From: a virus
Taxonomy: Duplodnaviria; Heunggongvirae; Uroviricota; Caudoviricetes
Length of the DNA: 16,707 nt
Reading direction: 5' to 3' (one strand)
IMG/VR virus record: IMGVR_UViG_2547132418_000023
This document shows, one piece after another, positions 1 through 16,707 of this stretch. A model generated the notes under the pieces. That model did not search any database, had not been told where the DNA came from, and saw nothing but the letters and a program-made list of their open reading frames with translations. Position numbers and translations under genes: made by a program. How positions within the stretch are numbered: the stretch's first letter is position 1; the number at the start of each line of letters is the position of its first letter.

Positions 1-765
1 ATGCGCGAAAGGGTATCGCAGCAGTTAAAAGAAATTGAACGGCGGTATGATGTGAAAGTATTGTACGCCTGTGAATCAGGGAGTCGCGGTTGGGGATTTG
101 CCTCGCCCGACAGCGACTACGATGTACGGTTTTTGTATGTTCACCCGCTGGAATGGTATCTGCGAGTAGAGTCACCGCGCGATGTTATCGAGCTGCCCAT
201 CGATGACGAGTTAGATGTTTCCGGTTGGGAGTGGCGTAAGGCGCTGGGATTATTGAAAGGCGCGAACCCGACGCTGATAGAATGGCTGGATTCTCCGGTG
301 GTCTATCAACAAGATGAAGAAACGATAACGGCGCTTAAGGCAATGGTCCCAACGTGGTTTTCTCCGCTGCGTGCGCGCTGGCATTACTATTCGATGGCGC
401 AGAAAAACTTCCGCGGATATTTGCAGGGCGATGAAGTTCGACTGAAAAAATACTTTTACGTGCTGCGCCCGCTGCTGGCCGTTCGTTGGGTTGAAGCGGG
501 AAAAGGTGTACCGCCAATGCGTTTTTCCGAATTGCTGGCGGGAAGTGAGTTGGATGCGGCATTACGCGCAGAAATAGATGAATTGCTGGAGCGTAAACAG
601 CGTGCGGGTGAAGCGGAATATGGACTGCGCCGTCCTTTGTTACATGCGTTTATTCGTGCGGAACTGGCGCGCGGGGAAATTCCTCCGCTGTTACCAGACA
701 GCCGGGAAGGGGACGTTAAAGAACTGGATAGTTTACTGTACCAGACGGTAATGCGCCGGGCGTGA
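1..765 (+). CDS. Nucleotidyltransferase-fold protein (Pol-beta superfamily), 254 aa; 5' end coincides with the window edge so the true start may lie upstream
   Basis: ATG at position 1, TGA at 763-765. N-terminal motif GSRGWGFASPDSDYDV fits the nucleotidyltransferase signature hG[GS]-x(9-13)-DhD. Convergent to the tail operon. Confidence 0.6.
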   Translation: MRERVSQQLKEIERRYDVKVLYACESGSRGWGFASPDSDYDVRFLYVHPLEWYLRVESPRDVIELPIDDELDVSGWEWRKALGLLKGANPTLIEWLDSPVVYQQDEETITALKAMVPTWFSPLRARWHYYSMAQKNFRGYLQGDEVRLKKYFYVLRPLLAVRWVEAGKGVPPMRFSELLAGSELDAALRAEIDELLERKQRAGEAEYGLRRPLLHAFIRAELARGEIPPLLPDSREGDVKELDSLLYQTVMRRA

Positions 766-781
766 AGCCCGGCGTTATTTT
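754..781 (+). terminator. Rho-independent terminator for the nucleotidyltransferase gene, sitting between convergent genes
   Basis: Perfect 8-bp stem CGCCGGGC (754-761) / GCCCGGCG (767-774), 5-nt loop GTGAA, followed by TTATTTT. The stop codon lies in the loop. No U-tract in the minus orientation. Confidence 0.55.
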
Positions 782-1235
782 ACGGCTGATATTGCCAGCT
801 ACTGACTAAAGCGTACAAGTGGTTTGGGGAATAGCGCCAACTCTCCTTTAATTGCAGAAATTCGGCACAAAATTCGCTGCAAAACAGGCGTTCACGCTGT
901 TCTTTATTACCGGTAATAATTCCAAGCGCGCCGCGCCAATCATATTTTTTGCCATCATGTTTATGGAAAAACGCTTCCACGTCCTGAAGGCTGGCCTGGA
1001 GCGGCAGCATATCCCACTTATCCGCTGGCAATGGCATTATCTTTCCGCGTACACCGCGATCGCGCAGTGATGCAGAGTAACAAAGGTAACTCTTTTCACC
1101 ATGCTTAACGGCTAATTCACAGTGGGAATAACTACCGCGCGTGATTTTACGGGTAAGCCAGTCAGCCAGTCGGGCAATACCACGGTGCTCTGTTCGGCCC
1201 TTATAACAAGCGAGCCAGACAGTGGTTTTACTCAT
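780..1235 (-). CDS. Putative permuted papain-like amidase (YiiX/YaeF-like, NlpC/P60 superfamily), 151 aa, translationally coupled to the upstream fibre chaperone gene
   Basis: ATG at 1233-1235 overlaps the upstream stop (ATGA). Motifs YSHCE, GKKYDW and FCSEFC resemble the His-before-Cys arrangement I recall for YiiX-family proteins. Recalled from memory, not searched. Confidence 0.4.
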   Translation of the reverse strand: MSKTTVWLACYKGRTEHRGIARLADWLTRKITRGSYSHCELAVKHGEKSYLCYSASLRDRGVRGKIMPLPADKWDMLPLQASLQDVEAFFHKHDGKKYDWRGALGIITGNKEQRERLFCSEFCAEFLQLKESWRYSPNHLYALVSSWQYQP

Positions 1236-1846
1236 GCTTGCCAGCCTGTTGAATAATCGTAGTCGAGCACCGCCTGAATATCGTCCAGAGCTTCCACCGC
1301 CGCGATATGGTGCTGGGCATTGGCGAACAGGCGCATATCGTGATCCATTGTTACCGATTCAAACTGGGCGGCGATCTCGTTGGTTAACTCGATCAGACCG
1401 TTATTTTTAGTTTTCCACATTAACCCTGGAGGGATTTTTTTCTCCGCTCCCATTTTTGTGAGTGAGAGCTGTTGGATACGGCTGTTTGTATCACTGTGGA
1501 AGTGATGGTTGTTGATGATGATGTAATCGGTTGTGACGTAATCCCGTTTGGATTTTATTCTTCTTATTATATCCGCTTTTATTTCTGAAATAAATTTAAG
1601 CATTGAATCTGTATCAACTATCCATTCTCCTTTTTTTAGTTTGTGAAATCTATCTGGTGGTGGCGTAGAGATAAAGGATAAATCTTCACAGTTAATCCAA
1701 ATTGGGATATTAGCTTTCGCATATGTCTGCCATTGCTGATCAGTTATTTCAACTAAATGTTCTACTTTAGGATAGTTGTAGTGTTCTGTATCGATCCAGT
1801 CCAGAACGATAAATGTTTCAGGATCAAAACAAGCATATTTTGTCAT
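1232..1846 (-). CDS. Putative tail fibre assembly/chaperone protein, 204 aa
   Basis: ATG at 1844-1846, immediately downstream of the fibre gene. Its 5' half shares the low GC (about 25-40%) of the fibre tip. It lacks the C-terminal EWP motif I recall for lambda/P2 Tfa, so the call is mainly positional. Confidence 0.5.
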   Translation of the reverse strand: MTKYACFDPETFIVLDWIDTEHYNYPKVEHLVEITDQQWQTYAKANIPIWINCEDLSFISTPPPDRFHKLKKGEWIVDTDSMLKFISEIKADIIRRIKSKRDYVTTDYIIINNHHFHSDTNSRIQQLSLTKMGAEKKIPPGLMWKTKNNGLIELTNEIAAQFESVTMDHDMRLFANAQHHIAAVEALDDIQAVLDYDYSTGWQA

Positions 1847-1852
1847 TTTTAA

Positions 1853-3847
1853 TTACCATGATATTTTTACGAAGCCAGAGGCACCTTTTGTTCCGCTAGT
1901 ATTGCCTAAATTTGTTAACTCATTATTTTTATATTGAAAAGGAGGTAAATAAGATCCCCCAGCTCCTCCAGAACCATAACCTGTTGCTGCTGTTGGCTTT
2001 GCCATTACTGCTTTTTTTCCACCATTACTTAGGTTTTCTGTAATAACAGTACCTGAAGCCCCTCCCTTTCCATATATAGAATTTTCACCATTCTTTCCAG
2101 GATAAAATTCTGCAGATGACGGTATTGCATTTGGTGGAGTACCTTTAGGATCGTCACTGAATTTTATATAAGGCTGCGTAGTGTTAGAGTGATAAATGTT
2201 ATATCCTCCATGGCCACCTTTTGCAGTTAGATTAGAAAACGAAGAGTCTCCACCATCAAAGCTTTTTTGTGTTGTCTCTGTTTTATCATACGAATACTTT
2301 ATTTGTGAAACAGGTGGATTGTTCCAAAAAGGACCTCCATTACCTCCAGCTCCGATCTTTACTGAAAAATGCTGGCCTGGTGCCACGTTTAAGTAATCAA
2401 CAATCAATTCTCCTGCATTACCTCCGCAGGCTTCATAATGTGATGATTGTGCTCCTCCGGCCCCCCCACCTCCGCCGCCCATAATTTCCACAAATAATAT
2501 TGTTACGCCCTCAGGAACTATAAATGTTCCATTTGTAGTATAAAAACTAGTGTGGGTATGATTAGCTGGAGCTGCAGTTTTTGCCTTATCCATTGCCGCC
2601 TTCACCGCGCTCGGTGTCGCCGCCTCCGTCGTACTGTTGCTATCCGTCGCGTTATTAAGCTTCACAATCCCTTTTTGCGACAGGGTGCCGTCTGGAACAC
2701 CCGTAATCTGTCCCCATGGGTGAGTATGGTTTCCCGCAGCCTTACTATTCGCCAGGTCATATGCCGCCTTCACCGCGCTCGGTGTCGCCGCCTCCGTCGT
2801 ACTGTTGCTATCCGTCGCGTTATTAAGCTTCACAATCCCTTTTTGCGACAGGGTGCCGTCTGGAACACCCGTAATCTGTCCCCATGGGTGAGTATGGTTT
2901 CCCGCAGCCTTACTATTCGCCAGGTCATATGCCGCCTTCACCGCGCTCGGTGTCGCCGCCTCCGTCGTACTGTTGCTATTGGTCGCGTTATTAAGTTTCA
3001 CAATCCCTTTTTGTGTCAGGGTACCGTCAGGAATACTCGTAATCTGCCCCCAGGGGTGCGTATGACTACCCGCAGCCTTACTATTCGCCAGGTCATACGC
3101 CGCCTTCACTGCGCTCGGTGTCGCCGCCTCCGTCGTACTGTTGCTGTCTGTCGCGTTATTAAGCTTCACAATCCCTTTTTGTGTCAGCGTACCATCTGGT
3201 ATATCAGTAATCTGACTCCAGGTATGACGATGATTTCGAGCCTCAATCATTGCCGCTTTCACCGCTTTTGGCGTAGCCGCTTTGGTTTCGTCATCACTGT
3301 CAGTGGCGTTACTCAACTGTGTAAAGCCTTTTTGCGTTAACGTAGCATCAGGATGATTAGTCGAACGCTCATGTTCATCCAGTTGTGAATCAACATAATC
3401 CCGTGTTGCCAGTACAATACTGGGGTCAACGGTGAGTGTTACCGCAGTCGTGTTGGAAACTTCCATAATCAGGCGAATGCAAACTTGCTTACCGCTGCCG
3501 CCGGGTAATAGTGGTTTATACGACTCCGGGAATTTACCGATAGCAATGAGTTCACCATCGGTATCAAAAACGCCGACTTCACGTACATACCAGCCGCCGA
3601 TATTTTCGGGCAGCACGAGTTCCGCAATTAACCAGTTAGGGTTATTGGGTGCAACTGTTAATGTATTTAAATCACCGCGCCATACTTCATGGCGTAATTT
3701 AGTTTGGCTGACGGTGGGTTCATAATATTGTCCTCCGCTGTCACCAACAGCCATTTTTTGTAGATGAAGCTGTTTTTTATCCGCCAGAGCATTGGCAATT
3801 TTTGCCATTCCCCTGTCGGTGAGTAGAGTATAAAACTCATTGTCCAT
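1853..3847 (-). CDS. Tail fibre protein, 664 aa: P2 gpH-like N-terminal domain, 56-aa repeat shaft, glycine-rich C-terminal tip
   Basis: ATG at 3845-3847 with GGAG 6 nt upstream. The N-terminus (EVWRGDLN, IAELVLPENIGGW, ESYKPLLPGGSG, ATRDYVDSQLDEHE, HPDATLTQKGFTQLSNATDS, ATPKAVKAA) matches my recollection of P2 gpH. Repeats of HTHPWGQIT..PDGTL.QKGIVKLNNATDSNSTTEAATPSAVKAAYDLANSKAAG follow. C-terminus carries GGGGGGAGG, GAGGNGG, GGHGG, GSGGAGGS motifs. Confidence 0.9.
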   Translation of the reverse strand: MDNEFYTLLTDRGMAKIANALADKKQLHLQKMAVGDSGGQYYEPTVSQTKLRHEVWRGDLNTLTVAPNNPNWLIAELVLPENIGGWYVREVGVFDTDGELIAIGKFPESYKPLLPGGSGKQVCIRLIMEVSNTTAVTLTVDPSIVLATRDYVDSQLDEHERSTNHPDATLTQKGFTQLSNATDSDDETKAATPKAVKAAMIEARNHRHTWSQITDIPDGTLTQKGIVKLNNATDSNSTTEAATPSAVKAAYDLANSKAAGSHTHPWGQITSIPDGTLTQKGIVKLNNATNSNSTTEAATPSAVKAAYDLANSKAAGNHTHPWGQITGVPDGTLSQKGIVKLNNATDSNSTTEAATPSAVKAAYDLANSKAAGNHTHPWGQITGVPDGTLSQKGIVKLNNATDSNSTTEAATPSAVKAAMDKAKTAAPANHTHTSFYTTNGTFIVPEGVTILFVEIMGGGGGGAGGAQSSHYEACGGNAGELIVDYLNVAPGQHFSVKIGAGGNGGPFWNNPPVSQIKYSYDKTETTQKSFDGGDSSFSNLTAKGGHGGYNIYHSNTTQPYIKFSDDPKGTPPNAIPSSAEFYPGKNGENSIYGKGGASGTVITENLSNGGKKAVMAKPTAATGYGSGGAGGSYLPPFQYKNNELTNLGNTSGTKGASGFVKISW
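2594..3265. repeat. Tandem 168-bp direct repeats (4 copies, units starting 2594, 2762, 2930, 3098; degenerate 5th about 3251-3340) inside the fibre gene
   Basis: TGCCGCCTTCACCGCGCTCGGTGTCGCCGCCTCCGTCGTACTGTTGC recurs at an exact 168-bp period. Copies 1 and 2 are nearly identical, later copies progressively diverged. In-frame, encoding 56-aa repeats. Confidence 0.85.
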
Positions 3848-3849
3848 AA

Positions 3850-4482
3850 TTACTCCGGGTAAATAGATGTAATTTCAAGGCTCCATTGCCCTGTTCCGTA
3901 ATAAATCGATGTGTTGTGCTGTACTTCCCGTATCTGGAAAGGTAAAACCGTCGTCAGTTCACCACCATAAAGTGCACAGCCAATAACAGGAATAGCACTT
4001 TGGTTAATGATCCAGACGATTAATGCTTCCAGTTTTGAACGTGTGTTTTTATATTCATGAATGAGTTCTACCAAATCATTGAAAAGGTTTTCATCCAGGC
4101 CTTTATCCACCAGCGCTATATCCACCTTAAAAAAATAAGCCCTTCCCCCATATTCAAACCATTCTGAAATAGTTCCTGGTAATGAGAGTATTTCCAGCAC
4201 CCGCCGCACCGCCCAAATTGTTCCTTTATATTTATGCAGTTCAATGGCTTGTTTAATTAACTCGCGTTTCTCCCGCTCATCGGTGGTAAATAACCAACCT
4301 TCCAGCCCCTGAACGTGAAATTGTTCTGCAAGGGCTGGTAATGCCGAAGCATCAACCTGGTCGATCAGATAAACCATCAACGCCGTCAGATCGAGTTGGG
4401 CAAAACGCTCGGCGGCGATATTTGCCAGAATCGAAAAACGCTCATCGCTGGCAAGCGGCGGCGGTGGCAGCAATTTATCCAT
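3850..4482 (-). CDS. Baseplate/tail protein, P2 gpI-like, about 210 aa
   Basis: The ORF-track start at 4497 is TTG; in-frame ATG at 4480-4482 (MDKLLPPPP...) overlaps the gpJ stop by 8 nt. Positioned between gpJ and the fibre as in P2 J-I-H. Confidence 0.7.
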   Translation of the reverse strand: MDKLLPPPPLASDERFSILANIAAERFAQLDLTALMVYLIDQVDASALPALAEQFHVQGLEGWLFTTDEREKRELIKQAIELHKYKGTIWAVRRVLEILSLPGTISEWFEYGGRAYFFKVDIALVDKGLDENLFNDLVELIHEYKNTRSKLEALIVWIINQSAIPVIGCALYGGELTTVLPFQIREVQHNTSIYYGTGQWSLEITSIYPE

Positions 4483-5590
4483 CGCTGACTCCGGCAATCG
4501 TGACGTCTATTGCGGTGCATTCCGCCCACTCATGCGCCTGCAAAATACGTTTTGTAGGCATATTCAGCGCAACGTCATAGACGCCATCGACCTGTAACAC
4601 TTTGATTATCTGGTTTGGCACAATGTCCTGCCCCAGATGTTTCTGCCGCTGTTGCGTCCAGAGGCTAATCGCTTTACGCGCTGCAGCCAGCGTTGTCTCC
4701 TGATCGGCGGTGGTAAACAGCGTTAGCTGCGCACGGATCTCATATGGCACTCGAAGAGCGCATTTCGCACTCACTTTGTCGGTCAGCGGACGTTTTTTCT
4801 CCTTGCTAACCTCCTGTTCAATTTGCGCGAGCAGTTCTATTCCCGGCAGTCCGTTCAGAGTTAGCGGGTAGATCTCCACGCAGCCTTCTGGCAATCCCTC
4901 GTCCGGCCCCAGTACTGCAACGTCAATAATCGACTGGCTAACAGAAAGCGTATGAAAGCGGTAGGCACCATAGCTGCCCGCATTACTAAAGCTTTCTGGT
5001 GCCAGTTGGATACGCTGGCGCAATGCGTCATCGCTCTCTTCACCGCAGCCGCCCGTTGACGCAGTCAGGTTGGTTACGTTGATGTCATAATGACCAATCC
5101 TGTCGACCAGTGCGCTAATTTGTGCAGGCTGCCAGCCGTTACCCTGTTCACCTGCTGCGAGGCTGGTGGCAGGAACGGCGATATGCAAACTCCTGGCCGG
5201 AAGCAGAACATCTTCATCGGTGGCGAACATCACGCTATCAGAGGCACTGGCCCGCGTTCCCTGGGGAATCAGGATATTGCTGGTATACGCGCTGACGACC
5301 GAAAACTGCAACGTCGTTTTTGCCGGCTGCGCAGGCAAACGGTGAACGCCCACCAACTCCCCTAAATAATCCAGCATTGGCGCGCGGGAATACGCGACCA
5401 GGTTCTGTTTCGCCGCTTCCTGAATGGCGATGCGTACAAGGTTTTCACGATAGGCAAACAGGTCGATGAGCAACCGCTCAGCCTGTGCCGGATAGAGTTT
5501 TTTACCGCTGGCATCTTCGTATTGCGCAATCATCTCACTGGTAATTTGCGCAGGATCGCGGTCAATAAAATTGGGTTCGGCTATCGCCAT
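4475..5590 (-). CDS. Baseplate J-like protein (P2 gpJ / T4 gp6 family), 371 aa
   Basis: ATG at 5588-5590 with GGAGGGG Shine-Dalgarno. Size and position after the gpW-like gene; start overlaps the gpW stop by 10 nt. Confidence 0.8.
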   Translation of the reverse strand: MAIAEPNFIDRDPAQITSEMIAQYEDASGKKLYPAQAERLLIDLFAYRENLVRIAIQEAAKQNLVAYSRAPMLDYLGELVGVHRLPAQPAKTTLQFSVVSAYTSNILIPQGTRASASDSVMFATDEDVLLPARSLHIAVPATSLAAGEQGNGWQPAQISALVDRIGHYDINVTNLTASTGGCGEESDDALRQRIQLAPESFSNAGSYGAYRFHTLSVSQSIIDVAVLGPDEGLPEGCVEIYPLTLNGLPGIELLAQIEQEVSKEKKRPLTDKVSAKCALRVPYEIRAQLTLFTTADQETTLAAARKAISLWTQQRQKHLGQDIVPNQIIKVLQVDGVYDVALNMPTKRILQAHEWAECTAIDVTIAGVSDG

Positions 5591-5940
5591 AACCCCTCCG
5601 TTGAGTTGATAACGCCGTCAGCGGCGCGCCATTGCACACGTAACGTCAGATGTTCGCCGTCGATTACTGGTGTCACCTTCAGCAACCGACAGCGCGGCTC
5701 CCACTGGCGGATGGCTTCCACCGACTCCCGTACCACATGCGGAATTGCCCGCTCGATGGGGTAATCGATGTAGTGCCACAAGTTGCTGCCAAACAGCGGT
5801 CTGTGGGGATCACTGCCGCGCGGTGTGCGCAGAATGATGTGTATTGCCTGGTGAATATCATCCAGTCCGCAGACGTATTCTTCAGGCCGCTGCAAGGCCG
5901 GTTGCCAGTGCAGCGTTGAGGGTCGTGTTTTTGTGTTCAT
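5581..5940 (-). CDS. Baseplate wedge protein, gpW / T4 gp25 family, 119 aa
   Basis: ATG at 5938-5940. Motifs DDIHQAIHIILRTPRGS and IRQWEPRCRLLKVT align with P2 gpW (ILRTPVGS, LKWEPRV) as I recall it. Confidence 0.85.
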   Translation of the reverse strand: MNTKTRPSTLHWQPALQRPEEYVCGLDDIHQAIHIILRTPRGSDPHRPLFGSNLWHYIDYPIERAIPHVVRESVEAIRQWEPRCRLLKVTPVIDGEHLTLRVQWRAADGVINSTEGLWR

Positions 5941-5999
5941 GAGGGTATTTTCGCCCTGAACGGGCTGTGGCGATATTAAAGCGATTTAGAAAACTGATT

Positions 6000-6033
6000 G
6001 ATTAAAAAGAGAAAACCCGCCATCAGGCGGGTT
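6000..6033 (-). terminator. Intrinsic terminator inside the tail operon, between the spike and gpW genes
   Basis: Perfect 8-bp stem AACCCGCC (6014-6021) / GGCGGGTT (6026-6033), loop ATCA. In mRNA sense it is followed by UUUUCUCUUUUUAAU, just downstream of the spike stop. Confidence 0.55.
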
Positions 6034-6038
6034 AAACG

Positions 6039-6740
6039 TCAGTGTGTATGGTGGTTGGAGTTGCCACCGCTGTCCTGCAATGCGCCGCTGGCCTGAACGT
6101 TGCCGATCACGTTGACATTGCCAGTTATCGTGGCGGCGTTACCGATGCCTCCACTTCCTGCCATCCCGCCAAGCCAGGTGAGTTTTTTCATTACCGTGAC
6201 ATTGCCAGTAAAGGTGCTCATGGGCGCATCTACCGTCACTGCTGCCGCTTTAACATCGACCTTAGTGGCGTCGATGCTGACATCGGTCGCTTTAATATCG
6301 ACGGTATCGGAAGTCACGGTGACCTGTTGGGCTTTAATCTCAACGTTGGGTGATGTCAGGCGGGTACTGTCGATAACCTCAATCACGATTTTCTCGATAC
6401 CGCCGTTAATCGTCAGCTGGTGGGTGCTGCGGTCATATTCAAACGCTGCGCCATCAGAAAACTGGACGTAACGTTTATCGCGCGAGGCCACAGGCGCGGT
6501 GTCAACCGTAGAATAAACTGCGCCCAGCACCACGCCATCTTCACCGTTATTGTCCAGCAGAACTTCCACTTGCTCGCCCATATCCGGTAGCCAGTAGTCT
6601 TTATTGTCCTGGGAATTGCGTTGAAGTACCGCAAGCCAGTTGCTCTTCAGATTGTCACACTCCGGAAGCGTGACTCGCACCCGAACGCTGGTTTCGTCAA
6701 TATCGCTGATAATCCCCGTTTGACGGGTTACTCCTTTCAT
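6039..6740 (-). CDS. Baseplate central spike, P2 gpV-like, 233 aa
   Basis: ATG at 6738-6740 with AAGGAGG Shine-Dalgarno. N-terminal OB-like region, then beta-helix-like repeats (VTVTSDTVDIKATDVSIDATKVDVKAAAVTVDA). C-terminus ends NSNHHTH, an HxH apex motif of the kind that binds metal in P2-type spikes. Confidence 0.8.
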   Translation of the reverse strand: MKGVTRQTGIISDIDETSVRVRVTLPECDNLKSNWLAVLQRNSQDNKDYWLPDMGEQVEVLLDNNGEDGVVLGAVYSTVDTAPVASRDKRYVQFSDGAAFEYDRSTHQLTINGGIEKIVIEVIDSTRLTSPNVEIKAQQVTVTSDTVDIKATDVSIDATKVDVKAAAVTVDAPMSTFTGNVTVMKKLTWLGGMAGSGGIGNAATITGNVNVIGNVQASGALQDSGGNSNHHTH

Positions 6741-6749
6741 ATTTCCTCC

Positions 6750-7790
6750 TTACTGGCTGGTCGCTGGCCCGCGTGACACGTCGATTTCAGTGGTATAGCC
6801 GCTGCGCACAAAACTGTGAGTCGATTTATCAATCAGCCACTGACCGGAAAGCACGCCAAAATCGGTCAGTTCAATTTTATTGCCCGCCGTCAGTTCCGGG
6901 CAGCCCATCATCCTGAGCGTTCCGGTTTGTTGATATTCGTTGTGGCTGTCGAGCGCGGCGTTGGCCTTTGCCTGTGCCGCGCCAACGTCCGGCGCCCGAC
7001 TGTTCAGTTTTAGCGTGTCGGCACTGGTGCCGACTCCACGGGCAGACGGTTTTTGCTGGCTGTCGTGGGTGTAGATAACCAGTTCTTTTTTCTTACTATT
7101 TTGATGCTGTACGGTGGCATTTTTGTAGATACGGTTAATGGTATCTTTGAAGGTGAAATGCGAAACGTCTTTGCGGTCGATCGTTTTTACCGGCGCCAGG
7201 CAGCGCAGCGTGGGTAAATGCGAAAAAATCAGTTCTTTGGTGGTCACCTTTACCGCATAGCCATATTCGCTGGCCAGGCGCTTGAGAAATCCGACATCGG
7301 TTTCACCATACTGCGTTACCCGGTCGATGGTGAGCGGCTCGATTTTGCCCACCAGTTTCAGACCGTGCGTTTGGGCGATACGGCTGGCGATAGCCGAAAG
7401 CGTCGTTTCTTCAAAGCCCTGGCTGTTACGGGTACGCAGCGCCTGATTGACGGAAGTGGCGATGCCATCAATATTTACCGTAGAAGGTGGCGCTGAAATA
7501 TCAATTTTATCAATAATATACTGACCACAATCGAGCAGCTTTTCCCCCTGATAACCCATATGCAGCGCCAGCGTATCGCCTTTGCCGGGATACCACTCTT
7601 TTATCCAGCGTCCATCGGTGTCATCCAGTGTAATCGCGATGGTATCTGACTCGTTTTTGATGCTGTCGTGGTAACTGATGCTGGTGACATAGGGTGTGAT
7701 GTCATAAGTGATATCTTTATGCCCATACCAGAGGGTAAAAATGGGCGTGAGTGTGGCAAAGACGCCACCAGTTACGCTTATCTCAGCCAT
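6750..7790 (-). CDS. Baseplate hub, P2 gpD-like (late control gene D family), 346 aa
   Basis: ATG at 7788-7790. Sits upstream of the spike and after gpX as in the T-U-X-D block. The C-terminal region (TGTLRMMGCPELTAGNKIELTDFGVLSGQWLIDKSTHSF) resembles gpD. Confidence 0.8.
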   Translation of the reverse strand: MAEISVTGGVFATLTPIFTLWYGHKDITYDITPYVTSISYHDSIKNESDTIAITLDDTDGRWIKEWYPGKGDTLALHMGYQGEKLLDCGQYIIDKIDISAPPSTVNIDGIATSVNQALRTRNSQGFEETTLSAIASRIAQTHGLKLVGKIEPLTIDRVTQYGETDVGFLKRLASEYGYAVKVTTKELIFSHLPTLRCLAPVKTIDRKDVSHFTFKDTINRIYKNATVQHQNSKKKELVIYTHDSQQKPSARGVGTSADTLKLNSRAPDVGAAQAKANAALDSHNEYQQTGTLRMMGCPELTAGNKIELTDFGVLSGQWLIDKSTHSFVRSGYTTEIDVSRGPATSQ

Positions 7791-7987
7791 GGTGGGATCT
7801 CCGATAAGGTTTTATTGACGGAAATGACCGGAATAATGAGCTGAATACCGGAAGGCAGTACCGGGTAAATGGCGACATGTGGATTGGCGACGATTATGCG
7901 TTCATAAGCCAGCGCATCACCGTAGTAATGCCATGCCAGATTATCCCAGCGTTCGCCGTCGGTGGTGATATGTTCAAGGTATCGCAT
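7778..7987 (-). CDS. Tail protein X (P2 gpX-like, LysM-like), about 69 aa
   Basis: The ORF-track start at 7990 is GTG; ATG at 7985-7987 overlaps the upstream stop (TGATG). Motif WDNLAWHYYGD...ANPHV...LPSGIQLIIP resembles P2 gpX. Confidence 0.75.
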   Translation of the reverse strand: MRYLEHITTDGERWDNLAWHYYGDALAYERIIVANPHVAIYPVLPSGIQLIIPVISVNKTLSEIPPWLR

Positions 7988-8940
7988 CACCAGATCCTCG
8001 TAATGGTCGCGGCAGCAAGCTGGCTCACTGTGGGAGTGGTTTGTTGTACCGTTGTTCGTGCCTGATCAACCAACGTTGCGGCTTTATCAAACGTCGCTTC
8101 GGCGATGTCGCTGGTAATGTCGTCGAAAAGCGCCTGAGCATGGTCAACCAGTGTACTGGCGTCATTGGCGCAGTCCCGGATACCTGGCATGTTACCCAGT
8201 AAAGTTTTAATCTGCGCCGACAACGCTTTTGGGAGTCCTGCCAGCGTTTGCAGATCCATTGGCTGTTTAAACAGGGTTTCGATGGCGTCGATTGTCTTTT
8301 TCAATGACGTAATTATCTTTTCACACTTTTCTTTTAACACTTTGGCCTCTTTAATCATTGCTTTCACTTTTGCCACCGTTTTTTTAATATCTTCAATGGC
8401 TTGTGTCAGTTCATCCAGCATCTCTTTGGCCTTACGCATACCTTCTTCGATGGCGTTTAATATCTGATCAAACCAGGACTCCACCATGTCGGGAAAATCG
8501 CTCGCCTTTTCCTCAATGTTAGGCTCCTGGGTGGTAATCGCCGGAGGTAAAAGTGGATTTTTAGGATCGCCGGTGTACTCCTGGAGCGACATCGTTCCGT
8601 TTTGGGCAATCACATTGCCCCAGGGATCGGTGTGCTGGTGGGTGGCGGTTAGCTCCGTAATTACAAACCAGCCGCGATAATCGCCATTGCCAAATACCAG
8701 TGCCATCGCCTTGTGAGCAAGCATGGCTTCACGCAGTCGATTAAGCTCTGTTGTGGGCTGGCAAAACTGGCTGTGCAGGGAAAATTCCAGCGCCAGCATA
8801 TCCAGCTTATCGCCAATAAACTGCACACCGGGTTTGCCTTCTATACGGGCATGTGTGGCGTAATCCACGCCCATTGTGCTTTTAAAGCCGTCCCAGAATG
8901 CGACAACCTTAAATTCAATCTCTCCTAAAACGGCATACAT
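7987..8940 (-). CDS. gpU-like tail protein with a roughly 165-aa helical C-terminal extension, 317 aa
   Basis: ATG at 8938-8940 overlaps the tape-measure stop (TGATG). N-terminal GDYRGWFVITELTATHQHTDPWGNV resembles P2 gpU (GWFVITSISRQH). The C-terminal half is K/E/A-rich and heptad-like (EEGMRKAKEMLDELTQAIEDIKKTVAKVKAMIKEAKVLKEK). Confidence 0.7.
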   Translation of the reverse strand: MYAVLGEIEFKVVAFWDGFKSTMGVDYATHARIEGKPGVQFIGDKLDMLALEFSLHSQFCQPTTELNRLREAMLAHKAMALVFGNGDYRGWFVITELTATHQHTDPWGNVIAQNGTMSLQEYTGDPKNPLLPPAITTQEPNIEEKASDFPDMVESWFDQILNAIEEGMRKAKEMLDELTQAIEDIKKTVAKVKAMIKEAKVLKEKCEKIITSLKKTIDAIETLFKQPMDLQTLAGLPKALSAQIKTLLGNMPGIRDCANDASTLVDHAQALFDDITSDIAEATFDKAATLVDQARTTVQQTTPTVSQLAAATITRIW

Positions 8941-11315
8941 CAGGCATACCCCCGGCGCTGTTGTTGCGCCATTACGTCGTTAATCATTCTTTCAAGTTCG
9001 CGTTTACTCATCGTCAACACGTTCTGAATCTCTTTAGTGGTGTTTTGTCCGTTACCCTGCACGGTAATCTGTGGCGAAAAATTCACCTGAACTTTTCCAG
9101 AGGAACGGGAAGGTAGCGTCGCCGGTTTGGTTACGGATTTACCAGGTAAAGAGGCCAATGCGGGTTTGGCGGCTGTATTTTTTGCCGCAGGTGCCGATGG
9201 CGGCGTTGTCGTTTTACTGGATGGCGCGAGTTGTTTCCCCACCGGAGGCGTTAAAATCGCACCGGCAACGCCTGGAACAACGCTCGCGGGGGAGACGGAT
9301 GCGGTATTAGTCGTGCTTGTAATAGCTGTAGCCGATCCTTCTGTACTAATACCCATCGTGGTTTTTAGCCAGTCTGGGATGACGTTTTTGACCTGATCAA
9401 TAATGCCTTTCAGAGCGGGGAAGGCATTCATTATGCCGTCGGCCAGGCTAGCCAGAAGATTGCTGCCGAACTCGCTAAAACTCGCAGGCATTTCAACACC
9501 AAACCAATTCATCACACTGGAAAAGGCGCTATAGAACAACTCCAGCGGCGACCAGTCGAGAATTAACCGACAAATTTCTGCAATGCCGCCGTCAAAGGCC
9601 GTGGTGATACGTTGCCAGATGGTAGAAAAGAACCTGGAGATAGGCTCCCAGTTGCGATAAATCAGATAAGCAGCGCCCGCAATCGCAGTGATGACCAGAC
9701 CAATGGGATTCATCAATAAAACCCTACCCAACCAGAAGACGGTCTGACCTGCCTGTTTCAGTGCGCCAATCAGGCCACGACCAAGCAGTTGCGTTAGCCA
9801 TTTTGCACCGCCACCCAATGACTTAACCGCTGATAGCATCTTACTTGCCCCGCCTGTGAGTGCCAGACTTGCCCTGACTTTCAGGAAGATATCGACCAGA
9901 CGAATAAACGGCGAGGCGATGAAGTTCGCGCCCAGTTTTAAAACATTCAGCGCGCCGTTAAACAGCCAAATCGCCCCGACGATTTTCGCAATGTTTTGCA
10001 CCAGTGCCGGGTGCTCACGTAGCCAGGCGCTGAACTGGCGAACAACCGGCGTAAGGCTTTGTGCCAGCTCGCCAATCAGCGGCATTAATTGCAAGCCAAT
10101 GCTGAGCCATAAATCATTTAACGCCAGCTGTAACGCTTTAGTCTGTTCAATGGGCGAGGCCATTTGCGCAGAAAAGTCGGCATCAATCAGATTCTTGCTG
10201 CTGGCTTGCATGGCAGAGGCTTTTAACTGGCGATATTCCTCCATATTCGCCAGCATAGGTGCCAGGAATTCCACAGTTTGCGCATCGCCGAACATTTCGC
10301 CCAGATTAAATTGCGTCACCATCGATTGCAGCGCATTGCTGCGAGCAGATAAATCTTCAATCTGCATAGTGCGTTTGAAGGTGCCGAGGATCGCCGGATT
10401 CATCTTCTCAAGCTGCATTTGCACGATATGAGTCATGGCTTCGCTAACACCCATACCGTTTTGCTGATGCTCAAGCAGAGAGCCTTGCAGATCAACGCCC
10501 TGGCTGGCGAACCAGTTATCGGTTTTTTTCGAAAAGGTGGTTTGCAGAAAGTGGTCGAAATTCTCCGCCGCCGCACTGGCGCTGGCCCCGTTTTTCATGG
10601 CGATCTGCATGATGGCGGTCAGTTCAGCCATACCTTCCAGACCCTGAGCGCCGGTTTTACCTGCAAATTTCTCTATCCACTGCGTTTGTTCGGCAACGGC
10701 AGGCCCACCGCTTTTGCTAATGCCATACATCATGTTTTGCGTGGCGTGGAAATTTTCCGGGGCAATATTCAATCGATCATGAGTCGCGAGCGCGGCATTC
10801 GCCCACGTTTCAGCACTTTCGCGCGTGGCGGTGGCAGCTTTGGCGATCTCCGGCATATAACGGTTGAGATCCTGCATCGACGACAAATTGCCTTCGATCA
10901 GCGTTTGGGCTGCGTTCTGTAAGGTGGTCTGCTGCTGGTTAAAATCCATGCTCCAGTCGCGCAGATTAAGGCTGAGCGTCTCGCGGGTTGTAGCATTCAT
11001 CCCACCTTTGGTCGCCATATTGACCATGTTGTCCTGGAACTCATATGGCAACTTCCAGTCGGGGGCTTCAACATTGAATACCTTGCTAAATTGCCCGGCA
11101 AATGTTTGGGTTTTCTCCATTAGATCAGCGCGGTTCCGGCTATTTTCCTCCAGGCGGAGAGCAGAATCGGCAAGTTGCTGCGTTAGTTTGATTACTGTCG
11201 CTTGCTGAGAAGAGAGAGCTAACAAAGTTCTGGCGTTGAGTGAGCCGTAACGGGCTATTGCCTGCGTCAACGTCTCATTACGCGCCTGAAGCTGGGTAAT
11301 AATATCGTTGGCCAA
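8940..11315 (-). CDS. Tail tape measure protein, 791 aa
   Basis: Long, mostly alpha-helical, hydrophobic central segments, Pro/Ala/Ser/Thr-rich stretch near the C-terminus, located after the chaperone gene. Start is TTG at 11313-11315 (in-frame stop at 11328-11330, no nearby ATG), preceded by AAAGAGAAA. Confidence 0.8.
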   Translation of the reverse strand: MANDIITQLQARNETLTQAIARYGSLNARTLLALSSQQATVIKLTQQLADSALRLEENSRNRADLMEKTQTFAGQFSKVFNVEAPDWKLPYEFQDNMVNMATKGGMNATTRETLSLNLRDWSMDFNQQQTTLQNAAQTLIEGNLSSMQDLNRYMPEIAKAATATRESAETWANAALATHDRLNIAPENFHATQNMMYGISKSGGPAVAEQTQWIEKFAGKTGAQGLEGMAELTAIMQIAMKNGASASAAAENFDHFLQTTFSKKTDNWFASQGVDLQGSLLEHQQNGMGVSEAMTHIVQMQLEKMNPAILGTFKRTMQIEDLSARSNALQSMVTQFNLGEMFGDAQTVEFLAPMLANMEEYRQLKASAMQASSKNLIDADFSAQMASPIEQTKALQLALNDLWLSIGLQLMPLIGELAQSLTPVVRQFSAWLREHPALVQNIAKIVGAIWLFNGALNVLKLGANFIASPFIRLVDIFLKVRASLALTGGASKMLSAVKSLGGGAKWLTQLLGRGLIGALKQAGQTVFWLGRVLLMNPIGLVITAIAGAAYLIYRNWEPISRFFSTIWQRITTAFDGGIAEICRLILDWSPLELFYSAFSSVMNWFGVEMPASFSEFGSNLLASLADGIMNAFPALKGIIDQVKNVIPDWLKTTMGISTEGSATAITSTTNTASVSPASVVPGVAGAILTPPVGKQLAPSSKTTTPPSAPAAKNTAAKPALASLPGKSVTKPATLPSRSSGKVQVNFSPQITVQGNGQNTTKEIQNVLTMSKRELERMINDVMAQQQRRGYA

Positions 11316-11416
11316 AATTGTTTCTCTTTAATTATTGATAATGGCCCACTGGTTATTTTTCTAAAAAAGGGGCTGGGAAGAAATAAACCTGGCGGGCTTT
11401 GAAGAACTCGCAGACA

Positions 11417-11822
11417 TCAGGTCTGGGAGCCATATTCGATCTTTATTTGGTCGCTGGCTTCATCCAGCCAGTTGCTAAAGTCATCTATGGTGAGCGCGTC
11501 TATCTCACTGGGTGGAAAGCGAAACCATCTCGCCAGTAGCGCCATTGCCTGCCATAGCTGGGGAGGATTCTGTAACCACGGTAAGCATGGATTGAAATCG
11601 TTTCTGCAATGCCTGGTAATCCAGCAAATCCATTTCAGCTAAATCTTCTGGCACCAGTCCGGTCATCGCCGCCATTAGCGGTTCATCCCACTCTTCGGGT
11701 TTTTCGCTGATCCGGCGCGCGTTGCGCATATCTTTTACTTTCAGGCGACGTAATTGCAGCGAGTCGATAGTATTTCCTGCTGCCGACGTAAATGGGAACT
11801 GTAAGATATAATGCTCTTTCAT
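11417..11822 (-). CDS. Putative frameshift-extended chaperone (E+E'-like) produced by a +1/-2 shift near the 3' end of the chaperone gene
   Basis: The +1 frame is open from 11638 to a TGA at 11417-11419 and encodes protein-like sequence past the chaperone stop (...WFRFPPSEIDALTIDDFSNWLDEASDQIKIEYGSQT). The -1 frame stops after 8 codons. Slip site not identified. Confidence 0.4.
11505..11822 (-). CDS. Tail assembly chaperone (P2 gpE-like), 105 aa
   Basis: ATG at 11820-11822 with AAGGA Shine-Dalgarno. Position between tube and tape measure. DLAEMDLLDYQALQKRF resembles the gpE family. Confidence 0.75.
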   Translation of the reverse strand: MKEHYILQFPFTSAAGNTIDSLQLRRLKVKDMRNARRISEKPEEWDEPLMAAMTGLVPEDLAEMDLLDYQALQKRFQSMLTVVTESSPAMAGNGATGEMVSLSTQ

Positions 11823-11848
11823 TTTGTATCCTTATTTATGTTGCGAAG

Positions 11849-11868
11849 TTCGGGGCCGTAGCCCCGAA
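11849..11868 (-). other. Intergenic RNA stem-loop between tube and chaperone genes, no U-tract
   Basis: Perfect 8-bp inverted repeat TTCGGGGC (11849-11856) / GCCCCGAA (11861-11868), loop CGTA, in the 47-nt tube-chaperone gap. Confidence 0.5.
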
Positions 11869-11872
11869 TAAT

Positions 11873-12397
11873 TTAGCCACCGATGTTATTGCGATAGGTA
11901 CTTAATTGATCCACGCCGTTAACCCGAAAAATATTCGCCATATAATCAAGTTCAAGCAGCGTTTCACCATCGACCACTTGTTTAATATAAGTACAACCAA
12001 AGGCGCTGCTGAATTCCGGGTTTTCATTCTGTTTAAATGTGCCCAAGGGATTCTTTTTAAACATCACGGTTAAATGTGTCACTAACGCTAATTGATTCGC
12101 TTTCCCCTGGGAGTTATAGCAATCAATACTGGAGCGGCACTGTAATGCTACTGCCTGCCACGGGTTTGCCGTTTTACGCATTACGTCCTGATAAAAGGAG
12201 TTCCATTTAATTTCCCCCTCCAGTTTATCGAAACCAGCCGGGAGTTCGATTTTACCGACCATACCCAGTGCTTTATGCTCTTGCATAATTAAACTGACAT
12301 CCGGCAATTTAATTTCGGTTGCACGACCTAAAAGATTATTACCATCGAGATAAATATTGGCGTTGGTAATACGGTTAATTTGAATTTTTCCAGCCAT
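11873..12397 (-). CDS. Tail tube protein (P2 FII-like), 174 aa
   Basis: ATG at 12395-12397 overlaps the sheath stop (TAATG). C-terminus CTYIKQVVDGETLLELDYMANIFRVNGVDQLSTYRNNIGG closely matches P2 FII as I recall it. Confidence 0.85.
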   Translation of the reverse strand: MAGKIQINRITNANIYLDGNNLLGRATEIKLPDVSLIMQEHKALGMVGKIELPAGFDKLEGEIKWNSFYQDVMRKTANPWQAVALQCRSSIDCYNSQGKANQLALVTHLTVMFKKNPLGTFKQNENPEFSSAFGCTYIKQVVDGETLLELDYMANIFRVNGVDQLSTYRNNIGG

Positions 12398-13821
12398 TAG
12401 CTATTGCTCTCCAGAGAGACTAAATATTCAGAAGTAATTTCAGTTTCAAACGTCAGACGTTCCAGCGGCGGCGGCGGGGTGAATTTATAGCTAAGCAATA
12501 AATGCCCGGCGCTGAGTTCAGCCGGTGAATTTCGCGCCGGATCGTACCAGCACTCAAAGCCAAGCAGTGCGCCGTCGGCAATCAGTTTTCGGCCCCAGGT
12601 ATTTACCGATTCGGTCAGCGCGTCAATAAGAGCCTGATTAATCGGCATATCAATATACTGCTGACTGAAATAACGGATTGACTCATTAATTACATCGCCT
12701 GTCCGGCGAACGTTTTCAAAGTTACGCATATGGGTCACGGTAGGCCATGCCGCTGTGCGGTTGCCCCACAAGCGCAGACCAGAACCGTAACTATTGAAAA
12801 TAGTGGTAATGCCGTTTTCGTTGAGCTGATTCACTTCGCTTTGTGGATCATCAATCATTGCAGAAAGCGAACGTTCAATACCGGTAATACCCTGAATTTC
12901 CTGGTTTGAGTTGCTCCACCAGAAACCTTTTTCGAGGTCTACTTTGGCACGTAGCCCGGCAGCGCGCGAAGAGAGTGGTTCGAGAACTTCCTGGTTAGTG
13001 ATGCCATCGTAAACTTTGACGTGTGGGTAACATAAACGCACACGATCAGAGCTGGTATTGAAGTTGATAGCCCCTTGCGAACCGCGTCCAGCCAATACCT
13101 GCTGGAATGTCGTCCCAATCGGAGCATCAATGTAGGTAAGCGCACCGAGTTTTTCCGCTTGTGCAATCAGCTCAGTAGTTACTGATTTTTGCGTACAAAA
13201 CACGGGAGCAAGCAGGATTTTGGCGTAGAAACCGTACAGGTTATAGGTGTCCTGAAGGAGTTTCATCCCCGTGCGGTCGCCTGCGGTATTTACGGCACCG
13301 ATAATATCGGCTGCGGTGACCTTTGTAGGGTCGCACCAGGAATAATAGGCGCAAACTTTCGCACCAGGAGGAATGTCGGCTCCTTTACGGGTAATTATGC
13401 CTGTTTGTTCATCTACGCTAAATGCTGCGGTGTTAAAGGTTGATGAATTTGATGAAGAGGGCTTTAGTACCACGTTACGCACATTGCGGTGAGCGAGCTT
13501 CGCCTGGTTGTTAGCGTCAAAAGTGATACTCTCATTGCTGATGTTGGAGCCATGTTTTGCCGGATCCAGCACGTTAATCACCACCACCGTACCGGCACCG
13601 TGGTCATAAATCGCCTTCAGTGCCTGTGGGATCGTAAAGTTAGCCTGAGTCGAGCCAAACTGCGCAGCATCGCTTTCAGAAAGGCATAATGTTGGTTTAT
13701 TTACCGGACCGCAGGGGGCCGTACCGATTAAAGCGATGACGGCGGATTTTACCGCTTTAACCGGACGCGGGCCGGTTTCAATTTCAATGGTTTCTACACC
13801 GTGCAGGTAATTAGCTGCCAT
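12397..13821 (-). CDS. Tail sheath protein (P2 FI-like), about 474 aa
   Basis: The ORF-track start at 13827 is TTG; ATG at 13819-13821 is preceded by GAGGA. C-terminal region (LRLWGNRTAAWP..., ECWYDP..., LSYKFTPPPPLERLTFE) matches sheath proteins. Confidence 0.9.
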   Translation of the reverse strand: MAANYLHGVETIEIETGPRPVKAVKSAVIALIGTAPCGPVNKPTLCLSESDAAQFGSTQANFTIPQALKAIYDHGAGTVVVINVLDPAKHGSNISNESITFDANNQAKLAHRNVRNVVLKPSSSNSSTFNTAAFSVDEQTGIITRKGADIPPGAKVCAYYSWCDPTKVTAADIIGAVNTAGDRTGMKLLQDTYNLYGFYAKILLAPVFCTQKSVTTELIAQAEKLGALTYIDAPIGTTFQQVLAGRGSQGAINFNTSSDRVRLCYPHVKVYDGITNQEVLEPLSSRAAGLRAKVDLEKGFWWSNSNQEIQGITGIERSLSAMIDDPQSEVNQLNENGITTIFNSYGSGLRLWGNRTAAWPTVTHMRNFENVRRTGDVINESIRYFSQQYIDMPINQALIDALTESVNTWGRKLIADGALLGFECWYDPARNSPAELSAGHLLLSYKFTPPPPLERLTFETEITSEYLVSLESNS

Positions 13822-14008
13822 GTACAATTTCCTCTACGTTATTTTGTTCTTCCTGAGTGATGACAGGAGTCAGATGATTGCGGGCAATCATGGTCATGAC
13901 CCACTCGTTGTCTTCTGGCAGATCAATTTCACTGTTCGGCCACAATAAGATTTCTTGTCCATCGGCAAGGGTGACGCCGCTTGCCGGGCCGTTGTAGATG
14001 TATTTCAT
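13811..14008 (-). CDS. Small conserved tail-module protein (Mu gp38-like), 65 aa
   Basis: ATG at 14006-14008 overlaps the upstream stop (ATGA). Position directly before the sheath, as in Mu-like phages. Family assignment from memory. Confidence 0.4.
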   Translation of the reverse strand: MKYIYNGPASGVTLADGQEILLWPNSEIDLPEDNEWVMTMIARNHLTPVITQEEQNNVEEIVHGS

Positions 14009-14460
14009 TCAGTTTCCTCGTAGTTAACTTCCGTAAGCAGGGGAAGATCCGTGCTTTCCTGTTCAGCGATAAACAGCGAGCTGGTCGCCATTTCCAGGAT
14101 GTAGCGGCAGAAACCGCCGCTCTCACCCGTATTAATTTCTTTTTCAAGCCAAAGCAGACGATCGCAATCAGGAAGCTGAAGGCCGCCCAATGCGCTGCGT
14201 ATGCAATCAAGTGCGTTTAACGCGTCACAATTTTTGTCAACAATAACGGTGGCGGTTAAGCGGAGTATTTGCTGTTGCACGATGGCATCACTGCTTTCGG
14301 GTGTGGTAAAGACAGAACCGCTATAATTAATAATCACTGCAACTTGTTGTGTCTGTGGAATATATTTCTGGGCATCCGTAGATGAAATAAATATATCCAT
14401 TTCAGGATGCCGATCACGTAATTTGACCATGACATAATTCATTGCAGATAAAATTTTCAT
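14005..14460 (-). CDS. Putative tail completion/terminator protein (Mu gp37-like), 151 aa
   Basis: ATG at 14458-14460. First gene of the tail operon after the terminator. VAVIINYSGSVF-type motif. Family assignment from memory. Confidence 0.45.
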   Translation of the reverse strand: MKILSAMNYVMVKLRDRHPEMDIFISSTDAQKYIPQTQQVAVIINYSGSVFTTPESSDAIVQQQILRLTATVIVDKNCDALNALDCIRSALGGLQLPDCDRLLWLEKEINTGESGGFCRYILEMATSSLFIAEQESTDLPLLTEVNYEETE

Positions 14461-14564
14461 ATGAGGTGTACCTTAATTACCGCTCACTTCGTTATCGTTG
14501 AGATGTATTATGAAGCAGTGAAGGTGAAGAATCTTTTAATGTGATTTAGAGAAAAAATTGAATG

Positions 14565-14601
14565 GCTATAAAAAATCCCCACACTTACGTAAAGGTGGGG
14601 A
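14565..14601 (-). terminator. Intrinsic terminator separating the lysis cassette from the tail operon
   Basis: 7-bp stem TCCCCAC (14576-14582) / GTGGGGA (14595-14601) with a partly self-complementary loop. In mRNA sense followed by UUUUUUAUAGCC, just after the 14607 stop. Confidence 0.5.
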
Positions 14602-14606
14602 TGTAT

Positions 14607-14921
14607 TTAATAACTGCCACGTTGTAACAGCTCGATTTTGCTATATAAGGCATCCAGCTTTGCTTCTAATACTGCTTGCCCACGAAGATAATCTTCTCTG
14701 CGGACATAATGCAGCGGAAGCTCGGCACGAAATTCAAGAAACTCTCTTTCCAGTTTCGACCAACTTGTTTCTGATTCCCTGCGGGCATTTTCCAGAGACT
14801 CAAAACGCTCATTAAGTCGTTTTTCAATTTGCGCTAACAGCAGTTTTCCGGCAGCAAACATTAATCCAACGAAGGAAAGCATAAGGGAGATCACTTCCCA
14901 AAAATCGATACTGAGTTTCAT
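14607..14921 (-). CDS. Membrane-anchored coiled-coil protein, possible lysis accessory (i-spanin-like), 104 aa
   Basis: ATG at 14919-14921 with GAGGGG Shine-Dalgarno. N-terminal hydrophobic helix (VISLMLSFVGLMFAAGKLLLA) then charged heptad-like sequence. Last gene of the lysis cassette. Confidence 0.5.
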   Translation of the reverse strand: MKLSIDFWEVISLMLSFVGLMFAAGKLLLAQIEKRLNERFESLENARRESETSWSKLEREFLEFRAELPLHYVRREDYLRGQAVLEAKLDALYSKIELLQRGSY

Positions 14922-14933
14922 CGGCCCCTCTGA

Positions 14934-15539
14934 TTAGTGAAGACAGCTTGCCTGTCCCCAGAGTAAATAGCGGGCAGCGTGTTGATAGAGAATCATCTTT
15001 GGATAGCGACGATTTTCTCGCCAGTTCGCGGCGCTGCGCCCGGCGTTGACTTGCTCGACATGACCAAACCAGCGAGTGGCATCTAACCCTTTGGATGCAG
15101 CCAGTTTTTTATCCCGGTTAACCCACCCCTGACCGCCGTTATAGGCGCTTAGGGTAAACGCCATACGCTGACAGTCATTTTGCGCAGAGATGTTTTTCCA
15201 CAAATGCTGGTCATATTGCACCAGCGCGCGAATCGCCCAGGTTGGGTTATACGGTTTGTTTTCACGCAATTGTGGATACAACTGGCTTATCCATGTCGCA
15301 GTAGCAGGCATAAATTGCGCCATACCTTGTGCGCCAACGGGGGAACGTACCATTGGCTGCCAGGCGGACTCCTGGTGTAATTGCCCGGCAAAGTCGGCCA
15401 CTGGGGCATTCAGCCCCCAGACTTCTCGAGCTGTACGAATTAGTTCGTTTCGCCATGCCAGAGAGGCTCGCGGCGGTTCAGAGGCGTTAAGCGGGAAAAG
15501 AACGAAAATAATCATAGACGCGATATATTTCAGCCACAT
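14934..15539 (-). CDS. Endolysin candidate: lytic transglycosylase (SLT-like) with N-terminal signal/SAR sequence, about 201 aa
   Basis: The ORF-track start at 15617 is TTG; ATG at 15537-15539 (MWLKYIASMIIFVLFPLNAS...) lies 2 nt after the holin-like stop with AGGG upstream. HQESAWQP has the catalytic Glu-Ser context; GAQGMAQFMP and AYNGG are SLT-like. Confidence 0.7.
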   Translation of the reverse strand: MWLKYIASMIIFVLFPLNASEPPRASLAWRNELIRTAREVWGLNAPVADFAGQLHQESAWQPMVRSPVGAQGMAQFMPATATWISQLYPQLRENKPYNPTWAIRALVQYDQHLWKNISAQNDCQRMAFTLSAYNGGQGWVNRDKKLAASKGLDATRWFGHVEQVNAGRSAANWRENRRYPKMILYQHAARYLLWGQASCLH

Positions 15540-15541
15540 CA

Positions 15542-15829
15542 CTATAGCCCTAAGGCGACGGAAAGACAGACGGCGGCAACGATGATGGCGCGGCGAATCA
15601 TTGCCGCCGCGCAGCAACGCGGTTCCTTCCAGGGGCTAAAAGAGTCAGGCCGTGCCCAGGGGAACAAACTGCGATCGAGCCAGTATCCCAGAACCGCGGA
15701 AAGCGAAACCAGGCTTAGTTTATAAATGACGACCGGGATCTGTGCTGAAGAGGTCCAGCCGATCACGACAAACAGCGCGACGGAAGCGACCAGCCAGCCG
15801 GAAAGCCGGGGAAAAGTGACTTTTTTCAT
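15542..15829 (-). CDS. Holin-like small membrane protein, 95 aa
   Basis: ATG at 15827-15829 with AGGAG 7 nt upstream. Two to three predicted TM helices (WLVASVALFVVIGW, LSLVSLSAVLGYWL, AIIVAAVCLSVALGL). Immediately precedes the endolysin. Confidence 0.55.
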   Translation of the reverse strand: MKKVTFPRLSGWLVASVALFVVIGWTSSAQIPVVIYKLSLVSLSAVLGYWLDRSLFPWARPDSFSPWKEPRCCAAAMIRRAIIVAAVCLSVALGL

Positions 15830-16125
15830 ACGATATCTCCTGATAAGTGAGCGTTTAGTGTCGTCAGAACCCGCCAGTGAAGAATGAAAAAAGCTTTAAT
15901 AAATAAGTTTAAAAAATAGATTCTCTATAAATGAACATGCCCGCTAATAAATCGACTCAGCAATTAAAGAGCAAACGGTGACCTGGCGAATAAGCGCGTC
16001 ATTATGCAGGGAAAAGATGATGGTGGATCGTAGGAATAGTCGATAGTTATTTGATTTTTAAAGTTTGTTTAAGAAAGTCAGCGACTGTGAGGGAAACGAT
16101 CTTTTTACACTACAGGTAAAAATAA

Positions 16126-16145
16126 TACTGTATGTGCATACAGTA
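16126..16145. promoter_or_regulatory. LexA (SOS) box
   Basis: TACTGTATGTGCATACAGTA is a 20-bp palindrome with CTGT-N8-ACAG, one mismatch from the E. coli recA operator as I recall it (TACTGTATGAGCATACAGTA). It lies in the divergent control region. Confidence 0.7.
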
Positions 16146-16166
16146 TCGTGTAAAATGATACTCCTG

Positions 16167-16197
16167 TTGACAAGAAACATAACACAAACAATATATT
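16167..16197 (+). promoter_or_regulatory. Candidate sigma70 promoter for the Mor/C-like gene
   Basis: Perfect -35 TTGACA (16167-16172) and TATATT (16192-16197), but with a long 19-bp spacer. About 170 nt upstream of the ATG. Confidence 0.35.
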
Positions 16198-16365
16198 TAT
16201 TTAGTGAATTTATGCGTACATTAATATTAAGAATTTATATTTCTGGTGATTGTTTATTTGTTTGTTGAATGTATTGAGTAGCAGTAATGACAACTGCTTA
16301 GCGTATATCCGTGGTTTTACACGCATCGGGTCTTATTCAGGATGCAAGATATATGGAGATGAAAA

Positions 16366-16707
16366 ATGATACGAAAATCAAAAGAGATGGCCCGGACACC
16401 GGAGATCATTAACGACCTGGCTTTTCATGCATCGCAAGTTCTGATTGAAAGCATCAATCTCGACAGTTCATCGGCAGAAAATGTGGGTTTTGCCATTGCC
16501 GACCGAATGATGCGTAACTGGGGCGGACAAAGCATTTATTTCCCTAAGGGGATCTCCGGACGAGCATCGGAGCGTGACTACCAAATCTATAGCGAGTGCG
16601 ATGGGCGCAACTACGCCGAATTAGCGAAGAAATATAATCTGACGCTGCAATGGATTTATAAGATAGTCAAACGTGTACATACGGAGAAGCAGCAGAGTCG
16701 TATGTAG
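16366..16707 (+). CDS. Mor/C-family transcriptional activator (Mu middle/late activator-like), 113 aa
   Basis: ATG at 16366 with GGAG upstream, TAG at 16705-16707. GGQSIYFPKG...DYQIYSECDGRNYAELAKKYNLTLQWIYKIVKR parallels Mu Mor (GGGQVYIPRG...DLRIWNDFNGRNVSELTTRYGVTFNTVYKAIRR). Confidence 0.8.
   Translation: MIRKSKEMARTPEIINDLAFHASQVLIESINLDSSSAENVGFAIADRMMRNWGGQSIYFPKGISGRASERDYQIYSECDGRNYAELAKKYNLTLQWIYKIVKRVHTEKQQSRM

Follow-up and report, generated by a model that had tools for sequence, protein, structure and literature searches.

The window, by which we mean the whole stretch of 16,707 nucleotides that was analysed, is 100% identical to the chromosome of Escherichia coli strain D7 and of many other strains, where its site is between yjbD and lysC. 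The D7 interval contains, in order, a Band_7/SPFH slipin gene (hereafter Band7), a nucleotidyltransferase gene of the RlaP family, a contractile-tail cluster on the other strand, and lysC. The tail cluster runs from tail-fibre genes to holin, lytic transglycosylase and a Mor-type activator. The window opens within the nucleotidyltransferase gene, which is followed by a terminator and by the convergent end of the tail operon (Table 1).

Table 1. Features at the left end of the window, with positions counted from its first letter
Feature	Position	Strand	Basis
RlaP-family (PF10127) RNA 3′-end nucleotidyltransferase CDS, residues 10–263 and stop	1..765	+	Pfam, RefSeq, dN/dS
Pol-beta catalytic core: G27-S28 (nt 79–84), D39-x-D41 (nt 115–123), D72 (nt 214–216)	79..216	+	alignment
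Intrinsic terminator of the Band7-RlaP operon: stem-loop 753–775, U-tract 776–782	753..782	+	terminator scan, folding, conservation
Last tail-operon ORF, 151 aa, convergent on RlaP, boundary neighbour	780..1235	-	ORF list
Left edge of the tail-cluster insertion; last stretch common to zeta-haplotype genomes	781..785		haplotype comparison

The nucleotidyltransferase appears in the ORF list as 254 codons plus stop, its first nine codons being clipped by the window. Position 1 is an internal Met, and the true start lies 27 nt upstream. According to the RefSeq annotation, with a start conserved across genera, the full-length gene is 792 nt (263 aa) and begins with MPLNGVSAAMRERV. Its sole Pfam match is RlaP (PF10127, ‘RNA repair pathway DNA polymerase beta family’), at 322.1 bits against a cut-off of 23 and an E-value of 3.5e-96. 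Residues 1–247 align to positions 1–248 of the 249 in the profile, making the match full-length.

The preliminary description had called this protein a Pol-beta-type nucleotidyltransferase with a GS...DxD motif, and the family match bears this out together with the alignment. An alignment of 13 RlaP homologues (36–83% identity), which come from Enterobacterales, Burkholderiales, Desulfovibrio, Bacillaceae and Prevotellaceae, shows no variation at G27-S28, D39-Y-D41 or the third carboxylate D72. In the numbering of the full-length protein, D39 and D41 are D48 and D50. Judged from the profile and these residues, the window protein is an RlaP-family member with an intact catalytic set. Its orthologues are 77–88% identical across Enterobacteriaceae, and Burkholderiales homologues in an rtcB-rlaP-rtcA arrangement are 55–56% identical. 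NCBIfam and PADLOC scans of the nucleotidyltransferase gave no match.

A PDB sequence search with RlaP gave no match at E ≤ 1. The layout expected of the family is an N-terminal nucleotidyltransferase domain and a helical C-terminal one, whose last helix packs against the former. An AlphaFold2 model, made from a shallow alignment of 25 sequences that are all at least 77% identical, has a pLDDT of 73.7 overall and 34–65 in the low-confidence catalytic core, with strands at 19–26 and 41–47 and then helices up to residue 251. When this moderate model was compared with the PDB using Foldseek, nothing was significant (best E of 0.09), the non-significant neighbours being the Pol-beta nucleotidyltransferases HalB, ANT(4′) and MNT (E of 0.09–0.9). 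Because the model core is weak and the Foldseek matches are non-significant, structure was set aside as evidence of family membership.

The terminator hairpin is GCGCCGGGC-GUGAA-GCCCGGCG, followed by UAUUUUA, and eight of its nine pairs are G-C. The 56-nt terminator stretch folds at −26.5 kcal/mol, with z = −3.5 relative to shuffles. Compensatory changes preserve the hairpin in one Escherichia lineage (GCACCGGGUG...UGCCCGGUG), and the terminator is conserved in both of the haplotypes compared below, the tail and the zeta haplotypes. An Rfam scan at the terminator returned only SorX at E 0.8, which was judged a chance hairpin match.

The stem-loop contains the TGA stop of RlaP (763–765), and the U-tract is on the plus strand only. 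For these reasons the hairpin is RlaP's own terminator rather than a symmetrical, two-way one. A hairpin terminator does separate the gene from the tail operon, as first described. The stop codon of the convergent ORF (780–782) lies inside the U-tract. This ORF has no match in Pfam, PADLOC or NCBIfam, and it co-occurs with RlaP in exactly the 196 genomes having the tail sheath gene.

Gene counts were obtained by searching 5426 complete E. coli genomes. RlaP gave a match of any kind in 1632 of them (30%), and at least 80% of the gene was covered in 1628 of the 1632 carriers. The tail sheath gene was found in 196 genomes, and so was the junction of RlaP with the tail gene. A junction of RlaP, a zeta-toxin gene and lysC, with the zeta-toxin gene in the tail cluster's place, was found in 1431 genomes. 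The two junctions (196 + 1431) account for 1627 of the 1628 genomes carrying most of RlaP.

The tail haplotype (D7 and IAI39) and the zeta haplotype (2015C-3108 and FDAARGOS_1059) are alike through ...GCCCGGCGTTATTT(T/C)ACG and unrelated thereafter. They part within ~5 nt past the terminator U-tract, and no likeness is seen from ~785 on. Because the likeness extends up to the U-tract, RlaP belongs to the flank, and the tail cluster came in separately, between that terminator and lysC. The nucleotidyltransferase is thus host flank, not cargo of the tail element. Presence only with the element, a feature of cargo, fails for the 1431 genomes that have RlaP, zeta and lysC without the tail cluster. 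The tail cluster as the source of RlaP was likewise rejected, since RlaP is found in eight times more genomes than the sheath gene and the junction.

The preliminary description had also raised the possibility of a host flank marking the left edge of the element, and had suggested looking at this position in strains lacking the tail cluster. The gene indeed occupies the same yjbD–lysC position in genomes and genera without the cluster, the zeta-toxin genomes of E. coli included. Core-genome conservation in such relatives had been named as an observation that would speak against a link with the cluster. In substance this is what was seen: the position is conserved in them, although in E. coli the gene is accessory rather than core. 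The left boundary of the tail cluster is now set at ~781–785, and the nucleotidyltransferase drops out of the element's gene content.

In K-12, yjbD and lysC are adjacent with a 252-nt spacer. Sequence from upstream of the Band7 promoter still remains at this empty site, together with 26 nt of the Band7 leader; the site therefore arose by deletion and does not represent the ancestral state. Comparisons of E. coli alleles that include D7 or IAI39 give a dN/dS of 0.04–0.09 for RlaP and 0.03–0.06 for Band7, with dS reaching up to 0.45. For alleles of the stretch rluF-yjbD-Band7-RlaP, dS within E. coli is unusually high. The close pair 2015C/FDA1059 gives 0.235 at a dS of 0.035. By these ratios RlaP is a maintained gene under strong purifying selection in E. 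coli, not a relic.

Among phages, the best RlaP homologues are 44–45% identical and found in Pseudomonas jumbo phages, and no close homologue was found in any P2- or Mu-like phage. In the plasmid collection, the E. coli sequences matching at 97% identity come from records of 1.0 and 4.8 Mb, which are too large for ordinary plasmids. An 87%-identical copy is on a 425-kb Citrobacter freundii plasmid record.

A partner gene had been expected upstream, outside the window, and it was found there. It is the Band_7/slipin (SPFH) gene, which encodes 375 aa and lies 5 nt from RlaP. Examination of this neighbour, as had been suggested, thus revealed an SPFH membrane-scaffold protein and no toxin or defence partner. 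Band7 shows only sub-threshold HflK/HflC similarity in NCBIfam and no match in PADLOC.

Operon arrangements were surveyed at 73 species-level loci, which were classified by tblastn. At yjbD–lysC, Klebsiella aerogenes and Franconibacter have RtcR on the minus strand, Band_7-RtcB-RlaP on the plus strand and lysC on the minus strand. The full operon is also present in Citrobacter amalonaticus, Phytobacter, Enterobacter, Kosakonia, Yokenella, Erwinia and Enterobacillus. RtcR-Band7-RlaP without RtcB is found in several Citrobacter, Kluyvera, Klebsiella michiganensis/grimontii, Superficieibacter and Hafnia, and divergent RtcR with RtcB-RlaP but without Band7 in Leclercia, Serratia, some Erwinia and Pantoea. 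Photorhabdus has RtcB-RlaP only, with neither RtcR nor Band7 within 7-kb flanks. Escherichia has Band7-RlaP only, rtcR and rtcB being gone from the locus, and E. ruysiae has RlaP alone, Band7 also being lost. The arrangement described for Pseudomonas, RtcR with RtcB-RlaP-RtcA, was found at two loci outside the order (L064 and L065).

Orthologues of 78–87% identity adjoin RtcB at the syntenic site in Klebsiella, Franconibacter, Enterobacter, Phytobacter, Kosakonia, Yokenella and C. amalonaticus. Most syntenic enterobacterial orthologues (77–88% identity) sit in an RtcR-controlled RNA-repair operon. Identical nine bases, AAAGGATAA, flank rtcB at the Band7 end and at its own end, and this microhomology would explain clean excision of rtcB.

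RlaP takes its name from the link of the family with RNA ligases (10.64898/2025.12.29.696909; PMC7824862). No RNA ligase was found within 20 kb of RlaP in D7, nor in 9-kb flanks in IAI39 and two zeta-haplotype strains. In every Escherichia locus examined, RNA ligase, cyclase and RtcR are absent beside RlaP, and rtcR is absent between yjbD and Band7. With none of these adjacent, the name-giving association fails locally in Escherichia.

In E. coli, rtcR and rtcBA are at the malT–glpR locus, and rtcR is present in 5425 of the 5426 genomes. The yjbD–lysC RtcR of Klebsiella is 62% identical to K-12 RtcR, and the RtcB of the yjbD–lysC operon is 72% identical to K-12 RtcB.

A σ54 promoter of the −24/−12 type, TGGCACGCTTCTCGCA, is predicted 315 nt upstream of Band7 in E. 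coli. It reads TGGCAC-N5-TCGCA, whereas TGGCAC-N5-TGGCA (TGGCACGCTTCTGGCA) is found at the same position in 20 loci of RtcR-bearing genera. The −12 element of E. coli is thus one base off theirs. Farther upstream, inspection by eye revealed an inverted repeat, TTATC-N6-GATAA, and a block rich in A/T, both of which Escherichia shares with the RtcR-bearing genera.

The transcribed leader from the σ54 promoter to Band7 has a length of ~300–390 nt and is a structured RNA. Compensatory changes occur in 29 of the 46 proposed pairs (23 sequences from ~15 genera). Cells of the alignment are paired at 95.8%, compared with 39–50% when partners are slid, and none of 500 shuffles reached the observed pairing values. 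Long-range pairs from RNAalifold that touch alignment columns 1–15 were discarded, as these columns are untranscribed promoter.

The leader carries an invariant GGGUUCGAUUCCC hairpin that resembles the T-arm of tRNA. All loci with Band7 have this motif, and it is missing from the rtcB-rlaP loci without Band7. After the T-arm-like hairpin come a closed hairpin that covaries and then a conserved ACUGGUUGU, these last two being recognized by eye. In their order the elements are reminiscent of the tRNA-like module in the Y-RNA YrlA (PMC4201824). Rfam 15 contains no family for the leader, as scanned in E. coli and four other genera, and ARAGORN called no tRNA in it.

Biochemical work on Pseudomonas RlaP enzymes (PF10127) reported that they add one or two NMPs to RNA 3′-OH ends (10.64898/2025.12.29.696909, a December 2025 preprint). 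RNA is the only acceptor, a 3′-OH is required, and the 5′ half of a cleaved-tRNA mimic is preferred (10.64898/2025.12.29.696909). PfRlaP has three strictly conserved Asp, in a set of a G[GS] loop, DxD and a third carboxylate (10.64898/2025.12.29.696909). RlaP was proposed to put back, ahead of ligation, the nucleotides that RloC and other ribotoxins remove (10.64898/2025.12.29.696909), and the same role was predicted elsewhere (PMC7824862). RtcR is activated by 5′ tRNA halves ending in 2′,3′-cyclic phosphate (PMC7790460). In the published account of RlaP, the E. coli rtc operon consists only of rtcB and rtcA, controlled by RtcR, and no RlaP is mentioned for E. coli (10.64898/2025.12.29.696909).

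We consider it quite probable that RlaP is the second gene of a chromosomal Band7-RlaP operon, which is the reduced Escherichia form of the RtcR/σ54-controlled Band7-RtcB-RlaP operon at yjbD–lysC, and that this host-flank pair is a satellite of rtcBA/rtcR. The pair is what is left of an old enterobacterial operon, Band7-RtcB-RlaP, after loss of the local rtcR and rtcB in Escherichia. We infer from homology that the RNA 3′-end chemistry of E. coli RlaP would be the same as that of the Pseudomonas enzymes. As a template-independent nucleotidyltransferase, it would add one or two NMPs to the 3′-OH of broken RNA, and its preferred substrate would be the 5′ half of a tRNA cut in the anticodon loop. 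In this way RlaP could replace nucleotides lost to ribotoxin trimming, so that an RNA ligase can then reseal the RNA.

As the σ54 promoter and the structured leader are retained, the pair is most likely a satellite of the rtcBA/rtcR locus, where rtcR would supply the activator and rtcB the ligase, both in trans. RtcR would induce the orphan pair during tRNA damage, and the products would feed RtcB. We infer this RtcR control in trans and the cooperation with RtcB from sequence and gene order.

On the other hand, RlaP products end in 3′-OH but RtcB needs a 3′-phosphate, an incompatibility raised in the discussion of the preprint (10.64898/2025.12.29.696909). The one-base deviation of the −12 element and the lack of an adjoining ligase, cyclase or RtcR in the examined Escherichia loci also count against the satellite explanation. 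Furthermore, repeated loss of rtcB with Band7-RlaP kept may mean that the pair has a ligase-independent job.

Such a job is the core of the best surviving alternative, in which Band7-RlaP is an autonomous, ligase-independent stress or immunity module. Its SPFH scaffold could hold RlaP at the inner membrane, and RlaP could tag or repair RNAs damaged by imported nuclease colicins or phage-triggered anticodon nucleases. The pair is kept in the absence of rtcB, with or without RtcR, in Escherichia and in the lineages listed above for RtcR-Band7-RlaP. Strong purifying selection acts on both genes in E. coli, the 5-nt gap between them suggests coupled expression, and the Pseudomonas aeruginosa rtc locus also embeds an SPFH gene (PMC13086221). 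However, rtcB and rtcR are still elsewhere in E. coli genomes, deletion of the rtc-embedded SPFH gene in P. aeruginosa had no phenotype in the reported assays, and neither Band7 nor RlaP matches a PADLOC model. We regard the autonomous module as unlikely, although it deserves more weight than the alternatives that follow.

It is much less likely that the pair is a decaying, functionless remnant of an old operon, merely awaiting deletion. A remnant would fit the absence of rtcR and rtcB from the locus in all Escherichia examined, the deletion of Band7-RlaP from ~70% of E. coli genomes, the genomes that retain only a 47-nt 3′ fragment (H45), and the additional loss of Band7 in E. ruysiae. However, the RlaP ORF is intact in every allele examined and nearly always well covered in its carriers, its dN/dS stays low even at the highest dS, and its catalytic residues are intact. 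Conservation also extends to the promoter, to the base pairs of the leader and to the terminator.

Least probable of all is a cargo gene that belongs to the tail element, or a nucleotidyltransferase forming one half of an MNT-HEPN, AbiEii or CBASS-type toxin-antitoxin or abortive-infection pair, a cargo, toxin-antitoxin or anti-phage role having been offered in the preliminary description: the Pol-beta fold with GS...DxD, the position next to a cluster of phage origin, in a hotspot for insertions where a zeta-toxin gene is found too, and the weak structural likeness to the Hailong HalB defence nucleotidyltransferase and MNT antitoxins would suit it, but it is contradicted by RlaP as the sole and full-length family match, the negative PADLOC scan, a Band_7 partner in place of HEPN or another toxin, the 1431 genomes with the gene but no tail cluster, synteny in other genera, mostly beside RtcR, and the lack of close homologues in P2- or Mu-like phages.

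The identity of RlaP at this locus is therefore ordinary, that is, an RNA-repair enzyme of the host flank in a reduced version of a known operon type. Only the leader and the possible RtcR satellite regulon could go beyond that. Tentatively, and at rather less than an even chance, ~30% of E. coli may carry a functional satellite of the Rtc regulon, an orphan σ54 transcript that comprises the covarying leader, Band7 and RlaP and is activated by RtcR in trans, the leader being an uncatalogued RNA family tied to Band7 and not to Ro/Rsr. In this reading the T-arm-like hairpin, the closed hairpin and a D-loop-like GG motif follow one another as described for YrlA. If so, the leader could, for example, mimic a tRNA and serve in the response to tRNA damage as decoy, sensor or substrate. 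A structured leader, if new, would add an RNA player to the RNA-repair pathway.

Two genes of a second RNA-repair operon of the Rtc type, deleted from K-12, persist in many E. coli strains. The E. coli carriers, HS and D7 among them, offer a tractable setting for studying the role of RlaP in vivo, its co-travel with an SPFH protein and any targets of RtcR beyond rtcBA.

Compared with the KNTase/ANT(4′)-type, MNT-type and Hailong HalB proteins, which were the top Foldseek neighbours, RlaP is alike in its predicted Pol-beta core and helical C-terminal domain. It differs from them in that the similarity stays at E ≥ 0.09, a TM of ~0.4 and 10–13% identity, with no family match and another genomic context.

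The operon resembles the RtcR/σ54 RNA-repair operon in its −24/−12 promoter, in the divergent RtcR of its non-Escherichia versions and in the close relation of its RtcB to that of K-12. As with Salmonella yrlA, the operon also encodes an RNA element whose hairpin resembles a tRNA T-arm. Unlike the canonical rtc operon, it lies at a second locus, yjbD–lysC rather than malT–glpR, with Band7 and RlaP replacing RtcA or Rsr, and the Escherichia copy lacks the activator and the ligase.

From the Pseudomonas systems the Escherichia locus differs in having Band_7 as the partner of RlaP instead of an adjacent ligase, cyclase or RtcR, and rtcA is not in the enterobacterial Band7-RlaP operon. On the other hand, RlaP itself is like the Pseudomonas enzymes in its full-length profile match, its GS, DxD and D set, its approximately equal size, and its predicted N-terminal nucleotidyltransferase and helical C-terminal parts, and its same-site orthologues are likewise located directly downstream of rtcB under RtcR.

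The Band7 gene, which precedes RlaP in the same operon, is itself preceded by a leader of about 300 nt, lying after a sigma54 promoter in E. coli D7. Compensatory changes occur in 29 of the 46 leader pairs, which is strong covariation, and pairing is kept at 95.8% as opposed to about 46% in slid controls. Inside the leader is a hairpin resembling a tRNA T-arm, GGGTTCGATTCCC. An Rfam search of the leader gave no match, and among the loci compared, it occurs only at those bearing Band7. At two distant RlaP loci, with RtcR and RtcB-RlaP-RtcA, arrays of tRNA genes are found inside or adjoining the locus; the array of L064 is placed between rtcA and a Band7 gene.

Positions of the features described

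Feature	Location	Strand	Remark
sigma54 promoter and leader before Band7	L001 (E. coli D7) 18525-18843		beyond the window, 1.2-1.5 kb upstream of its position 1
Arrays of 6 tRNA genes	L064 9813-11333; L065 83-899		metagenome-assembled Burkholderiales-like contigs
AAAGGATAA copies flanking rtcB	L006 about 5755-5770 and 6985-7000		codons K-G-stop
K-12 yjbD-lysC spacer, ‘empty’ site	L005 2633-2884
RlaP alone between yjbD and lysC	L011 6697-7001		Escherichia ruysiae
Contractile-tail gene set	window 780-16707
Last tail-operon ORF, 151 aa	window 780-1235	-	no family match
zeta-toxin family gene, 307 aa	L003 9801-10727; L004 9801-10727		in E. coli strains lacking the tail cluster

Reduced versions of the operon were found in Escherichia. 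Of the sequence that precedes the Band7 promoter, the K-12 spacer retains the first ~130 nt, and a piece of the leader, 26 nt long (CCGATAAAGACGCTGGTTAACAG...), is also left in it. With both remnants in place, the operon loss in K-12 is a deletion. In H45 (strain XJ6-3), RlaP is reduced to its last 47 nt. The E. ruysiae locus lacks Band7 as well as any sigma54 promoter match or T-arm motif, and is therefore a further stage of operon reduction. As for RtcB, the 9-nt string AAAGGATAA occurs twice around rtcB, at the end of Band7 and at the end of rtcB itself, with the flanks at the same positions in four further loci (L016, L018, L029 and L037). Such microhomology would give a precise excision of rtcB, matching the state of the loci without RtcB.

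Downstream of RlaP, the window carries genes for a tail fibre, baseplate J/W/V, gpD, gpX, tape measure, tube and sheath, followed by a holin, a lytic transglycosylase and a Mor activator. Head, packaging, replication and integrase genes are all missing between RlaP and lysC, and the cluster resembles a tailocin or a remnant that consists of a tail only. Of 5426 E. coli genomes, 196 carry it, and in the two whose site was examined it lies here. The tail operon ends in an ORF with no match in Pfam, PADLOC or NCBIfam searches, whose stop codon falls at the insertion boundary, within the U-tract belonging to the terminator of RlaP.

Synonymous divergence was compared among the E. coli alleles of L001, L002, L003 and L004. 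The genes to the left of the insertion, rluF, yjbD, Band7 and RlaP, have values of 0.1-0.6, but lysC and pgi, to its right, have only 0.02-0.07. Thus, the left flank is a zone in which the alleles have diverged unusually deeply or have been imported.

In 1431 E. coli genomes, the exact position of the tail cluster is taken by a zeta-toxin gene. Its 307-aa product is extended by about 100 aa on the N-terminal side of the Zeta_toxin domain. The self-inhibited toxin EzeT has been described with this architecture, and the protein may be likened to it in domain layout.

What the first reader, a model, noticed from the sequence alone, without database searches (positions are those of the whole stretch)
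780..16707. Headless contractile-tail plus lysis locus with its own activator: candidate R-type tailocin
About 15 kb on one strand encodes every part needed for a contractile tail (terminator-like protein, sheath, tube, chaperone, tape measure, gpU, gpX, gpD hub, gpV spike, gpW, gpJ, gpI, fibre, fibre chaperone), preceded directly by holin, endolysin and a lysis accessory gene. There is no capsid, portal, protease, terminase, integrase or transposase ORF in the window. The order T-U-X-D with X between U and D matches tailocin/phiCTX-type clusters rather than P2 itself, while the gp37/gp38-like and Mor-like genes are Mu-like, so this is a hybrid. A divergent Mor/C-type activator and an SOS box supply a plausible DNA-damage induction circuit, the hallmark of phage-tail bacteriocins.
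Basis: partly seen in the sequence, partly recalled or inferred. Interest (0 to 1): 0.85.

Follow-up and report, generated by a model that had tools for sequence, protein, structure and literature searches.

The report
SOS-wired headless phage-tail (tailocin) locus
This stretch of an E. coli chromosome carries every gene for a contractile phage tail and for bursting the cell but none for a phage head; selection has kept it since before E. coli and Salmonella split, so it is most likely a DNA-damage-triggered killing particle (tailocin) of a known type, untested in these bacteria.

Summary
Window 780-16707 carries 20 intact genes: holin, SLT endolysin, a membrane protein, tail terminator, sheath, tube, chaperone, tape measure, U, X, D, V, W, J, I, fibre, two fibre-accessory genes, and a divergent Mor-family activator.

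In complete E. coli genomes the cluster lies between yjbD and lysC. There is no head, terminase, transposase or integrase gene within 16 kb on either side.

It is not a P2/Mu hybrid. It is the normal late region of a BcepMu-like transposable phage that has lost its head module, Rz/Rz1 and all early genes except Mor.

Orthologues with the same architecture next to lysC occur in Salmonella (STM4198-4219, the "Def4 remnant"), E. albertii, Citrobacter, Enterobacter, Superficieibacter and Phytobacter. Between E. coli and Salmonella, dN/dS is 0.04-0.26 and dS matches the flanking core genes.

A near-consensus LexA box sits between holin and Mor and is conserved in seven of eight taxa. Three family-wide late-promoter motifs precede three terminator-bounded operons.

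The closest proven relative is carotovoricin of Pectobacterium, which appears to be an independent head loss from the same phage family.

Function is untested, and six of nine E. coli carriers examined have inactivating lesions. Verdict: a new member of a known kind, of moderate interest.

The parts
16366..16707 (+). Mor/C-family late transcriptional activator (113 aa), divergent from the lysis operon; lysC begins 60 bp after its stop
   Evidence: Pfam Mor E=2e-37. PHROG 'late transcriptional activator'. PDB Mu Mor 1RR7 E=7e-8. 90% aa identity to Salmonella STM4219.
16126..16145 (.). LexA (SOS) box TACTGTATGTGCATACAGTA
   Evidence: 0 of 200 shuffles match. 1 mismatch to the sequence upstream of K-12 recA. 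Conserved in Salmonella, E. albertii, Citrobacter, Superficieibacter x2 and Phytobacter. Absent from 79+ BcepMu-like phage and carotovoricin loci.
16148..16157 (.). Invariant GTGTAAAATG next to the LexA box. It is either a -10 (TAAAAT) for a plus-strand promoter towards Mor, or a -35 (TTTACA) for a minus-strand promoter whose -10 (TACAGT) lies inside the box.
   Evidence: Five-taxon alignment A2. The consensus scan finds the minus-strand version at 16154..16127. The strand is not resolved.
15895..15917 (-). Candidate activator site of the lysis-operon late promoter (minus strand ATTTTTTAAACTTATTTATTAAAG). A conserved GAYACT -10-like hexamer lies 33 nt downstream at 15857-15862.
   Evidence: Invariant 23-nt island in an otherwise diverged spacer. 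It matches the motif TYTAAA-N-WTTAAW, which is found only 3 times in the window against 0.17 expected.
15542..15829 (-). Holin (95 aa)
   Evidence: Pfam Holin_2-3 E=4e-27. PHROG holin. dN/dS 0.08.
14934..15539 (-). SLT-type lytic transglycosylase endolysin (201 aa from the RefSeq start) with an N-terminal hydrophobic export signal
   Evidence: Pfam SLT E=1e-14. Sequence. Homologue of BcepMu gp22.
14607..14921 (-). 104-aa protein with an N-terminal transmembrane segment and a coiled coil; BcepMu gp25 homologue; lysis accessory of unknown role
   Evidence: Translation. PHROG 462. 90% identical to the Salmonella orthologue, dN/dS 0.05.
14570..14600 (-). Intrinsic terminator ending the lysis operon
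   Evidence: Hairpin of -18.3 kcal/mol, z=-4.7, followed by a U-run. Compensatory stem changes across five taxa.
14507..14550 (-). Second late promoter: motif TCTAAATCACATTAAAAG (14550-14533), then 20 nt, then -10 CATAAT (14512-14507)
   Evidence: ATTAAAAG and nAnAAT are invariant in five taxa. The same motif sits in the G-protease gap of complete BcepMu-like phages, including BcepMu, and upstream of gp37 in carotovoricin loci.
14005..14460 (-). Gp37-family protein, probable tail terminator
   Evidence: Pfam Gp37 E=1e-32. PDB 2GJV E=9.5e-54 over residues 1-150, six chains in the entry. The terminator role and the identification of 2GJV as the Salmonella STM4215 orthologue rest on my own knowledge of the literature comparing it with lambda gpU.
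13811..14008 (-). 65-aa BcepMu gp38 homologue, function unknown
   Evidence: PHROG 895 E=3.5e-35. Same length in all orthologues.
12397..13821 (-). Tail sheath
   Evidence: Pfam sheath domains. 71-74% identical to BcepMu, PhiKM and KP12. The nearest solved structure is the R2 pyocin sheath, E=3e-45.
11873..12397 (-). Tail tube
   Evidence: Pfam Phage_tube E=4e-56. dN/dS 0.04.
11417..11822 (-). Tail assembly chaperone (11505-11822) plus an overlapping 42-codon ORF in another frame (11417-11545)
   Evidence: Pfam Phage_TAC_7. The overlapping ORF is and is called as a gene in Enterobacter. The frameshift mechanism was not resolved.
8940..11315 (-). Tape measure protein (791 aa)
   Evidence: Pfam PhageMin_Tail. 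Intact here, but carries independent nonsense mutations in CE10 and 2016C-3878.
7987..8940 (-). GpU-like protein with a C-terminal coiled coil (317 aa)
   Evidence: Pfam Phage_P2_GpU E=2e-33. Full-length PHROG 788. The length is typical of the family: BcepMu gp45 is 296 aa.
7778..7987 (-). Tail protein X
   Evidence: Pfam Phage_tail_X E=7e-23.
6750..7790 (-). GpD-like baseplate hub
   Evidence: Pfam Phage_GPD. 346 aa in all orthologues.
6039..6740 (-). GpV-like spike
   Evidence: Pfam Phage_base_V.
5973..6033 (-). Terminator (6033-6004) followed by the third late-promoter motif TCTAAATCGCTTTAATAT (5990-5973) in the V-W gap
   Evidence: Terminator scan, 8-pair stem. The motif CTTTAATAT is conserved in the V-W gap of all BcepMu-like phages, carotovoricin loci and orthologues.
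5581..5940 (-). GpW/gp25 baseplate wedge
   Evidence: Pfam GPW_gp25. 96% identical to the Salmonella orthologue.
4475..5590 (-). GpJ baseplate protein
   Evidence: Pfam Baseplate_J E=2e-62.
3850..4482 (-). GpI baseplate protein
   Evidence: Pfam Tail_P2_I E=1e-33.
1853..3847 (-). Tail fibre (664 aa): conserved N-terminal collar domain, five fibre repeats, divergent low-GC C-terminal domain
   Evidence: Pfam Phage_tail_fib, Phage_fiber_2 x5 and Gly_rich_2. GC drops to 0.38. Length varies from 526 to 664 aa among E. coli carriers. No close phage match to the C-terminal domain.
1232..1846 (-). DUF4376 protein, probable tail-fibre assembly protein
   Evidence: Pfam DUF4376. PHROG tail fibre/tail protein. 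Orthologues also hit Caudo_TAP_N and Caudo_TAP.
780..1235 (-). 151-aa last gene of the operon, function unknown (second fibre accessory?)
   Evidence: No Pfam hit. PHROG 1128. 76% identical to STM4198, dN/dS 0.06.

Best explanation
The locus is a domesticated, immobile remnant of a BcepMu-like transposable myovirus. It keeps only what is needed to build and release contractile tails, so it is an R-type tailocin locus.

Proposed mechanism:
1. DNA damage activates RecA and LexA cleaves itself. (Inferred.)
2. The promoter overlapping the LexA box at 16126-16145 is derepressed and Mor is made. (Inferred. The box is shown; its target strand is not.)
3. Mor activates three activator-type late promoters that share one motif, upstream of holin, gp37 and W. 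(Inferred from motif conservation.)
4. These promoters express three terminator-bounded operons: lysis (holin, SLT, 104-aa protein); tail-1 (terminator, sheath, tube, chaperone, tape measure, U, X, D, V); and tail-2 (W, J, I, fibre, two accessory genes). (Gene content and terminators are shown.)
5. Tails assemble without heads. The holin and the exported SLT endolysin lyse the producer. (Inferred.)
6. Released particles bind related bacteria through the variable fibre tip, contract and kill by depolarising the membrane. (Inferred by homology to carotovoricin and R-pyocins.)
For: Headless and immobile. The flanks are core genes, and no head, terminase, transposase or integrase gene lies within 16 kb. 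K-12 has the empty site.

Origin. Sheath is 71-74% identical to Bcepmuvirus phages, with the same gene order. Exactly the head block, Rz/Rz1 and the early region are missing.

Selection. All 20 genes are intact in both E. coli and Salmonella. dN/dS is 0.04-0.26. dS is 0.6-2.9, against 0.7-2.0 for the seven flanking core genes (lysC 1.21, pgi 0.72, rluF 1.61, yjbG 2.01).

Same architecture next to lysC. It occurs in Salmonella, E. albertii, C. freundii, E. cancerogenus, two Superficieibacter species and Phytobacter, with identical gene lengths.

Proven relative. The carotovoricin locus of Pectobacterium, flanked by a TolC-like gene as described in PMC13195805, is a headless cluster of the same phage family with 75% sheath identity.

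Regulation. The LexA box has 0 chance matches, is 1 mismatch from the recA box, is conserved in 7 of 8 taxa, and is found in none of the other BcepMu-like loci. The three late-promoter motifs against 0.17 expected all lie on the coding strand in the three gaps, and the motif is shared with complete phages. Two of the three operon-ending terminators were checked by folding, covariation or consensus scan; the hairpin at 753-775 is a scan hit only.

Fibre. The tip is low in GC and varies in length, as expected for a specificity determinant.
Against: No experiment shows particles, induction or killing for this locus in E. coli or Salmonella in the papers I could search. The Salmonella orthologue is filed only as prophage remnant Def4 (PMC5322425).

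No spanin (Rz/Rz1) gene was found.

Only 197 of 5426 complete E. coli genomes carry the cluster. Six of nine carriers examined have independent lesions: tape-measure nonsense mutations at codons 75 and 509, IS1 in DUF4376, IS1 in tube, a broken fibre gene, and a near-total deletion. Selection in E. coli is therefore weak or episodic now.

The strand served by the LexA-box promoter is unresolved. E. cancerogenus lacks the box.

The motif statistics are partly post hoc. dS values above 1 are saturated and rough.
Confidence: 0.65

Rival explanations
1. This is a decaying prophage remnant with no present function in E. coli. The tail and lysis genes look intact in this strain only because decay has not yet reached them.
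For: The Salmonella orthologue is catalogued as a defective remnant. Six of nine E. coli carriers examined have independent inactivating lesions. The cluster is absent from 96% of complete E. coli genomes.
Against: At dS of about 1-2, an unselected 15-kb cluster could not keep 20 open reading frames with dN/dS of 0.04-0.26 and identical gene lengths in eight taxa. Regulatory islands, terminators and promoter motifs are conserved within diverged spacers.
Confidence: 0.15
2. The element is a domesticated tail-plus-lysis machine kept for a purpose other than killing competitors. Possibilities are SOS-triggered altruistic lysis that releases DNA, vesicles or other cell contents, or particles that act on phages or host cells.
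For: Selection evidence shows function but not which function. The lysis operon has its own promoter and terminator. The Salmonella copy carries O-antigen-modifying gtrABC inside the cluster.
Against: All baseplate, spike and fibre genes are as conserved as the lysis genes, and the fibre tip diversifies like a receptor-binding protein. There are no toxin or effector cargo genes and no eCIS-type ATPase. The nearest characterised relatives are bacteriocins.
Confidence: 0.12
3. The cluster is a tail-donor module. Its tails are used by heads of a co-resident BcepMu-like phage or satellite rather than acting alone.
For: Gp37/gp38 neck-proximal genes are retained. Complete BcepMu-like phages infect E. 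coli, for example PhiKM.
Against: The head-tail adaptor genes (BcepMu gp31 and gp36 homologues) are deleted. The cluster is fixed at one chromosomal site in many genera regardless of prophage content. No such partner was seen near the locus.
Confidence: 0.03

Closest known systems
Carotovoricin Er (Ctv) of Pectobacterium, an R-type tailocin
   Same: It derives from the same phage family. The cluster is headless, with a Holin_2-3 holin, an SLT endolysin and a gp25-like protein, then a terminator, the late-promoter motif, gp37, gp38, sheath and so on in the same order. Sheath is 75-76% identical. The fibre locus is variable (PMC13195805).
   Different: Its chromosomal site is different (tolC_2/ybiB versus yjbD/lysC). 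It keeps Rz and gp26. It has no adjacent Mor gene and no LexA box within 10 kb. It falls in a separate clade nested among complete phages in the five-protein tree, so head loss was probably independent (NJ tree without bootstrap).
Burkholderia phage BcepMu and relatives (Bcepmuvirus; E. coli phage PhiKM, Klebsiella phage KP12)
   Same: The order and families of all lysis and tail genes match. They have a Mor/C-family late activator. The late-promoter motifs ATTAAAAG and CTTTAATAT sit at the same gaps.
   Different: The phages also have transposase, repressor, terminase, portal, protease, capsid, adaptor and Rz/Rz1 genes. Their Mor gene is the last gene of a long early operon, not a stand-alone gene behind a LexA box.
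Salmonella Typhimurium STM4198-STM4219 ('Def4' prophage remnant)
   Same: It is the orthologue. It has the same lysC junction, the same genes, the same LexA box and promoter motifs, and 60-96% amino-acid identity.
   Different: It carries gtrABC inserted in the V-W gap, and different cargo lies to the left of the cluster. In the literature I could search it is described only as a defective prophage.
R-type pyocins of Pseudomonas aeruginosa
   Same: It is a headless contractile tail with holin and endolysin that is SOS-inducible. It has the T-U-X-D order. Its sheath is the nearest solved structure (E=3e-45).
   Different: It derives from P2/phiCTX. The baseplate and fibre genes precede sheath and tube. 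It is regulated by PrtR/PrtN rather than LexA/Mor (own knowledge). Sequence similarity to the window is limited to the C-terminal two-thirds of the sheath (query residues 167-469 of 474).
BceTMilo tailocin of Burkholderia cenocepacia
   Same: It is a defective prophage that lost its head genes, and its induction by UV depends on RecA (PMC5411513).
   Different: It is P2/KL3-like. It keeps a CI-like repressor, Ogr and an integrase region. It is unrelated to BcepMu.
Phage Mu Mor/C late-gene cascade
   Same: The activator family is the same. Several late operons have activator-dependent promoters that lack a -35 element.
   Different: Only one activator gene is present, not the two-step Mor then C cascade. 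Entry is through host LexA, not the phage repressor. The binding site is inferred, not known.

Membership tests
R-type tailocin (phage-tail-like bacteriocin) | Complete gene set for a contractile tail (sheath, tube, tape measure, hub/spike, wedge, fibre, terminator) | tested here: met
   Pfam and PHROG assignments for every gene. One-to-one with BcepMu gp37-gp52.
R-type tailocin (phage-tail-like bacteriocin) | No head, DNA-packaging, replication/transposition or integration genes in the element | tested here: met
   Flanks are lysC/pgi on one side and NTase/slipin/yjbD on the other. No tblastn hits to BcepMu head or transposase proteins in the orthologous loci.
R-type tailocin (phage-tail-like bacteriocin) | Own lysis cassette for release | tested here: met
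   Holin, SLT endolysin and an accessory protein form a separate operon. No spanin was found.
R-type tailocin (phage-tail-like bacteriocin) | Maintained by selection in the host lineage rather than decaying | tested here: met
   dN/dS is 0.04-0.26 for E. coli versus Salmonella, and all genes are intact in eight taxa. However, 6 of 9 E. coli carriers are broken.
R-type tailocin (phage-tail-like bacteriocin) | Produces headless particles on induction | not testable with these tools
   Needs mitomycin C or UV induction and electron microscopy.
R-type tailocin (phage-tail-like bacteriocin) | Particles kill related bacteria | not testable with these tools
   Needs spot or killing assays with sheath and fibre deletion controls.
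Carotovoricin (orthologue of the Pectobacterium ctv locus) | Same chromosomal locus and the same domestication event | tested here: not met
   The flanks differ. The deletion end-points differ: ctv keeps Rz and gp26. The clades are separate.
BcepMu-like (Bcepmuvirus) late region | Synteny and high identity of lysis and tail genes to BcepMu-type phages | tested here: met
   Sheath is 71-74% identical. The gene order is identical. Promoter motifs are shared.
   The top phage hits are all Bcepmuvirus. P2-like (Peduovirus) records appear only among the low-identity matches, 548 of 566 records being below 60% identity. The regulator is Mor, not Ogr.
SOS (LexA) regulon member | LexA operator overlapping a promoter | tested here: met
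   A 20-bp palindrome lies at 16126-16145. It overlaps promoter-like hexamers on both strands. It is conserved in 7 of 8 taxa.
SOS (LexA) regulon member | LexA binding and DNA-damage induction | not testable with these tools
   Needs EMSA or ChIP, and expression after DNA damage in lexA(Ind-) and recA backgrounds.
Mor/C transcription activator family | Sequence membership | tested here: met
   Pfam PF08765 at 127.8 bits against a cut-off of 24.9. PDB hits to Mu Mor and C.
Mor/C transcription activator family | Activates promoters that lack a -35 element through an upstream site | tested here: inconclusive
   Three conserved motifs lie upstream of -10-like hexamers with no conserved -35. Binding was not tested.

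The most novel reading that the evidence does not exclude
The most novel reading not excluded is an anciently domesticated tailocin. It would have been inherited at the lysC junction across much of the Enterobacteriaceae (Escherichia, Salmonella, Citrobacter, Enterobacter, Superficieibacter, Phytobacter) since before these genera split. The phage's repressor and early operon would have been replaced by direct host LexA control of a single Mor-family activator, which fires three late promoters. The element would have arisen independently of carotovoricin from the same BcepMu-like phage family. That would make it a widespread, so far unrecognised natural weapon of Salmonella and some E. coli, with a regulatory design not described for other tailocins.
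Probability: 0.4. Interest if true: 0.65.

Novelty: new member of a known kind. Interest (0 to 1): 0.5.

Why it matters
Natural R-type tailocins are well studied in Pseudomonas, Pectobacterium and Burkholderia but hardly at all in E. coli and Salmonella, where engineered pyocins are being developed as precision antibacterials.

An endogenous, conserved tailocin would matter for three reasons.
- In Salmonella it may be close to ubiquitous: the source for Def4 says it is in all complete Typhimurium genomes. It could therefore bear on strain competition in the gut.
- It would offer native scaffolds for retargeted killing particles.
- It would be a clean example of a host rewiring a transposable phage's late genes to its own SOS repressor.

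The independent lesions in E. coli also make the locus a natural system for studying when such weapons are kept or lost.

Tried and rejected
- **P2/phiCTX-Mu hybrid origin.** Rejected. BcepMu-type phages have this whole architecture natively.
- **Identity with the published 'ST131 tailocin'.** Rejected. That is the tail of a complete P2-like prophage.
- **Identity with BceTMilo.** Rejected. It is P2/KL3-like.
- **Orthology with carotovoricin.** Rejected. The site, deletion end-points and clade all differ.
- **Spanin search.** No Rz or Rz1-like lipoprotein ORF was found between SLT and gp37. The 104-aa protein is the gp25 homologue, not Rz.
- **tRNA, att sites and Rfam families in the window.** None found.
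- **PADLOC on the neighbouring slipin and NTase genes.** No hit.
- **Receptor prediction from the fibre tip.** No close phage homologue.
- **Programmed frameshift of the chaperone.** The overlapping 42-codon ORF is in the +1 frame, not the -1 frame. This was left unresolved.
- **Strand of the LexA-controlled promoter.** It cannot be decided from sequence.
- **Literature.** Ten full-text searches found no paper that calls this locus a tailocin in E. coli or Salmonella. Two papers that might have borne on this, Frye 2005 and Bobay 2014, are not held. Earlier description in subscription journals therefore cannot be excluded.

Full report
**What is in the window.**
The long ORFs from 780 to 15829 all lie on the minus strand. 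Pfam assigns them, in transcription order:
- holin (Holin_2-3)
- SLT lytic transglycosylase
- a 104-aa protein with no family
- Gp37
- a 65-aa protein
- sheath, tube and a TAC_7 chaperone
- tape measure
- GpU, tail protein X, GPD hub and Phage_base_V spike
- GPW/gp25, Baseplate_J and Tail_P2_I
- a fibre with a collar N-terminus and five fibre repeats
- a DUF4376 protein and a 151-aa protein

A Mor-family gene lies on the plus strand at 16366-16707 and runs to the window end. PHROGs agrees: Mor is a late transcriptional activator, and the 317-aa GpU-like protein is a full-length member of a tail family. Gp37 matches PDB 2GJV (a six-chain entry, which from my own knowledge is the Salmonella STM4215 orthologue) at E=9.5e-54. 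Its role as tail terminator rests on my knowledge of the literature, not on a test here.

**Is it headless?**
The window is 99.8% identical to many complete E. coli chromosomes. In strain G3X16-2, Mor is followed 60 bp later by lysC, then pgi and yjbE-H. On the other side are a nucleotidyltransferase gene, a slipin gene, yjbD and rluF. There is no head, terminase, integrase or transposase gene within 16 kb.

K-12 has yjbD directly next to lysC. Alignment shows an 18-kb island replacing 121 bp of the K-12 spacer, with the right junction exactly at the lysC stop codon.

**What it derives from.**
The closest phages by sheath protein are all Bcepmuvirus, at 71-74% identity: BcepMu, phiE255, Klebsiella KP12 and Escherichia PhiKM. 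BcepMu's annotated genome has, in this order:
- a Mor/C gene at the far left
- an early operon with transposase and repressor
- holin, SLT endolysin, Rz/Rz1, gp25 and gp26
- the head genes from terminase to gp36
- gp37, gp38, sheath, tube, chaperones and tape measure
- a 296-aa GpU-like protein, then X, D, V, W, J, I and H

PhiKM has the same order. The window is this late region minus the head block, Rz/Rz1 and gp26, and minus everything early except Mor. The "P2-like tail plus Mu-like extras" is the family's normal make-up, not a new hybrid. T-U-X-D is its native order.

**Orthologues and selection.**
A Salmonella Infantis contig carries the same cluster at the same yjbD-lysC site. Its annotation cross-references the genes to LT2 STM4198-STM4219, and gtrABC is inserted between W and V. 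By position and gtr content this is the "Def4" prophage remnant, which its source says is present in all complete Typhimurium genomes (PMC5322425).

All 20 genes are intact in both species. dN/dS is 0.04-0.26. dS is 0.6-2.9, against 0.7-2.0 for the seven flanking core genes (lysC 1.21, pgi 0.72, rluF 1.61, yjbH 1.20, yjbG 2.01). For two genes, fibre and Mor, dS was saturated and no ratio was obtained.

The same headless architecture occurs in two Superficieibacter species and Phytobacter, and in Citrobacter freundii, Enterobacter cancerogenus and Escherichia albertii. It is Mor, holin, SLT, 104-aa protein, Gp37, 65-aa protein, sheath and onward. Gene lengths are identical throughout. In all but E. 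cancerogenus the cluster sits directly against lysC; there a transporter gene and yjbD lie between lysC and Mor.

Sheath clusters at 78-98% identity are also named from Lelliottia, Dryocola and many Salmonella serovars, and always generically.

An unselected remnant could not stay open in 20 genes at this divergence. The element is old, about as diverged as its flanks, and under purifying selection. By general knowledge the E. coli-Salmonella split is of the order of 100 million years old.

**Relation to a proven tailocin.**
A scan of one genome per species with the sheath protein returned 78 loci. I classified them by tblastn with window and BcepMu proteins. Many are complete BcepMu-like prophages.

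Seven loci (six Pectobacterium and Samsonia) are headless: holin, SLT, Rz (not detected in one of the seven), gp25-like, gp26, gp37 and onward. The Pectobacterium locus directly follows a serralysin export operon ending in a TolC-like gene. This matches the tolC_2 boundary given for carotovoricin (PMC13195805). Carotovoricin is thus a BcepMu-type tailocin and the closest characterised relative.

In a neighbour-joining tree of sheath, tube, D, J and W, the lysC-linked elements form one clade outside all other Enterobacterales members. Carotovoricin is a separate clade among complete phages. This suggests independent head losses, but the tree has no bootstrap support. Brenneria and Lonsdalea have further headless versions that still carry transposase genes.

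**Regulation.**
The 536-bp holin-Mor spacer contains TACTGTATGTGCATACAGTA at 16126-16145. This 20-mer has no chance match in 200 shuffles. It differs at one position from the box upstream of K-12 recA; that the recA sequence is the LexA operator is established knowledge.

In a five-taxon alignment the spacer is largely diverged. Three elements stand out:
- the LexA box plus an adjacent invariant GTGTAAAATG
- a 23-nt AT-rich island at 15895-15917
- the two ribosome-binding sites

The box is also present in E. albertii and C. freundii but not in E. cancerogenus. It is absent from every other BcepMu-like locus fetched. It is therefore a feature of this domesticated lineage.

The hexamers fit either of two promoters:
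- a plus-strand promoter towards Mor, with -10 TAAAAT and the box over the -35 region
- a minus-strand promoter towards the lysis operon, with TTTACA, 16 nt, then TACAGT inside the box

Sequence cannot decide between them. Because Mor is the only regulator present, I infer that LexA controls Mor.

**Three late operons.**
After the 104-aa gene there is a hairpin of -18.3 kcal/mol (z=-4.7) followed by a U-run. Its stem shows compensatory changes across taxa. It is followed by an invariant ATTAAAAG about 20 nt upstream of a conserved nAnAAT, ahead of gp37.

The same motif, TTTTTCTAAAGCAGATTAAAAG, lies in the gap between the G-like gene and the protease gene of complete BcepMu-like phages, including BcepMu. 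That is the position of Mu's P_I promoter, from my own knowledge. The motif also lies upstream of gp37 in carotovoricin loci.

The V-W gap holds another terminator and the related motif TCTAAATCGCTTTAATAT. Its core, CTTTAATAT, is conserved family-wide.

The pattern TYTAAA-N(4-7)-WTTAAW occurs three times in the window, against 0.17 expected. All three are on the coding strand, one in each of the three gaps. This test is partly post hoc.

Sigma-70 consensus promoters are under-represented: 11 found against 21.5 expected. This fits activator-dependent operons: lysis, tail-1 (gp37 to V) and tail-2 (W to the last gene).

**Lysis.**
The SLT enzyme starts with a hydrophobic export signal. The 104-aa protein has a transmembrane segment and a coiled coil and is the gp25 homologue. 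No spanin was found. How the outer membrane is breached is open.

**Specificity.**
The fibre's N-terminus is conserved. Its C-terminal half, the DUF4376 gene and the last gene have low GC. The fibre (60% amino-acid identity) and the DUF4376 protein (52%) are the most diverged parts between genera; the last gene is 76% identical. Fibre length varies among E. coli carriers between 526 and 664 aa. The fibre tip has no close match among phages. Orthologues of the DUF4376 protein hit tail-fibre-assembly families.

**Caveats from the E. coli population.**
Only 197 of 5426 complete genomes carry the tube-to-holin segment, at 95-100% identity. About 1430 others have only the slipin and NTase genes; in the one such genome inspected a zeta-toxin gene follows them.

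Nine carriers were examined. Three are intact: the window, G3X16-2 and A10. Six are broken:
- CE10: tape-measure stop at codon 75, plus ISEc53/ClbS inserted between holin and Mor with loss of the LexA box
- 2016C-3878: tape-measure stop at codon 509
- IMT16316: IS1 at DUF4376
- ws5-3: broken fibre gene
- 02B17CRGN002: IS1 in tube
- GTEN_24: only SLT and holin remain

The lesions are independent, so present-day selection in E. coli is weak or episodic. The copy in this window is intact.

**Prior knowledge.**
In the searchable library no paper describes this locus as a tailocin. The "ST131 tailocin" is a complete P2-like prophage. BceTMilo is P2-like. A Salmonella T6SS survey merely set aside unnamed "tailocin/phage loci". 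Two papers that might have borne on this are not held.

**Verdict.**
This is a real, well-delimited, headless BcepMu-type tail-plus-lysis locus with a LexA box and a Mor activator. It is most likely an SOS-inducible R-type tailocin (confidence 0.65). It is a new member of a known kind and a relative of carotovoricin, and it is of moderate rather than high surprise.

Noticed in passing
window 1-765 (+) and L001 14841-16765: A slipin/SPFH gene and a nucleotidyltransferase-domain gene form a pair at the yjbD-lysC spot in about 1630 of 5426 E. coli genomes. In the one non-carrier genome inspected, a zeta-toxin family gene follows them instead of the tail cluster. There is no PADLOC hit. The site looks like a variable hotspot.
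   Followed up: partly
L003 11785-15110 (Salmonella orthologue): The O-antigen glucosylation genes gtrABC are inserted in the V-W gap of the Salmonella cluster, bracketed on both sides by the same ~35-nt REP-like sequence. O-antigen modification sitting inside a putative tailocin locus could relate to self-protection.
   Followed up: no
window 5938-5957 and the V-W gaps of L007-L038: A short hairpin lies immediately before the W start codon and is conserved across the whole phage family. It reads GGGGGC-GATACT-GCCCCC-ATG in phages and carotovoricin loci, and AGGGCGAAAATACCCTCATG here. It might control translation, or it might be the -10 region.
   Followed up: no
window ~16253-16290: A moderately conserved block (ATGAATGTATTG and its surroundings) lies about 90 nt upstream of Mor in five taxa. 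It is not explained by the LexA box and may be a second promoter or another regulator's site.
   Followed up: no
L006 19296-21053 (E. coli CE10): An ISL3-family ISEc53 and a ClbS/DfsB-family gene are inserted between holin and Mor, removing the LexA box. The same strain has a nonsense codon in the tape measure gene.
   Followed up: partly
window 8940-11315 in other strains (L006, L087): Two different nonsense mutations in the tape measure gene (codon 75 in CE10, codon 509 in 2016C-3878) show repeated independent inactivation of the same gene.
   Followed up: yes
phage collection records OR845313, OR845696, OR851066, OR850896, OR851449: Short unannotated contigs deposited as 'Escherichia phage ECO95' and 'Salmonella phage S.Kent' are fragments of this chromosomal cluster type, at 72-97% protein and 75-80% DNA identity. 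They are not phage genomes.
   Followed up: no
window 11417-11545 (-): A 42-codon ORF overlaps the end of the chaperone gene in the +1 frame. It is called as a gene in Enterobacter and matches the position of BcepMu gp42. The usual -1 frameshift geometry does not fit.
   Followed up: partly
window 753-775: A strong 9-bp GC-rich hairpin lies between the convergent nucleotidyltransferase gene and the last tail-operon gene. It is a likely bidirectional terminator.
   Followed up: no
G-protease gaps of complete BcepMu-like prophages (L012-L038, L005): A palindromic block, CCTTTATAAAGGCTTTACAG, is conserved in the gap upstream of the late-promoter motif in complete phages. It is absent from the headless lysC-linked elements.
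   Followed up: no
L010, L011, L024-L026 (Brenneria, Lonsdalea): These are further headless BcepMu-like clusters that still carry transposase genes (plus the repressor and Mor in Brenneria). Their deletion end-points differ; for example, the protease start codon is fused to gp37 in B. alni. They look like intermediate stages of tailocin formation.
   Followed up: partly

Follow-up and report, generated by a model that had tools for sequence, protein, structure and literature searches.

The YaeF/YiiX family (Pfam PF05708, MEROPS C92) comprises chromosomal housekeeping genes and is represented structurally by Escherichia coli YiiX (PDB 2if6) and Bacillus cereus BcPPNE (PDB 3kw0). These proteins belong to the permuted group of NlpC/P60 enzymes, whose four catalytic residues were set out by Xu et al. 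2011 (PMC3142127). Crystals of YiiX contained a fatty acid and those of BcPPNE lysine, and two other members of the permuted group, PPPDE1 and LRAT, tolerate loss of the third residue of the catalytic triad (Xu et al. 2011, PMC3142127). [quoted passage not shown] LnsA, from the LnsAB system for lipoprotein N-acylation in Staphylococcus aureus, is likewise a YiiX-like permuted NlpC/P60 enzyme with a Cys/His dyad; it is secreted and works with a partner, a membrane CPBP protein, to move the sn-1 acyl chain of phosphatidylglycerol onto lipoproteins. MARTX RID is a lysine fatty-acyltransferase. Members of the permuted group have thus repeatedly proved to be lipid or acyl-transfer enzymes. Canonical NlpC/P60 and CHAP domains, in contrast, cut the cell wall for phages of Gram-positive bacteria, and the tail lysins built from them carry Cys before His together with a wall-binding or docking domain.

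The window analyzed here, a stretch of DNA 16,707 nucleotides long, comes from the E. coli chromosome (99.3% identity to that of D7, among other strains) and contains a head-less, Mu-like contractile-tail cluster situated between lysC and yjbD. The cluster is ordered Mor activator, holin, lytic transglycosylase, gp37-like protein, sheath, tube, tape measure, baseplate, fibre, DUF4376 protein, and finally the ORF studied here (780–1235, minus strand), whose 151-residue product is interpreted below as a minimal permuted NlpC/P60 (YiiX-like) thiol enzyme. Taken as a whole, positions 1–16707 have a tailocin-like architecture. Literature searches found no paper describing either this E. coli tail cluster or the enzyme family.

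The enzyme gene is joined to the gene before it. Its ATG occupies 1235–1233 and the TGA of the preceding 204-codon ORF (1232–1846, minus strand) occupies 1234–1232; the plus strand reads tcat at 1232–1235, so the ATGA overlap (1232–1235, minus strand), an arrangement typical of translational coupling and one claimed in an earlier sequence-only reading of this DNA, is real. The same reading had called the preceding gene a fibre chaperone. Its product matches Pfam DUF4376 (E 4.6e-13), and the gene upstream of it (1853–3847, minus strand) encodes a tail fibre with an N-terminal collar-fibre domain, five fibre repeats, and a glycine-rich tip (PF12571, PF03406, and PF21722, with Phage_tail_fib and Phage_fiber_2 among the Pfam matches). 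The chaperones for the tail fibres of Alteromonas phages V22 and A5 contain DUF4376 (PMC10579305), and the Campylobacter CJIE1 fibre works only if co-expressed with the downstream DUF4376 gene (PMC7882524); the chaperone name is therefore fair. The fibre itself is 664 residues long here and 608 residues in strain D7 and in one IMG/VR locus (L005), whose fibre is identical over the N- and C-terminal segments compared. The difference is consistent with differing numbers of the ~40-residue Phage_fiber_2 repeats.

Comparison of the enzyme gene with its orthologues from E. coli, Salmonella, and Enterobacter gave dN/dS values of 0.03–0.10; the gene is under purifying selection and the ORF is a real gene. 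On its 3' side lies a single hairpin, a GC-rich element at 753–775 that separates it from a convergent RlaP gene and was scored by a terminator scan as a plus-strand terminator. This hairpin marks the end of the tail operon, and within the window the enzyme gene is the last gene of that operon. A scan for minus-strand promoter-like sites upstream of the enzyme ORF detected none within the chaperone gene. With the ATGA overlap, this layout suggests that the enzyme would be expressed late and coupled to the chaperone gene.

The sequence-only reading had also proposed, from His-then-Cys motifs, a resemblance to YiiX/YaeF-type permuted amidases. The motifs are present in that order, with YSHCE at residues 36–40, GKKYDW at 95–100, and FCSEFC at 118–123, and profile comparisons support the fold. 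Searches of the PDB with family profiles matched 3kw0 (E 1.4e-4 to 2e-4) and, less strongly, YiiX (E 0.016), and hhalign aligned the family profile with a YiiX profile (24 YiiX orthologues, all with PF05708) at 95.3% probability and E 2.4e-8. YiiX and 3kw0 are the closest structures by fold match; the named matches are permuted papain-fold proteins, and matches to CHAP or PlyC-type folds are marginal. AlphaFold2 modeling on the alignment (pLDDT 86.7, pTM 0.85) gave a five-stranded sheet followed by helices, the core arrangement of the permuted enzymes, with Cys119 at the N-terminus of a helix (residues 119–126) and further amphipathic helices at residues 20–32 and 100–108.

Three of the four catalytic residues described by Xu et al. 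have counterparts in the enzyme. His38 in the YSH motif (codon 1122–1124, minus strand) is the predicted general base and aligns with His49 of both YiiX and BcPPNE. Tyr98 (codon 942–944, minus strand), the predicted oxyanion or P1-carbonyl tyrosine, lies in GKKYDW, aligns with Tyr115 in the corresponding GKPYDF of YiiX, and thereby supplies the conserved tyrosine that is the fourth catalytic residue of the permuted enzymes. Cys119 in the FCSE motif (codon 879–881, minus strand) is the predicted nucleophile and aligns with Cys128 of YiiX and Cys154 of BcPPNE. Conservation was assessed in 149 sequences, consisting of the window protein and 148 of the best 150 family representatives, each standing for a 50%-identity cluster. 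His38, Tyr98, and Cys119, along with Trp74, are invariant (149/149), so the loss of conservation of His and Cys that would have counted against the earlier proposal is not seen. Glu40 (99%), Ser56 (97%), Arg63 (97%), Ser37 (96%), and Asp59 (93%) follow closely, and Ser37 and Asp59 correspond to Ser48 and Asp68, which hold the lysine in BcPPNE. An alignment of 36 homologues extended the invariant positions to Y36-S37-H38-C39-E40, S56, V62-R63, K65, W74, Y98, C119-S120, and P137. Metal binding by the Cys-rich motifs (C39, C119, and C122) was considered and ruled out, since Cys39 and Cys122 vary across the wider family of 149 sequences.

The third, polar member of the triad is missing. Glu64 of YiiX and BcPPNE aligns to Ala55 or Ser54, where the family has Ser or Ala, and activity could therefore be reduced or different. 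Judged from conservation, the near-invariant Ser56 or Glu40 might stand in for the acid. Overall, the enzyme very probably has a YiiX-like permuted papain fold and is predicted, with similar assurance, to be catalytically competent.

The sequence-only reading was thus right about the gene and its fold, although the enzyme is not a member of PF05708 itself. The fold and residue pairing hold, and homology to PF05708 is detected at the profile level, but the enzyme falls below the PF05708 gathering threshold; only 1 of the 36 aligned homologues and 6 of the 149 sequences match that model, weakly, with a best E of 1.6e-4. Identity to YiiX and BcPPNE is 18–20%, and at 151 residues the enzyme is 35–60 residues shorter than these proteins (186–214 residues). 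It lacks a hydrophobic segment (maximum 15-residue Kyte-Doolittle score of 0.69), whereas the N-terminus is signal-like in 66 of 72 YiiX orthologues, and it has features that YiiX and BcPPNE do not share: an invariant Trp74 and near-invariant Glu40, Arg63, and Lys65. The low score against PF05708, the shorter chain, and the lack of a hydrophobic segment therefore define a separate, soluble cytoplasmic family within the same permuted clade. Genomic setting distinguishes the two as well, the enzyme gene being found in phage tail modules and YaeF/YiiX on chromosomes. The protein is thus predicted to have a circularly permuted NlpC/P60 fold nearest the YaeF/YiiX branch, yet to belong to its own phage-borne family.

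Other permuted enzymes are less close. LnsA provides a precedent for an enzyme that requires a co-encoded partner, although its secretion, membrane partner, and transfer of phospholipid acyl chains to lipoproteins are unlike the evidence for the phage enzyme. Tox-Act1 and TseH are delivered periplasmic toxins with immunity proteins, whereas the phage gene has neither an immunity partner nor a delivery domain. LRAT/PLAAT and the picornavirus 2A H-NC proteins are eukaryotic or viral, carry an NCEHF motif and a membrane anchor, and are far more distant.

The phage-borne family is large, with about 4,600 clusters at 50% identity, and has no Pfam model. Homology searches returned 91 homologues with E values down to 1e-100, and the family profile, run against 1.84 billion representative proteins, matched 4,621 clusters (50% identity) at E≤1e-3 and 1,983 at E≤1e-10. 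The best 150 representatives are nearly all stand-alone proteins of 132–190 residues. The window protein had no Pfam match at E≤1, a single-sequence search of NCBIfam gave nothing useful, and precomputed Pfam domains are absent from all 91 homologues. An NCBIfam match to YdaE (E 0.075) and matches to metallothionein and zf-FCS were dismissed as low-complexity noise from the Cys motifs. No informative domain fusions were found among the longer family members, whose additional length comes from ORF-call extensions or read-through. One 227-residue member (P0205) has a C-terminal extension with a lipobox-like LALAGC, possibly read-through into an adjoining spanin-type lipoprotein gene or a genuine fusion; it is probably a fused neighbouring gene.

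In databases the family is named "enoyl-CoA hydratase." Neither the window protein nor its relatives match an enoyl-CoA hydratase (ECH)/crotonase Pfam model, and no crotonase fold occurs among the named fold matches; the identity was rejected. The protein is instead a phage-specific form of a known kind of enzyme, misnamed in databases. PHROG 1128 matches it over residues 1–150 (E 3.8e-58), and gp51 of phage SuMu (locus L002, 5944–6465) is 43% identical to it. The paper on SuMu virion proteomics makes no mention of gp51 in its text, and its data are sparse. A gene with the "enoyl-CoA hydratase" name was among the accessory genes linked to clinical isolates in an association study of Haemophilus parasuis (PMC4532294), where it is most likely a marker of a prophage and not of lipid metabolism.

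Linkage of the enzyme gene to fibre-assembly genes extends well beyond this window. It is present in 203 of 5,426 complete E. coli genomes, as a single copy and always beside a DUF4376 gene, and the C-terminal part of the chaperone occurs in 210 of the same genomes. IMG/VR holds at least 530 relatives, and among the best 80 loci, 78 had a callable ORF and were examined. The upstream same-strand ORF ends between −8 and +11 nt from the match start in 73 of these 78 loci, it is ~155–270 residues long in all but two of the 73, and the overlap is exactly 4 nt in 36 of the 78. Iterated profile searches beginning with the window chaperone reached 68 of the upstream proteins, and 23 representatives divided into 12 with DUF4376, 5 with Caudo_TAP, and 6 with no Pfam match. 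The position of the enzyme gene is constant over Mu-like, P2-like, and apparently siphovirus-like (non-contractile) phages of Gamma- and Betaproteobacteria. SuMu has the order fibre, assembly protein, enzyme gene, com, and methylase; in Pm86 the enzyme gene overlaps the upstream ORF by 4 nt and lies ahead of the tape measure gene; Moraxella Mcat phages (Mcat2) keep the same gene order, with the enzyme gene inside the tail operon; in Acidovorax AP1 the assembly protein and enzyme genes are followed by the holin; and Pseudomonas vB_PstS-pAN has the same arrangement. In one P2-like metagenomic module the enzyme gene separates the fibre genes from the sheath gene, and another contig has it after a 2,486-residue fibre-like protein and a small ORF.

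Two further cases repeat the arrangement. A second, unrelated type of E. coli prophage, seen in strain 40EC, carries a fibre gene, a DUF4376 gene, and then a 51%-identical paralogue of the enzyme gene with the same 4-nt overlap. IMG/VR contig 3300008717_000135 has two tandem baseplate-fibre-Caudo_TAP modules (loci L074, 4317–6465, and L078, 4268–6492), both followed by a separate enzyme gene, and the two copies are 85% identical. The modules of this contig are ~7.4 kb apart, have collar-domain fibres, and are separated by a Dam-like methyltransferase gene. The 40EC paralogue is followed by three more co-oriented genes (L091, 351–3495), encoding an HP1 ORF34-type baseplate protein and two proteins with no Pfam match (289 and 548 residues), so the enzyme gene is not always terminal; further tail or lysis genes lie downstream of it in some other relatives as well. 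The earlier description of the gene as the last of the operon is thus accurate for this window but does not carry over to all of its relatives.

These surroundings bear on the idea, raised in the sequence-only reading, that the gene is cargo unrelated to the tail: a moron inserted at a favoured site after the fibre module, with a lysogenic-conversion, toxin, or immunity-like function that benefits the host. The site after the fibre-assembly gene is the end of the element here, many provirus calls stop directly after the enzyme gene, and PHROGs places the family in the category "moron, auxiliary metabolic gene and host takeover." The gene is accessory and is not known from phages Mu and P2. The most divergent members occur away from tail modules, in Ralstonia jumbo phages and on a metagenomic contig where the gene follows a ribonucleotide reductase gene. 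The gene nevertheless has neither its own promoter nor an intergenic spacer, as the overlapping or abutting junctions counted above illustrate. It lies inside the tail operons of Pm86, Mcat2, and E. coli 40EC and keeps its position across phage types and beside three chaperone classes. There is no partner immunity gene, and a PADLOC scan found nothing. Cargo status is accordingly weakened, and we regard it as rather unlikely. The tight linkage may still reflect shared inheritance at the boundary of a recombination cassette, or a favoured insertion site, instead of shared function. Many phages with similar fibres and chaperones have no enzyme gene, and the enzyme is therefore dispensable for assembly as such.

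The mosaic structure of the locus separates the enzyme gene from the part of the module that varies. Positions 1351–2550 (minus strand) have a GC content of 34–42%, compared with 50–57% in the flanks, and GC content and identities across loci together delimit a swapped cassette made up of the fibre tip and the chaperone N-domain, with the enzyme gene outside it. The segment resembles a cassette for host range, one of whose breakpoints lies within the chaperone gene. Related loci retain the fibre N-terminus, the chaperone C-domain, and the enzyme, and differ in their tips and chaperone N-domains. In a comparison of 14 related loci, the identity of their enzymes to that of the window (75–100%) tracks the identity of the C-terminal 100 residues of the chaperone (79–100%), whereas the chaperone N-domain and the fibre tip are unrelated or weakly similar in most of them. 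Because enzyme identity follows the chaperone C-domain and not the tip, the enzyme gene is part of the flank that stays constant beside the host-range cassette. The enzyme would therefore appear to work with many different fibre tips, a pattern that argues against a receptor-specific role. Receptor destruction and self-immunity were likewise disfavoured, given that near-identical enzymes accompany unrelated fibre tips.

A strict gene order, coupling to the chaperone gene, and inheritance along with the constant C-domain of the chaperone are also what a maturation protease would show, if it trimmed the fibre or released the chaperone cap from the fibre-chaperone complex after trimerization. The predicted papain-like catalytic set appears intact, and DUF4376 chaperones can serve as transient caps (PMC10579305). 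However, at least three unrelated chaperone C-domains precede the gene (DUF4376, Caudo_TAP, and unclassified), so that a cleavage site shared by all is not apparent; the DUF4376 and Tfa systems that are well studied function without such a gene (PMC7882524); and the permuted members are not known as proteases. A processing role of this kind is unlikely.

The explanation that best accommodates these observations, to which we assign a probability of roughly 0.55, is that the protein is a late, soluble cytoplasmic thiol enzyme that acts on an acyl group and is accessory to the fibre module. An accessory factor is proposed because the protein is produced along with the fibre and chaperone, is co-inherited with the chaperone C-domain, and is indifferent to the tip; a functional tie between the enzyme and the fibre module is, on balance, slightly favoured. 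In the proposed reaction, Cys119, activated by His38, would attack a carbonyl held by Tyr98 to form an acyl-thioester, which would then be hydrolyzed or handed to an acceptor amine. Its targets would lie in the producing cell while tails are being assembled, or be envelope material that the enzyme meets once lysis has freed it. By analogy with relatives, an acyl or lipid substrate is plausible at a little under even odds. A fatty-acyl or similar amide or ester would be more likely than a peptidoglycan peptide as the acyl group, as in the characterized permuted relatives LRAT/PLAAT, LnsA, Tox-Act1/TseH, and MARTX RID.

The preference for an acyl substrate runs counter to another suggestion of the sequence-only reading, a cell-envelope hydrolase carried with the fibre. 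In its strongest form, a particle-borne peptidoglycan hydrolase would ride on the fibre or baseplate and cut the target wall during penetration. The enzyme does belong to the NlpC/P60 superfamily and is co-expressed with the fibre and chaperone, and some Tfa chaperones remain bound to their fibres (PMC7882524), a possible docking route. The enzyme is, however, of the permuted type, with His before Cys; lipids or acyl groups are the substrates of the characterized enzymes of this type, whose hydrophobic S1 pocket is ill-suited to peptides. It is a single domain of 151 residues with no docking or additional domain, its family offers no informative fusions to structural proteins, and the cluster already encodes a lytic transglycosylase. 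Tail lysins, moreover, are located in the hub or tape measure and not after the chaperone. A wall hydrolase is therefore improbable, and the enzyme is probably neither receptor-specific nor a wall-cutting tail lysin.

Two more specific roles can be set beside the accessory thiol enzyme favoured here. Ubiquitin-like tagging of central tail fibres offers a precedent for a counter-defence isopeptidase, which would remove ubiquitin-like or other modifiers that host immunity places on tail fibres in the cytoplasm. The closest structures, YiiX and 3kw0, are not deconjugases, and the known target of such tagging is the central fibre of siphoviruses, not the side fibres of Mu-like tails; this role is very unlikely. 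The other would make the whole family a dedicated enzymatic partner of fibre chaperones, one that modifies fibres or chaperones covalently, for example by (de)fatty-acylation of a lysine or the N-terminus, or that strips host-imposed ubiquitin-like or acyl modifiers from fibres as counter-defence. We consider this a speculative proposal with a small chance of being correct; if true, it would add an enzyme-dependent step to the making of infectious tails and tailocins.

The accessory role matters because fibre modules are the parts swapped to retarget phages and tailocins, and the current model holds that fibre and chaperone are sufficient. The finding that hundreds of Mu-like, P2-like, and other, apparently siphovirus-type, tail modules encode a conserved catalytic protein co-translated with the chaperone points to an accessory step that this model lacks, or to a protective function, and such a step could alter the yield or activity of engineered tailocins. 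The analysis also corrects the widespread "enoyl-CoA hydratase" misannotation and defines a family lacking a Pfam model within the permuted NlpC/P60 group. The question of what the enzyme does is directly testable, since the family consists of small, soluble proteins with clear catalytic residues.

Beyond the hairpin, two genes convergent to the tail operon encode a slipin-family protein and an RlaP-type (RNA-repair-associated) nucleotidyltransferase; they cover window positions 1–765 (plus strand) and, upstream in locus L001, 16841–18765. Positions 1–4000 of the window match 1,632 genomes, mostly partially, at 90–95% identity. Part of this query, probably the slipin/RlaP pair, is therefore far commoner than the tail cluster.

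Follow-up and report, generated by a model that had tools for sequence, protein, structure and literature searches.

A tail-fibre gene of an Escherichia coli contractile-tail cluster with predicted shaft modules that differ in number by whole 168-bp units

A tandem repeat within a gene for a phage tail protein raises two questions, namely what the repeated segment contributes to the protein and whether the number of copies changes. The stretch of DNA analysed here (16,707 nucleotides in all, called the window below) carries such a repeat, with a period of 168 bp. The repeats are read from the minus strand, which corrects an earlier account of them, and they lie in frame within a single long open reading frame that we identify as a tail-fibre gene (Table 1). 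By exact look-up, the encoded protein is identical to WP_003582617.1 / END49049.1 of E. coli MP020980.1. An open reading frame of 262 aa on the plus strand (2552-3340) was also considered as a gene and was rejected: it is wholly antisense to the repeats, and the strong family matches fall in the minus-strand frame.

The architecture of the protein is that of an ordinary fibre. The match to the tail-collar family PF12571 is full-length (profile positions 1-150 of 150), the central region matches PF03406 in five stretches (E 5.6e-89; 291.9 bits against a cut-off of 22), and PF21722 is found in the C-terminal domain (41.2 bits against a cut-off of 24.3). PHROGs likewise assigns the gene to tail-fibre families. 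Residues 431-664 were modelled confidently by AF2 as a monomer, and in Foldseek the C-terminal model matches the Pam3 fibre (7ypx, E 7e-8), the Bxb1 tail tip, and the glycine-rich domain of ALK/LTK. Because PF12571, five copies of PF03406 and PF21722 occur together in a gene immediately preceded by the baseplate genes J and I, the proposal of the first-pass annotation that the 168-bp repeats encode modules of a fibre shaft is supported.

The wider locus indicates what kind of particle the fibre would serve. The cluster of E. coli S10 begins with a Mor activator next to lysC and ends with the fibre genes, after which host genes follow; the annotation shows no head genes between lysC and rluF. 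An R-type tailocin locus is defined by a fixed chromosomal site at which a regulator and lysis genes accompany a complete tail module, with capsid, packaging, replication and integration genes all absent, and the S10 locus fits this definition. Judged by its genes, the cluster to which the fibre belongs is chromosomal and specifies a headless contractile tail of the P2/Mu type. The DUF4376 gene next to it is kept beside the fibre gene in all loci examined. Scanned with PADLOC, the flanking genes for a nucleotidyltransferase, a 151-aa protein and the DUF4376 protein gave no meaningful match.

Table 1. Features of the tail-fibre locus, in window coordinates
Feature	Position	Strand	Basis or remark
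Tail-fibre gene, 664 aa	1853..3847	-	ORF list, translation, Pfam, PHROGs, exact look-up
N-terminal tail-collar (baseplate-attachment) domain, aa 1-150	3398..3847	-	PF12571, E 7.3e-61
Module U1, aa 166-216	3200..3352	-	Divergent 51-aa PF03406 repeat; HRH at aa 206-208 (window 3224-3232)
Module U2, aa 217-272	3032..3199	-	56 aa; HTH at aa 262-264 (window 3056-3064)
Module U3, aa 273-328	2864..3031	-	HTH at aa 318-320 (window 2888-2896)
Module U4, aa 329-384	2696..2863	-	HTH at aa 374-376 (window 2720-2728)
Module U5, aa 385-440	2528..2695	-	Last module, linker different; HTH at aa 430-432 (window 2552-2560)
Perfect 168-nt periodicity, 386 nt	2594..2979	-	218-nt exact match at offset 168; footprint of the extra unit
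C-terminal glycine-rich domain, aa 437-663, presumed receptor-binding tip	1859..2539	-	PF21722, AF2 model, Foldseek
DUF4376 protein, 204 aa, immediately downstream; presumed fibre-assembly or fibre-associated	1232..1846	-	PF14301, PHROG tail families
Baseplate wedge gene I	3850-4497	-	PF09684 (Tail_P2_I); directly upstream of the fibre gene
Baseplate wedge gene J	4475-5590	-	PF04865 (Baseplate_J); upstream of I

The tandem repeat itself is genuine, as Tandem Repeats Finder places it at 2594-3214 with a period of 168, 3.7 copies, 93% matches and a score of 1046. How many units there are depends on the level at which they are counted. A repeat search of the window gives four in-register copies of DNA (starts at 2552, 2720, 2888 and 3056), and four had been the count in the first-pass annotation, but at the protein level the modules number five, which is also the Pfam count, and they extend over about 2528-3352 rather than 2594-3265. 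The string HTHPWGQIT, which had been attributed to each unit, is exact in U2-U4, but U1 reads HRHTWSQIT and U5 reads HTHTSFYTT. Two of the copies had further been described as nearly identical. This is accurate for U3 and U4, which share 96% identity in module register (the other pairs share 76-90%), yet it understates the likeness, given the exact match of 218 nt at an offset of 168. A duplication junction can be placed anywhere within the resulting tract of perfect periodicity, and no finer. Between U2 and U3 the differences are mostly synonymous, with 11 synonymous and 4 non-synonymous codons.

Does the number of units differ between isolates? Expansion and contraction of the repeat had been predicted from the near-identity of its copies, and the prediction is borne out in substance, for genes that are otherwise identical differ by whole units. 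The window gene and the E. coli S10 gene are separated by 0 substitutions and by one exact 168-bp unit, which the window gene has in excess. The E. coli allele was found in 39 complete genomes, in every one of which (39/39) it has four units and a length of 1827 bp, and is otherwise base-for-base the window gene; this four-unit allele is without one unit's worth of U3/U4. At the other extreme, a three-unit protein (P0002), present on 16 contigs, aligns to the window protein with 0 substitutions and a 112-aa gap. At the DNA level its junctions lie in at least three different places (L004, L005/L006 and L007); L005 comes from a k=95 assembly, against a junction tract of only 29 nt. Homologues as a whole form three length classes (552, 608 and 664 aa), corresponding to three, four and five units, with the spacing of 51, 56, 56 and so on retained. 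In Salmonella most alleles have three units, and both three-unit and rare four-unit alleles occur there.

The five-unit form itself deserves separate scrutiny, because a single contig of a single draft assembly (GCA_000358145.2) is the sole source of the 664-aa protein, whereas the 608-aa form is found on at least 1000 contigs. Perhaps the strain truly carries four units, and the assembler passed twice round a loop created by the exact repeat of 50 nt on either side of one unit. A perfect extra unit bounded by such a repeat is what a mis-traversed loop in an assembly graph would be expected to produce; the inserted copy is indeed perfect, with no private substitution, and the uniform length of the same allele in complete genomes also fits. 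When metagenome and species-representative genome collections were scanned for the flank-gap-flank pattern, no second five-unit occurrence was recovered, but the four-unit control, which covered the metagenome collection, matched there just once, so that the negative from that collection weighs little. On the other side, assemblers collapse tandem repeats more often than they expand them, and the contig in question is long (256 kb) and, over the fibre gene, otherwise identical to finished genomes. Moreover, true whole-unit changes are known independently of this contig, both from the three junctions of the three-unit form and from the Salmonella alleles with three and four units. An assembly error at the fifth unit is a serious possibility, though in our judgement an unlikely one.

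Whole units are gained and lost, but the change is rare. The locus is not hypervariable, and the number of units is fixed within most lineages, as the invariance of the complete E. coli genomes and the occurrence of one Salmonella three-unit protein in 13,741 blocks of a sequence collection make clear. This bears on the idea that the repeat is a contingency locus, in which frequent switching of copy number within a strain would vary the length of the fibre or turn it on and off. The exact match of 218 nt within the tandem repeat of the window allele is what might lead one to suspect such a locus. But a unit of 168 bp is 56 codons, so that the frame is never shifted; four units are present in each complete genome with the allele, and three in thousands of Salmonella assemblies; and the units of the common alleles have diverged from one another by synonymous changes. 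Frequent switching is thus very improbable, and phase variation was rejected outright, the unit being a multiple of three and copy number being fixed within lineages. Because of the same fixity, an adaptive role in which unit number is 'tuned' is speculative.

The degree of identity between units tracks the stability of each allele. In the stable three-unit allele of Salmonella, the units are 70% identical and the longest exact run is 22 nt. Exact tracts between units measure 29-50 nt in the four-unit allele of E. coli and 218 nt in the window allele, and in the rare four-unit allele of Salmonella two units are 94% identical. Long exact tracts between in-frame 168-bp units would provide substrates for unequal homologous recombination or for replication slippage, and either process could add or remove whole modules while leaving the rest of the protein undisturbed. 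The window allele is the four-unit allele common in E. coli with one such unit added, and its 218-nt exact repeat should make it the least stable of the alleles seen.

The second striking regularity of the modules is a His-x-His motif. It is present in all five, at aa 206, 262, 318, 374 and 430, and so at an exact spacing of 56 aa; with 18 His in 664 aa, only 0.49 occurrences would be expected by chance. The linker that follows each repeat has the consensus AP-x-x-H-T-H-x-W-x-Q-I. Across 15 aligned relatives the motif is kept in every module, except for the last module of one protein with a different tip. In a broader set of 150 diverse representatives, H-x-H occurs in 58 of the 60 intervals that measure 56 aa and in none of the 102 that measure 44 aa, and the offset of the motif is the same in 100 of 118 cases. 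H-x-H marks a distinct 56-aa subtype of the PF03406 repeat and is absent from the 44-aa subtype.

Could these pairs of histidines bind metal? The first-pass annotation had drawn an analogy with iron-coordinating H-x-H motifs in T4-type fibre tips, and the precedent it named is correct. The needle of T4 gp37 has seven such motifs, each of which coordinates Fe2+ along the trimeric fibre (PMC6116203, PMC8174754), and the fibre described here similarly has several, for which metal is suggested by analogy. The gp37 motifs belong to the receptor-binding tip, a six-stranded beta needle in which the chain doubles back, whereas those here would be linkers between helix-containing repeats of the proximal and middle shaft, and no homology was detected between the two. 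A closer precedent is the R1/R2 pyocin fibre (PA0620), where the H-x-H lies in the shaft rather than the tip and builds an octahedral site, buried on the trimer axis, in which six His coordinate Fe; a role in keeping the three chains in register and in adjusting stiffness has been proposed for this site (PMC6116203). Six-His iron sites formed from H-x-H are on record for trimeric fibres, in the R1/R2 pyocin shaft, T4 gp37 and P2 gpV (PMC6116203, PMC8174754). Like the pyocin protein, the fibre described here is assigned, from gene content, to a headless contractile tail and has H-x-H in the shaft. It differs in having five regularly spaced motifs where the pyocin shaft has one, in having a glycine-rich domain rather than a lectin fold at the tip, and in showing no detectable sequence similarity.

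With these precedents, metal sites at the H-x-H pairs are plausible. The tail fibre would be a homotrimer, and the repeats would supply the five modules of its shaft. Each module consists of a PF03406 repeat (predicted short strands and one helix) and then the conserved H-T-H linker. In each module, three copies of H-x-H would place six imidazoles around the three-fold axis, where they could clamp one metal ion, most likely iron, so that a fibre might hold five metal sites, one per module.

Alternatively, the H-T-H-x-W linker might be a metal-free structural element, such as a collar of His/Trp packing or hydrogen bonds, or a pH-sensitive hinge. The neighbouring Thr, Trp and Ile are as conserved as both His residues, which suggests a packing motif, and the last module of one allele (L002) does without H-x-H, which shows that not every position requires the motif. 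Nor is there detected homology to the solved metal-binding fibres: phmmer and profile searches of all PDB chains, with the whole protein, two modules and a 40-sequence profile of diverse units as queries, found no homology to any solved H-x-H fibre and matched only Mu gpS, in which no H-x-H follows the repeat. In the AF2 monomer model, built on a 15-sequence alignment, aa 1-430 have pLDDT below 50, and this part is uninformative on the fold of the module and the geometry of the histidines. What argues against a metal-free linker is that the solved trimeric fibres and spikes with an axial H-x-H cited in PMC6116203 all hold metal there, namely T4 gp37, the R1/R2 pyocin fibre, P2 gpV, the phi92 spike and T4 gp12, and that the motif is strictly tied to the 56-aa subtype and strictly missing from the 44-aa one, which points to a self-contained functional insert. 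We lean away from the metal-free linker, which is possible but has the smaller claim. A trimeric shaft of metal-clamped modules, gained or lost whole by recombination or slippage in a P2/Mu-type tail cluster, is the reading that we consider probable.

How does this fibre relate to known relatives? PF03406 (Pf2) proteins include lambda Stf, StfR of E. coli K-12, Mu gpS and prophage fibres of enterohaemorrhagic E. coli, with which the repeats share the signature T-x-K-G-I-V-Q-L ... S-T-S-E-T-x-A-A-T-P-K-A-V-K. The unit is present in 283 phage records, and a profile of diverse units matches residues 111-151 of Mu gpS (E 4e-15). The single Mu gpS repeat has no H-T-H-x-W linker, whereas every repeat here is of the 56-aa subtype that carries it, and the N-terminus is of the P2 tail-collar type, not that of lambda Stf. 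Our literature search on the structure of PF03406 or on an H-x-H subtype found nothing specific. The structure of Pf2 has been called little known (PMC3368898), and the cryo-EM paper on Mu models the N-terminus alone of the fibre, with no residue numbers given. Variation by whole periods has a parallel in the collagen-like prophage fibres EPclA-D of E. coli O157, some of which carry Pf2 and whose shafts differ in length between copies and strains (PMC3368898). Their periods are multiples of 3 aa in collagen and 7 aa in coiled coil (PMC3368898); the variable element is Gly-X-Y or a heptad there, but a 56-aa module from 168 bp here. Modular fibres that are built of repeats and vary in length by whole periods are already established, and so are iron sites formed by H-x-H in fibres.

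The split of PF03406 into a 44-aa form without H-x-H and a 56-aa form with it is a small but useful point of annotation for fibre engineering and structure prediction. In addition, genes with three, four and five modules and otherwise identical sequence make up a natural series in which the influence of shaft length on target recognition by contractile tails could be tested, and the same series could be used to test H-x-H pairs as metal clamps that register the three chains. A bolder proposal, which we regard as doubtful, is that the 56-aa unit is a self-contained, metal-clamped trimerisation cassette with its own axial iron site, and that whole cassettes are gained or lost such that the reach of the fibre and the strains killed would change with the tip untouched. 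If it were true, a fixed tailocin of E. coli or Salmonella could shift its reach across, for example, O-antigen or capsule layers of differing thickness.

The array of 168-bp units is a strong tandem repeat by Tandem Repeats Finder (3.7 copies, 93% matches, score 1046), and four in-register copies were placed by the repeat finder at starts of 2552, 2720, 2888 and 3056. The first-pass annotation had described four copies in a fibre gene, each carrying HTHPWGQIT. The repeat itself is confirmed, but its coding strand is the minus strand, the protein holds five modules (U1 to U5, from N to C terminus) rather than four, and the exact string is present in three of them, the other two carrying variants. 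A His-x-His closes each of the five at a spacing of exactly 56 residues, where chance would give 0.49 such motifs in a protein with 18 His among 664 residues. U3 and U4 are 96% identical as DNA in module register, and sequences 168 nt apart match exactly over 218 nt, which produces 386 nt of perfect periodicity; older module pairs are 76-90% identical and differ mainly synonymously (11 synonymous and 4 non-synonymous codon differences between U2 and U3). An open reading frame of 262 aa with a GTG start lies wholly antisense to the array; as a candidate gene it was set aside, being most likely a by-product of repetitive, stop-poor sequence.

Features of the window (nucleotide positions) and of the fibre protein (residues)
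Feature	Window	Strand	Residues	Remarks
RlaP-type nucleotidyltransferase	1-765	+		PF10127
151-aa protein	780-1235	-		
Fibre gene	1853-3847	-	1-664	
Tail-collar fibre N-terminal domain			1-150	PF12571, full-length, E 7e-61
Phage tail fibre repeats, five				PF03406, E 6e-89
U1			166-216	51 aa, divergent; HRH at 206
U2			217-272	HTH at 262
U3			273-328	HTH at 318
U4			329-384	HTH at 374
U5			385-440	HTH at 430
C-terminal glycine-rich domain	1859-2539		437-663	PF21722, above curated cut-off
Tandem array	2594-3214			period 168
Perfect periodicity	2594-2979			
Antisense open reading frame	2552-3340	+		
Tape measure	8940-11315			
Tube	11873-12397			
Sheath	12397-13827			
Gp37	14005-14460			
Lipoprotein	14607-14921			
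SLT lysozyme / lytic transglycosylase	14934-15617			
Holin	15542-15829			
Mor activator	16366-16707	+		

Comparison of related alleles indicates that the number of modules varies, and by whole modules, in line with the earlier suggestion of variable fibre length. The window gene differs from that of E. coli S10 by no substitutions and one exact 168-bp insertion; the 1827-bp four-module form occurs in 39 complete E. coli genomes, and at least 1000 contigs encode its protein. A three-module protein of 552 aa (P0002), found on 16 contigs, lacks 112 aa of the window protein and otherwise has the identical sequence. When its DNA is set against the four-module gene, the deletions fall at three distinct junctions: one within a 29-nt identity tract (contigs L005 and L006), one within a 35-nt tract (L007) and a third elsewhere, accompanied by a small mosaic (L004). 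At least three independent events are thus implied. Among these contigs is one assembled with k=95, for which collapse through 29 nt of identity is unlikely. Among more distant alleles, the size classes of 552, 608 and 664 aa correspond to three, four and five modules with conserved spacing, and the gaps in their alignment are clean ones of 56 and 112 aa.

The five-module form is known from a single contig of one draft assembly (GCA_000358145.2), APZN01000154.1, to which the window corresponds, and its exact 664-aa protein is in public databases as 'phage tail fiber repeat family protein' of E. coli MP020980.1 (WP_003582617.1 / END49049.1). Conceivably, the fifth module is an artefact of a wrongly traversed loop in the assembly graph, an error that would equally yield a perfect additional unit with a 50-nt exact repeat at its borders; we consider this rather unlikely. 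A second five-module occurrence was found neither in species-representative genomes nor in JGI metagenome contigs, the latter scan having little power because the four-module control matched there just once. Even if the five-module form were set aside, variation in module number would stand as a general conclusion.

Both His residues are kept in every module of 15 aligned relatives, save the last module of one protein with a different tip; the last His-x-His is also absent from one further E. coli allele (L002). The shaft was searched against 1.84 billion representative proteins, and in the best 150 matches, a sample of 648 PF03406 repeats biased towards relatives of the query, His-x-His occurred in none of 102 repeats at 44-aa spacing and in 58 of 60 at 56-aa spacing. 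Its offset was constant in 100 of 118 cases, at five residues past the 40-aa core, and units of 56 aa have the consensus KGivqLss.TnStSeTlAATPkAVKAAyDlAagkAP.sHTHpW.qItgvP. The motif thus marks a 12-residue insert separating a subtype of the known PF03406 repeat.

Metal binding had been proposed for these motifs from the start. In the solved shaft of the R1/R2 pyocin fibre, H-x-H motifs from three chains form a six-His octahedral iron site, and the same type of site is found in the solved T4 gp37 needle and P2 gpV spike, with proposed roles in chain registration and stiffness (PMC6116203); H-x-H counts are commonly used to infer iron sites in fibres (PMC11705849). By this analogy we lean slightly towards metal binding by the present fibre. 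Sequence searches found no similarity to any solved H-x-H fibre, and in the PDB the repeat has a sole relative, Mu gpS, whose single copy is without His-x-His, unlike the five motif-bearing modules here. In the monomer AF2 model the shaft is unusable (pLDDT <50 for residues 1-430).

The fibre tip was modelled with high confidence (pLDDT 80-96 in most 10-residue blocks), and its structural matches by Foldseek include the fibre of cyanophage Pam3 (7ypx, E 7e-8), a tail-tip protein of mycobacteriophage Bxb1 and, from the human receptors ALK/LTK, the glycine-rich domain that binds ligand. Alleles occupying the same chromosomal site share the N-terminal domain and modules and carry clearly different glycine-rich tips (positions 3001-4770 of locus L002 and 3001-4746 of L003; proteins P0010, P0014 and P0057), the switch point falling directly after the last module, in what looks like tip swapping by recombination.

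Judged by its gene content, the window from 780 to 16707 is a headless contractile-tail gene cluster with a tailocin-like organisation. The tape measure gene is followed by U/X/D/V/W/J/I; the baseplate genes J and I lie upstream of the fibre gene, and downstream is a DUF4376 gene that accompanies it in every related locus examined; all PHROGs families matching the fibre protein are tail-fibre families. In E. coli S10 the cluster lies between lysC and yjbD/rluF and has no capsid, terminase/packaging, replication or integrase genes; among 5426 complete E. coli genomes, 47 carry it. Thousands of Salmonella assemblies contain related fibre genes directly flanked by these same genes (baseplate J and I, DUF4376 and the 151-aa gene), in what may be the STM4200 region. 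The 151-aa protein, encoded after the DUF4376 gene and conserved in every related locus, has no Pfam match; it matches the first half of phrog_1128 (E 4e-58), labelled 'enoyl-CoA hydratase/carnithine racemase-like'. The RlaP-type gene, matched by none of the PADLOC defence models, always borders the cluster at its fibre end and lies on the opposite strand, as does, in related loci, a slipin/Band-7 gene whose place would be past the low end of the window.

Prior work has established the repeat family, the tail-collar architecture and H-x-H iron sites, and the shafts of collagen-like prophage fibres vary by whole repeat periods (PMC3368898). We found no description of a 56-aa H-x-H subtype of PF03406, nor of a natural three-, four- and five-module series at this locus.

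Changes in module number are rare. All complete genomes carrying the window-type allele (39/39) have four modules, as do other E. coli alleles at the site, and Salmonella alleles are overwhelmingly three-module, one exact protein being indexed in 13,741 blocks of the collection. With a unit of 56 codons the frame is never shifted, and a phase-variable switch is very unlikely. DNA identity between units varies greatly among alleles and tracks their stability, or the frequency of copy-number variants. The units of the very stable three-module Salmonella allele (L011) are 70% identical and share no exact run longer than 22 nt, the four-module E. coli allele (L001) has exact tracts of 29-50 nt, a rare four-module Salmonella allele (L012) has two units 94% identical, and the window allele has its 218-nt tract. 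Shen and Huang reportedly found in 1986 that a perfectly identical stretch of about 23-27 bp is required for RecA-dependent recombination in E. coli. The pattern is as predicted if whole modules were gained and lost by unequal homologous exchange or slippage between units, which we infer to be the mechanism.

Follow-up and report, generated by a model that had tools for sequence, protein, structure and literature searches.

The window analyzed here, a stretch of DNA of 16,707 nucleotides, represents an Escherichia coli chromosomal island that is located between yjbD and lysC (RefSeq) and shares 99-100% identity with strains like S10. The island begins with genes for a holin, a lytic transglycosylase, and a membrane protein, continues with the sheath, tube, tape measure, and baseplate genes, and ends with a tail fibre gene, a gene for a DUF4376 protein, a 151-residue open reading frame (ORF), and a divergently transcribed gene for a Mor-family activator. 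Head, packaging, replication, and integration genes are absent from the RefSeq annotation, where no capsid, portal, terminase, or integrase is found, and the ORFs of the window agree with this.

The fibre gene, whose product is named "tail fiber protein" in RefSeq, is composed of three parts (Table 1). The N-terminal domain is kept in all alleles compared, the shaft contains a 168-nt tandem array (nt 2594-3214; 3.7 copies with a 93% match according to TRF), and the tip is formed by the C-terminus of the fibre polypeptide itself rather than by a separate cap protein.

Table 1. Features of the fibre gene and its neighbourhood in the window.
Feature	Position	Strand	Evidence and remarks
Tail fibre gene, 664 residues	1853..3847	-	ORF list; Pfam PF12571, five PF03406, PF21722
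N-terminal baseplate-attachment domain, residues 1-150, PF12571 (tail-collar fibre domain)	3398..3847	-	Pfam E 7e-61
Shaft, residues 151-436, five PF03406 fibre repeats	2540..3397	-	Pfam E 6e-89, 5 stretches
C-terminal tip, residues 437-664, TNF-like β-sandwich and indicated glycine-motif lattice, PF21722 Gly_rich_2	1856..2539	-	
Glycine motif GGGGGGAGG, residues 457-465	2453..2479	-	Aligned to GGGGAGG of Pam3 gp24
Glycine motif GAGGNGG, residues 499-505	2333..2353	-	Conserved between E. coli and Salmonella
Variable loop A, residues 506-531, insertion between two glycine motifs	2255..2332	-	pLDDT 64-77; without counterpart in Pam3 gp24
Glycine motif GGHGG, residues 544-548	2204..2218	-	
Variable loop B, residues 553-577	2117..2191	-	pLDDT 56-71
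Glycine motif GKGGASG, residues 593-599	2051..2071	-	
Glycine motif GSGGAGGS, residues 625-632	1952..1975	-	Aligned to WGGGGPGGS of Pam3 gp24
Loop C, residues 633-648, insertion relative to Pam3 gp24, low-confidence model	1904..1951	-	pLDDT 59; alignment
ORFs over the tip, antisense by-products without support	2196..2396, 2269..2484	+	
Low-GC (34-42%) exchange cassette, fibre tip and N-terminal half of the DUF4376 gene	1350..2550	.	Composition profile
DUF4376 protein, 204 residues, putative fibre-assembly chaperone	1232..1846	-	Pfam PF14301
Conserved companion ORF, 151 residues, overlapping the end of the DUF4376 gene	780..1235	-	Follows DUF4376 in every allele inspected

Glycine accounts for 44 of the 228 residues of the tip (19.3%), compared to 30 of the 436 residues elsewhere in the fibre (6.9%; binomial P 5e-10). 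Because AT content within the fibre gene is highest where the tip is encoded (40.5% GC vs 50.2%), base composition does not explain this enrichment. The first-pass annotation had placed a glycine-rich fibre end at 1856-2480 on the strength of five motifs, all of which are indeed located in residues 437-664. The glycine-rich end is real, but the upper bound of 2480 loses the first 20 residues of the tip, which starts at residue 437 (nt 2539) with two β-strands, TTNGTFIVPEGVTILFVEIM, situated about 20 residues ahead of the first poly-Gly run.

A stretch of this composition might be of low complexity or disordered, with no specific fold and with a motif pattern that arose by chance, and it is true that HMMER flags a high composition bias and that glycine runs hamper BLAST-type searches. 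The enrichment is, however, highly significant within an AT-rich stretch, and the glycine columns hold up although the aligned sequences are very diverse: among 40 tip sequences with a mean column identity of 15%, five glycines are invariant and a further 13 are at least 90% conserved. These columns, together with the confident AlphaFold2 model and the fold search presented below, refute a disordered tip, to which we would grant hardly any probability. The results support instead that the glycine motifs are part of a folded fibre-tip domain and not a linker.

The family to which this domain belongs is PF21722 (Gly_rich_2). The match spans residues 437-663 and profile positions 1-224 of 226, and scores 41.2 bits in the full protein against a cutoff of 24.3 bits; when the last 228 residues were scanned alone, PF21722 was the sole Pfam match (49.0 bits, E 1e-12). 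Searched as a single sequence against 1.84 billion representative proteins, the tip yielded 96 relatives at E ≤ 0.001, most of which align to the first 70 residues, and many finish with the same G.G.V.IEW strand. Among PDB sequences, the tip sequence gave only chance matches with phmmer, and relatives surfaced with a profile built from the 40-sequence alignment: the Pam3 fibre matched over the whole domain with E 6e-16, and Bxb1 gp33 with E 1.7e-7. HMMER flags a large composition bias for both matches; the two alignments are full-length and collinear across the non-glycine motifs VP.GV, V.PG...V.VG.GG, and G.G.V.I.W. Pam3 gp24 itself scores 23.8 bits on PF21722, slightly below the 24.3-bit cutoff. 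NCBIfam offers no model for the fibre, the tip, the DUF4376 protein, or the 151-residue ORF, and a tblastn search of 50,697 phage records gave no match to the tip. This absence is genuine, since the one Salmonella contig among those records carries the collar-type allele.

The AlphaFold2 model of the tip, calculated from the same alignment, has a pLDDT of 87.9 and a pTM of 0.84, with its low-confidence parts confined to three loops (A, B, and C). When compared with known structures, the model scored 14.7 against the Pam3 fibre (7ypx_A; 2.1 Å over 152 residues, 26% identity), 10.2 against Bxb1 gp33, 10.1 against Bxb1 gp29, about 7 against four entries of the glycine-rich region of ALK, and 2.3-3.8 against TNF-family ligands. 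Foldseek placed the same proteins (the Pam3 fibre, Bxb1 gp33/gp29, and the ALK region) in its top ranks. The tip consists of a TNF-like β-sandwich that is continuous with fingers made of glycine motifs. In the model, the glycine segments are assigned neither to helix nor to strand by DSSP, and superposition on Pam3 gp24 indicates that they would be extended, polyglycine-II-like motifs packed into a lattice with a spacing of about 5 Å. The tip is thereby placed in a known, structurally characterized class of fibre tips, that of Pam3 gp24; a functional study of PF21722 was not found in the literature.

Pam3 gp24, a cyanophage protein (PDB 7YPX, 7YFW), combines a TNF-like domain with a glycine-rich one in the same manner as the window tip. 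Its helical N-terminus is followed by the TNF-like domain and by a glycine-rich domain, whose 12 motifs form a lattice of four layers; strands of the β-sandwich extend into six loops with two glycine-rich motifs each, and main-chain hydrogen bonds hold the lattice (PMC9608196). The distal tip of gp24 is variable and has been proposed to bind the receptor, and it is clasped by the chaperone gp25, which is a separate protein (PMC9608196). There are also clear differences. Whereas gp24 is a minimal fibre of 280 residues with a helical N-terminus, the window tip is preceded by a P2/Mu-type collar domain and by five repeats; glycine makes up 19% of the E. coli tip and 39% of Pam3's glycine-rich domain; and according to the alignment, the E. 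coli tip has three insertions relative to gp24, which are loops A, B, and C. The Bxb1 relatives are tail-tip proteins of a siphovirus with an actinobacterial host (PDB 9D93), namely the "tail wing brush" gp33, a small protein that is almost wholly a Gly_rich_2-type domain, and a subdomain of the gp29 tail spike. Mycobacteriophage versions of the fold have been named "brush domains", and the lipid-rich mycobacterial envelope has been proposed as the partner of gp33 (PMC13243795). The ligand-binding region of ALK/LTK (PDB 7LRZ, 7LIR, 7NX1) likewise combines a TNF-like domain with a glycine-rich one, but ALK and LTK are receptor tyrosine kinases of animals, with a cytokine as ligand. Sequence identity is 13-23%, and the likeness implies no membership.

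The first-pass annotation had likened the fibre end to the gp38 adhesins of phages T2 and S16 and had contrasted its fusion to the fibre with their being separate proteins. Fusion, a supposed oddity, is in fact the usual arrangement in PF21722, as seen in Pam3 gp24, in the Salmonella orthologues, which share the architecture of the window fibre, and in the Pfam family. As for gp38, a likeness of design holds, whereas family membership does not. If the two were homologous, the tip would be a gp38-type adhesin fused to the fibre and would bind outer-membrane proteins via hypervariable segments between its glycine motifs. In outline, the layouts are indeed alike: like the tip, S16/T2-type gp38 (PDB 6F45, PF05268) occupies the distal end of a long tail fibre and intersperses conserved glycine motifs with variable segments. 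Furthermore, a local match of 52 Cα atoms between Pam3 gp24 and S16 gp38 has been described, and their glycine-motif lattices have been likened (PMC9608196), and a later paper classes Pam3, Bxb1, and S16 gp38 together as polyproline-II bundles (PMC13243192); in these publications, the Pam3-type tips and gp38 alike count as polyglycine/polyproline-II lattices.

The searches nevertheless argue against homology. S16 gp38 (L004:16824-17573), used as a positive control, matches PF05268 (GP38) and PF21721 (Gp38_N) with E 4e-73 and 1e-19, respectively, and does not match PF21722, whereas the window tip matches neither of the two gp38 families at E up to 10. Aligned to S16 gp38 with hhalign, the tip profile reached a probability of 6.7%, over 11 poly-Gly columns only; there was no gp38 among its matches to PDB sequences at E up to 1; and the fold search found no similarity between the tip model and PDB 6F45. 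The best matches of the tip, Pam3 gp24, Bxb1 gp33/gp29, and the ligand-binding region of ALK/LTK, all have a TNF-like β-sandwich, which gp38 lacks. Unlike the tip, gp38 is a separate protein with its own N-terminal attachment domain, and this domain is missing from the window fibre. The middle domain of gp38 is a β-helix according to the Pam3 paper (PMC9608196), and S16 gp38 is described elsewhere as monomeric. The Pfam, hhalign, PDB-profile, and fold-search negatives rule out membership of the gp38 family, and we consider a gp38 adhesin fused to the fibre improbable. Of the two observations that had been named as counting against the gp38 proposal, similarity to gp38 proved undetectable, whereas a glycine lattice is indicated rather than absent. 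The fibre end should therefore be annotated as a receptor-binding tip of the Gly_rich_2 (Pam3 gp24) type rather than as a gp38-like adhesin. With this label, experiments would be directed at LPS and at a trivalent tip instead of at outer-membrane proteins and a monovalent cap. A weaker reading would derive the tip, the gp38 adhesins, and the ligand-binding region of animal ALK/LTK from one ancestral glycine-lattice module.

Variable segments between the glycine motifs, another feature proposed from the first reading of the sequence, are borne out by comparison of 37 distinct tip sequences, i.e. the E. coli tip and its Salmonella orthologues (64-69% identity). The differences are concentrated in loops A and B, where 58% and 64% of the positions, respectively, deviate from the Salmonella majority, compared to only 25% in loop C and 10-21% in the glycine motifs. 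In the chain, loops A and C are each bordered by an outgoing and a returning glycine motif, and loop B is bordered by short strands flanked by glycine; by topology, this would put all three at the far end of a finger. Most likely, the glycine motifs constitute a conserved scaffold, and the insertions A, B, and perhaps C carry the target specificity.

On a larger scale, the tip and the N-terminal half of the DUF4376 protein form a cassette that is exchanged between strains. The low-GC tract in the window, which has a mean GC content of 49%, matches the region in which the alleles differ. The tip allele of the window is found in 40 of 5,426 complete E. coli genomes, the island as such being present in 196 genomes. 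At the same chromosomal site, strain CH4796 has a divergent, shorter Gly_rich_2 tip and IAI39 has a Collar-domain (PF07484) tip, and in both cases the break point relative to the window fibre is the end of the last shaft repeat. Several alleles also occur at the orthologous site in Salmonella, where the variability of the fibre gene STM4200 suffices for its use as a PCR marker specific for Typhimurium (PMC6201931).

In an alignment of three E. coli alleles, the N-terminal ~95 residues of the DUF4376 protein (about nt 1562-1846) are allele-specific and change with the tip, whereas the C-terminal ~100 residues are identical. Since the tip and the N-terminal half of its partner change together, the allele pattern is as expected of a receptor-binding tip and a cognate assembly factor. 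The fibres and chaperones of R-pyocins vary in the same way. The IAI39 version of the DUF4376 protein has an additional Caudo_TAP fibre-assembly domain, and some database sources label the protein "phage tail fiber assembly". The protein probably assists in folding of the tip; as the accessory protein of the fibre it would take the place that gp25 has in Pam3, with no detectable similarity between the two. For the 151-residue ORF, no Pfam match was obtained and no similarity to the equally long Pam3 gp26.

These observations also bear on whether the tip recognizes a target at all. Its role could lie mainly in structure or assembly, for example as a trimerization knob at the C-terminus or as a folding nucleus, with recognition left to the shaft repeats or to another tail protein. 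Such a role would fit the near-invariance of the tip, which is at least 99% identical in all 40 E. coli carriers and therefore offers no within-allele diversification to analyze. However, strains swap the tip and not the shaft, the cognate partner gene being swapped along with it, and in Pam3, trimerization is mainly mediated by the N-terminal helices, the contacts between tip domains being loose (PMC9608196). Moreover, LPS is bound by TFP_Y of Klebsiella phage SCNJ1-Y, a Pam3 gp24 homologue whose glycine-rich domain contains the host-range mutations (PMC12671077). A mainly structural tip is thus unlikely in our opinion. TFP_Y, which provides the sole functional evidence for the Pam3 gp24-type class, belongs to a different phage type from the window fibre and has a different N-terminal part, the link between the two being made here through Pam3 gp24.

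We therefore favor, with good though not full confidence, the view that residues 437-664 are the distal receptor-binding tip of the fibre, a TNF-like β-sandwich with a glycine-motif lattice of the Pam3 gp24/PF21722 type whose loops A and B would carry the specificity. The strands of the β-sandwich would run on into hairpin "fingers" built of extended glycine-rich motifs, which would pack into a lattice through main-chain hydrogen bonds, as in the fold solved in Pam3 gp24 and Bxb1 gp33/gp29 and described for the ligand-binding region of ALK/LTK. The fibre is presumably trimeric and, because the tip is part of each fibre chain, would bear three tip modules at its end, as in Pam3 gp24. The DUF4376 protein, encoded immediately downstream, would help the tip to fold. 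Both the exchange of tips between strains and the Klebsiella phage homologue suggest that the tip binds a receptor on the target cell. Our best guess for the class of receptor is LPS, because this is what the Klebsiella homologue of Pam3 gp24 binds and because its host-range mutations fall in the same domain.

The surroundings of the fibre gene raise a broader question. R-type pyocins are headless contractile-tail clusters of P2-like origin in Pseudomonas, in which the C-terminus of the fibre Prf15 and the cognate chaperone Prf16 co-vary from strain to strain and determine the killing spectrum. The island likewise has contractile-tail and lysis genes and no head and, because head, packaging, replication, and integration genes are all lacking, it is the type of tail-and-lysis cluster by which R-type tailocins are encoded. 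Judged by its gene content, it may be a tailocin. The fold of the fibre tip differs from that of the R-type pyocin fibre. No functional study was found in the literature on a tailocin at this site in Salmonella or E. coli, on the STM42xx genes, or on particle production. It is tempting, but distinctly tentative, to propose that the island, located at yjbD-lysC and with a Salmonella counterpart that includes STM4198-STM4204, is a functional, undescribed Mu/P2-like R-type tailocin, in which the 1-kb cassette would set the killing spectrum and the glycine-lattice tip would bind LPS on rival strains via loops A and B, which are specific to enterobacteria and would lie at the ends of the fingers.

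In practical terms these results are of modest value, with loops A and B and the 1-kb cassette of tip and putative chaperone as defined targets for retargeting. The headless tail-and-lysis cluster common to E. coli and Salmonella poses a more interesting question than the tip itself, as it may be an unstudied tailocin with swappable tips. The island provides a natural set of exchangeable tips, both glycine-rich and collar-type, on one conserved shaft.

The E. coli island that carries the fibre is a contractile-tail and lysis cluster flanked by yjbD and lysC, encoding a holin, a transglycosylase, sheath and tube proteins, a tape measure, baseplate proteins, the fibre, and a Mor activator (window 780-16707; comparison locus L001, an E. 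coli island). Because head, packaging, replication, and integrase genes are absent from this cluster, both in the window and in L001, the island is tailocin-like. It was found in 196 of 5,426 complete E. coli genomes, and its Salmonella counterpart includes STM4198-STM4204. We found no functional study of the yjbD-lysC island in the literature.

Features of the window in and beside the island
Feature	Position	Strand	Remarks
Nucleotidyltransferase-domain gene	1-765	+	Cut at window start
151-aa ORF	780-1235	-	Overlap with the DUF4376 stop codon
Low-GC tract	1350-2550		34-42% GC vs 49% for the window
Tandem array, 168-nt unit	2594-3214		3.7 copies, 93% match; encodes 56-aa fibre repeats
Mor-family transcription activator	16366-16707	+	Divergent from holin end of cluster (15542-15829, -)

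The low-GC tract coincides exactly with the fibre tip together with the part of the DUF4376 gene that encodes the N-terminal half, and this is the same stretch in which the E. coli alleles diverge, the tip at this site being of the collar type in strain IAI39 and a divergent glycine-rich one in CH4796. The shaft varies in length with its repeat number, as the RefSeq copies (608 aa), near-identical in other respects, are one repeat shorter than the fibre in the window (664 aa). In Salmonella, the fibre gene at the counterpart locus, STM4200, serves as a Typhimurium-specific qPCR target (PMC6201931), and at the same locus serovar Infantis SARB27 has a different, shorter fibre of 486 aa (L006 2231-3691), followed by a 233-aa gene in the arrangement seen in E. 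coli IAI39. Taken together, the Typhimurium-specific STM4200 and the different Infantis fibre show that the Salmonella fibre alleles track serovars.

The 151-aa ORF follows the DUF4376 gene in all E. coli and Salmonella alleles inspected, and corresponds to STM4198 in Salmonella. It has no match in Pfam or NCBIfam and no similarity to Pam3 gp26, a protein of equal length; its single strong PHROG match is to phrog_1128, the "enoyl-CoA hydratase-like" label of which is dubious. At the other end of the island, the Mor-family activator, separated from the holin end by a gap of ~540 nt, is a plausible candidate for the switch controlling the island. In each of the three E. coli strains inspected, the island is accompanied by the nucleotidyltransferase-domain gene and an adjoining slipin-family gene (L001 12642-14566), both of which may be island cargo rather than core chromosome.

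Beyond these loci, a gut-metagenome contig (L009) encodes a 368-aa Gly_rich_2 protein (4001-5107), with no DUF4376 gene nearby; a gene for a gpJ-like central tail fibre lies three genes upstream of it. The Gly_rich_2 tip domain is thus used as well on tails that appear to be of the siphovirus type.

What the first reader, a model, noticed from the sequence alone, without database searches (positions are those of the whole stretch)
5941..6038. Strong intrinsic terminator inside the tail operon, after the spike gene
A perfect 8-bp GC-rich hairpin followed by UUUUCUCUUUUU sits in the 98-nt gap between the spike (gpV-like) and gpW genes. This would attenuate transcription into the wedge/fibre genes (W-J-I-H-chaperone), setting lower stoichiometry for them than for the sheath/tube/hub block, or it marks the seam where two originally separate operons were joined. 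The gpW gene also has a weak Shine-Dalgarno, so an internal promoter or antitermination may be needed.
Basis: seen in the sequence. Interest (0 to 1): 0.45.

Follow-up and report, generated by a model that had tools for sequence, protein, structure and literature searches.

The report
Terminator plus restart promoter between tail genes
The hairpin is a real transcription stop signal, but it sits next to a conserved phage-activator promoter that restarts transcription at the next gene's start codon, so the gap is a boundary between two tail-gene operons, not a brake inside one.

Summary
On the minus (coding) strand, 5 nt after the stop codon of the gpV-like spike gene, a perfect 8-bp stem-loop (6033-6014, dG about -15 kcal/mol) is followed by UUCUCUUUUU. 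This strict pattern occurs once in the window and in none of 200 shuffles.

The rest of the 98-nt gap (5992-5941) matches a Mu Mor/C-type activator-dependent late promoter:
- a dyad, CTAA-N6-TTAA;
- no -35 element;
- a -10 hexamer, GAAAAT, placed so that the predicted start is the A of the gpW ATG. That would make the mRNA leaderless and would explain the missing Shine-Dalgarno.

This module abuts gpW in all 61 distinct related loci examined (Enterobacterales, Burkholderiales, Pseudomonas). The same box precedes the lysis, head and tail-chaperone gene blocks of four BcepMu-like phages. It occurs a second time in the window (14552-14501), again behind a terminator.

The window is a tail-only, tailocin-like island with its own Mor-family activator. 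It is present in about 195 of 5426 complete E. coli genomes. The Salmonella counterpart carries gtrABC in this same seam.

The promoter is ancestral. The terminator is found only in the closest relatives of this island (E. coli and a few related genera). No transcript data were available, so function is inferred.

The parts
6039..6740 (-). gpV-like baseplate spike gene, last gene of the upstream late transcription unit
   Evidence: Pfam Phage_base_V, E 5e-8; annotated 'phage baseplate assembly protein V' in E. coli S10
6014..6033 (-). Terminator stem-loop AACCCGCC-UGAU-GGCGGGUU (8 bp, 6 G-C pairs)
   Evidence: dG -14.8 kcal/mol; 0 of 200 shuffles. Invariant in four E. coli variants. Kept with a stem-preserving change in Superficieibacter (ACCCGCCG-CAA-CGGCGGGT).
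6004..6013 (-). U tract of the terminator (UUCUCUUUUU; with the two paired U's, UUUUCUCUUUUU)
   Evidence: tail score 3.2-4.3
5976..5989 (-). Dyad CTAA-ATCGCT-TTAA, proposed binding site for the island's Mor-family activator; centre at -42.5 relative to the predicted start
   Evidence: T and A of the half-sites are invariant or nearly so in 43 diverse sequences. The same box lies upstream of the lysis, head and chaperone genes in four phages. A matrix trained only on those other sites ranks this site second in the window with a score of 24.4, against a shuffle maximum of 11.2. Mu C binds a 16-bp imperfect dyad centred at -43.5 (PMC2582627). Mu Pmom has TTAT-N6-ATAA with its -10 one base further away.
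5947..5952 (-). -10-like hexamer GAAAAT at -12..-7 relative to the A of the gpW ATG; no -35 hexamer
   Evidence: Positions 2 (A) and 6 (T) of this hexamer are invariant in 43 of 43 aligned sequences while the flanks vary. All 19 candidate promoters listed also have A at position 2 and T at position 6.
5938..5940 (-). gpW start codon; its A (5940) is the predicted transcription start, giving a leaderless mRNA
   Evidence: The 52-nt promoter model ends 0 nt (45 loci), 1 nt (8) or 2 nt (8) before the ATG in 61 distinct loci. No Shine-Dalgarno. The transcript start is inferred, not measured.
5581..5940 (-). gpW (gp25-like baseplate wedge) gene, first gene of the W-J-I-H-chaperone unit; overlaps gpJ by 10 nt
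   Evidence: Pfam GPW_gp25; ORF list
14570..14602 (-). Second terminator: hairpin AUCCCCAC...GUGGGGAU (14602-14575), then a T run (14575-14570; its first T closes the stem), after the lysis cassette
   Evidence: fold -15.5 kcal/mol
14501..14552 (-). Second copy of the Mor-box promoter module (dyad CTAA-ATCACA-TTAA 14549-14536; -10 CATAAT 14512-14507), upstream of gp37/sheath/tube, with a normal leader
   Evidence: matrix score 23.0 and 25.9, against shuffle maxima of 9-11
15851..15902 (-). Weak candidate for a third Mor-box promoter just upstream of the holin Shine-Dalgarno (right half-site degenerate)
   Evidence: Score 8.5-9.1, not above shuffles. The position matches the holin promoter candidates of PhiKM and KP12.
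16366..16707 (+). Mor/C-family transcription activator, divergent from the lysis-tail cluster; proposed to act on the boxes above
   Evidence: Pfam Mor PF08765, E 2e-37. 44-48% identical to the late activators of phages PhiKM and BcepMu, and 34% to the HTH region of Mu C.

Best explanation
The 98-nt spacer is a stop-and-restart junction between two late transcription units of a tail-only island derived from a BcepMu-like (Mu-type) phage. First, RNA polymerase that has transcribed gp37-sheath-tube-tape measure-hub-spike meets a canonical Rho-independent terminator 5 nt after the spike stop codon, and most transcripts end there. Second, about 14 nt further on, a dimer of the island's own Mor/C-family activator binds the dyad CTAA-N6-TTAA (5989-5976). 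This dyad takes the place of a -35 element. The activator helps sigma-70 polymerase open the weak -10 GAAAAT (5952-5947). Third, transcription starts at or within 1-2 nt of the A of the gpW ATG (5940). The W-J-I-H-chaperone message is therefore leaderless, which is why gpW has no Shine-Dalgarno. Wedge and fibre synthesis thus depend on this promoter, not on read-through. The promoter is ancestral to the whole phage family. The terminator is an addition found only in this island's closest relatives. Shown here: the sequence features, their conservation, the shared box at other late gene blocks, and the presence of the activator gene. Inferred: termination efficiency, activator binding, the exact start point and leaderless translation.
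For: Terminator:
- Searches give the features and the statistics.
- It is invariant in E. coli variants, where the only changes in the gap fall in the low-information spacer.
- The stem is kept in Superficieibacter despite a changed loop.

Promoter:
- In 76 loci (61 distinct upstream sequences) from Enterobacterales, Burkholderiales, Pseudomonas and Neisseriales the V-W gap is never zero. The same module always abuts gpW, even where the gap is 330-1570 nt.
- In the alignment of 43 sequences the invariant columns are the T/A of the half-sites and A2 and T6 of the hexamer. These two are the bases that matter most in a sigma-70 -10 element.
- In each of four complete phage genomes (PhiKM, KP12, BcepMu, Komp_PAO1_1) four of the best matrix hits lie upstream of the holin or lysis genes, the Mu-I-equivalent head gene, the tail chaperone gene and gpW. 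They are the four best in three of the genomes, and they all point in the direction of the late genes.
- A matrix trained only on the 12 non-W sites ranks the W-upstream site first in 59 of 61 loci.
- The geometry matches Mu: C binds a dyad centred at -43.5, and late promoters have a -10 but no -35 (PMC2582627). In Pmom the spacing differs from ours by 1 bp.
- The island encodes a Mor-family protein related to the single late activators of BcepMu and PhiKM.

Terminator followed by an activator-dependent promoter is a recurrent layout. It occurs at the chaperone promoters of PhiKM, KP12 and BcepMu, at the second module in the window, and after the Mu C gene before Plys.
Against: - No transcript 5' or 3' ends were available for this island.
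- A dRNA-seq table for Salmonella SL1344 in late stationary phase lists starts for gtrA, the holin and the Mor gene of the orthologous island, but none at gpW (PMC3963941, supplement 13). This fits an uninduced activator-dependent promoter, but it is not positive evidence.
- The box (TTAA-N6-TTAA) differs from Mu's C box (TTAT-N6-ATAA), and no binding data exist.
- The GC-rich inverted repeat around the -10 shows moderate covariation. That suggests an RNA role, which a strictly leaderless transcript would not explain.
- In Pectobacterium the ATG lies 9 nt, not 7 nt, after the hexamer, so a 1-2-nt leader is possible.
- The third expected box, upstream of the holin, is weak in the window.
Confidence: 0.68

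Rival explanations
1. The hairpin is a partial terminator (attenuator) inside one long tail operon. Wedge and fibre genes are expressed only from read-through, at a lower level than the sheath/tube/hub genes.
For: The hairpin and U tract are real and well placed. The interrupted U tract (two C's) could allow some read-through.
Against: A conserved promoter-like module lies between the hairpin and gpW, and it is present in all relatives, with or without a terminator. gpW has no Shine-Dalgarno, and in relatives its AUG sits at the foot of a GC stem, so read-through RNA looks poorly suited to translating W. The spike (V) is needed in fewer copies than the wedge and fibre proteins, which goes against the proposed direction of the dosage step (general knowledge of contractile-tail baseplates).
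Confidence: 0.1
2. The terminator is a leftover from a cargo gene (moron) that once sat in the V-W seam and was later lost. It is kept by chance, or because it is harmless, and not because it is needed to end the spike transcript.
For: The seam is an insertion hot spot. It holds gtrABC plus REP elements in the Salmonella island. In other genera it holds a DpnII/MboI-like nuclease domain protein, an AbiJ-domain protein, DUF4145, an FkbM methyltransferase and an acyltransferase. In Phytobacter and Dryocola, inserts sit at or in the hairpin itself.
Against: The hairpin begins 5 nt after the spike stop codon, with no trace of other sequence between them. It is conserved across E. coli and Superficieibacter with stem-preserving change. 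The origin of the element does not alter what it does now, so this reading is compatible with the best explanation.
Confidence: 0.12
3. The dyad is an operator for a repressor, and TAATAT (5978-5973) is the -10 of an ordinary sigma-70 promoter. Transcription then starts about 30 nt before the ATG, and the GC stem lies in the 5' UTR.
For: TAATAT is a 5-of-6 match to the -10 consensus and is common in the V-W gaps. The GC stem shows covariation, as expected if it is transcribed.
Against: The last T of that hexamer is not conserved. The second window copy and all four Komp_PAO1_1 sites have TAAAAG. No -35 lies 17 bp upstream; in short-gap loci that position is the conserved C-terminal coding sequence of V. 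The downstream hexamer keeps A2 and T6 in 43 of 43 sequences at fixed spacing. No gpW transcript start was seen in uninduced Salmonella.
Confidence: 0.06
4. The hairpin does not terminate transcription. It acts as a 3'-end stabiliser or processing site for the upstream mRNA, or is a small REP-like palindrome with no role in the cluster.
For: A similar GC hairpin without a U tract follows the tube gene (11868-11849). REP-like elements occur at this spot in Salmonella and Phytobacter.
Against: Unlike those elements, this hairpin is followed at once by a 10-12-nt U-rich tract, on the coding strand only. That is the defining feature of intrinsic terminators.
Confidence: 0.04

Closest known systems
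[quoted passage not shown]
   Same: An activator of the Mor family is encoded in the same element. There is an AT-rich dyad of two 4-bp half-sites separated by 6 bp in place of a -35. There is a recognisable -10. The dyad centre is about 43 bp upstream of the start (-42.5 here, -43.5 in Mu). Several such promoters each head a block of lysis or morphogenesis genes, and a terminator lies directly upstream of one of them (Mu C gene terminator before Plys).
   Different: The half-sites are TTAA...TTAA, not TTAT...ATAA. Mu has no promoter and no gap between its V and W homologues: gp45 and gp46 overlap, and PP lies further upstream, before P. The predicted start coincides with the start codon. Activator dependence has not been tested here.
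Canonical Rho-independent (intrinsic) terminators of E. coli
   Same: A GC-rich 8-bp stem, a tetraloop, a U-rich tract directly after the stem, and a position just after a stop codon.
   Different: The U tract is interrupted by two C's. Efficiency has not been measured. The terminator is followed within 14 nt by a promoter module.
Leaderless phage mRNAs such as lambda cI transcribed from PRM (from general knowledge)
   Same: The predicted transcript begins at the A of the AUG and has no Shine-Dalgarno. It depends on an activator-assisted promoter.
   Different: Here the gene is a structural baseplate gene that heads a long polycistronic late message. The leaderless start is predicted from spacing only.
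R-type tailocins (for example the R pyocins of Pseudomonas aeruginosa)
   Same: A chromosomal cluster of contractile-tail genes with a holin and lysis cassette and a dedicated regulator, and without head, packaging, replication or integration genes.
   Different: The ancestry is BcepMu-like, not P2-like. The regulator is a Mor/C-type activator, not PrtN/PrtR. No particle or killing activity has been shown for this island.

Membership tests
Rho-independent terminator | Stable GC-rich stem-loop on the transcribed strand | tested here: met
   8 perfect pairs, 6 of them G-C, dG -14.8 kcal/mol
Rho-independent terminator | U-rich tract immediately 3' of the stem | tested here: met
   UUCUCUUUUU directly after the stem; tail score 3.2-4.3. 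The strict pattern is absent from 200 shuffles.
Rho-independent terminator | Release of transcripts at the U tract | not testable with these tools
   Needs Term-seq or in vitro transcription
Mor/C-dependent promoter (Mu middle/late class) | A Mor/C-family activator encoded by the same element | tested here: met
   PF08765, E 2e-37; homology to the BcepMu, PhiKM and Mu activators
Mor/C-dependent promoter (Mu middle/late class) | Imperfect dyad of about 14-16 bp centred near -43.5 and replacing the -35 | tested here: met
   CTAA-N6-TTAA centred at -42.5 relative to the start predicted from the -10. The Mu value comes from PMC2582627 and Pmom. The start point itself is predicted.
Mor/C-dependent promoter (Mu middle/late class) | Recognisable -10 hexamer, no -35 hexamer | tested here: met
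   GAAAAT, with A2 and T6 invariant in 43 of 43 relatives. The sigma-70 consensus scan finds no standard promoter in the gap.
Mor/C-dependent promoter (Mu middle/late class) | The same box heads the other late gene blocks of the element | tested here: met
   Four sites per phage genome. A second strong copy in the window at 14552-14501. Cross-trained matrix.
Mor/C-dependent promoter (Mu middle/late class) | Same recognition sequence as Mu C or Mor | tested here: not met
   TTAA-N6-TTAA against TTAT-N6-ATAA in Pmom. This is the same architecture with a different specificity, as expected for a protein only 34% identical to Mu C.
Mor/C-dependent promoter (Mu middle/late class) | Transcription requires the activator | not testable with these tools
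   Needs reporter fusions or in vitro transcription with and without the Mor protein
Leaderless mRNA | 5' end of the transcript at the A of the AUG | not testable with these tools
   Predicted only. The hexamer ends 7 nt before the A, and the model end abuts the ATG in 45 of 61 loci.
Leaderless mRNA | No Shine-Dalgarno within reach of the start codon | tested here: met
   The nearest purine run (AGGG) ends 13 nt before the ATG
R-type tailocin | Tail and lysis genes without head, packaging, replication or integration genes | tested here: met
   Island bounded by host genes (yjbD side and lysC) in E. coli S10; Pfam content
R-type tailocin | Production of bactericidal tail particles | not testable with these tools
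   No experimental report was found in the held library

The most novel reading that the evidence does not exclude
In the whole BcepMu-type family, baseplate-wedge and tail-fibre synthesis is driven by a dedicated Mor-box promoter that fires exactly at the gpW start codon. The message is leaderless. On any read-through RNA from the spike gene, the GC stem around the -10 buries the AUG, which has no Shine-Dalgarno. W-J-I-H are therefore made only when this promoter fires. Because the V-W seam is insulated in this way, it has become a standing landing site for defence and O-antigen-modifying cargo, such as gtrABC in Salmonella. In the domesticated E. coli island an added terminator makes the stem dispensable, and the stem is decaying there.
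Probability: 0.3. Interest if true: 0.6.

Novelty: new member of a known kind. Interest (0 to 1): 0.42.

Why it matters
It turns an unexplained gap into a concrete, testable regulatory map for a tail-only island. The island is carried by about 3.6% of complete E. coli genomes, and its counterpart is in Salmonella Typhimurium LT2 (tags STM4198-STM4219). The map has two, perhaps three, Mor-dependent units separated by terminators. It predicts the recognition box of the BcepMu-type late activators and four late promoters per phage genome, none of which is annotated in the records examined. It explains why gpW lacks a ribosome-binding site. It also identifies the V-W seam as the place where cargo such as the phase-variable gtr operon is inserted. 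For anyone wanting to induce or engineer these particles, the Mor protein and these boxes are the obvious handles.

Tried and rejected
- Near-identity search of the phage collection with 1.4 kb around the gap found nothing. The relatives are prophages and chromosomal islands, and distant BcepMu-like phages were found only at protein level.
- Rfam gave no family in the window.
- No small ORF lies within the gap.
- The sigma-70 consensus scan found no standard promoter in the gap.
- The strict patterns T[TC]AAA-N4-T[TA]TAA, TAAA-N4-TTTA and TTAA-N6-TTAA were too rigid for BcepMu and for the window's holin region, so I replaced them with position matrices.
- The E. coli 'ST131 tailocin' paper concerns a P2-like prophage, not this island. 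The BceTMilo and Pseudomonas tailocin papers gave no promoter or terminator information on this family.
- The original BcepMu paper is not in the held library. No paper in the library describes late promoters of BcepMu-like phages.
- Salmonella transcription-start tables gave no start at gpW.
- I considered the TAATAT -10 reading, the simple attenuator and the pure RNA-stabiliser reading, and ranked them low for the reasons given under the rival explanations.

Full report
**1. The observation**

All genes of the cluster lie on the minus strand. Read on that strand, the gpV-like spike gene (6039-6740, Pfam Phage_base_V) ends in TGA. Five bases later comes AACCCGCC-TGAT-GGCGGGTT (6033-6014), followed by TTCTCTTTTT (6013-6004). 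The ATG of the gp25/gpW-like gene is at 5940.

The hairpin folds at -14.8 kcal/mol alone and is the dominant structure in context. The general terminator-like class of the scan is not enriched in the window (23 found against 19.8 expected). A strict version of the pattern is: perfect 8-bp stem, at least 6 G-C pairs, loop of 3-8, at least 7 T in the next 10. It occurs once, at this site, and never in 200 dinucleotide-preserving shuffles. The + strand has no T run after the stem.

**2. Where the window comes from**

The 1.4 kb around the gap matches nothing in the phage collection at DNA level. It is found once per genome, on the chromosome, in 197 of 5426 complete E. coli genomes.

In E. coli S10 the cluster lies between the yjbD side and lysC. 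It contains a holin, an SLT transglycosylase, a membrane protein, gp37, sheath, tube, chaperone, tape measure, U, X, D, V, W, J, I, a fibre and fibre-assembly genes, plus a divergent Mor-family gene. There are no head, terminase, transposase or integrase genes. This is the gene content of an R-type tailocin, but no activity is documented.

At protein level the nearest phages are BcepMu-like transposable phages: BcepMu, phiE255, E. coli phage PhiKM and Klebsiella phage KP12.

**3. What else is in the gap**

A second intergenic gap in the window, between the lysis cassette and gp37, has the same layout. It holds a hairpin plus T run (14602-14570), followed by TCTAAATCACATTAAAAG. This matches TCTAAATCGCTTTAATAT in the V-W gap.

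I collected 80 loci encoding gpW relatives from one genome per species and measured the V-W spacer in each.
- The spacer is never zero.
- It is 45-64 nt in most Enterobacterales, Burkholderia and Pseudomonas loci.
- It is 97-258 nt in the closest relatives of the window.
- It is 330-1570 nt in about fifteen loci.

In every case the roughly 50 nt that abut gpW carry the same module:
- a dyad, TTAA-N6-TTAA (often CTTTAAACGCCTTTAATAT);
- then 23 nt of variable sequence;
- then a hexamer such as GATACT, AATACT, GACAAT, CAACAT or GAAAAT;
- then 6-8 nt and the ATG.

In the alignment of 43 diverse sequences, the invariant columns are the T/A of the half-sites and positions 2 (A) and 6 (T) of the hexamer. 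Those two are the most important bases of a sigma-70 -10 element. The hexamer occupies -12..-7 relative to the A of the ATG, and the dyad centre lies at -42.5.

**4. Link to Mor/C activators**

Published work on Mu gives three points (PMC2582627):
- the late promoters have a -10 but no -35;
- C binds a 16-bp imperfect dyad centred at -43.5;
- C protects about -30 to -55.

In Mu's own Pmom I read TTAT-GCCCCA-ATAA, with TAAGAT starting 39 nt from the first T. The spacing here is 38 nt.

The island's Mor protein is a clear family member (PF08765, E 2e-37). It is 44-48% identical to the single late activators of PhiKM and BcepMu, and 34% identical to the HTH part of Mu C.

A matrix built from the dyad and hexamer columns gave these results:
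- In PhiKM, KP12 and Komp_PAO1_1 the four best sites lie upstream of the holin or lysis genes, the Mu-I-equivalent head gene, the tail chaperone gene and gpW. In BcepMu the same four positions are among the six best hits.
- All of these sites are intergenic and all point the way of the late genes.
- In PhiKM, KP12 and Komp_PAO1_1 they score far above the PhiKM shuffles (23-36 against a shuffle best of 15.6). In BcepMu only the gpW and head-gene sites do (27.4 and 19.4).
- In Komp_PAO1_1 the four sites share an almost identical 22-bp box.

To avoid circularity I retrained the matrix on the 12 non-W sites only.
- It ranks the W-upstream site first in 59 of 61 distinct 8-kb loci.
- Its end abuts the ATG, with an offset of 0 nt in 45 loci, 1 nt in 8 and 2 nt in 8.
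- In the window the two top hits are 14552-14501 (25.9) and 5992-5941 (24.4), against a shuffle maximum of 11.2.
- A third candidate just upstream of the holin (15902-15851) is weak.

**5. The terminator in context**

The hairpin is present in the window, in a near-identical metagenome contig (L002) and in two Superficieibacter species, where the loop differs but the stem is kept. Inserts interrupt it in Phytobacter (a REP-like insert of about 80 nt flanked by CGGCG) and in Dryocola. It is absent from the Salmonella island and from all loci with short gaps. Four E. coli variants sampled from the 195 matching genomes differ in the gap only at three spacer positions between the dyad and the -10.

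The promoter module is therefore ancestral, and the terminator is a feature of this island's closest relatives only.

A terminator followed by a Mor box is a recurring layout:
- The chaperone-gene promoters of PhiKM, KP12 and BcepMu sit directly behind a GC hairpin plus T run.
- The window's second module does the same.
- In Mu the terminator of the C gene directly precedes Plys.

Mu itself has no V-W gap, because gp45 and gp46 overlap.

**6. The seam as an insertion site**

In the Salmonella counterpart of the island (LT2 tags STM4198-STM4219), gtrABC (STM4204-4206) and REP elements lie between the spike stop codon and the gpW Mor box.

Other genera carry, at the same place, ORFs with a DpnII/MboI-type nuclease domain, an AbiJ N-terminal domain, DUF4145, an FkbM methyltransferase domain or an acyltransferase-3 domain. 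All of these inserts lie upstream of the promoter module. This is what one expects if the module marks the start of an independent unit.

**7. Mechanism proposed**

Transcripts of the gp37-to-spike unit end at the hairpin. The Mor-family dimer binds the dyad and lets sigma-70 polymerase use the weak -10. Transcription starts at, or 1-2 nt before, the A of the gpW ATG, giving a leaderless W-J-I-H-chaperone message. gpJ overlaps gpW by 10 nt, so its translation is probably coupled to that of gpW.

The sequence features, their conservation and the shared box are shown here. Termination efficiency, activator binding, the start point and leaderless translation are inferred.

**8. Open point**

The -10 is bracketed by a GC-rich inverted repeat, for example GGGGGC-GATACT-GCCCCC-ATG. 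Pairing holds in 69.6% of cells. Covariation is 0.338, against 0.155 in shuffles and at most 0.235 in slid controls.

A strictly leaderless transcript would not contain this stem. It may instead act on read-through RNA in phages that lack the terminator, by masking the AUG. In the clade that has the terminator the stem is degenerate, and in the window a different small hairpin is preferred. This is one clade only, so it is an observation and not a test.

**9. Experimental data looked for**

A dRNA-seq table for S. Typhimurium SL1344 in late stationary phase lists starts for gtrA, for the holin (432 nt upstream of its CDS) and for the Mor gene, but none for gpW. Two other data sets held nothing for these genes. 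This fits a silent activator-dependent promoter and argues mildly against a constitutive one. It is not positive evidence.

**10. Verdict**

The hairpin is real and is very probably a working terminator.

The element combines two known kinds, an intrinsic terminator and a Mor/C-type late promoter. The promoter sits in a position and has a box sequence that no paper in the held library describes, and it has a predicted leaderless start. I found no prior description of late promoters in BcepMu-like phages or of this island's regulation in that library. The original BcepMu paper could not be read.

Noticed in passing
window 1-16707; L001 (E. coli S10) 13610-31308: The whole window is a tail-only island: lysis cassette, BcepMu-type contractile tail genes and a divergent Mor activator, with no head, terminase or transposase genes. 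It lies between the yjbD side and lysC and is present in about 195-197 of 5426 complete E. coli genomes. This is tailocin-like gene content. No functional report was found in the held library.
   Followed up: partly
L087 (Salmonella Infantis SARB27) 8676-12000: The orthologous Salmonella island (LT2 tags STM4198-STM4219) carries the gtrABC O-antigen glucosylation operon (STM4204-4206) and REP elements exactly in the V-W seam, upstream of the conserved gpW promoter module.
   Followed up: partly
L011, L022, L024, L029, L059, L060, L071, L074, L081 (about 2400-4000 in each locus): Cargo ORFs inserted between V and the gpW promoter module in other genera: a DpnII/MboI-type nuclease domain protein, AbiJ_NTD4 proteins, DUF4145 proteins, an FkbM methyltransferase and an acyltransferase-3. 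The seam looks like a hot spot for defence and surface-modification genes.
   Followed up: partly
window 14501-14602 (-): A second terminator plus Mor-box promoter module lies between the lysis cassette and gp37. It has a normal leader and Shine-Dalgarno, and its -10 (CATAAT) is better than that of the gpW promoter.
   Followed up: yes
window 11849-11868 (-): A strong hairpin, UUCGGGGC-UACG-GCCCCGAA (-16.9 kcal/mol in context), follows the tube gene and has no U tract. In phages PhiKM, KP12 and BcepMu the equivalent hairpin has a T run and is followed by a Mor-box promoter for the chaperone gene. No such box was detected here.
   Followed up: partly
L082 (BcepMu) 18809-18864: The Mor-box model upstream of gp32 (the Mu I equivalent) ends 1 nt before an in-frame ATG at 18862. 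The annotated start at 18850 may therefore lie upstream of the transcript start. This would be a second predicted leaderless late gene.
   Followed up: no
L003 (Phytobacter) about 3825-4000; L004 (Dryocola) about 3743-4000: An insert of about 80 nt containing REP-like palindromes, flanked by CGGCG, splits the right arm of the terminator hairpin in Phytobacter. Dryocola has a different insert starting in the hairpin loop.
   Followed up: no
window 5941-5957 (-) and alignment A3 columns 47-65: A GC-rich inverted repeat brackets the predicted -10 of the gpW promoter and shows moderate covariation across genera. It is degenerate in the clade that has the upstream terminator. Its role is unexplained.
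   Followed up: partly
window 15830-16365: A 536-nt AT-rich region lies between the holin and the Mor gene. In Salmonella SL1344 dRNA-seq the holin transcript starts 432 nt upstream of its CDS, only 24 bp from the divergent Mor start. This suggests back-to-back promoters and a long holin leader.
   Followed up: no
window 1-775 (+): An RlaP-family nucleotidyltransferase gene converges on the end of the tail cluster. It is followed by the strongest terminator-like hairpin in the window (753-775, 9 pairs).
   Followed up: no

Follow-up and report, generated by a model that had tools for sequence, protein, structure and literature searches.

The 317-residue gpU-type protein encoded in this stretch of DNA is probably the tube initiator of a BcepMu-type contractile tail, in which its C-terminal helical extension would act as a 'glue' between wedges and hub that is released at contraction; by analogy with solved baseplates, this reading is given a probability of roughly 0.6. 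A long gpU is ordinary for the BcepMu-type tail lineage and is conceptually already explained by those baseplates. The extension diverges fast yet stays under purifying selection, with a dN/dS of about 0.2. The whole stretch analysed, 16,707 nucleotides and referred to here as the window, is a tail-only island, and this island is a more interesting lead than the gpU extension itself.

The island and the position of the long gpU gene

The island is located in E. coli S10, between lysC and the RlaP nucleotidyltransferase/slipin pair upstream of yjbD; E. coli IAI39 is another strain that bears it. The gene order runs from a Mor-family activator through a holin, lytic transglycosylase, membrane protein and Gp37-family protein to the tail genes, up to and including those for fibre assembly. 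Genes for a capsid, portal, terminase, integrase or transposase are absent from it. Among 5426 complete E. coli genomes, 189 have the island conserved as one unit, and the long gpU gene was found at full length and with an intact frame in 195 genomes of this set. A Salmonella counterpart with 77.8% nucleotide identity, which carries STM4208-STM4210, is the 'Def4' prophage remnant. The tail-only island may be a tailocin, and no literature report that the E. coli or the Salmonella island makes particles was found. If it does make them, the long gpU would be a handle for engineering how stable an E. coli or Salmonella tailocin is, or how it fires. The 'tailocin' published for E. coli ST131 (PMC9205054) was considered as well and is a different element, being a complete P2-like prophage.

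Based on Pfam matches, the order on the minus strand is sheath, tube, chaperone, tape measure protein (TMP), long gpU, gpX, gpD, gpV spike, gpW, gpJ, gpI and tail fibre (Table 1). The long gpU gene thus lies between the TMP gene and the gpD hub gene, as is the case for PF06995 tube initiators. Its ATG overlaps the TMP stop codon (TGATG) and its own stop codon overlaps the start of gpX, which is located directly downstream and is probably translationally coupled to it. The region singled out by the sequence-only reading (7987-8493) corresponds to the 3' half of the gene and encodes aa 150-317 plus the stop codon.

Table 1. Positions in the window of the long gpU gene, its parts and the neighbouring tail genes.
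Feature	Position	Strand	Basis or remark
Long gpU-type tube initiator gene (baseplate centrepiece)	7987..8940	-	317 aa + stop
Tube-initiator domain, aa 6-123	8572..8925	-	Pfam PF06995 Phage_P2_GpU, E 1.9e-33
Motif EYTGDPKNPLLPPA, aa 121-134, exit from tube domain	8539..8580	-	highly conserved, 23 homologues
Proline-rich flexible linker, aa 124-155	8476..8571	-	pLDDT and prolines
Heptad-repeat region, aa 157-226, predicted helices 1 and 2 (antiparallel hairpin)	8263..8472	-	periodicity and AlphaFold2
Predicted helices 3 and 4, aa 238-316, completing the predicted four-helix bundle	7993..8229	-	AlphaFold2; periodicity
C-terminal motif TPTVSQLAAATITRIW, family pattern AP.LS.LAA.I.TR	7990..8034	-	conserved in homologues
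gpX (LysM 'glue' protein)	7778..7990	-	70 aa; PF05489, E 7e-23
gpD baseplate hub	6750..7790	-	PF05954
Wedge genes gpW, gpJ, gpI	3850..5940	-	PF04965, PF04865, PF09684
TMP	8940..11315	-	PF10145; adjoins long gpU gene upstream
Tail assembly chaperone gene	11505-11822	-	clear Pfam match
Tube gene	11873-12397	-	clear Pfam match
Sheath gene	12397-13827	-	clear Pfam match

Domain architecture and predicted fold

The N-terminal domain was recognised by PF06995 with a score of 115.1 bits, against a gathering cut-off of 27.5. At its exit, residues E121, Y122, G124, K127, L130, P132, P133 and A134 of the EYTGDPKNPLLPPA region are invariant among 23 homologues. The linker that follows has prolines at positions 126, 129, 132, 133, 140 and 150, and AlphaFold2 assigned a pLDDT below 50 to aa 124-153.

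Beyond the linker, ten unbroken heptads run across aa 157-226, where the GC content drops to 0.41. Hydrophobicity repeats every 3.5 residues over aa 150-232, with a power of 189 compared with 16 ± 12 for shuffled sequences, and none of 500 shuffles was as strong. The remainder of the extension (aa 233-317) shows a period of about 3.65, typical of an amphipathic helix, and in the same analysis the N-terminal domain showed no heptad-type periodicity. At the C-terminus S306, A310 and R315 are invariant in the 23 homologues, and this motif is probably an anchoring contact.

All AlphaFold2 models of the long gpU were of the monomer. In the full-length model four long antiparallel helices were predicted (aa 156-188, 192-225, 238-273 and 280-316, pLDDT 80-95), and the extension modelled alone gave an up-down four-helix bundle with a pLDDT of 79.7 and a pTM of 0.73. 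In homologues a 'DNP' helix breaker coincides with the first turn of the prediction. The models thus predict a tethered, intramolecular, antiparallel four-helix bundle as opposed to one long coiled-coil rod or fibre. Within the particle, they might be paired with helices of other proteins and not among themselves.

These results agree with the sequence-only reading on two points, that the protein is about twice the length of P2 gpU (317 against 159 aa) and that a heptad-like helical region of about 165 residues follows the gpU-like domain. Its description of this region as K/E/A-rich fits the first half best, since aa 131-317 as a whole contain 12.8% A, 10.7% T, 9.6% K, 9.1% L, 9.1% I, 8.0% D and 7.5% E. 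The long coiled coil that it proposed is borne out as regards helicity and heptads, but AlphaFold2 folds the region into a four-helix bundle and not a rod.

The extension is acidic in the window protein (net charge −7). No hydrophobic or transmembrane-like segment was detected in it, the highest 19-residue Kyte-Doolittle window scoring 0.92.

Family, distribution and divergence of the extension

The profile phrog_788 ('tail protein') matched aa 1-316 of the window protein over profile positions 1-296 of 297, with an E value of 1.4e-130. By tblastn, matches with a query coverage of 91-99% were obtained in BcepMu (gp45), phiE255 (gp19), Klebsiella phage KP12 and Escherichia phage PhiKM, and a match was likewise found in a Ralstonia phage. 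BcepMu gp45 is annotated as 'P2 gpU protein' and the PhiKM counterpart as 'tail protein U'. In the protein database search hundreds of enterobacterial prophage homologues shared the layout, many of them 288-327 aa in length with 99% coverage. The extension was found in all full-length relatives, which form at least 20 clusters at 50% identity. When a profile restricted to the extension was run against 1.84 billion representative proteins, the true relatives recovered were exclusively gpU-family proteins, in about 20 clusters at 50% identity. The other matches of this profile were giant repetitive helical proteins, many of them matched in part; these were set aside as compositional noise, in agreement with Pfam on a sample.

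Two relatives, of 451 and 462 aa, bear a tandem duplication of the extension. The BLAST alignment with the 289-aa homologue of Pseudomonas phage Komp_PAO1_1 was limited to the N-terminal domain, yet this protein ends in AP.LS.LAA.I.TR, as does BcepMu gp45. The window protein carries the marks of the PHROG 788 / gp45 family, namely the end-to-end profile match, the linker motif and the C-terminal motif. Within the family its extension belongs to a K/E-rich subtype of 183 residues with a 20-residue insert, QPMDLQTLAGLPKALSAQIK, whereas most relatives are A/S/Q-rich or strongly acidic.

Several database entries were examined as possible variants and rejected. Entries of 182-194 aa were not accepted as genuine short forms, as their C-termini read like out-of-frame translation, pointing to frameshifted fragments. 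The PHROG 18424 match and stand-alone matches of 113-178 aa look like split or truncated genes. Rare gpU-gpX fusions of 364 aa are also present in the databases and may be sequencing errors. The name 'methyl-accepting chemotaxis protein' given to some homologues, such as Salmonella STM4210, was judged a misannotation, the window protein having neither an MCPsignal Pfam match nor a hydrophobic segment. MCP entries in the PDB were matched by the family profile, but weakly (E 1e-5) and in a coiled-coil-like manner, and the name is attributed to generic coiled-coil/MCP-type matches without homology. Hundreds of enterobacterial proteins named 'phage tail protein' or chemotaxis protein could accordingly be read as helical-latch tube initiators.

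Judged by these sequence comparisons, the helical extension is a standard trait of every BcepMu-type contractile tail and not a private fusion. The term fusion, used in the sequence-only reading, is apt insofar as two domains are present, a tube initiator and a helical domain, but phrog_788 covers both (aa 1-316) and the combination is not an unusual one. Nor did the modified tube-baseplate junction that it suggested hold up: the extension is standard for the family, and it is the short gpU of P2 that is the exception among gpU-family tails. The possibility also raised, that the extension is simply part of a standard longer family member with a known fold, proved correct for the family; as to the fold, no solved structure matches by sequence.

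Conservation is very uneven along the protein. In the set of 23 full-length homologues, high conservation of the tube domain and of the motif EYTGDPKNPLxPPA contrasts with a hypervariable extension that contains indels and of which only the last 15 or so residues are conserved. Distant homologues are 61-66% identical in the N-terminal domain and 12-21% in the extension, the net charge of which spans −38 to +11. Between E. coli alleles the dN/dS was 0.19-0.23 for the extension and 0.02-0.03 for the tube domain. Relative to Bcepmuvirus PhiKM, identities were 74% for the sheath, 77% for the tube, 67% for gpX, 60% for gpD, 68% for gpW, 57% for gpJ and 64% for the N-terminal domain of gpU; the gpU extension gave no BLAST match and the alignment of the TMP was limited to its last 49 aa. 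The extension and the adjoining TMP are thus the fastest-diverging tail parts in this comparison.

Wide variation in sequence, composition, charge and length, together with the indels and the tandem duplication in the relatives of 451-462 aa, is what would be expected if the extension were low-complexity sequence that acts as a spacer, is mostly dispensable and lacks a particular function. This reading is considered quite improbable. It conflicts with a dN/dS of about 0.2 and with the intact frame in the 195 E. coli genomes; moreover, no full-length relative lacks the extension, shorter entries looking frameshifted or truncated, and the C-terminal motif is kept across genera.

The extension is also poorly conserved for a contact-rich domain, and for this reason a second alternative is kept as a minor rival, in which it is an ejected or envelope-acting module: carried along on the tip of the tube, it would unfold and assist in crossing or perturbing the envelope of the target. 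TMP-like or ClyA-like helical proteins would serve as models, and the shared fast divergence of extension and TMP is in keeping with this. Weak PHROG matches to TMP families and to a 'hemolysin' family, as well as weak NheC and ClyA-type matches, point in the same direction, and in P2 the tube initiator is known to be retained on the tube at the membrane once the tail has contracted (bioRxiv 10.64898/2026.09.14.750843). However, the TMP and hemolysin matches, with E values between 1e-3 and 1e-2, look compositional, hhalign of the extension with the TMP of the window was null (probability 1%), and the extension has no hydrophobic segment. An ejected module is therefore held to be unlikely. The same hhalign result leaves an origin of the extension from the adjoining TMP unsupported.

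Comparison with solved baseplates and proposed role

With the full-length model as query, the best Foldseek match in the PDB was the Mu baseplate 9KI1, of which two chains were matched, the better one over 334 aligned columns with an E value of 3e-4. Phage 7-7-1 (9RKU) and Agrobacterium phage Milano (gp25, 8FQC_U1), whose solved tube initiators likewise bear a helical domain, came next, followed by baseplate chains of pyocin (6U5B), PVC and AFP. The top matches (9KI1, 9RKU and 8FQC_U1) had E values of 3e-4 to 3e-3 and probabilities of 0.9-0.99 but TM-scores of only about 0.23, low values such as would be expected of two domains on a flexible tether. The 9KI1 chain is taken to be gp43, since the Mu paper (PMC11915804) describes the architecture of gp43 in like terms. 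The extension model alone matched generic bundles only, its fold being too generic to assign.

At the sequence level, the gpU N-domain family profile, which includes the N-domain of the window protein, matched the pyocin R2 Ripcord PA0626 (6u5b_h) with an E value of 2.6e-11, and P2 gpU matched it with an E value of 3e-13. Both alignments fall on residues 159-287 of the 290-residue PA0626 chain. The window sequence alone gave no PA0626 match in a phmmer search of the PDB. PDB searches with the whole protein, the N-domain and the family profile otherwise returned nothing, or generic coiled-coil, designed-bundle and MCP matches, and an extension-only profile of A/S-rich relatives matched neither PA0626 (E ≤ 10) nor Mu gp43 nor Milano gp25. 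No similarity of the extension, by sequence or profile, to any solved helical domain was found in these searches. Taken together, these comparisons support a shared architecture and role with the Mu, Milano and pyocin initiators, but they do not show homology of the helical domains.

In the preferred reading, six N-terminal gpU domains would form a ring on the gpD hub trimer and seed tube polymerisation, a step that follows from homology with P2 gpU and pyocin PA0626. From each, a proline-rich tether of about 30 residues would lead to the predicted antiparallel four-helix bundle of about 160-165 residues. The six bundles would extend downwards and outwards into the gap between the hub and the gpJ2-gpI wedges and, with gpX, occupy and latch the hub-wedge interface until the wedges move apart, after which the initiator would depart with the tube. 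The helical domains of Mu gp43, Milano gp25 and the pyocin Ripcord serve as models for the proposed locking and release. The partners of the helical domain are presumed, from the Mu and Milano structures, to be the wedge proteins gpW, gpJ and gpI. Such a domain may tolerate rapid sequence change because it would mainly need helicity, packing and the conserved C-terminal anchor motif. Extensive wedge contacts might nevertheless predict a better conservation than 12-21%, and gpJ and gpW, by contrast, are 57-68% identical to their PhiKM counterparts.

A more specific version of the glue reading is offered as a speculation that we regard as doubtful. Here the extension would be the trigger-setting 'ripcord' of a Bcepmuvirus-derived R-type tailocin common to E. 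coli and Salmonella (Def4-type), and would form a third hub-wedge latch, a hypervariable and sometimes duplicated four-helix module C-terminal to the tube domain. Its divergence alongside the TMP would then represent tuning of the firing threshold or of envelope penetration, and not drift.

[quoted passage not shown] The P2 and window proteins share the Pfam domain (PF06995 at aa 6-125 in P2 and at aa 6-123 in the window) with 22% identity over 90 aa. In contrast to the short Peduovirus type, whose single C-terminal helix is paired with the gpD L23 loop, four long helices are predicted after the domain in the window protein. Gene X is located elsewhere in the P2 genome, whereas gpX adjoins the long gpU gene in the window. 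BcepMu gp45, phiE255 gp19 and 'tail protein U' of PhiKM, which are among the closest known systems, align with the window protein over the full length and share with it the gene order (TMP, gp45, gp46 (X) and gp47 (D) in BcepMu) as well as the linker and C-terminal motifs. For no member of the PHROG 788 / BcepMu gp45 family was a solved structure or an experimental test of function found.

Phage Mu gp43, the product of gene N, has a tube-like domain that a flexible loop connects to a domain of eight helices, in which a LysM is embedded; the helical domain binds between the wedges, and the protein is both tube initiator and DNA-circularisation protein (PMC11915804). Like the window protein it is encoded directly after the TMP and has an N-terminal tube domain, a linker and a helical domain. 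The analogy with the larger Mu gene N product drawn in the sequence-only reading thus stands at the level of architecture, given this layout and the Foldseek result with 9KI1. The two differ in that gp43 has 495 aa and a PF07157 (DNA_circ_N) N-domain, with eight helices, while the window protein has PF06995 and four predicted helices. A Mu N-like second function, also suggested there, would mean that the extension is delivered by injection and acts on DNA ends, by binding or protecting them (circularisation). Equivalent gene position, the best Foldseek match and the double role of gp43 speak for this. The family, however, shows no significant similarity to gp43 (BLASTP E 1.1; hhalign probability 9.6%), the Pfam domains differ, the acidic extension (−7) does not conserve its charge across relatives, and the island, without capsid, portal and terminase genes, would have no DNA to deliver. 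A role of this kind is rated as highly improbable.

In the baseplate centrepiece Milano gp25, residues 1-127 form a tube domain, 141-345 a helical bundle and 346-396 a LysM domain, the bundle being wedged between two baseplate wedges (PMC10811340). The window protein, whose bundle is known from prediction, likewise has an N-terminal tube domain, a poorly ordered linker and a helical bundle, with nearly equal boundaries, the tube part ending near aa 123 and the helical part starting near aa 156. No sequence similarity of the window protein to Milano gp25 or to phage 7-7-1 was detected. The helical domain of gp25 is also more elaborate, with eight helices over 205 residues, a disulfide link to a wedge protein and a fused LysM after it. 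In both Mu gp43 and Milano gp25 the LysM is part of the same polypeptide, whereas in the window it is a separate 70-aa protein, gpX.

The arrangement in the window resembles that of pyocin R2 in the homologous gpU domain and in its neighbours, a TMP upstream, a separate LysM glue gene and a hub gene. In the P2 baseplate report, the pyocin order is given as TMP upstream and the glue gene between the ripcord and hub genes (bioRxiv 10.64898/2026.09.14.750843), and the Milano paper describes the helical bundle of the PA0626 Ripcord as gluing the wedges and leaving the baseplate on contraction (PMC10811340). From the alignments, the domain order of PA0626 appears to be reversed, with about 158 extra residues N-terminal to the tube domain; this order disagrees with one sentence in the Milano paper (PMC10811340). 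The helical domain may thus precede the tube domain, as in pyocin R2, or follow it, as in the window protein.

Gene content and conservation of the tail-only island

The positions of the island and of the regions discussed here are listed in the table below. Besides a Mor activator and a lysis cassette, the island encodes a BcepMu-type tail module that is complete, but genes for a head, packaging, an integrase or a transposase are absent from its roughly 16 kb. It is kept as one unit in 189 out of 5426 complete E. coli genomes. The island could be an R-type tailocin instead of a decaying prophage; no report of particles produced from it was found in the literature. The RlaP-family nucleotidyltransferase adjoins a slipin gene in E. 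coli S10, and about 1440 other E. coli genomes contain it but lack the tail genes.

The N-terminus of the tail fibre is a P2-type collar; the protein also contains five ‘Phage_fiber_2’ repeats, and its C-terminal domain is rich in glycine. Next to it are encoded a DUF4376 protein and then a 151-aa ORF, for which no family match was obtained. The fibre gene measures 1827 nt in E. coli S10 versus 1995 nt in the window, and thus the receptor-binding end differs among strains.

Features of the island and its surroundings
Feature	Window position	Position elsewhere	Remark
RlaP-family nucleotidyltransferase	1-784		at window edge, outside island
Tail-only island, ~16 kb	780-16707	L004 (comparison locus) 12234-27993	adjoins lysC
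Tail fibre and next ORFs	1853-3847 and 780-1846		
Region with Salmonella counterpart	3157-15917	L009 (Salmonella locus), AFYI01000007.1 32425-33969	77.8% nucleotide identity
Low-GC stretch over the K/E-rich heptad region	8200-8499		GC down to 0.41
Tape measure protein	8940-11315		

The Salmonella counterpart and divergence around the long gpU

The Salmonella counterpart includes STM4208-STM4210 and corresponds to the ‘Def4’ prophage remnant, said to be ancestral to serovar Typhimurium. The homologue of the long gpU is STM4210. Both in annotation and in papers it is named a ‘methyl-accepting chemotaxis protein’, a wrong label that stems from the helical-bundle composition of the protein.

The tape measure protein was as divergent as the gpU extension. 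Its alignment with that of Bcepmuvirus PhiKM was limited to the last 49 residues (37% identity), compared to 50-77% identity for all other tail proteins. The GC content of the heptad region lies below the value of about 0.52 in the surrounding genes, which could simply reflect amino-acid composition or mark a swapped-in module.

Domain order and possibly fused relatives of the long gpU

In the pyocin R2 Ripcord protein PA0626 (PDB 6u5b_h), alignment with P2 gpU and profile A3, which includes the N-terminal domain of the window's gpU, located the gpU-homologous domain at residues 159-287 in a chain of 290. The additional helical portion would therefore be N-terminal, in disagreement with PMC10811340, in which it is placed at the C-terminus of the tube domain as a fusion.

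Among the database homologues, P0079, P0083 and P0101 (364 aa) carry the long gpU and the LysM protein gpX in one frame (...TRSVMFLEH...). These entries may be real variants or may stem from assembly errors of a single base where the stop and start overlap; they show the same tube-helical-LysM order as Mu gp43 and Milano gp25. In P0126 (462 aa) and P0137 (451 aa) the helical extension is tandemly duplicated, with two stretches in each matching the extension profile. This duplication would result in about eight helices, the number found in Mu gp43 and Milano gp25.

Follow-up and report, generated by a model that had tools for sequence, protein, structure and literature searches.

We found that a phage tail chaperone gene is overlapped at its 3′ end by a P2 E′-like coding region in the +1 frame, which is very probably expressed as a frameshift fusion with the chaperone. 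The event responsible is probably a +1 slip of the P-site tRNA on UUU_C, judging by the conservation of this sequence among relatives. It lies at positions 11597..11594 (minus strand) of the window, by which we mean the whole stretch of 16,707 nucleotides that was analysed.

The chaperone locus

The whole region is coded on the minus strand, in the order sheath, tube, chaperone and tape measure. The tail sheath gene (13827..12397) is followed by a tail tube gene of the P2 FII type (12397..11873; PF04985, E=3.7e-56), which lies directly upstream of the chaperone ORF (11822..11505). Directly downstream of the chaperone is the tape measure gene (11315..8940), recognized by PF10145 and by its RefSeq annotation. 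A position between the tube and tape measure genes is also that of lambda G/GT-type chaperones.

The chaperone, identified from its ORF and a Pfam match, has a P2 E-like short product of 105 amino acids (11.8 kDa) that ends at a 0-frame TGA (11507..11505, minus strand). Residues 6-80 match Pfam PF10109 (Phage_TAC_7, “E, or 41 or 14”) with E=7.5e-20. The score of 71.2 bits, against a cut-off of 25, assigns this part of the protein to the P2 E-type N-terminal domain. RefSeq labels the ORF ‘phage tail assembly protein’. The ‘41’ in the name of the Pfam family may be compared with Mu gp41. The island around the chaperone has Mu-like genes (Mor and the Gp37 family), among them regulatory ones. Of the complete E. 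coli genomes, 195 of 5426 carry the chaperone-containing region.

Reading frames at the 3′ end of the gene

A preliminary description of this DNA, made from the sequence alone, placed an extension of the chaperone in the +1/−2 frame and not in the −1 frame. In that description, the +1 frame stayed open for about 74 codons across the chaperone stop, to 11417-11419. The frame geometry confirms this layout. An open run of 73 sense codons in the +1 frame (11638..11420, minus strand) overlaps the 3′ end of the chaperone. It is bounded upstream by a TAG (11641..11639) and ends at a TGA (11419..11417), both on the minus strand. In the −1 frame, the translation is ...GFAFHPVR, up to a TAG (11502..11500) two codons past the chaperone TGA. 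The eight codons previously given for this frame are correct, if they are counted from GGUUUC. Beyond the chaperone stop, frame 0 of the window is full of stops.

The part of the +1 frame that is relevant here consists of two segments on the minus strand. The first is a 12-codon linker, NPCLPWLQNPPQ (11558..11593), which overlaps the weakly conserved 0-frame tail of the short product. Conservation of the linker (NPCLPW...) is poor, and W, C and P are frequent in it, as in a frame that is not under selection. The second segment is a 46-codon E′-like domain, LWQAMALLARWFRFPPSEIDALTIDDFSNWLDEASDQIKIEYGSQT (11420..11557), delimited by homology and by its pattern of variation. Inside the extension, the ORF list contains an ATG-started ORF of 42 amino acids (11417..11545, minus strand). 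In one of 15 sampled E. coli genomes (NZ_CP159652), RefSeq gives this ORF an entry of its own under the name ‘GpE family phage tail protein’. We take it for the C-terminal portion of the fusion and not for a separate gene.

Homology and selection in the extension

The extension had been described as plausible protein sequence. Based on homology and on variation among relatives, it is almost certainly a translated homologue of the C-terminal E′ domain of P2. Alone, the extension in the window scores 20.6 bits against Pfam PF06528 (Phage_P2_GpE; E=3e-4), which is under the cut-off of 23. The same family is matched by 18 of the 26 non-redundant members of the clade, with a best E=6.4e-9. BLASTP aligns the extension with residues 104-133 of P2 E+E′ (E=5e-4). 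An alignment of +1-frame extensions to E′ domains had been proposed as a check, and it reveals homology: hhalign of a profile of 26 such extensions with a profile of −1-frame E′ sequences, including that of P2, gave 99.3% (E=8e-21). The earlier reservation that the frame might lack conservation in related clusters does not apply, as the +1 frame is kept in roughly 150 related loci.

The frame under selection can be seen in the entropy at each codon position, summed at 0-frame positions 1, 2 and 3 over 73 distinct enteric relatives that can be aligned without gaps. The chaperone domain exhibits the ordinary third-position pattern (33.9/28.8/63.1). The peak in the E′ region (45.3/22.5/19.8) is at 0-frame position 1, which corresponds to position 3 of the +1 frame, and the linker is nearly uniform over the three codon positions (15.3/12.6/13.1). 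As an example, the arginine in the W-F-R-F of the +1 frame is coded by AGA, AGG, CGC or CGG among relatives, such that the residue is kept. An overlapping ORF in a second frame that is under coding selection and has no conserved start of its own is also a property of the lambda G/GT type.

Distribution of the +1 arrangement

E′ is in the +1 frame in relatives from Salmonella, Superficieibacter, Dryocola, Phytobacter and Lelliottia. The same arrangement occurs in Escherichia phage PhiKM, Klebsiella phage KP12, Burkholderia phages BcepMu and vB_HM795, Ralstonia phage YO107_2 and Pseudomonas phages Komp_PAO1_1 and Bise. We found it in 93 of the 96 loci in a first set and in 58 of the 80 loci in a second, IMG/VR set, which amounts to 151 of 176 IMG/VR and other loci. 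An independent metagenome set has E′ in +1 in 10 of its 13 loci. A scan of genome contigs with a single protein query contributed 5 loci.

Other relatives have E′ in the −1 frame. In P2-like relatives, this frame is associated with T_TTT_TTG or T_TTT_TTA, and in Pasteurellaceae-like relatives with G_GGA_AAG, the heptamer of the lambda site. The relatives with the −1 arrangement have L, I, V or Y, and never F, at the position aligned to a phenylalanine that is conserved in the +1 loci. Therefore, the TTT codon for this phenylalanine goes with the +1 arrangement. By these sequence comparisons, the +1 arrangement is a trait of the family and not a chance feature or an accident of one strain.

Limits on the position of the shift

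Entry into the +1 frame must take place downstream of the last stop in that frame but upstream of the stop in frame 0. We applied this rule to 122 distinct sequences. In the 35 codons upstream of the conserved phenylalanine codon, +1-frame stops occur at a rate of 4.8% per codon. The nearest is only four codons upstream of the phenylalanine codon in 16 distinct sequences of the Ralstonia, Pseudomonas and Burkholderia types. Between the phenylalanine codon and E′, there are no +1-frame stops in 1786 codons. At the other end of the interval, the 0-frame stop is just 6-11 codons past the TTT in 19 distinct sequences. Examples are the early stops after ...FRSMVDN, ...FRGMLD and ...FQSLWLPRAS, and the TAA of two loci, L041 and L042. 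If the position of the site is conserved, the shift would be confined to about 10 codons. The permitted interval in the window reads AAA CGA TTT CAA TCC ATG CTT ACC.... The switch in the frame under selection maps between codon 12 and approximately codon 24 after the DxAD motif. In principle, lineages could shift at different places.

Two slip regions suggested in the preliminary description, UCCUCCCCAG (11567..11558, minus strand) and GGUUUCGCUUUCC (11526..11514, minus strand), do not stand up to this comparison. Both are outside the permitted interval and past the 0-frame stop of several lineages. UCCUCCCCAG varies even in relatives that are 94-97% identical, where TCC TCC CCT, TCC CCC CCT, TCC GCC ACT, CCC ACA GCA and other variants are found, and it is downstream of the 0-frame TAA of L041 and L042. 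GGUUUCGCUUUCC is inside the conserved E′ domain, where it codes W-F-R-F-P in the +1 frame. It is preceded by 11 +1-frame codons that are under selection in that frame, and in about 20 relatives it contains a TAG in frame 0 (GTT TAG).

The conserved UUU_C

The proposed shift cassette is CGA_UUU_CAA (11600..11592, minus strand), chosen by conservation, with UUU_C at its core. This core is the single in-frame TTTC in 11822..11417, and a UUU codon followed by a pyrimidine in frame 0 is the sequence of a UUU_Y site. Among 103 distinct sequences with 45-68% GC, all but one have TTT+C (102), and the remaining one has TTT+T. When the comparison is extended to all 122 distinct sequences, each of them has UUU_C (UUU_U in one) inside the permitted interval of about 10 codons. 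The figure of 122/122 overstates the statistical support, because related sequences are not independent; these share kinship and represent roughly 15-20 lineages under about 60% identity. The metagenome loci with E′ in the +1 frame have TTT+C in 10 of 10 cases.

The codon choice holds even in GC-rich loci. Among loci with a GC content of at least 0.60, the site is TTT in 37 of 37, versus a TTT fraction of only 0.21 for phenylalanine codons of the flanking ORFs. In the enteric set of 73 sequences, the entropy is zero at all positions of the TTT and of the CA that follows, and it is 0.25 at the third position of the preceding CGA, where values of 1.2-1.9 are typical. The phenylalanine might be kept for reasons of protein function, which would leave the exclusive use of TTT unexplained.

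The flanking codons differ among lineages. The context is CGA_UUU_CAR in enterics, CGA_UUU_CUS in the Ralstonia type and either NCC_UUU_CGN or GYN_UUU_CAA in the Burkholderia and Pseudomonas types. The codon in the A site is thus CAA/CAG, CUG/CUC or CGN, depending on the lineage, and the preceding codon is CGA or NCC. As far as these alignments indicate, UUU_C is the only invariant element in the permitted interval. A conserved slippery sequence within the overlap is a further property of the lambda G/GT type.

We found no sign of additional signals around UUU_C. RNAalifold supports no 3′ RNA structure in 15 diverse sequences (−6.1 kcal/mol, covariation −0.1). Folding z-scores of 96 distinct downstream 45-mers likewise indicate no structure, with a mean of −0.29 versus −0.44 in upstream controls. 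The sequence upstream of UUU_C contains no Shine-Dalgarno-like stimulator. A long-range pairing of CGAUUUC with GARAUYG, which codes E-I-D, was considered and rejected. This pairing appears only in folds of single sequences. It lacks covariation, and the window itself does not preserve it. It is treated as a by-product of codon choice.

We also searched 11822..11417 for the signals of other shifts. This region has no XXXYYYZ heptamer and no TTTTTT, and a canonical −1 heptamer was rejected on this ground and because E′ is not in the −1 frame. The longest homopolymer is 4 nt (CCCC), with no run of at least 5 nt.

Proposed mechanism and products

In the proposed mechanism, most ribosomes would read the chaperone to the TGA at 11507 and produce the 105-amino-acid protein. 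A minority would slip in the +1 direction when tRNA-Phe occupies the P site, paired with UUU (11597..11595). The tRNA would re-pair on the overlapping UUC (11596..11594), and the next codon would be AAU (11593..11591). With the anticodon GAA, this re-pairing would exchange a G:U wobble on UUU for a G:C pair on UUC. Reading in the +1 frame would then cross the 12-codon linker and the 46-codon E′-like domain, and end at the TGA at 11419..11417.

The predicted E+E′-like fusion has 134 amino acids (15.7 kDa). Its first 76 residues (...LQKRF) would be common to the short form, and would be joined to NPCLPWLQNPPQ-LWQAM...GSQT. The predicted tryptic peptide that spans the two frames is FNPCLPWLQNPPQLWQAMALLAR. 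If the two forms act like lambda G/GT (PMC5009743) and P2 E/E+E′, coating of the tape measure protein would fall to the shared N-terminal domain and recruitment of the tube protein to E′, with the frequency of slipping setting the ratio of the two forms. The efficiency of the slip may be low, given that rarity is not a consistent property of the A-site codon (CAA/CAG, CUG, CGC).

The protein database contains no fusion with the predicted junction. A search for natural fusions returned only singletons that have linker indels or deletions (P0001-P0004, P0042). One further locus, L078, has a 1-nt deletion inside E′, which is uninformative.

Alternative explanations

The alternative that survives best, although we consider it unlikely, is that the shift to +1 takes place further downstream, at a site that is specific to each lineage. 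For the window, such a site would be in or near UCCUCCCCAG, and UUU_C would be conserved for some other reason. The resulting protein would have a peptide with FQSMLTVVTESS, read in frame 0, and then +1-frame residues. Such a shift is compatible with the range of codons to which the selection switch has been mapped, and with a +1-frame linker that looks unselected. In addition, P0001 and P0002, two variants in which the fusion is in frame, have the junction of the frames between ...TESS and LLWQ, and leave the E′ domain intact. However, these variants are probably sequencing or assembly errors, because their assemblies have further breaks in the neighbouring sheath, tube or tape measure genes. 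Moreover, in many lineages the shift must be near the TTT, because the 0-frame stop comes 6-11 codons after it, and no alternative slippery motif is conserved.

It is slightly less probable, in our assessment, that there is no frameshift and that the E′-like ORF is translated alone from the ATG at 11545, as a 42-amino-acid ‘GpE family’ protein. The ATG-started ORF does exist and is annotated in NZ_CP159652, but beyond the closest enteric group its start is not conserved: at this position there are Q, E, D or other residues in PhiKM, KP12, BcepMu and the relatives from Ralstonia and Pseudomonas. Selection in the +1 frame and homology to E′ both begin upstream of the ATG, at LWQA. An AGG lies just 2 nt away from this start, a distance that suits a ribosome-binding site poorly. 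The annotation of P2 has the homologous domain solely within the E+E′ fusion (NC_001895; PMC3091744).

A −2 shift of the Mu type would reach the same frame as a +1 shift, and the preliminary description raised it with reference to the Mu-like genes of the island. That description mentioned, with reservation, a −2 shift in Mu-like tail chaperones, and such a shift is indeed on record for Mu (PMC5009743, PMC3498833, both citing Xu et al. 2004). In such a shift, the P-site tRNA slips back by two bases and one extra residue is incorporated, as at G_GGG_GCG in Mu gene 41. Mu uses it in the equivalent gene, in whose sequence we see the site CGG GGG CGA, and Mor and the Gp37 family genes in the present island favour a similar solution. 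If the window is considered alone, the CCA at 11561 could re-pair with a CCC two bases back.

Nonetheless, we consider a −2 shift improbable, and more so than either explanation above. The permitted interval has neither a G run or repeat for re-pairing nor any codon that would permit −2 re-pairing, and there is no GGGG or GGGGG in 11822..11417. A −2 slip from UUU would land on GAU or CCU, with which tRNA-Phe cannot pair. The CCC_CA context is missing from close relatives, and is beyond the 0-frame stop of L041 and L042. The Mu extension is also not homologous, in that BLASTP yields no alignment at E<=100.

Transcriptional slippage and sequencing error can both open another frame, but they are very improbable here, as a longest homopolymer of 4 nt (CCCC) is too short for RNA polymerase slippage and the same frame offset occurs in 195 complete E. 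coli genomes and about 150 diverse loci.

The GenBank record of BcepMu contains another scheme, in which gp42 is the analogue of G, and gp43 is the analogue of T and is made by slippage. We did not adopt this assignment, because gp42 is the +1-frame E′ ORF of gp41 and the frame of gp43 has no counterpart in the window.

Comparison with known frameshifts

The preliminary description considered a +1 or −2 shift to be unusual. This is true within the P2 E/E′ family. For tail chaperones overall it is not, since −1, −2 and +1 shifts have all been recorded there. Therefore, the direction of the shift alone is not new.

Our candidate UUU_C shift is closest to P2 E/E+E′. The two share the position of the gene between FII and T, the PF10109 N-terminus and a homologous E′ (PF06528, at the level of the family), and the P2 fusion has 142 amino acids versus the 134 predicted here. 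UUU_C is within about 3 aligned codons of the P2 site, and both are at the C-terminal edge of the chaperone domain. However, P2 uses tandem −1 slippage at T_TTT_TTG. The window has E′ in +1 and lacks the T6G sequence, so that a P2-type −1 shift at T_TTT_TTG is absent, and the slip proposed here involves a single tRNA.

Mu gp41 is likewise the chaperone of a myovirus, encoded between the genes for the tube and the tape measure, with an extension in the +1/−2 frame. By contrast with Mu, the window lacks both the G-run site CGG GGG CGA and an extension with detectable similarity to that of Mu. Lambda G/GT, with a −1 shift at G_GGA_AAG, resembles the system proposed here in having two products with a shared N-terminus, a fixed ratio and a gene just upstream of that for the tape measure. 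It differs in the direction of the shift and in the slippery sequence, and our chaperone exhibits no sequence similarity to G or T.

The closest parallels to the proposed slip itself are outside tail chaperones. Influenza A PA-X is made by +1 P-site slippage on UUU_C within UCC_UUU_CGU, and a wider class of such sites has been predicted (PMC3498833). PA-X and the bacterial UUU_Ynn sites, including that of Yersinia YopN-TyeA, have the same core tetranucleotide and the same proposed re-pairing from UUU to UUC, and need no RNA structure. The UCC_UUU_CGC of the Burkholderia type differs from the PA-X sequence only in the last base. These UUU_Y sites occur in another biological context, and the candidate shift in the window has CGA and CAA as its flanks. 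A bacterial +1 slip of a P-site tRNA to an overlapping cognate codon is also known from prfB, which encodes RF2 (CUU_UGA). In contrast to the UUU_C site, prfB needs an A-site termination codon and an upstream Shine-Dalgarno-like stimulator, neither of which is found here.

Significance

Frameshifts in tail chaperones are textbook examples of programmed recoding. To our knowledge, bacterial cases of +1 frameshifting are few, and their signals are poorly defined. We found no description of a +1 or UUU_C shift in BcepMu-like chaperones in the literature that we searched, the coverage of which was incomplete. Thus, a family-wide UUU_C site in this clade appears to be undescribed so far. RefSeq either omits the extension or calls the 42-amino-acid ORF ‘GpE family’, and the BcepMu record puts the roles of G and T on gp42 and gp43.

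The clade includes BcepMu-like phages of Burkholderia, Ralstonia, Pseudomonas and enterics, as well as tail-only islands of E. coli and Salmonella. We lean towards the view that this large, unannotated clade of the P2 E/E′ type makes an essential fusion by a +1 slip on a bare UUU_C that has no stimulator. If so, UUU_C would be a minimal signal for +1 recoding in both bacteria and eukaryotes. The family would also be a natural bacterial system in which −1 shifts (TTTTTTG, GGGAAAG) and a +1 shift (UUU_C) can be compared.

One protein family seems to have three interchangeable solutions: a −1 shift on TTTTTTG, a −1 shift on GGGAAAG, and what looks like a +1 shift on UUU_C. The last of these is conserved over hosts of 45% to 68% GC. 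If confirmed, the UUU_C shift would be an extra natural example of UUU_Y +1 slippage in bacteria, and would provide a simple sequence rule by which to annotate the long form of the chaperone in BcepMu-like phages and enterobacterial tail-only islands. The synonymous change of TTT to TTC would then be a clean handle on the ratio of the two forms in the assembly of contractile tails and tailocins, with relevance to the engineering of tailocins from the island.

Genomic context

The island that contains the chaperone gene (780..16707 of the window; 9194..24953 of the related locus L001) is located in the E. coli chromosome, flanked on one side by lysC and on the other by yjbD. We found it in 195 of 5426 complete E. 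coli genomes. Its tail genes encode sheath, tube, chaperone, tape measure, baseplate, tail fibre and fibre-associated proteins, and are accompanied by a Mor activator, a holin, a lytic transglycosylase and a Mu Gp37-family gene. Head, terminase, transposase and integrase genes are absent from the gene content of 780..16707. Since all of its tail ORFs appear intact, the island is closer in character to an R-type tailocin cluster than to a prophage in decay.

The same tail-only island adjoins lysC in Salmonella (in Infantis, L184, AFYI01000007.1 22000-48000; in LT2, loci STM4198-STM4219). There, baseplate genes V and W are separated by an inserted gtrA/gtrB-like operon for O-antigen glucosylation (STM4204-4206). 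The use of one locus in two genera suggests either that the island was domesticated long ago or that the locus is a hot spot for insertion.

Annotation of the E′ frame and atypical database sequences

The +1-frame ORF has been annotated in various ways. In the BcepMu chaperone region (L003, NC_005882.1 24602..25363), gp42 is the E′-like ORF in the +1 frame and overlaps gp41. The GenBank record describes gp42 as the analogue of lambda G, and gp43 as the analogue of T, made via slippage. Nothing in the window corresponds to the frame of gp43, and these roles are therefore probably mis-assigned. In E. coli, RefSeq treats an ATG-started 42-aa ORF (window 11417..11545; L179 656..784) inconsistently: of 15 sampled genomes, one names it “GpE family phage tail protein” and the remaining 14 leave it without annotation. 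A joined chaperone and E′ CDS is absent from all of the sampled RefSeq records.

A few database sequences have both frames joined (L180-L183, including proteins P0001 and P0002; L078 1201..1600), as a result of a 1-nt deletion either in the linker (CCCTT to CCCT) or inside E′. Adjacent sheath, tube or tape measure genes in the same assemblies are also split, and the joined sequences are therefore probably homopolymer sequencing errors rather than natural fusion-only variants. In four other relatives (L121-L123, L194), the chaperone ORF departs abruptly past ...DLADSKAL and no E′ domain was found downstream of the chaperone, as if an insertion or rearrangement had disrupted the gene.

Sequence around the proposed shift site and recoding in the family

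The short chaperone form ends in a highly variable C-terminal tail (window 11594..11505; aligned in L005, L041, L042, L044-L047, L052-L057 and L092). The distance from the TTT codon to the 0-frame stop ranges from 6 to 44 codons among relatives, and in some the 0-frame TAG arises within the +1-frame W-F-R-F codons. Given this variable tail and wandering stop, the 0-frame sequence 3′ of the shift site seems to be under little constraint.

In many relatives, the proposed slip cassette CGAUUUC is complementary to GARAUYG, which lies roughly 90 nt downstream and encodes E-I-D of the E′ motif (window 11600..11594 and 11506..11500). The aligned relatives (A3) exhibit no covariation between these segments, and in the window the downstream segment reads GAGAUAG, which breaks the pairing.

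Most relatives have E′ in the +1 frame with UUU_C, while others carry −1 heptamers (L018, L140, L151-L161, L168, L175, L178; L164, L170, L173, L195). The low-GC Pasteurellaceae-like relatives have a −1 shift with the lambda-type heptamer G_GGA_AAG, and the P2-like relatives have T_TTT_TTG or T_TTT_TTA. Judging from these motifs, a single chaperone family appears to use three distinct recoding solutions.

Follow-up and report, generated by a model that had tools for sequence, protein, structure and literature searches.

The window, meaning the whole stretch of DNA analysed (16,707 nucleotides), carries a lysis operon, a tail module and a divergently oriented gene for a transcription activator (Table 1). 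The lysis operon consists of a holin gene, a gene for an exported SLT-type lytic transglycosylase and a gene for a membrane-anchored helical protein of 104 amino acids. This order had been proposed by an earlier reading of the sequence only, and the three ORFs lie exactly where that reading had put them, each with profile matches.

Table 1. Features of the lysis operon and of the surrounding element, with their positions in the window and the evidence for each
Feature	Position	Strand	Evidence
Tail module	780..14460	-	Pfam + PHROG scans; RefSeq annotation of identical locus (E. coli S10)
Conserved promoter-like block upstream of tail operon, TTTTTTCTCTAAAnCAnATTAAAAGA ... TAATAC	14505..14558	-	Alignment of eight genera
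Intrinsic terminator ending lysis operon	14566..14602	-	RNA folding
gp25-family protein, 104 aa	14607..14921	-	phrog_462 E=6e-34, residues 1-102
SLT-to-gp25 junction, 12 nt, TCAGAGGGGCCG, contains Shine-Dalgarno	14922..14933	-	Junction alignment, eight genera
SLT-type lytic transglycosylase endolysin, 201 aa from ATG	14934..15539	-	PF01464 E=1e-14; phrog_669 'endolysin' E=1e-61
Holin, BcepMu gp21 type, 95 aa	15542..15829	-	PF13272 (Holin_2-3) E=4e-27; phrog_1528 'holin' E=5e-35
Conserved promoter-like block upstream of holin, TTTTTTAAAnTTATTTATTAAAG ... GAyACT	15857..15920	-	Alignment of seven genera
Mor-family transcription activator	16366..16707	+	PF08765 Mor E=2e-37

The element is a headless Mu-type (BcepMu/carotovoricin-like) contractile tail cluster of the E. 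coli chromosome. Its tail module is complete and encodes a Gp37-family protein, a 65-aa protein, the sheath, the tube, a tail assembly chaperone and the tape measure, as well as GpU, X, D, V, W, J, I, a tail fibre, a DUF4376 protein and a 151-aa protein. The two genes at its far end (780..1235 and 1232..1846) match tail-fibre families or an uncharacterised moron family. No head, packaging, replication or transposition genes were found in the window by Pfam and PHROG scans or in the RefSeq annotation. As in an R-tailocin, a full contractile-tail set is thus combined with lysis genes in the absence of head, packaging and replication genes, and the cluster occupies a fixed chromosomal locus across strains and species and is under purifying selection. 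The cluster was present in 197 of 5426 complete E. coli genomes (3.6%), and the same cluster was found in Salmonella, Enterobacter, Superficieibacter, Phytobacter and Dryocola. It adjoins lysC in seven genera, with the same junction; in complete genomes (E. coli S10 RefSeq and likewise Enterobacter and Salmonella), lysC is located just past the Mor gene. The Salmonella copy corresponds to STM4207-4219 and is devoid of the baseplate J, I and fibre genes. We found no report in the literature of particle production by the lysC-type cluster, and no functional information in papers naming STM4216, STM4217 or STM4219. The 'tailocin' of E. coli ST131 (PMC9205054) and kosakonicin (PMC6629978) are both P2-type and unrelated to the lysC-type cluster. 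The headless tail cluster had been missed when the lysis genes were first read, and its presence changes what 'lysis' is for at this locus.

The holin possesses three hydrophobic segments and is 50% identical to gp21 of BcepMu and 54% identical to its counterpart in PhiKM, and differs from both by being about 20 loop residues shorter (95 aa versus 115-116 aa in the BcepMu/PhiKM-type holins). The endolysin is 54% identical to gp22 of BcepMu and 59% identical to its PhiKM counterpart. Its N-terminus, MWLKYIASMIIFVLFPLNAS followed by EPP, is short, strongly hydrophobic and signal-peptide-like, and comparison of the N-termini of nine genera showed that an AxA-type site directly precedes the conserved mature start (E/Q)PPRA. 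The SLT endolysin is therefore predicted to be exported by the Sec pathway and cleaved. This N-terminus does not have the Gly/Ala-rich SAR-type anchor with a basic N-terminus that is the type of target of Mu gp25. A longer version of the protein, starting at a TTG codon at 15617, would add an Arg-rich cytoplasmic N-terminus like that of the releasin-dependent Mu gp22; this candidate was rejected. An NTG codon is found at -26 of the SLT gene in eight genera and derives from the conserved Arg-Cys codons of the holin (CGN-TGC), the equivalent open stretch of BcepMu has no start codon, and pS in the overlapped last 27 codons of the holin gene (0.66) is not below that of the rest of the gene (0.64-0.74).

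The Mor gene is divergent from the lysis operon and is the sole regulator gene of the element; its dN between genera is 0.06-0.11. No sigma-70 consensus promoter was found upstream of the holin gene, and the conserved block located there may be a late promoter that depends on Mor. A similar block precedes the tail operon. Between the two operons, RNA folding identified a terminator hairpin (14602..14575, -15.5 kcal/mol, z=-3.5) followed by U6, which a simple terminator scanner had missed because of an internal mismatch and loop. The lysis genes had been said to be separated from the tail operon by a terminator of their own, and this hairpin is indeed real. It is conserved in five of the eight genera compared (E. 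coli, Salmonella, Phytobacter and two Superficieibacter), with compensatory changes in the stem; in Enterobacter, Dryocola and Lelliottia it is either weak or missing.

We then consider the spanins. The sequence-only reading had reported no o-spanin in the cassette, and scanning the window for lipoboxes in all six frames bore out its claim. The scan returned zero lipobox ORFs on the minus strand between 14300 and 16400, and no lipobox candidate with a basic n-region and a hydrophobic h-region in any of the six frames of the window. A scanner of the same kind, run on related loci as a positive control, picked up a Pro-rich Rz1-type lipoprotein ORF in 62 of the 64 that have a gap of 500-900 bp between the SLT and gp25-like genes, and a credible Rz1-type ORF in none of nine loci with a short junction. 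The Rz (gp23) and Rz1 (gp24) proteins of BcepMu and the Rz-like protein of PhiKM had no tblastn match in the window (E>0.8). A unimolecular spanin of the T1 gp11 type was also rejected, the window having no lipobox ORF and the membrane helix of the 104-aa protein being N-terminal instead of C-terminal. A search for a disruptin-like peptide covered every minus-strand ORF of 15-95 aa from 14400 to 16400. The sole strongly cationic small ORF among them (16326..16210, net charge +7) has no counterpart in other genera, and the out-of-frame ORFs nested in the SLT and gp25-like genes have no signal sequences and are conserved less than their host genes, no better than the overlap predicts.

Comparison of gene orders showed what is missing. 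In BcepMu, B3, JBD67, PhiKM and a Salmonella Mu-like prophage the order is holin, SLT, Rz(/Rz1), gp25-like, gp26-like, TerS and TerL, and in more than 60 related phages and prophages the gp25-like gene comes after a complete Rz/Rz1 pair and before the gp26-like and TerS genes. An Rz gene of about 600 bp with an embedded Rz1 is located in the related phages at the position where the SLT-to-gp25 junction is short in the lysC-type loci (8-12 nt in the junction alignment and a gap of 16-28 nt in the locus survey), none of which has Rz/Rz1. In the survey of 84 loci, the phage-type loci with an SLT match all had a gap of 500-900 bp, except for one of 2.6 kb. The 12-nt junction of the window thus appears to mark the site of the spanin deletion. 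The remaining genes are under strong purifying selection. Between genera, dN/dS was 0.04-0.08 for the holin, 0.09-0.13 for the SLT endolysin and 0.04-0.07 for the gp25-like gene (0.04-0.13 over the three lysis genes), and dS itself was either saturated or around 1 and above. In six or more genera the whole lysis operon, Mor and the tail genes are intact.

The 104-aa protein is an orthologue of BcepMu gp25, B3 ORF28 and Salmonella STM4216, and shows 45-50% identity to the phage members of the family in tblastn comparisons (46% with BcepMu and 50% with PhiKM). The phrog_462 family, which has no Pfam entry, comprises about 1000 clusters at 50% identity, with 993 representatives matching at E<=1e-3. 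The protein contains one hydrophobic segment (approximately residues 5-30), and AlphaFold2 predicted two helices, at residues 7-67 and 75-102, with a pLDDT of 80. Foldseek searches of BFVD and the PDB with this model gave no match at E<1, and no match was found for the family profile among PDB sequences. The motif LPxxYVRREDYxRGQxxxEAKLD, conserved in the family, is present in the protein, and residues P69, Y72, V73, R75, D77, R80, Q82, E86, K88 and D90 are invariant or at least 90% conserved in family alignments. The mean number of K+R in the flanks of the membrane helix is 0.29 on the N side and 2.89 on the C side, the C side being higher in 119 of 120 family members. This distribution matches that of DUF2730 and is opposite to what is seen in Rz from related phages, where the N flank carries a net charge of +2.25. 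The 104-aa protein is thus predicted to be N-out/C-in, with its helical domain in the cytoplasm, a call made by the positive-inside rule only, the net charges of the flanks being near zero as acidic residues offset the basic ones.

These results do not agree with the resemblance to an i-spanin that the protein had been credited with. Its orthologue, BcepMu gp25, coexists with a full Rz/Rz1 pair and is encoded downstream of it, tblastn revealed no similarity to Rz, and the charge pattern is the reverse of that of Rz. Since the 104-aa protein is not an i-spanin, both spanin genes are absent, and it is the whole Rz/Rz1 pair that is missing and not the o-spanin alone. The other role, such as lysis timing, that had been offered as a fallback for this protein is the better-supported idea.

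The lysis cassettes of BcepMu (gp21 holin, gp22 SLT, gp23 Rz, gp24 Rz1 and gp25) and of the Bcepmuvirus-like enterobacterial phages PhiKM and KP12 have homologous holin, SLT and gp25-like genes with order and strand conserved, but they differ from that of the window by the presence of the Rz gene of about 600 bp with its embedded Rz1. The gp26, packaging and head genes being gone from the window, the cassette is followed by the terminator and then by the tail genes. Carotovoricin, a Mu-type R-tailocin of Pectobacterium, is likewise a headless contractile-tail cluster from a BcepMu-like phage (PMC13566846, PMC11974492); the Pectobacterium loci that we compared are taken to be carotovoricin from this literature. 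Clusters of this type have, like the window, the holin, SLT and gp25-like genes upstream of the Gp37 and sheath genes, and the sheaths show about 75% identity. However, the clusters of Pectobacterium, Samsonia and Lonsdalea keep Rz/Rz1 and a gp26-like gene and have no Mor gene within 6 kb, whereas the lysC-type clusters have lost Rz/Rz1 and gp26 and keep the divergent Mor gene. The R-pyocins of Pseudomonas aeruginosa are tailocins with a holin and an endolysin and no rz/rz1, as in the window (PMC4684702), and are released by explosive lysis, which in tailocin producers comes after a spheroplast stage (PMC7815802). They differ by their unrelated holin and endolysin families, their P2-type tail, their PrtN/PrtR regulators and the lack of a gp25-like gene. 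Spanins are also absent from 91 of 677 phages (PMC6139136), and such phages, for instance phiKT with its gp28 disruptin, resemble the window in Gram-negative lysis without i- or o-spanins (bioRxiv 515445; PMC6139136); unlike phiKT, the window has no conserved gene for a small cationic peptide.

Taking the gene identities, the synteny, the absence of spanins, the purifying selection and the terminator as observed, we consider that the window probably carries the lysis operon of a domesticated headless Mu-type tail cluster, from whose ancestor Rz/Rz1 was deleted and in which the gp25-like protein serves as a non-spanin lysis accessory, the outer membrane failing without a fusion protein. The operon would have originated from a BcepMu-type cassette (holin, SLT endolysin, Rz/Rz1, gp25 and gp26) by a clean deletion of Rz/Rz1 in the common ancestor and a second deletion extending from gp26 through the last head gene. 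At lysis, the three-TMD holin would fire, and the SLT endolysin, exported via its cleavable Sec signal, would degrade the cell wall upon holin firing. The gp25-family protein, whose N-terminus would hold it in the inner membrane while its helical domain faces the cytoplasm, may control holin triggering or the release of the endolysin, in the manner of the releasin gp25 encoded in the same slot of Mu. After degradation of the wall, the outer membrane would fail by turgor-driven bursting of the rounded cell with no dedicated fusion protein, as must also be the case for the rz/rz1-less R-pyocin clusters of P. aeruginosa, and the tail particles would then be released. Berry and colleagues are said to have found in 2012 that the spanins of lambda are essential for lysis in the absence of shear, so that spanin-free release may be inefficient or may need an unrecognised factor.

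Our analysis makes the 104-aa protein a candidate for a lysis accessory of the releasin type. Like it, the releasin gp25 of Mu (DUF2730, PF10805; Chamblee et al. 2022, PMC9239132) measures about 100 aa, begins with a membrane helix and is predicted to be N-out/C-in, with a helical domain inside the cell, and the domain of approximately 70 aa on the cytoplasmic side that characterises DUF2730 in that work is also predicted for the 104-aa protein. The positions of the genes are equivalent. The 104-aa gene is directly downstream of the SLT gene and its phage orthologues are located between Rz/Rz1 and the gp26-like gene, the gene for Mu gp25 comes just after the spanins and before gp26/gp27 and TerS, and the DUF2730 gene of Fc02 lies between Rz and a gp26-like gene. 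In B3-like Pseudomonas phages, the gp25-like and DUF2730 families even alternate at one position. All this would agree with the 104-aa protein being a very divergent but true DUF2730 releasin, freeing or activating the exported SLT endolysin exactly like Mu gp25, a proposal to which some weak profile signals also lend themselves; we nevertheless consider it unlikely. There is no significant sequence similarity between the 104-aa protein and Mu gp25. PF10805 had no match in the window protein and four phage orthologues at E<=10, and a blastp comparison of gp25-like and DUF2730 proteins yielded nothing. When the two families were compared with hhalign, shallow profiles gave probabilities of 0.1-0.3%, and a deeper profile gave 13% (P=0.002) over residues 5-48, but these residues include the membrane helix, where spurious similarity often arises. 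PF10805 was among the five most frequent sub-threshold Pfam matches of the relatives, such matches being seen in 4 of 150 of them (best E=0.011) amid equally weak coiled-coil matches. No search was significant, including hmmsearch run in both directions. The conserved C-terminal motif of the gp25 family has no counterpart in DUF2730.

The lysis systems themselves differ, since Mu has no holin and a SAR muramidase and the window has a holin and an SLT endolysin with an apparently cleavable signal peptide. This endolysin looks like an ordinary cleaved secretory protein and lacks the SAR-type anchor targeted by Mu gp25, whereas the target of the Mu releasin is a SAR endolysin with a basic N-terminus, and the mechanism of Mu may therefore not be transferable. 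The gp25-like gene has been kept in two headless lineages that have no packaging genes at all, which fits a role in lysis. We tentatively suggest, as a possibility that is still doubtful, that the gp25-like family is a second, sequence-unrelated class of releasin-type lysis factors of BcepMu/B3-like transposable phages and their tailocin descendants, and that holin, secreted SLT endolysin and gp25-like protein could constitute a complete spanin-free system of envelope disruption in Enterobacteriaceae.

It is also conceivable, but quite unlikely, that an unrecognised disruptor of the outer membrane is encoded elsewhere in the cluster or within the SLT or holin genes, or is borrowed from the host, for example the Rz/Rz1 of resident lambdoid prophages. 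The strong purifying selection on an operon lacking a step considered essential suggests that this step is covered, disruptin-type peptides replace spanins in phiKT (bioRxiv 515445), and genes 780..1235 and 1232..1846 have no clear function. However, the window contains neither a lipobox ORF nor a candidate unimolecular spanin, the cationic ORF 16326..16210 is unconserved, the nested ORFs have no signal sequences and no conservation beyond the overlap, and the two far-end genes match tail-fibre or uncharacterised moron families.

That the cassette is the decaying remnant of a prophage, its lack of spanins reflecting gene loss in a non-functional element, is highly unlikely. Such decay could account for the loss of the J, I and fibre genes from the Salmonella copy, for the presence of the element in only 3.6% of the complete E. 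coli genomes and for the silence of the literature on particle production, but it is contradicted by the intact lysis, Mor and tail genes of at least six genera, with dN/dS of 0.04-0.13 at saturated dS, by the conservation of the junction, the terminator and the promoter-like blocks, and by the complete tail gene set of the E. coli copy. Hardly credible, finally, is the proposal of a new variant of the spanin mechanism, in which the 104-aa protein would act as an i-spanin or similar coiled coil in the periplasm, either with no lipoprotein partner or with an outer-membrane partner that has escaped recognition: the protein's size, its single N-terminal membrane helix and its long helices are those of short i-spanins, its gene directly follows that of the endolysin, which is the usual place of Rz, and Kongari et al. 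allow for unconventional topologies and partners in spanin-less phages (PMC6139136), but in more than 60 loci an orthologue follows a genuine Rz/Rz1 pair, the protein does not resemble the Rz proteins of related phages, its positive-inside statistics are opposite to theirs, and the motif LPxxYVRREDYxRGQ is identical in phages with spanins of their own, which indicates that the gp25-like protein was unchanged upon spanin loss.

Spanin-less tailocin cassettes, those of the P. aeruginosa R-pyocins, and spanin-less phages were already known. The present locus amounts to a natural deletion experiment, in which, once Rz/Rz1 had been cleanly removed, selection has kept a BcepMu-type cassette in six or more genera of Enterobacteriaceae. 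As the cassette is maintained without this pair, spanins are dispensable for whatever the element does, and E. coli offers a tractable system in which to study how the outer membrane is breached in their absence. The sole gene kept beside those of the holin and the endolysin encodes a widespread membrane protein that occupies the releasin slot of Mu-like genomes, and its retention is the best available clue to a role of the family in lysis rather than in packaging. The cluster itself is an undescribed carotovoricin-like tailocin cluster of E. coli and Salmonella (STM4207-4219). The 'lipoprotein' label that the gp25 family bears in PHROGs and RefSeq was examined as well and rejected: the window protein contains no Cys and the FLGAC of B3 ORF28 is not a conserved family feature, so that this propagated annotation is an artefact and is corrected here.

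The whole window (1-16707) is a headless Mu-type contractile-tail cluster next to lysC. A 1.6-kb region of it matched E. coli chromosomes at 100% identity. Of 5426 complete E. coli genomes, 197 had this region, and in 196 of these it was contiguous across the junction between the SLT-type lytic transglycosylase (SLT) gene and the gp25-like gene. In E. coli S10, the element is flanked by lysC and by yjbD/rluF and carries, in order, a divergent Mor, three lysis genes, a Gp37-family gene, a 65-aa gene, sheath, tube, chaperone, tape measure, GpU, X, D, V, W, J, I, fibre, DUF4376 and one more ORF, with no head, packaging or transposition genes. The same lysC-adjoining element was found in the Enterobacter cloacae complex, Salmonella, Superficieibacter, Phytobacter and Dryocola (related loci L003, L009, L010 and L093 were listed with it). 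No literature description of the lysC-linked cluster as a tailocin was found; its recognition in E. coli, Salmonella and Enterobacter as a putative carotovoricin-like tailocin is apparently new.

The lysis cassette consists of three closely packed ORFs (minus strand, 14607-15829) followed by a hairpin, which bears out the proposal of the sequence-only reading that the cassette has its own terminator. At 95 aa, the holin of the lysC type falls some 20 residues short of its phage homologues (115-116 aa); the loop joining hydrophobic segments 2 and 3 is absent, and this short form is found in all lysC-type genera.

Coordinates of the features of the cluster and of related loci (L numbers)
Feature	Coordinates	Strand	Details
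Holin, 95 aa	15829..15542	-	Pfam Holin_2-3, E=4e-27; phrog_1528 'holin', E=5e-35; three hydrophobic segments
SLT-domain protein, 201 aa	15539..14934	-	PF01464, E=1e-14; phrog_669 'endolysin', E=1e-61
Open SLT frame within holin gene	15540-15617	-	
Third protein, 104 aa	14921..14607	-	one hydrophobic segment close to N-terminus
Terminator hairpin	14602..14575	-	-15.5 kcal/mol, z=-3.5, then U6; ends lysis operon
Conserved block ahead of tail operon	14505-14558	-	blocks alike in 7-8 genera
Conserved block ahead of lysis operon	15857-15920	-	blocks alike in 7-8 genera
38-aa ORF	16210-16326	-	+7 charge; AT-rich Mor-holin intergenic region
RlaP-family nucleotidyltransferase	1-765	+	PF10127, E=4e-96
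151-aa ORF	780-1235	-	no Pfam family; matches phrog_1128
Phage holins of 115-116 aa	L001:1447-1794, L002:1277-1627		
B3 ORF28	L004:2501-2890		FLGAC
SLT with lipoprotein signal	L019:4736-5347, L028:4736-5347, L029, L035:4684-5292, L057, L080, L082, L088, L017		

The SLT begins with MWLKYIASMIIFVLFPLNAS/EPP in the window (slashes mark putative cleavage sites). Comparison of nine genera showed that the N-terminal ~20 residues are weakly conserved and that the constant elements are a short, strongly hydrophobic core and an AxA-like site abutting the conserved mature start (E/Q)PPRA. The SLT had been described as signal/SAR-bearing; the exported type of its N-terminus was upheld, while the SAR part was not, this segment reading as a Sec signal that is probably cleaved off, not as a SAR anchor. 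The SLTs of several relatives start with a convincing lipoprotein signal, such as MRHLLITLLVSPMLFSAAAC/AD or MKAVILLILLITAC/HP, and the E. coli copy has a signal without Cys; because of these relatives, SPase I-type and lipoprotein-type export seem to alternate within the family. The SLT frame is also open upstream, where it has an RBS-like GGAAGGAA and, in eight genera, an NTG codon at -26; a protein begun there would gain an Arg-rich extension at its N-terminus. This upstream start, with dual coding of the holin gene, was rejected: conserved Arg-Cys codons of the holin account for the NTG, and the synonymous sites of the holin are unconstrained there.

The sequence-only reading had seen no o-spanin and had proposed a lipoprotein-signal search. 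A scan of all six frames (ATG, GTG or TTG starts, with a relaxed lipobox allowed up to residue 35) gave no lipoprotein signal on the minus strand at 14300-16400 and no credible candidate in the entire 16.7-kb window, in agreement with that claim. The same scanner recovered a Pro-rich Rz1-type ORF (for example ...CLLVASC/STTTPLSVCPP...LPPLP) in 62 of 64 related loci with a gap of 500-900 bp between the SLT and gp25-like genes, and no credible one in nine of nine short-junction loci. In tblastn, Rz and Rz1 of BcepMu and the Rz-like protein of PhiKM, an E. coli phage, had no match in the window.

Beyond the gene identities, the absence of spanins, the selection and the operon boundaries, all of which were observed, we infer an order of events in which Mor would turn on the lysis and tail operons, the SLT would be exported, the holin would build up and then trigger, the wall would be degraded and the cell become round, and turgor would burst the outer membrane without a fusion machine, freeing the tail particles. 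Tailocin producers undergo explosive lysis after a spheroplast stage (PMC7815802), and P. aeruginosa R-pyocin clusters lack rz/rz1, though most other pseudomonad tailocins have them (PMC4684702). Neither part is of a new kind, one being a BcepMu-type lysis cassette and the other a Mu-type tailocin, and tailocin cassettes without spanins have been described before, so the missing spanin is real but not very surprising. The main weakness of spanin-free bursting is the lambda requirement: the 2012 work of Berry et al. reportedly found spanins essential for lambda lysis without shear, so an unrecognised compensating factor is possible. A hidden outer-membrane disruptor is possible, although no candidate survived the scans, and no conserved small cationic ORF was found among the minus-strand ORFs of 15-95 aa at 14400-16400. 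The strongly cationic 38-aa ORF between Mor and the holin is conserved in no other genus, has no obvious RBS and is probably spurious.

The third protein has no Pfam or NCBIfam family; it matched phrog_462 over its full length (E=6e-34) and is 45-50% identical to BcepMu gp25, PhiKM XRL29436 and B3 ORF28. The family comprises 993 clusters at 50% identity (E<=1e-3), with a near-invariant C-terminal motif, LPxxYVRREDYxRGQxxxEAKLD. AlphaFold2 predicted helices at 7-67 and 75-102 (mean pLDDT 80). phrog_462 and several RefSeq phage records are named 'lipoprotein', apparently because B3 ORF28 has, by chance, a lipobox-like FLGAC. Its Cys is not conserved and is missing from most family members, and the window protein contains no Cys anywhere. 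Basic residues (K+R) averaged 0.29 before the membrane helix and 2.89 in the next 15 residues after it, the excess after the helix holding in 119 of 120 members, and the positive-inside rule predicts a cytoplasmic helical domain.

Our leading functional inference is that the third protein acts as a releasin does, or as some other lysis accessory of the inner membrane. Phage Mu gp25, a 99-aa, N-out/C-in DUF2730 protein required for release of a SAR endolysin, was named releasin (PMC9239132), and its gene occupies the same slot, after the spanins and before gp26/gp27. Pseudomonas phage Fc02 has a DUF2730 protein between Rz and gp26-like, and B3 and JBD67 have a phrog_462 protein at exactly that position. 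The two families are thus positional and architectural equivalents, and DUF2730 proteins also show the same basic-residue pattern. True membership of DUF2730 is possible, unproven and not claimed here, since PF10805 gave no match even at E<=10, blastp gave none, and hhalign gave 0.1-0.3% probability with shallow profiles and, with a profile from 147 diverse representatives, 13% (P=0.002) across the 44 residues nearest the membrane; sub-threshold PF10805 matches in 4 of 150 relatives (best E=0.011) lay among equally weak coiled-coil noise. The i-spanin resemblance noted earlier was not sustained, and a partner-less i-spanin is very unlikely: the protein has no homology to Rz, its predicted topology is opposite, the Rz proteins of the same phages having the reverse basic-residue pattern, and BcepMu, PhiKM, B3 and a Salmonella Mu-like prophage share the order holin, SLT, Rz (Rz1 embedded), gp25-like, gp26-like, TerS, TerL, portal. 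The gp25-like protein thus occurs alongside a genuine spanin pair without being part of it. Selective retention of a widespread, uncharacterised membrane protein in the releasin slot is apparently new.

A survey of 84 loci showed three architectures. The phage type (the majority) has Rz/Rz1, gp26 and terminase; a headless type in Pectobacterium (11 species), Samsonia and Lonsdalea keeps Rz/Rz1 and gp26, followed directly by Gp37 and sheath; and the lysC type lacks Rz/Rz1 and gp26. Carotovoricin is a 'Mu-type tailocin' (PMC13566846; PMC11974492), and from this literature the Pectobacterium type is probably carotovoricin. All lysC-type copies have the same SD-containing SLT-gp25 junction of 8-12 nt (12 nt in the window, slightly longer in Lelliottia), which points to a single ancestral deletion of Rz/Rz1; such a clean, conserved excision from an otherwise intact cassette is apparently new. 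The lysC-type holin, SLT and gp25-like proteins were 71%, 65% and 76% identical to those of the Salmonella Mu-like prophage and more distant from the Pectobacterium carotovoricin-type ones, at 57%, 60% and 66% (loci L018-L029, L039, L043 and L051 versus the window and L011). Because of this, and because the Pectobacterium clusters have no Mor nearby, unlike the lysC type, the two headless lineages may have been domesticated independently.

Synonymous divergence of E. coli from the other genera ran from ~1 to saturation, and dN/dS was 0.04-0.08 for the holin, 0.09-0.13 for the SLT and 0.04-0.07 for the gp25-like gene, the neighbouring Gp37 gene being higher (0.20-0.30). Five of eight genera have kept the terminator, with compensatory changes in its stem. 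The conserved block after it, TTTTTTnnCTAAAnnnnATTAAAAG ... TAATAC, resembles that upstream of the holin, TTTTTTAAAnTTATTTATTAAAG ... GAyACT. Strong purifying selection and conserved boundaries therefore indicate that the cassette is kept by selection and that the spanin loss is old and stable, which contradicts a decaying remnant. Both blocks are AT-rich (TTTTTT..TAAA..ATTAAA(A)G, then a -10-like hexamer ~25 nt downstream), have neither a sigma-70 consensus promoter nor a sigma-70 -35 element, and may be Mor-dependent late promoters; no control of Mor was visible in the window.

The Salmonella copy corresponds to LT2 tags STM4207-4219 and ends after baseplate V, where a GtrA-like gene comes next. 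At its far end, the cluster in the window carries the RlaP-family gene, next to which S10 has a slipin gene, and the 151-aa ORF, for which the phrog_1128 label (moron, 'enoyl-CoA hydratase-like') is unconvincing.

Follow-up and report, generated by a model that had tools for sequence, protein, structure and literature searches.

A high-quality candidate LexA operator lies between the two divergent transcription units of a putative R-type tailocin cluster that is found in E. coli, Salmonella and other genera, i.e. between the lysis/tail operon and the gene of a Mor-family activator. The cluster was analysed in a stretch of 16,707 nucleotides from a virus (IMGVR_UViG_2547132418_000023), here called the window, and positions refer to it unless another locus is named. 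The site, its score and its conservation, as well as the genes of the cluster and the protein family to which the activator belongs, can be read directly from the sequences. It is quite likely, as predicted from these data, that LexA binds the site and makes the cluster damage-inducible. Our preferred reading is that one LexA operator serves divergent promoters that overlap and puts the tailocin under SOS control, mor being the key target, and on balance we lean towards it. Taken singly, repression of mor by LexA appears reasonably probable and repression of the leftward promoter has slightly better than an even chance, while we rather doubt that both are repressed.

The control region is 100% identical to the chromosomes of 44-48 complete E. 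coli genomes, and of the 5,426 complete genomes of this species 197 (3.6%) carry the cluster. In strain S10 the RefSeq annotation of the identical locus gives it as a 17-kb insertion between yjbD and lysC. The leftward genes encode a holin, an SLT lytic transglycosylase (confirmed by Pfam), a membrane protein, Gp37, sheath, tube and chaperone, followed by tape measure, U/X/D, baseplate V/W/J/I, fibre and fibre-assembly genes, and this operon extends to about position 780. The holin gene, which is the first of the operon, is at 15542-15829 on the minus strand (PF13272, E 4e-27; RefSeq). There is only one gene rightward from the control region, i.e. that of the Mor/C-family activator (16366-16707, plus strand; ribosome-binding GGAG at 16356-16359). 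The Pfam match of the activator (PF08765, E 2e-37) spans residues 10-112, the domain has the C-terminal helix-turn-helix of the Mor/C family, and the segment LAKKY..LQWIYKIVKRV is kept down to relatives at 42-47% identity. The earlier note had placed the box between a holin/lysis/tail operon and a Mor-like gene, and the Pfam matches bear this out.

No head, terminase, replication, integrase or repressor genes are annotated in the identical S10 locus, and there are no packaging genes either. A contractile-tail set together with a lysis cassette at a fixed chromosomal site is the hallmark of R-type tailocins, and by gene content the cluster, known here from its genes, appears to be one of them. 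The sheath is 71-75% and Mor 44-48% identical to proteins of BcepMu-like transposable phages, where the Mor relatives are annotated as late or middle activators. In these phages the early operon ends with mor, which follows gemA, and the holin and SLT genes open the late operon. The window is therefore a domesticated tail-only derivative of a BcepMu-like phage, in which mor has been moved back-to-back with the late operon. No published description of the cluster was found in the literature search; the 'ST131 tailocin' of PMC9205054 was set aside as a different locus, since it is a P2-like prophage at another genomic site, and a kosakonicin review gave no regulatory detail. The left end of the island (window 1-765; locus L001 3210-5134; locus L018 1-2122) carries slipin (Band_7) and RlaP nucleotidyltransferase genes, and L018 additionally has an RtcB RNA ligase gene there. 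These are RNA-repair or defence-like genes that accompany the tail cluster.

The LexA (SOS) box, TACTGTATGTGCATACAGTA, is at 16126-16145 with the core CTGT-N8-ACAG at 16128-16143, and it is the sole perfect match to this core in the 16.7-kb window. One-mismatch matches are at chance level in the whole window (4 versus 4.3 expected), and the full 20-mer was not matched with three or fewer mismatches in any of 200 shuffles. The earlier note had described the box as near-consensus and one base away from the recA operator. This is confirmed by the published operator, TACTGTATGAGCATACAGTA (PMC3009722 Table 4), from which the window box differs only at position 10 (A to T). The LexA consensus used in the field, TACTGTATATATATACAGTA (PMC8072944), is matched at 17 of 20 positions by the window box and at 16 of 20 by recA, and both the outer palindrome (9+9) and the core of the box are perfect.

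The heterology index (HI) of Berg and von Hippel was calculated from the 18 E. coli boxes of PMC3009722, or from 17 when recA was left out. Scoring with a LexA matrix had been proposed as a check in the earlier note, and it gives 4.5 with all 18 boxes and 6.0 with the symmetrised matrix that leaves out recA. Both values are inside the range of accepted sites (leave-one-out HI of the 18 published sites 0.6-12.8, or 2.0-17.0 with the symmetrised matrix), and they are beyond chance. In the leave-one-out comparison the box ranks about 6th of 19, ahead of recA, lexA and sulA; the second-best site in the window is intragenic and has an HI of 12.35. When the AT-rich intergenic region (536 bp) was simulated 3,000 times with a first-order Markov model, the best HI was 7.94 (median 18.9), i.e. 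none of the simulations reached the score of the window box. In other words, the palindrome looks like a genuine LexA operator, an ordinary candidate of high quality. The box and the hexamers ACGATA, TATTAT and TTGACA, which are discussed below, are all at the positions where they had been reported before.

Homologous clusters adjoin lysC in Phytobacter, Superficieibacter, Enterobacter and Salmonella, so that the same chromosomal site is occupied in five genera, and they also occur in metagenome and virome contigs. The Salmonella cluster is STM4213-STM4219, where STM4213 encodes the sheath, STM4218 the holin and STM4219 Mor. A box is found at the equivalent place in 28 loci from E. coli, Salmonella, Phytobacter, Superficieibacter and metagenomes, representing 19 distinct 64-mers and 14 distinct 20-mers. 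It is conspicuous that CTGTAT and ACAG are invariant in all 14 box variants, while the centre varies (ATGTGCAT, ATGCACAT, ATATGCAT, ATATACAT, ATATGTAT, ATATAAAC, ATGTAAAA and others) and the outer flanks diverge until they are nearly unalignable. The HI values of all variants (0.9-7.3) fall among those of proven sites. The majority E. coli allele, TACTGTATATGTATACAGTA (135 genomes), matches the consensus at 19 of 20 positions and has an HI of 2.7; the box of S. Infantis is AACTGTATATATATACAGTA, with an HI of 0.9.

Such a footprint would be expected of LexA, and of nothing else that the analysis could name. The fact that the LexA positions are fixed while the surrounding DNA diverges argues for ongoing selection. 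The SOS wiring suggested in the earlier note is still the reading that fits best, since 28 loci of at least four genera keep the box with a LexA-specific pattern. No LexA box was found upstream of mor in Pasteurellaceae and Mu-like relatives (7 genomes and 29 viral contigs; Mor 44-45% identity), which were dropped as an informative comparison since they are a different kind of element.

Candidate promoters overlap the box on both strands, in agreement with the earlier statement that either direction of repression is possible. The leftward candidate, aimed at the holin/lysis/tail operon, consists of the -35 TTTACA (16154-16149, minus strand) and, after 16 bp, the -10 TACAGT (16132-16127), which is the left half of the box. 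This pair was detected by a consensus scan, has a sigma-70 matrix score of 8.3-9.2, and is the only positionally conserved strong sigma-70 match in the 14 loci scanned. The box fills its spacer and -10 in a recA-like geometry, and 16 of the 19 distinct box-bearing variants have both hexamers. We note that TACAGT/TACTGT is supplied by any LexA box, so only TTTACA is independent evidence. In locus L020 the -10 is TACAGC, i.e. the key last T is lost, and in loci L033-L035 TTTACA is lost and there is no leftward promoter match, with a good box kept. In E. coli there is no terminator-like site between this candidate and the holin gene. The box is about 300 bp from the holin start codon, which is long for SOS genes.

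The earlier note had pointed to another leftward pair with a recA-like layout, ACGATA (16149-16144)-16-TATTAT (16127-16122), spanning 16122-16149 on the minus strand. The hexamers are present in this allele, but their conservation is limited to the E. coli alleles: the position of TATTAT is TAATTT in Phytobacter, TCTTTT in Superficieibacter and TTAATT in the Salmonella-type loci. The conserved candidate TTTACA-16-TACAGT sits 5 bp upstream of this pair.

Two variable bases after the box there is an invariant flank, GTGTAAAATG (16148-16157), that holds TAAAAT on the plus strand and TTTACA on the minus strand. Nine bases of it, GTGTAAAAT, are identical in 17 of the 19 distinct box-bearing variants. 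This invariance exceeds the needs of a -35 element and so agrees with a dual role, i.e. minus-strand -35 and plus-strand -10. TAAAAT (16151-16156) is a 5/6 match to a plus-strand -10 and begins 5 bp past the box; the corresponding -35 position is the invariant CTGTAT, which matches at 2/6 only, and the promoter score is about 6. Under such a promoter the box would span about -37 to -18. Loci L033-L035 no longer have GTGTAAAAT to the right of the box, and they have a rightward candidate, GTGATT-17-TATATT, with its -10 inside the box; since they have no leftward match and keep only rightward candidates, only rightward control makes sense there. A conserved 5' hairpin after TAAAAT, which would have been a mark of rightward transcription, was found in the Salmonella-type lineage only (z about -3.3) and is absent in the others. 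The ATG in GTGTAAAATG was rejected as the start of a conserved small ORF, as L016 and L036 lack it and the encoded peptides show no relationship.

The top plus-strand score in this allele (11.5) belongs to TTGACA (16167-16172)-19-TATATT (16192-16197), downstream of the box. The perfect TTGACA 21 bp past the box, to which the earlier note had drawn attention, is real here, but it is allele-specific and needs a 19-bp spacer to reach TATATT. At this position the majority allele of E. coli has TTGATA and a further one TTGGCA, the hexamer is unrecognisable in other genera, and the -10 TATATT is conserved in four lineages. A promoter with this TTGACA puts the box at about -58 to -77, a position from which LexA would not block RNA polymerase. 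For repression of mor by LexA, the invariant TAAAAT would be a more likely route than TTGACA, and it is possible that TATATT belongs to a second, LexA-independent mor promoter. The mor start codon is about 220 bp from the box, a distance that is likewise long for SOS genes.

Several other elements of the very AT-rich control region (24-28% GC) are conserved. The block TTGATTTTTAAAGTTTGTTTAA-N22-AACGATC (16051-16101), upstream of the box in the plus sense, occurs in lineages with and without the box. No other non-coding element here is conserved as widely as this block, which contains the dyad TTAAA-N5-TTTAA. The variable inverted repeats within N22 were considered as covariation and rejected, as stems of 3-5 bp are at chance level in AT-rich DNA. 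A perfect 10-bp inverted repeat (15820-15829 and 15884-15893) has only partial equivalents in other genera; here the leader CUUUUUUCAU could pair with the holin start region AUGAAAAAAG, hiding the start codon. On the other side, the last ~110 bp of the mor leader (16250-16365) are conserved in all lineages, boxless ones included, with the pattern TGAATGTATTG ... GCACC..TTT ... GGTGCA..ATATGGAGAT. This conservation suggests a regulated leader; an Rfam scan of 15400-16707 at E<=1 returned no RNA families.

A motif close to the holin gene, GCTTTAATAAATAAGTTTAAAAAATAGATTC (15893-15923; ATTTTTTAAACTTATTTATTAAAGC on the minus strand, in which it is read), is conserved in nearly all lineages. It lies 65-95 bp upstream of the holin start codon and includes a -10 candidate, TAAACT (15911-15906), that takes the form TAAA(C/G)T across lineages, and a conserved -35 is absent. 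Mor-type promoters have a -10 and no -35 (PMC4390567), and we tentatively propose the motif as a Mor-dependent late promoter. Promoters of the Mor/C type were defined as -35-less promoters activated through a 16-bp dyad centred at -43.5. A 5-6-5 dyad spaced as in Mu was sought for every candidate -10 without a convincing match, and neither a comparison with the PhiKM late promoter (CTTAA-CGCGCT-TTAAA) nor a motif search in Mu-like Pasteurellaceae prophages gave a convincing Mor site.

We infer LexA binding, the two promoters, the direction of repression and the target of Mor as parts of the following scheme. The LexA operator would form the core of back-to-back candidates, i.e. TTTACA-16-TACAGT leftward and TAAAAT rightward, toward mor. 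Bound LexA would cover the -10 and the spacer of the leftward promoter and the -35/spacer region of the rightward one. Upon DNA damage, RecA-stimulated cleavage of LexA would free the region and Mor would be made. Through the conserved promoter-like motif that precedes the holin gene, Mor would switch on the lysis/tail operon, and cells remaining in SOS would build tails and then lyse. A tail-only cluster that has a holin and an SLT lysin and no repressor gene needs a host repressor. Furthermore, an activator of a lysis operon must be held off, which favours control of mor, as in the PrtR/PrtN system; RdgA/RdgB is likewise a precedent for control of the activator gene. Against this reading, the rightward TAAAAT promoter is weak and both start codons are distant from the box. 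An extended form, which we regard as rather speculative, is a coherent feed-forward (AND-like) circuit, composed of a host repressor and an activator taken over from a phage, in which one LexA dimer would hold both mor and a distal lysis/tail promoter, with a Mor-dependent promoter proximal to the holin gene. If this were true, the lethal burst would occur only in cells whose SOS lasts until Mor accumulates.

The operator is not the same in all lineages. Four intact clusters of the Enterobacter type have no box (the best HI there is >16), therefore LexA control is not universal in the family; these loci are ~20 bp shorter at the box position. In L018, which has lost its tail genes, the box position is occupied by an unrelated perfect palindrome, TGCTTTTATAAAAGCA (L018 3757-3775), and the Salmonella Stanley-type loci, which have lost everything left of mor, have TTTGC-TAT-GCAAA there. 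As judged from such comparisons, the operator has been swapped, gained or lost repeatedly among related lineages.

The boxless loci L014/L015 (E. hormaechei), L037, L041 and L042 have a perfect or near-perfect minus-strand TATAAT at the box position. The IMG/VR contigs L033-L035 have a differently placed box, ATCTGTATATTTA(C/T)ACAGCA, with an HI of 5.8-7.3 (about 2715-2780 in locus coordinates). The sequence TAAAATGG is 7 bp to its left, and the 33-bp segment holding both is flanked by a 10-bp direct repeat, TTAATGTGAT, which suggests that LexA control was gained independently or rearranged in these contigs. At the lysC-side site, only mor remains in the Stanley-type loci L012/L013, beside a hexapeptide-repeat gene, and only the holin, SLT, membrane protein and mor genes remain in L018. 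These decay products suggest an old insertion with lineage-specific erosion.

Insertion sequences provide natural knock-outs of the operator. The region is interrupted in about 11 of the 197 E. coli genomes that carry the cluster, and two of these were examined in detail. AR_0013 (NZ_CP032204.1, L072) has an ISEc53 with a ClbS/DfsB passenger gene and the target duplication ATGTACAT, and CREC-544 (NZ_CP024826.1, L073) has an ISKox3 with the target duplication ATGTGTAT. Both elements are of the ISL3 family and are inserted, in opposite orientations, at the exact centre of the box (16132-16139), and both target duplications are the 8-bp spacer of CTGT-N8-ACAG. The half-boxes that result have an HI of 21.8, therefore the operator is destroyed, and the leftward -35 is also torn from its -10. 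As a side remark, the centres of LexA boxes may be a preferred ISL3 target. The viability of these strains argues that simple loss of LexA binding does not unleash lysis, and this is hard to square with a strong mor promoter held purely by LexA. The viability would fit a situation where the leftward promoter matters and is broken by the insertion; it would also fit a rightward promoter that needs upstream DNA as well, for instance the block at 16051-16101.

A published data set provides a lead on the response of mor. STM14_5073 of S. Typhimurium 14028 is a 348-nt plus-strand gene (4451529-4451876), about 11 kb before malE (PMC8072944 Dataset S1), and since its length and position match those of STM4219, it is presumed to be the Mor homologue. 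With nalidixic acid it rises 4.1-fold in RNA-seq (TPM 49 to 205), and none of the neighbouring genes STM14_505x-507x, those for holin and tail included, are listed as changed (PMC8072944). The gene is not among the LexA-box genes of that study, and the same data set has many large non-SOS changes (PMC8072944). Either strain 14028 is without the box or the box screen missed it. The rise of STM14_5073 is thus a weak lead for SOS control of mor.

The most serious alternative, though we consider it unlikely, is that LexA represses only the leftward promoter. The lysis/tail operon would then be under direct SOS control, like the colicin operons and recA, while mor would be expressed from TTGAYA-19-TATATT or regulated post-transcriptionally through its ~200-nt leader, and Mor would only boost or time late expression. 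This would account for TTTACA-16-TACAGT being the best and the only positionally conserved sigma-70 match, with the box in its spacer and -10 as in recA. It agrees with the lack of a terminator-like site before the holin gene in E. coli and with the conservation, in four lineages, of a TATATT -10 downstream of the box. The ISL3 insertions would silence the operon by splitting its -35 from its -10, which would explain the viability of these strains. However, a lethal activator gene would be left without a known brake, and a single operator of recA strength would be leaky on a lysis operon. Moreover, L033-L035 keep a good box without a leftward match, the -10 of L020 is TACAGC, and in the Salmonella data set it is the presumed mor that goes up while the holin and tail genes are unlisted.

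It is improbable that LexA binds with little present consequence, i.e. that the cluster is a decaying or silenced (e.g. by H-NS) relic that has inherited its box. The region has the very high AT content noted above, there are remnants with mor only or with lysis genes only, in some carriers the sheath gene is frameshifted or the box contains an IS, and the cluster is found in only a small fraction of complete E. coli genomes. Nevertheless, most carriers have all genes intact, and the LexA-specific positions are kept across genera amid diverged DNA, which argues for ongoing selection. It is very improbable that the palindrome serves a different dimeric regulator, or that it is no more than a structural palindrome or a site favoured by ISL3 elements: the palindromes of L018 and of the Stanley-type loci show that operators can be swapped here, and two ISL3 elements picked the box centre, but the positions that never vary coincide exactly with the bases contacted by LexA (CTGT/ACAG), around a free centre, all 14 variants score like proven LexA sites, and the cluster has no other regulator gene.

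Our preferred reading, a LexA operator common to divergent promoters with mor as key target, can be compared with known systems. The recA operator/promoter is similar in sequence: the 20-mers are one base apart and in both cases the box fills the -35/-10 spacer (GATA-CTGT...ACAG-TATAA in recA). The differences are that the exact hexamers are specific to the E. coli alleles here, with the conserved pair shifted by 5 bp, and that the downstream gene starts at about 300 bp, as opposed to about 60 bp in recA. The divergent uvrA/ssb pair has one LexA box common to both units (PMC8072944). The likeness is that a single operator is between divergent units and one repressor dimer can affect both; however, uvrA and ssb are two parallel repair genes, whereas here an activator gene faces the lethal operon that it probably activates, making the pair a candidate feed-forward circuit.

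In the R/F-pyocins of P. aeruginosa (PrtR/PrtN), SOS relieves the repression of a small activator of lysis and tail genes, as proposed here. Pyocins, however, encode a cleavable cI/LexA-like repressor of their own (PrtR), whereas here there is none and host LexA appears to act directly. RdgA/RdgB of Pectobacterium control an analogous SOS-triggered tailocin, RdgA being its own cleavable repressor and RdgB a Mor-like protein. Phage homologues of the Mor protein described here are labelled 'RdgB' by database annotators. The colicin operons, i.e. lethal, lysis-coupled bacteriocin operons directly repressed by LexA, resemble the leftward reading. Colicin promoters have two overlapping LexA boxes just past the -10 and are not known to have a dedicated activator. 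Mu (Mor/C) and the BcepMu-like phages share the Mor-family activator with the cluster, and the BcepMu-like phages also have similar tail and lysis genes and the late start with holin and SLT. In the BcepMu-like phages mor is under a phage repressor, after gemA, whereas here a lone mor is behind a host LexA box and the head, transposition and repressor genes are absent.

The operator is ordinary and the parts are familiar; it is the combination of wiring and evolutionary turnover that appears to be new. The literature search found no earlier description of a tailocin with host LexA acting directly at its control region, next to a Mor-family activator. The SOS-triggered tailocins that have been studied carry their own cleavable repressor, whereas here this job has seemingly been passed to host LexA. 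If this is true, a lysis-coupled weapon joins the accessory LexA regulon of E. coli and Salmonella, and quinolones and other SOS inducers would trigger tail release and lysis in the carriers, i.e. in ~4% of E. coli. The locus would also offer a compact cascade from LexA to Mor to the late operon, whose natural operator variants and IS knock-outs could be used to study the silencing of lethal modules. If the feed-forward reading is true, the series of lineages in which the operator was gained, lost or swapped would be a natural system for the rewiring of a domesticated phage weapon.
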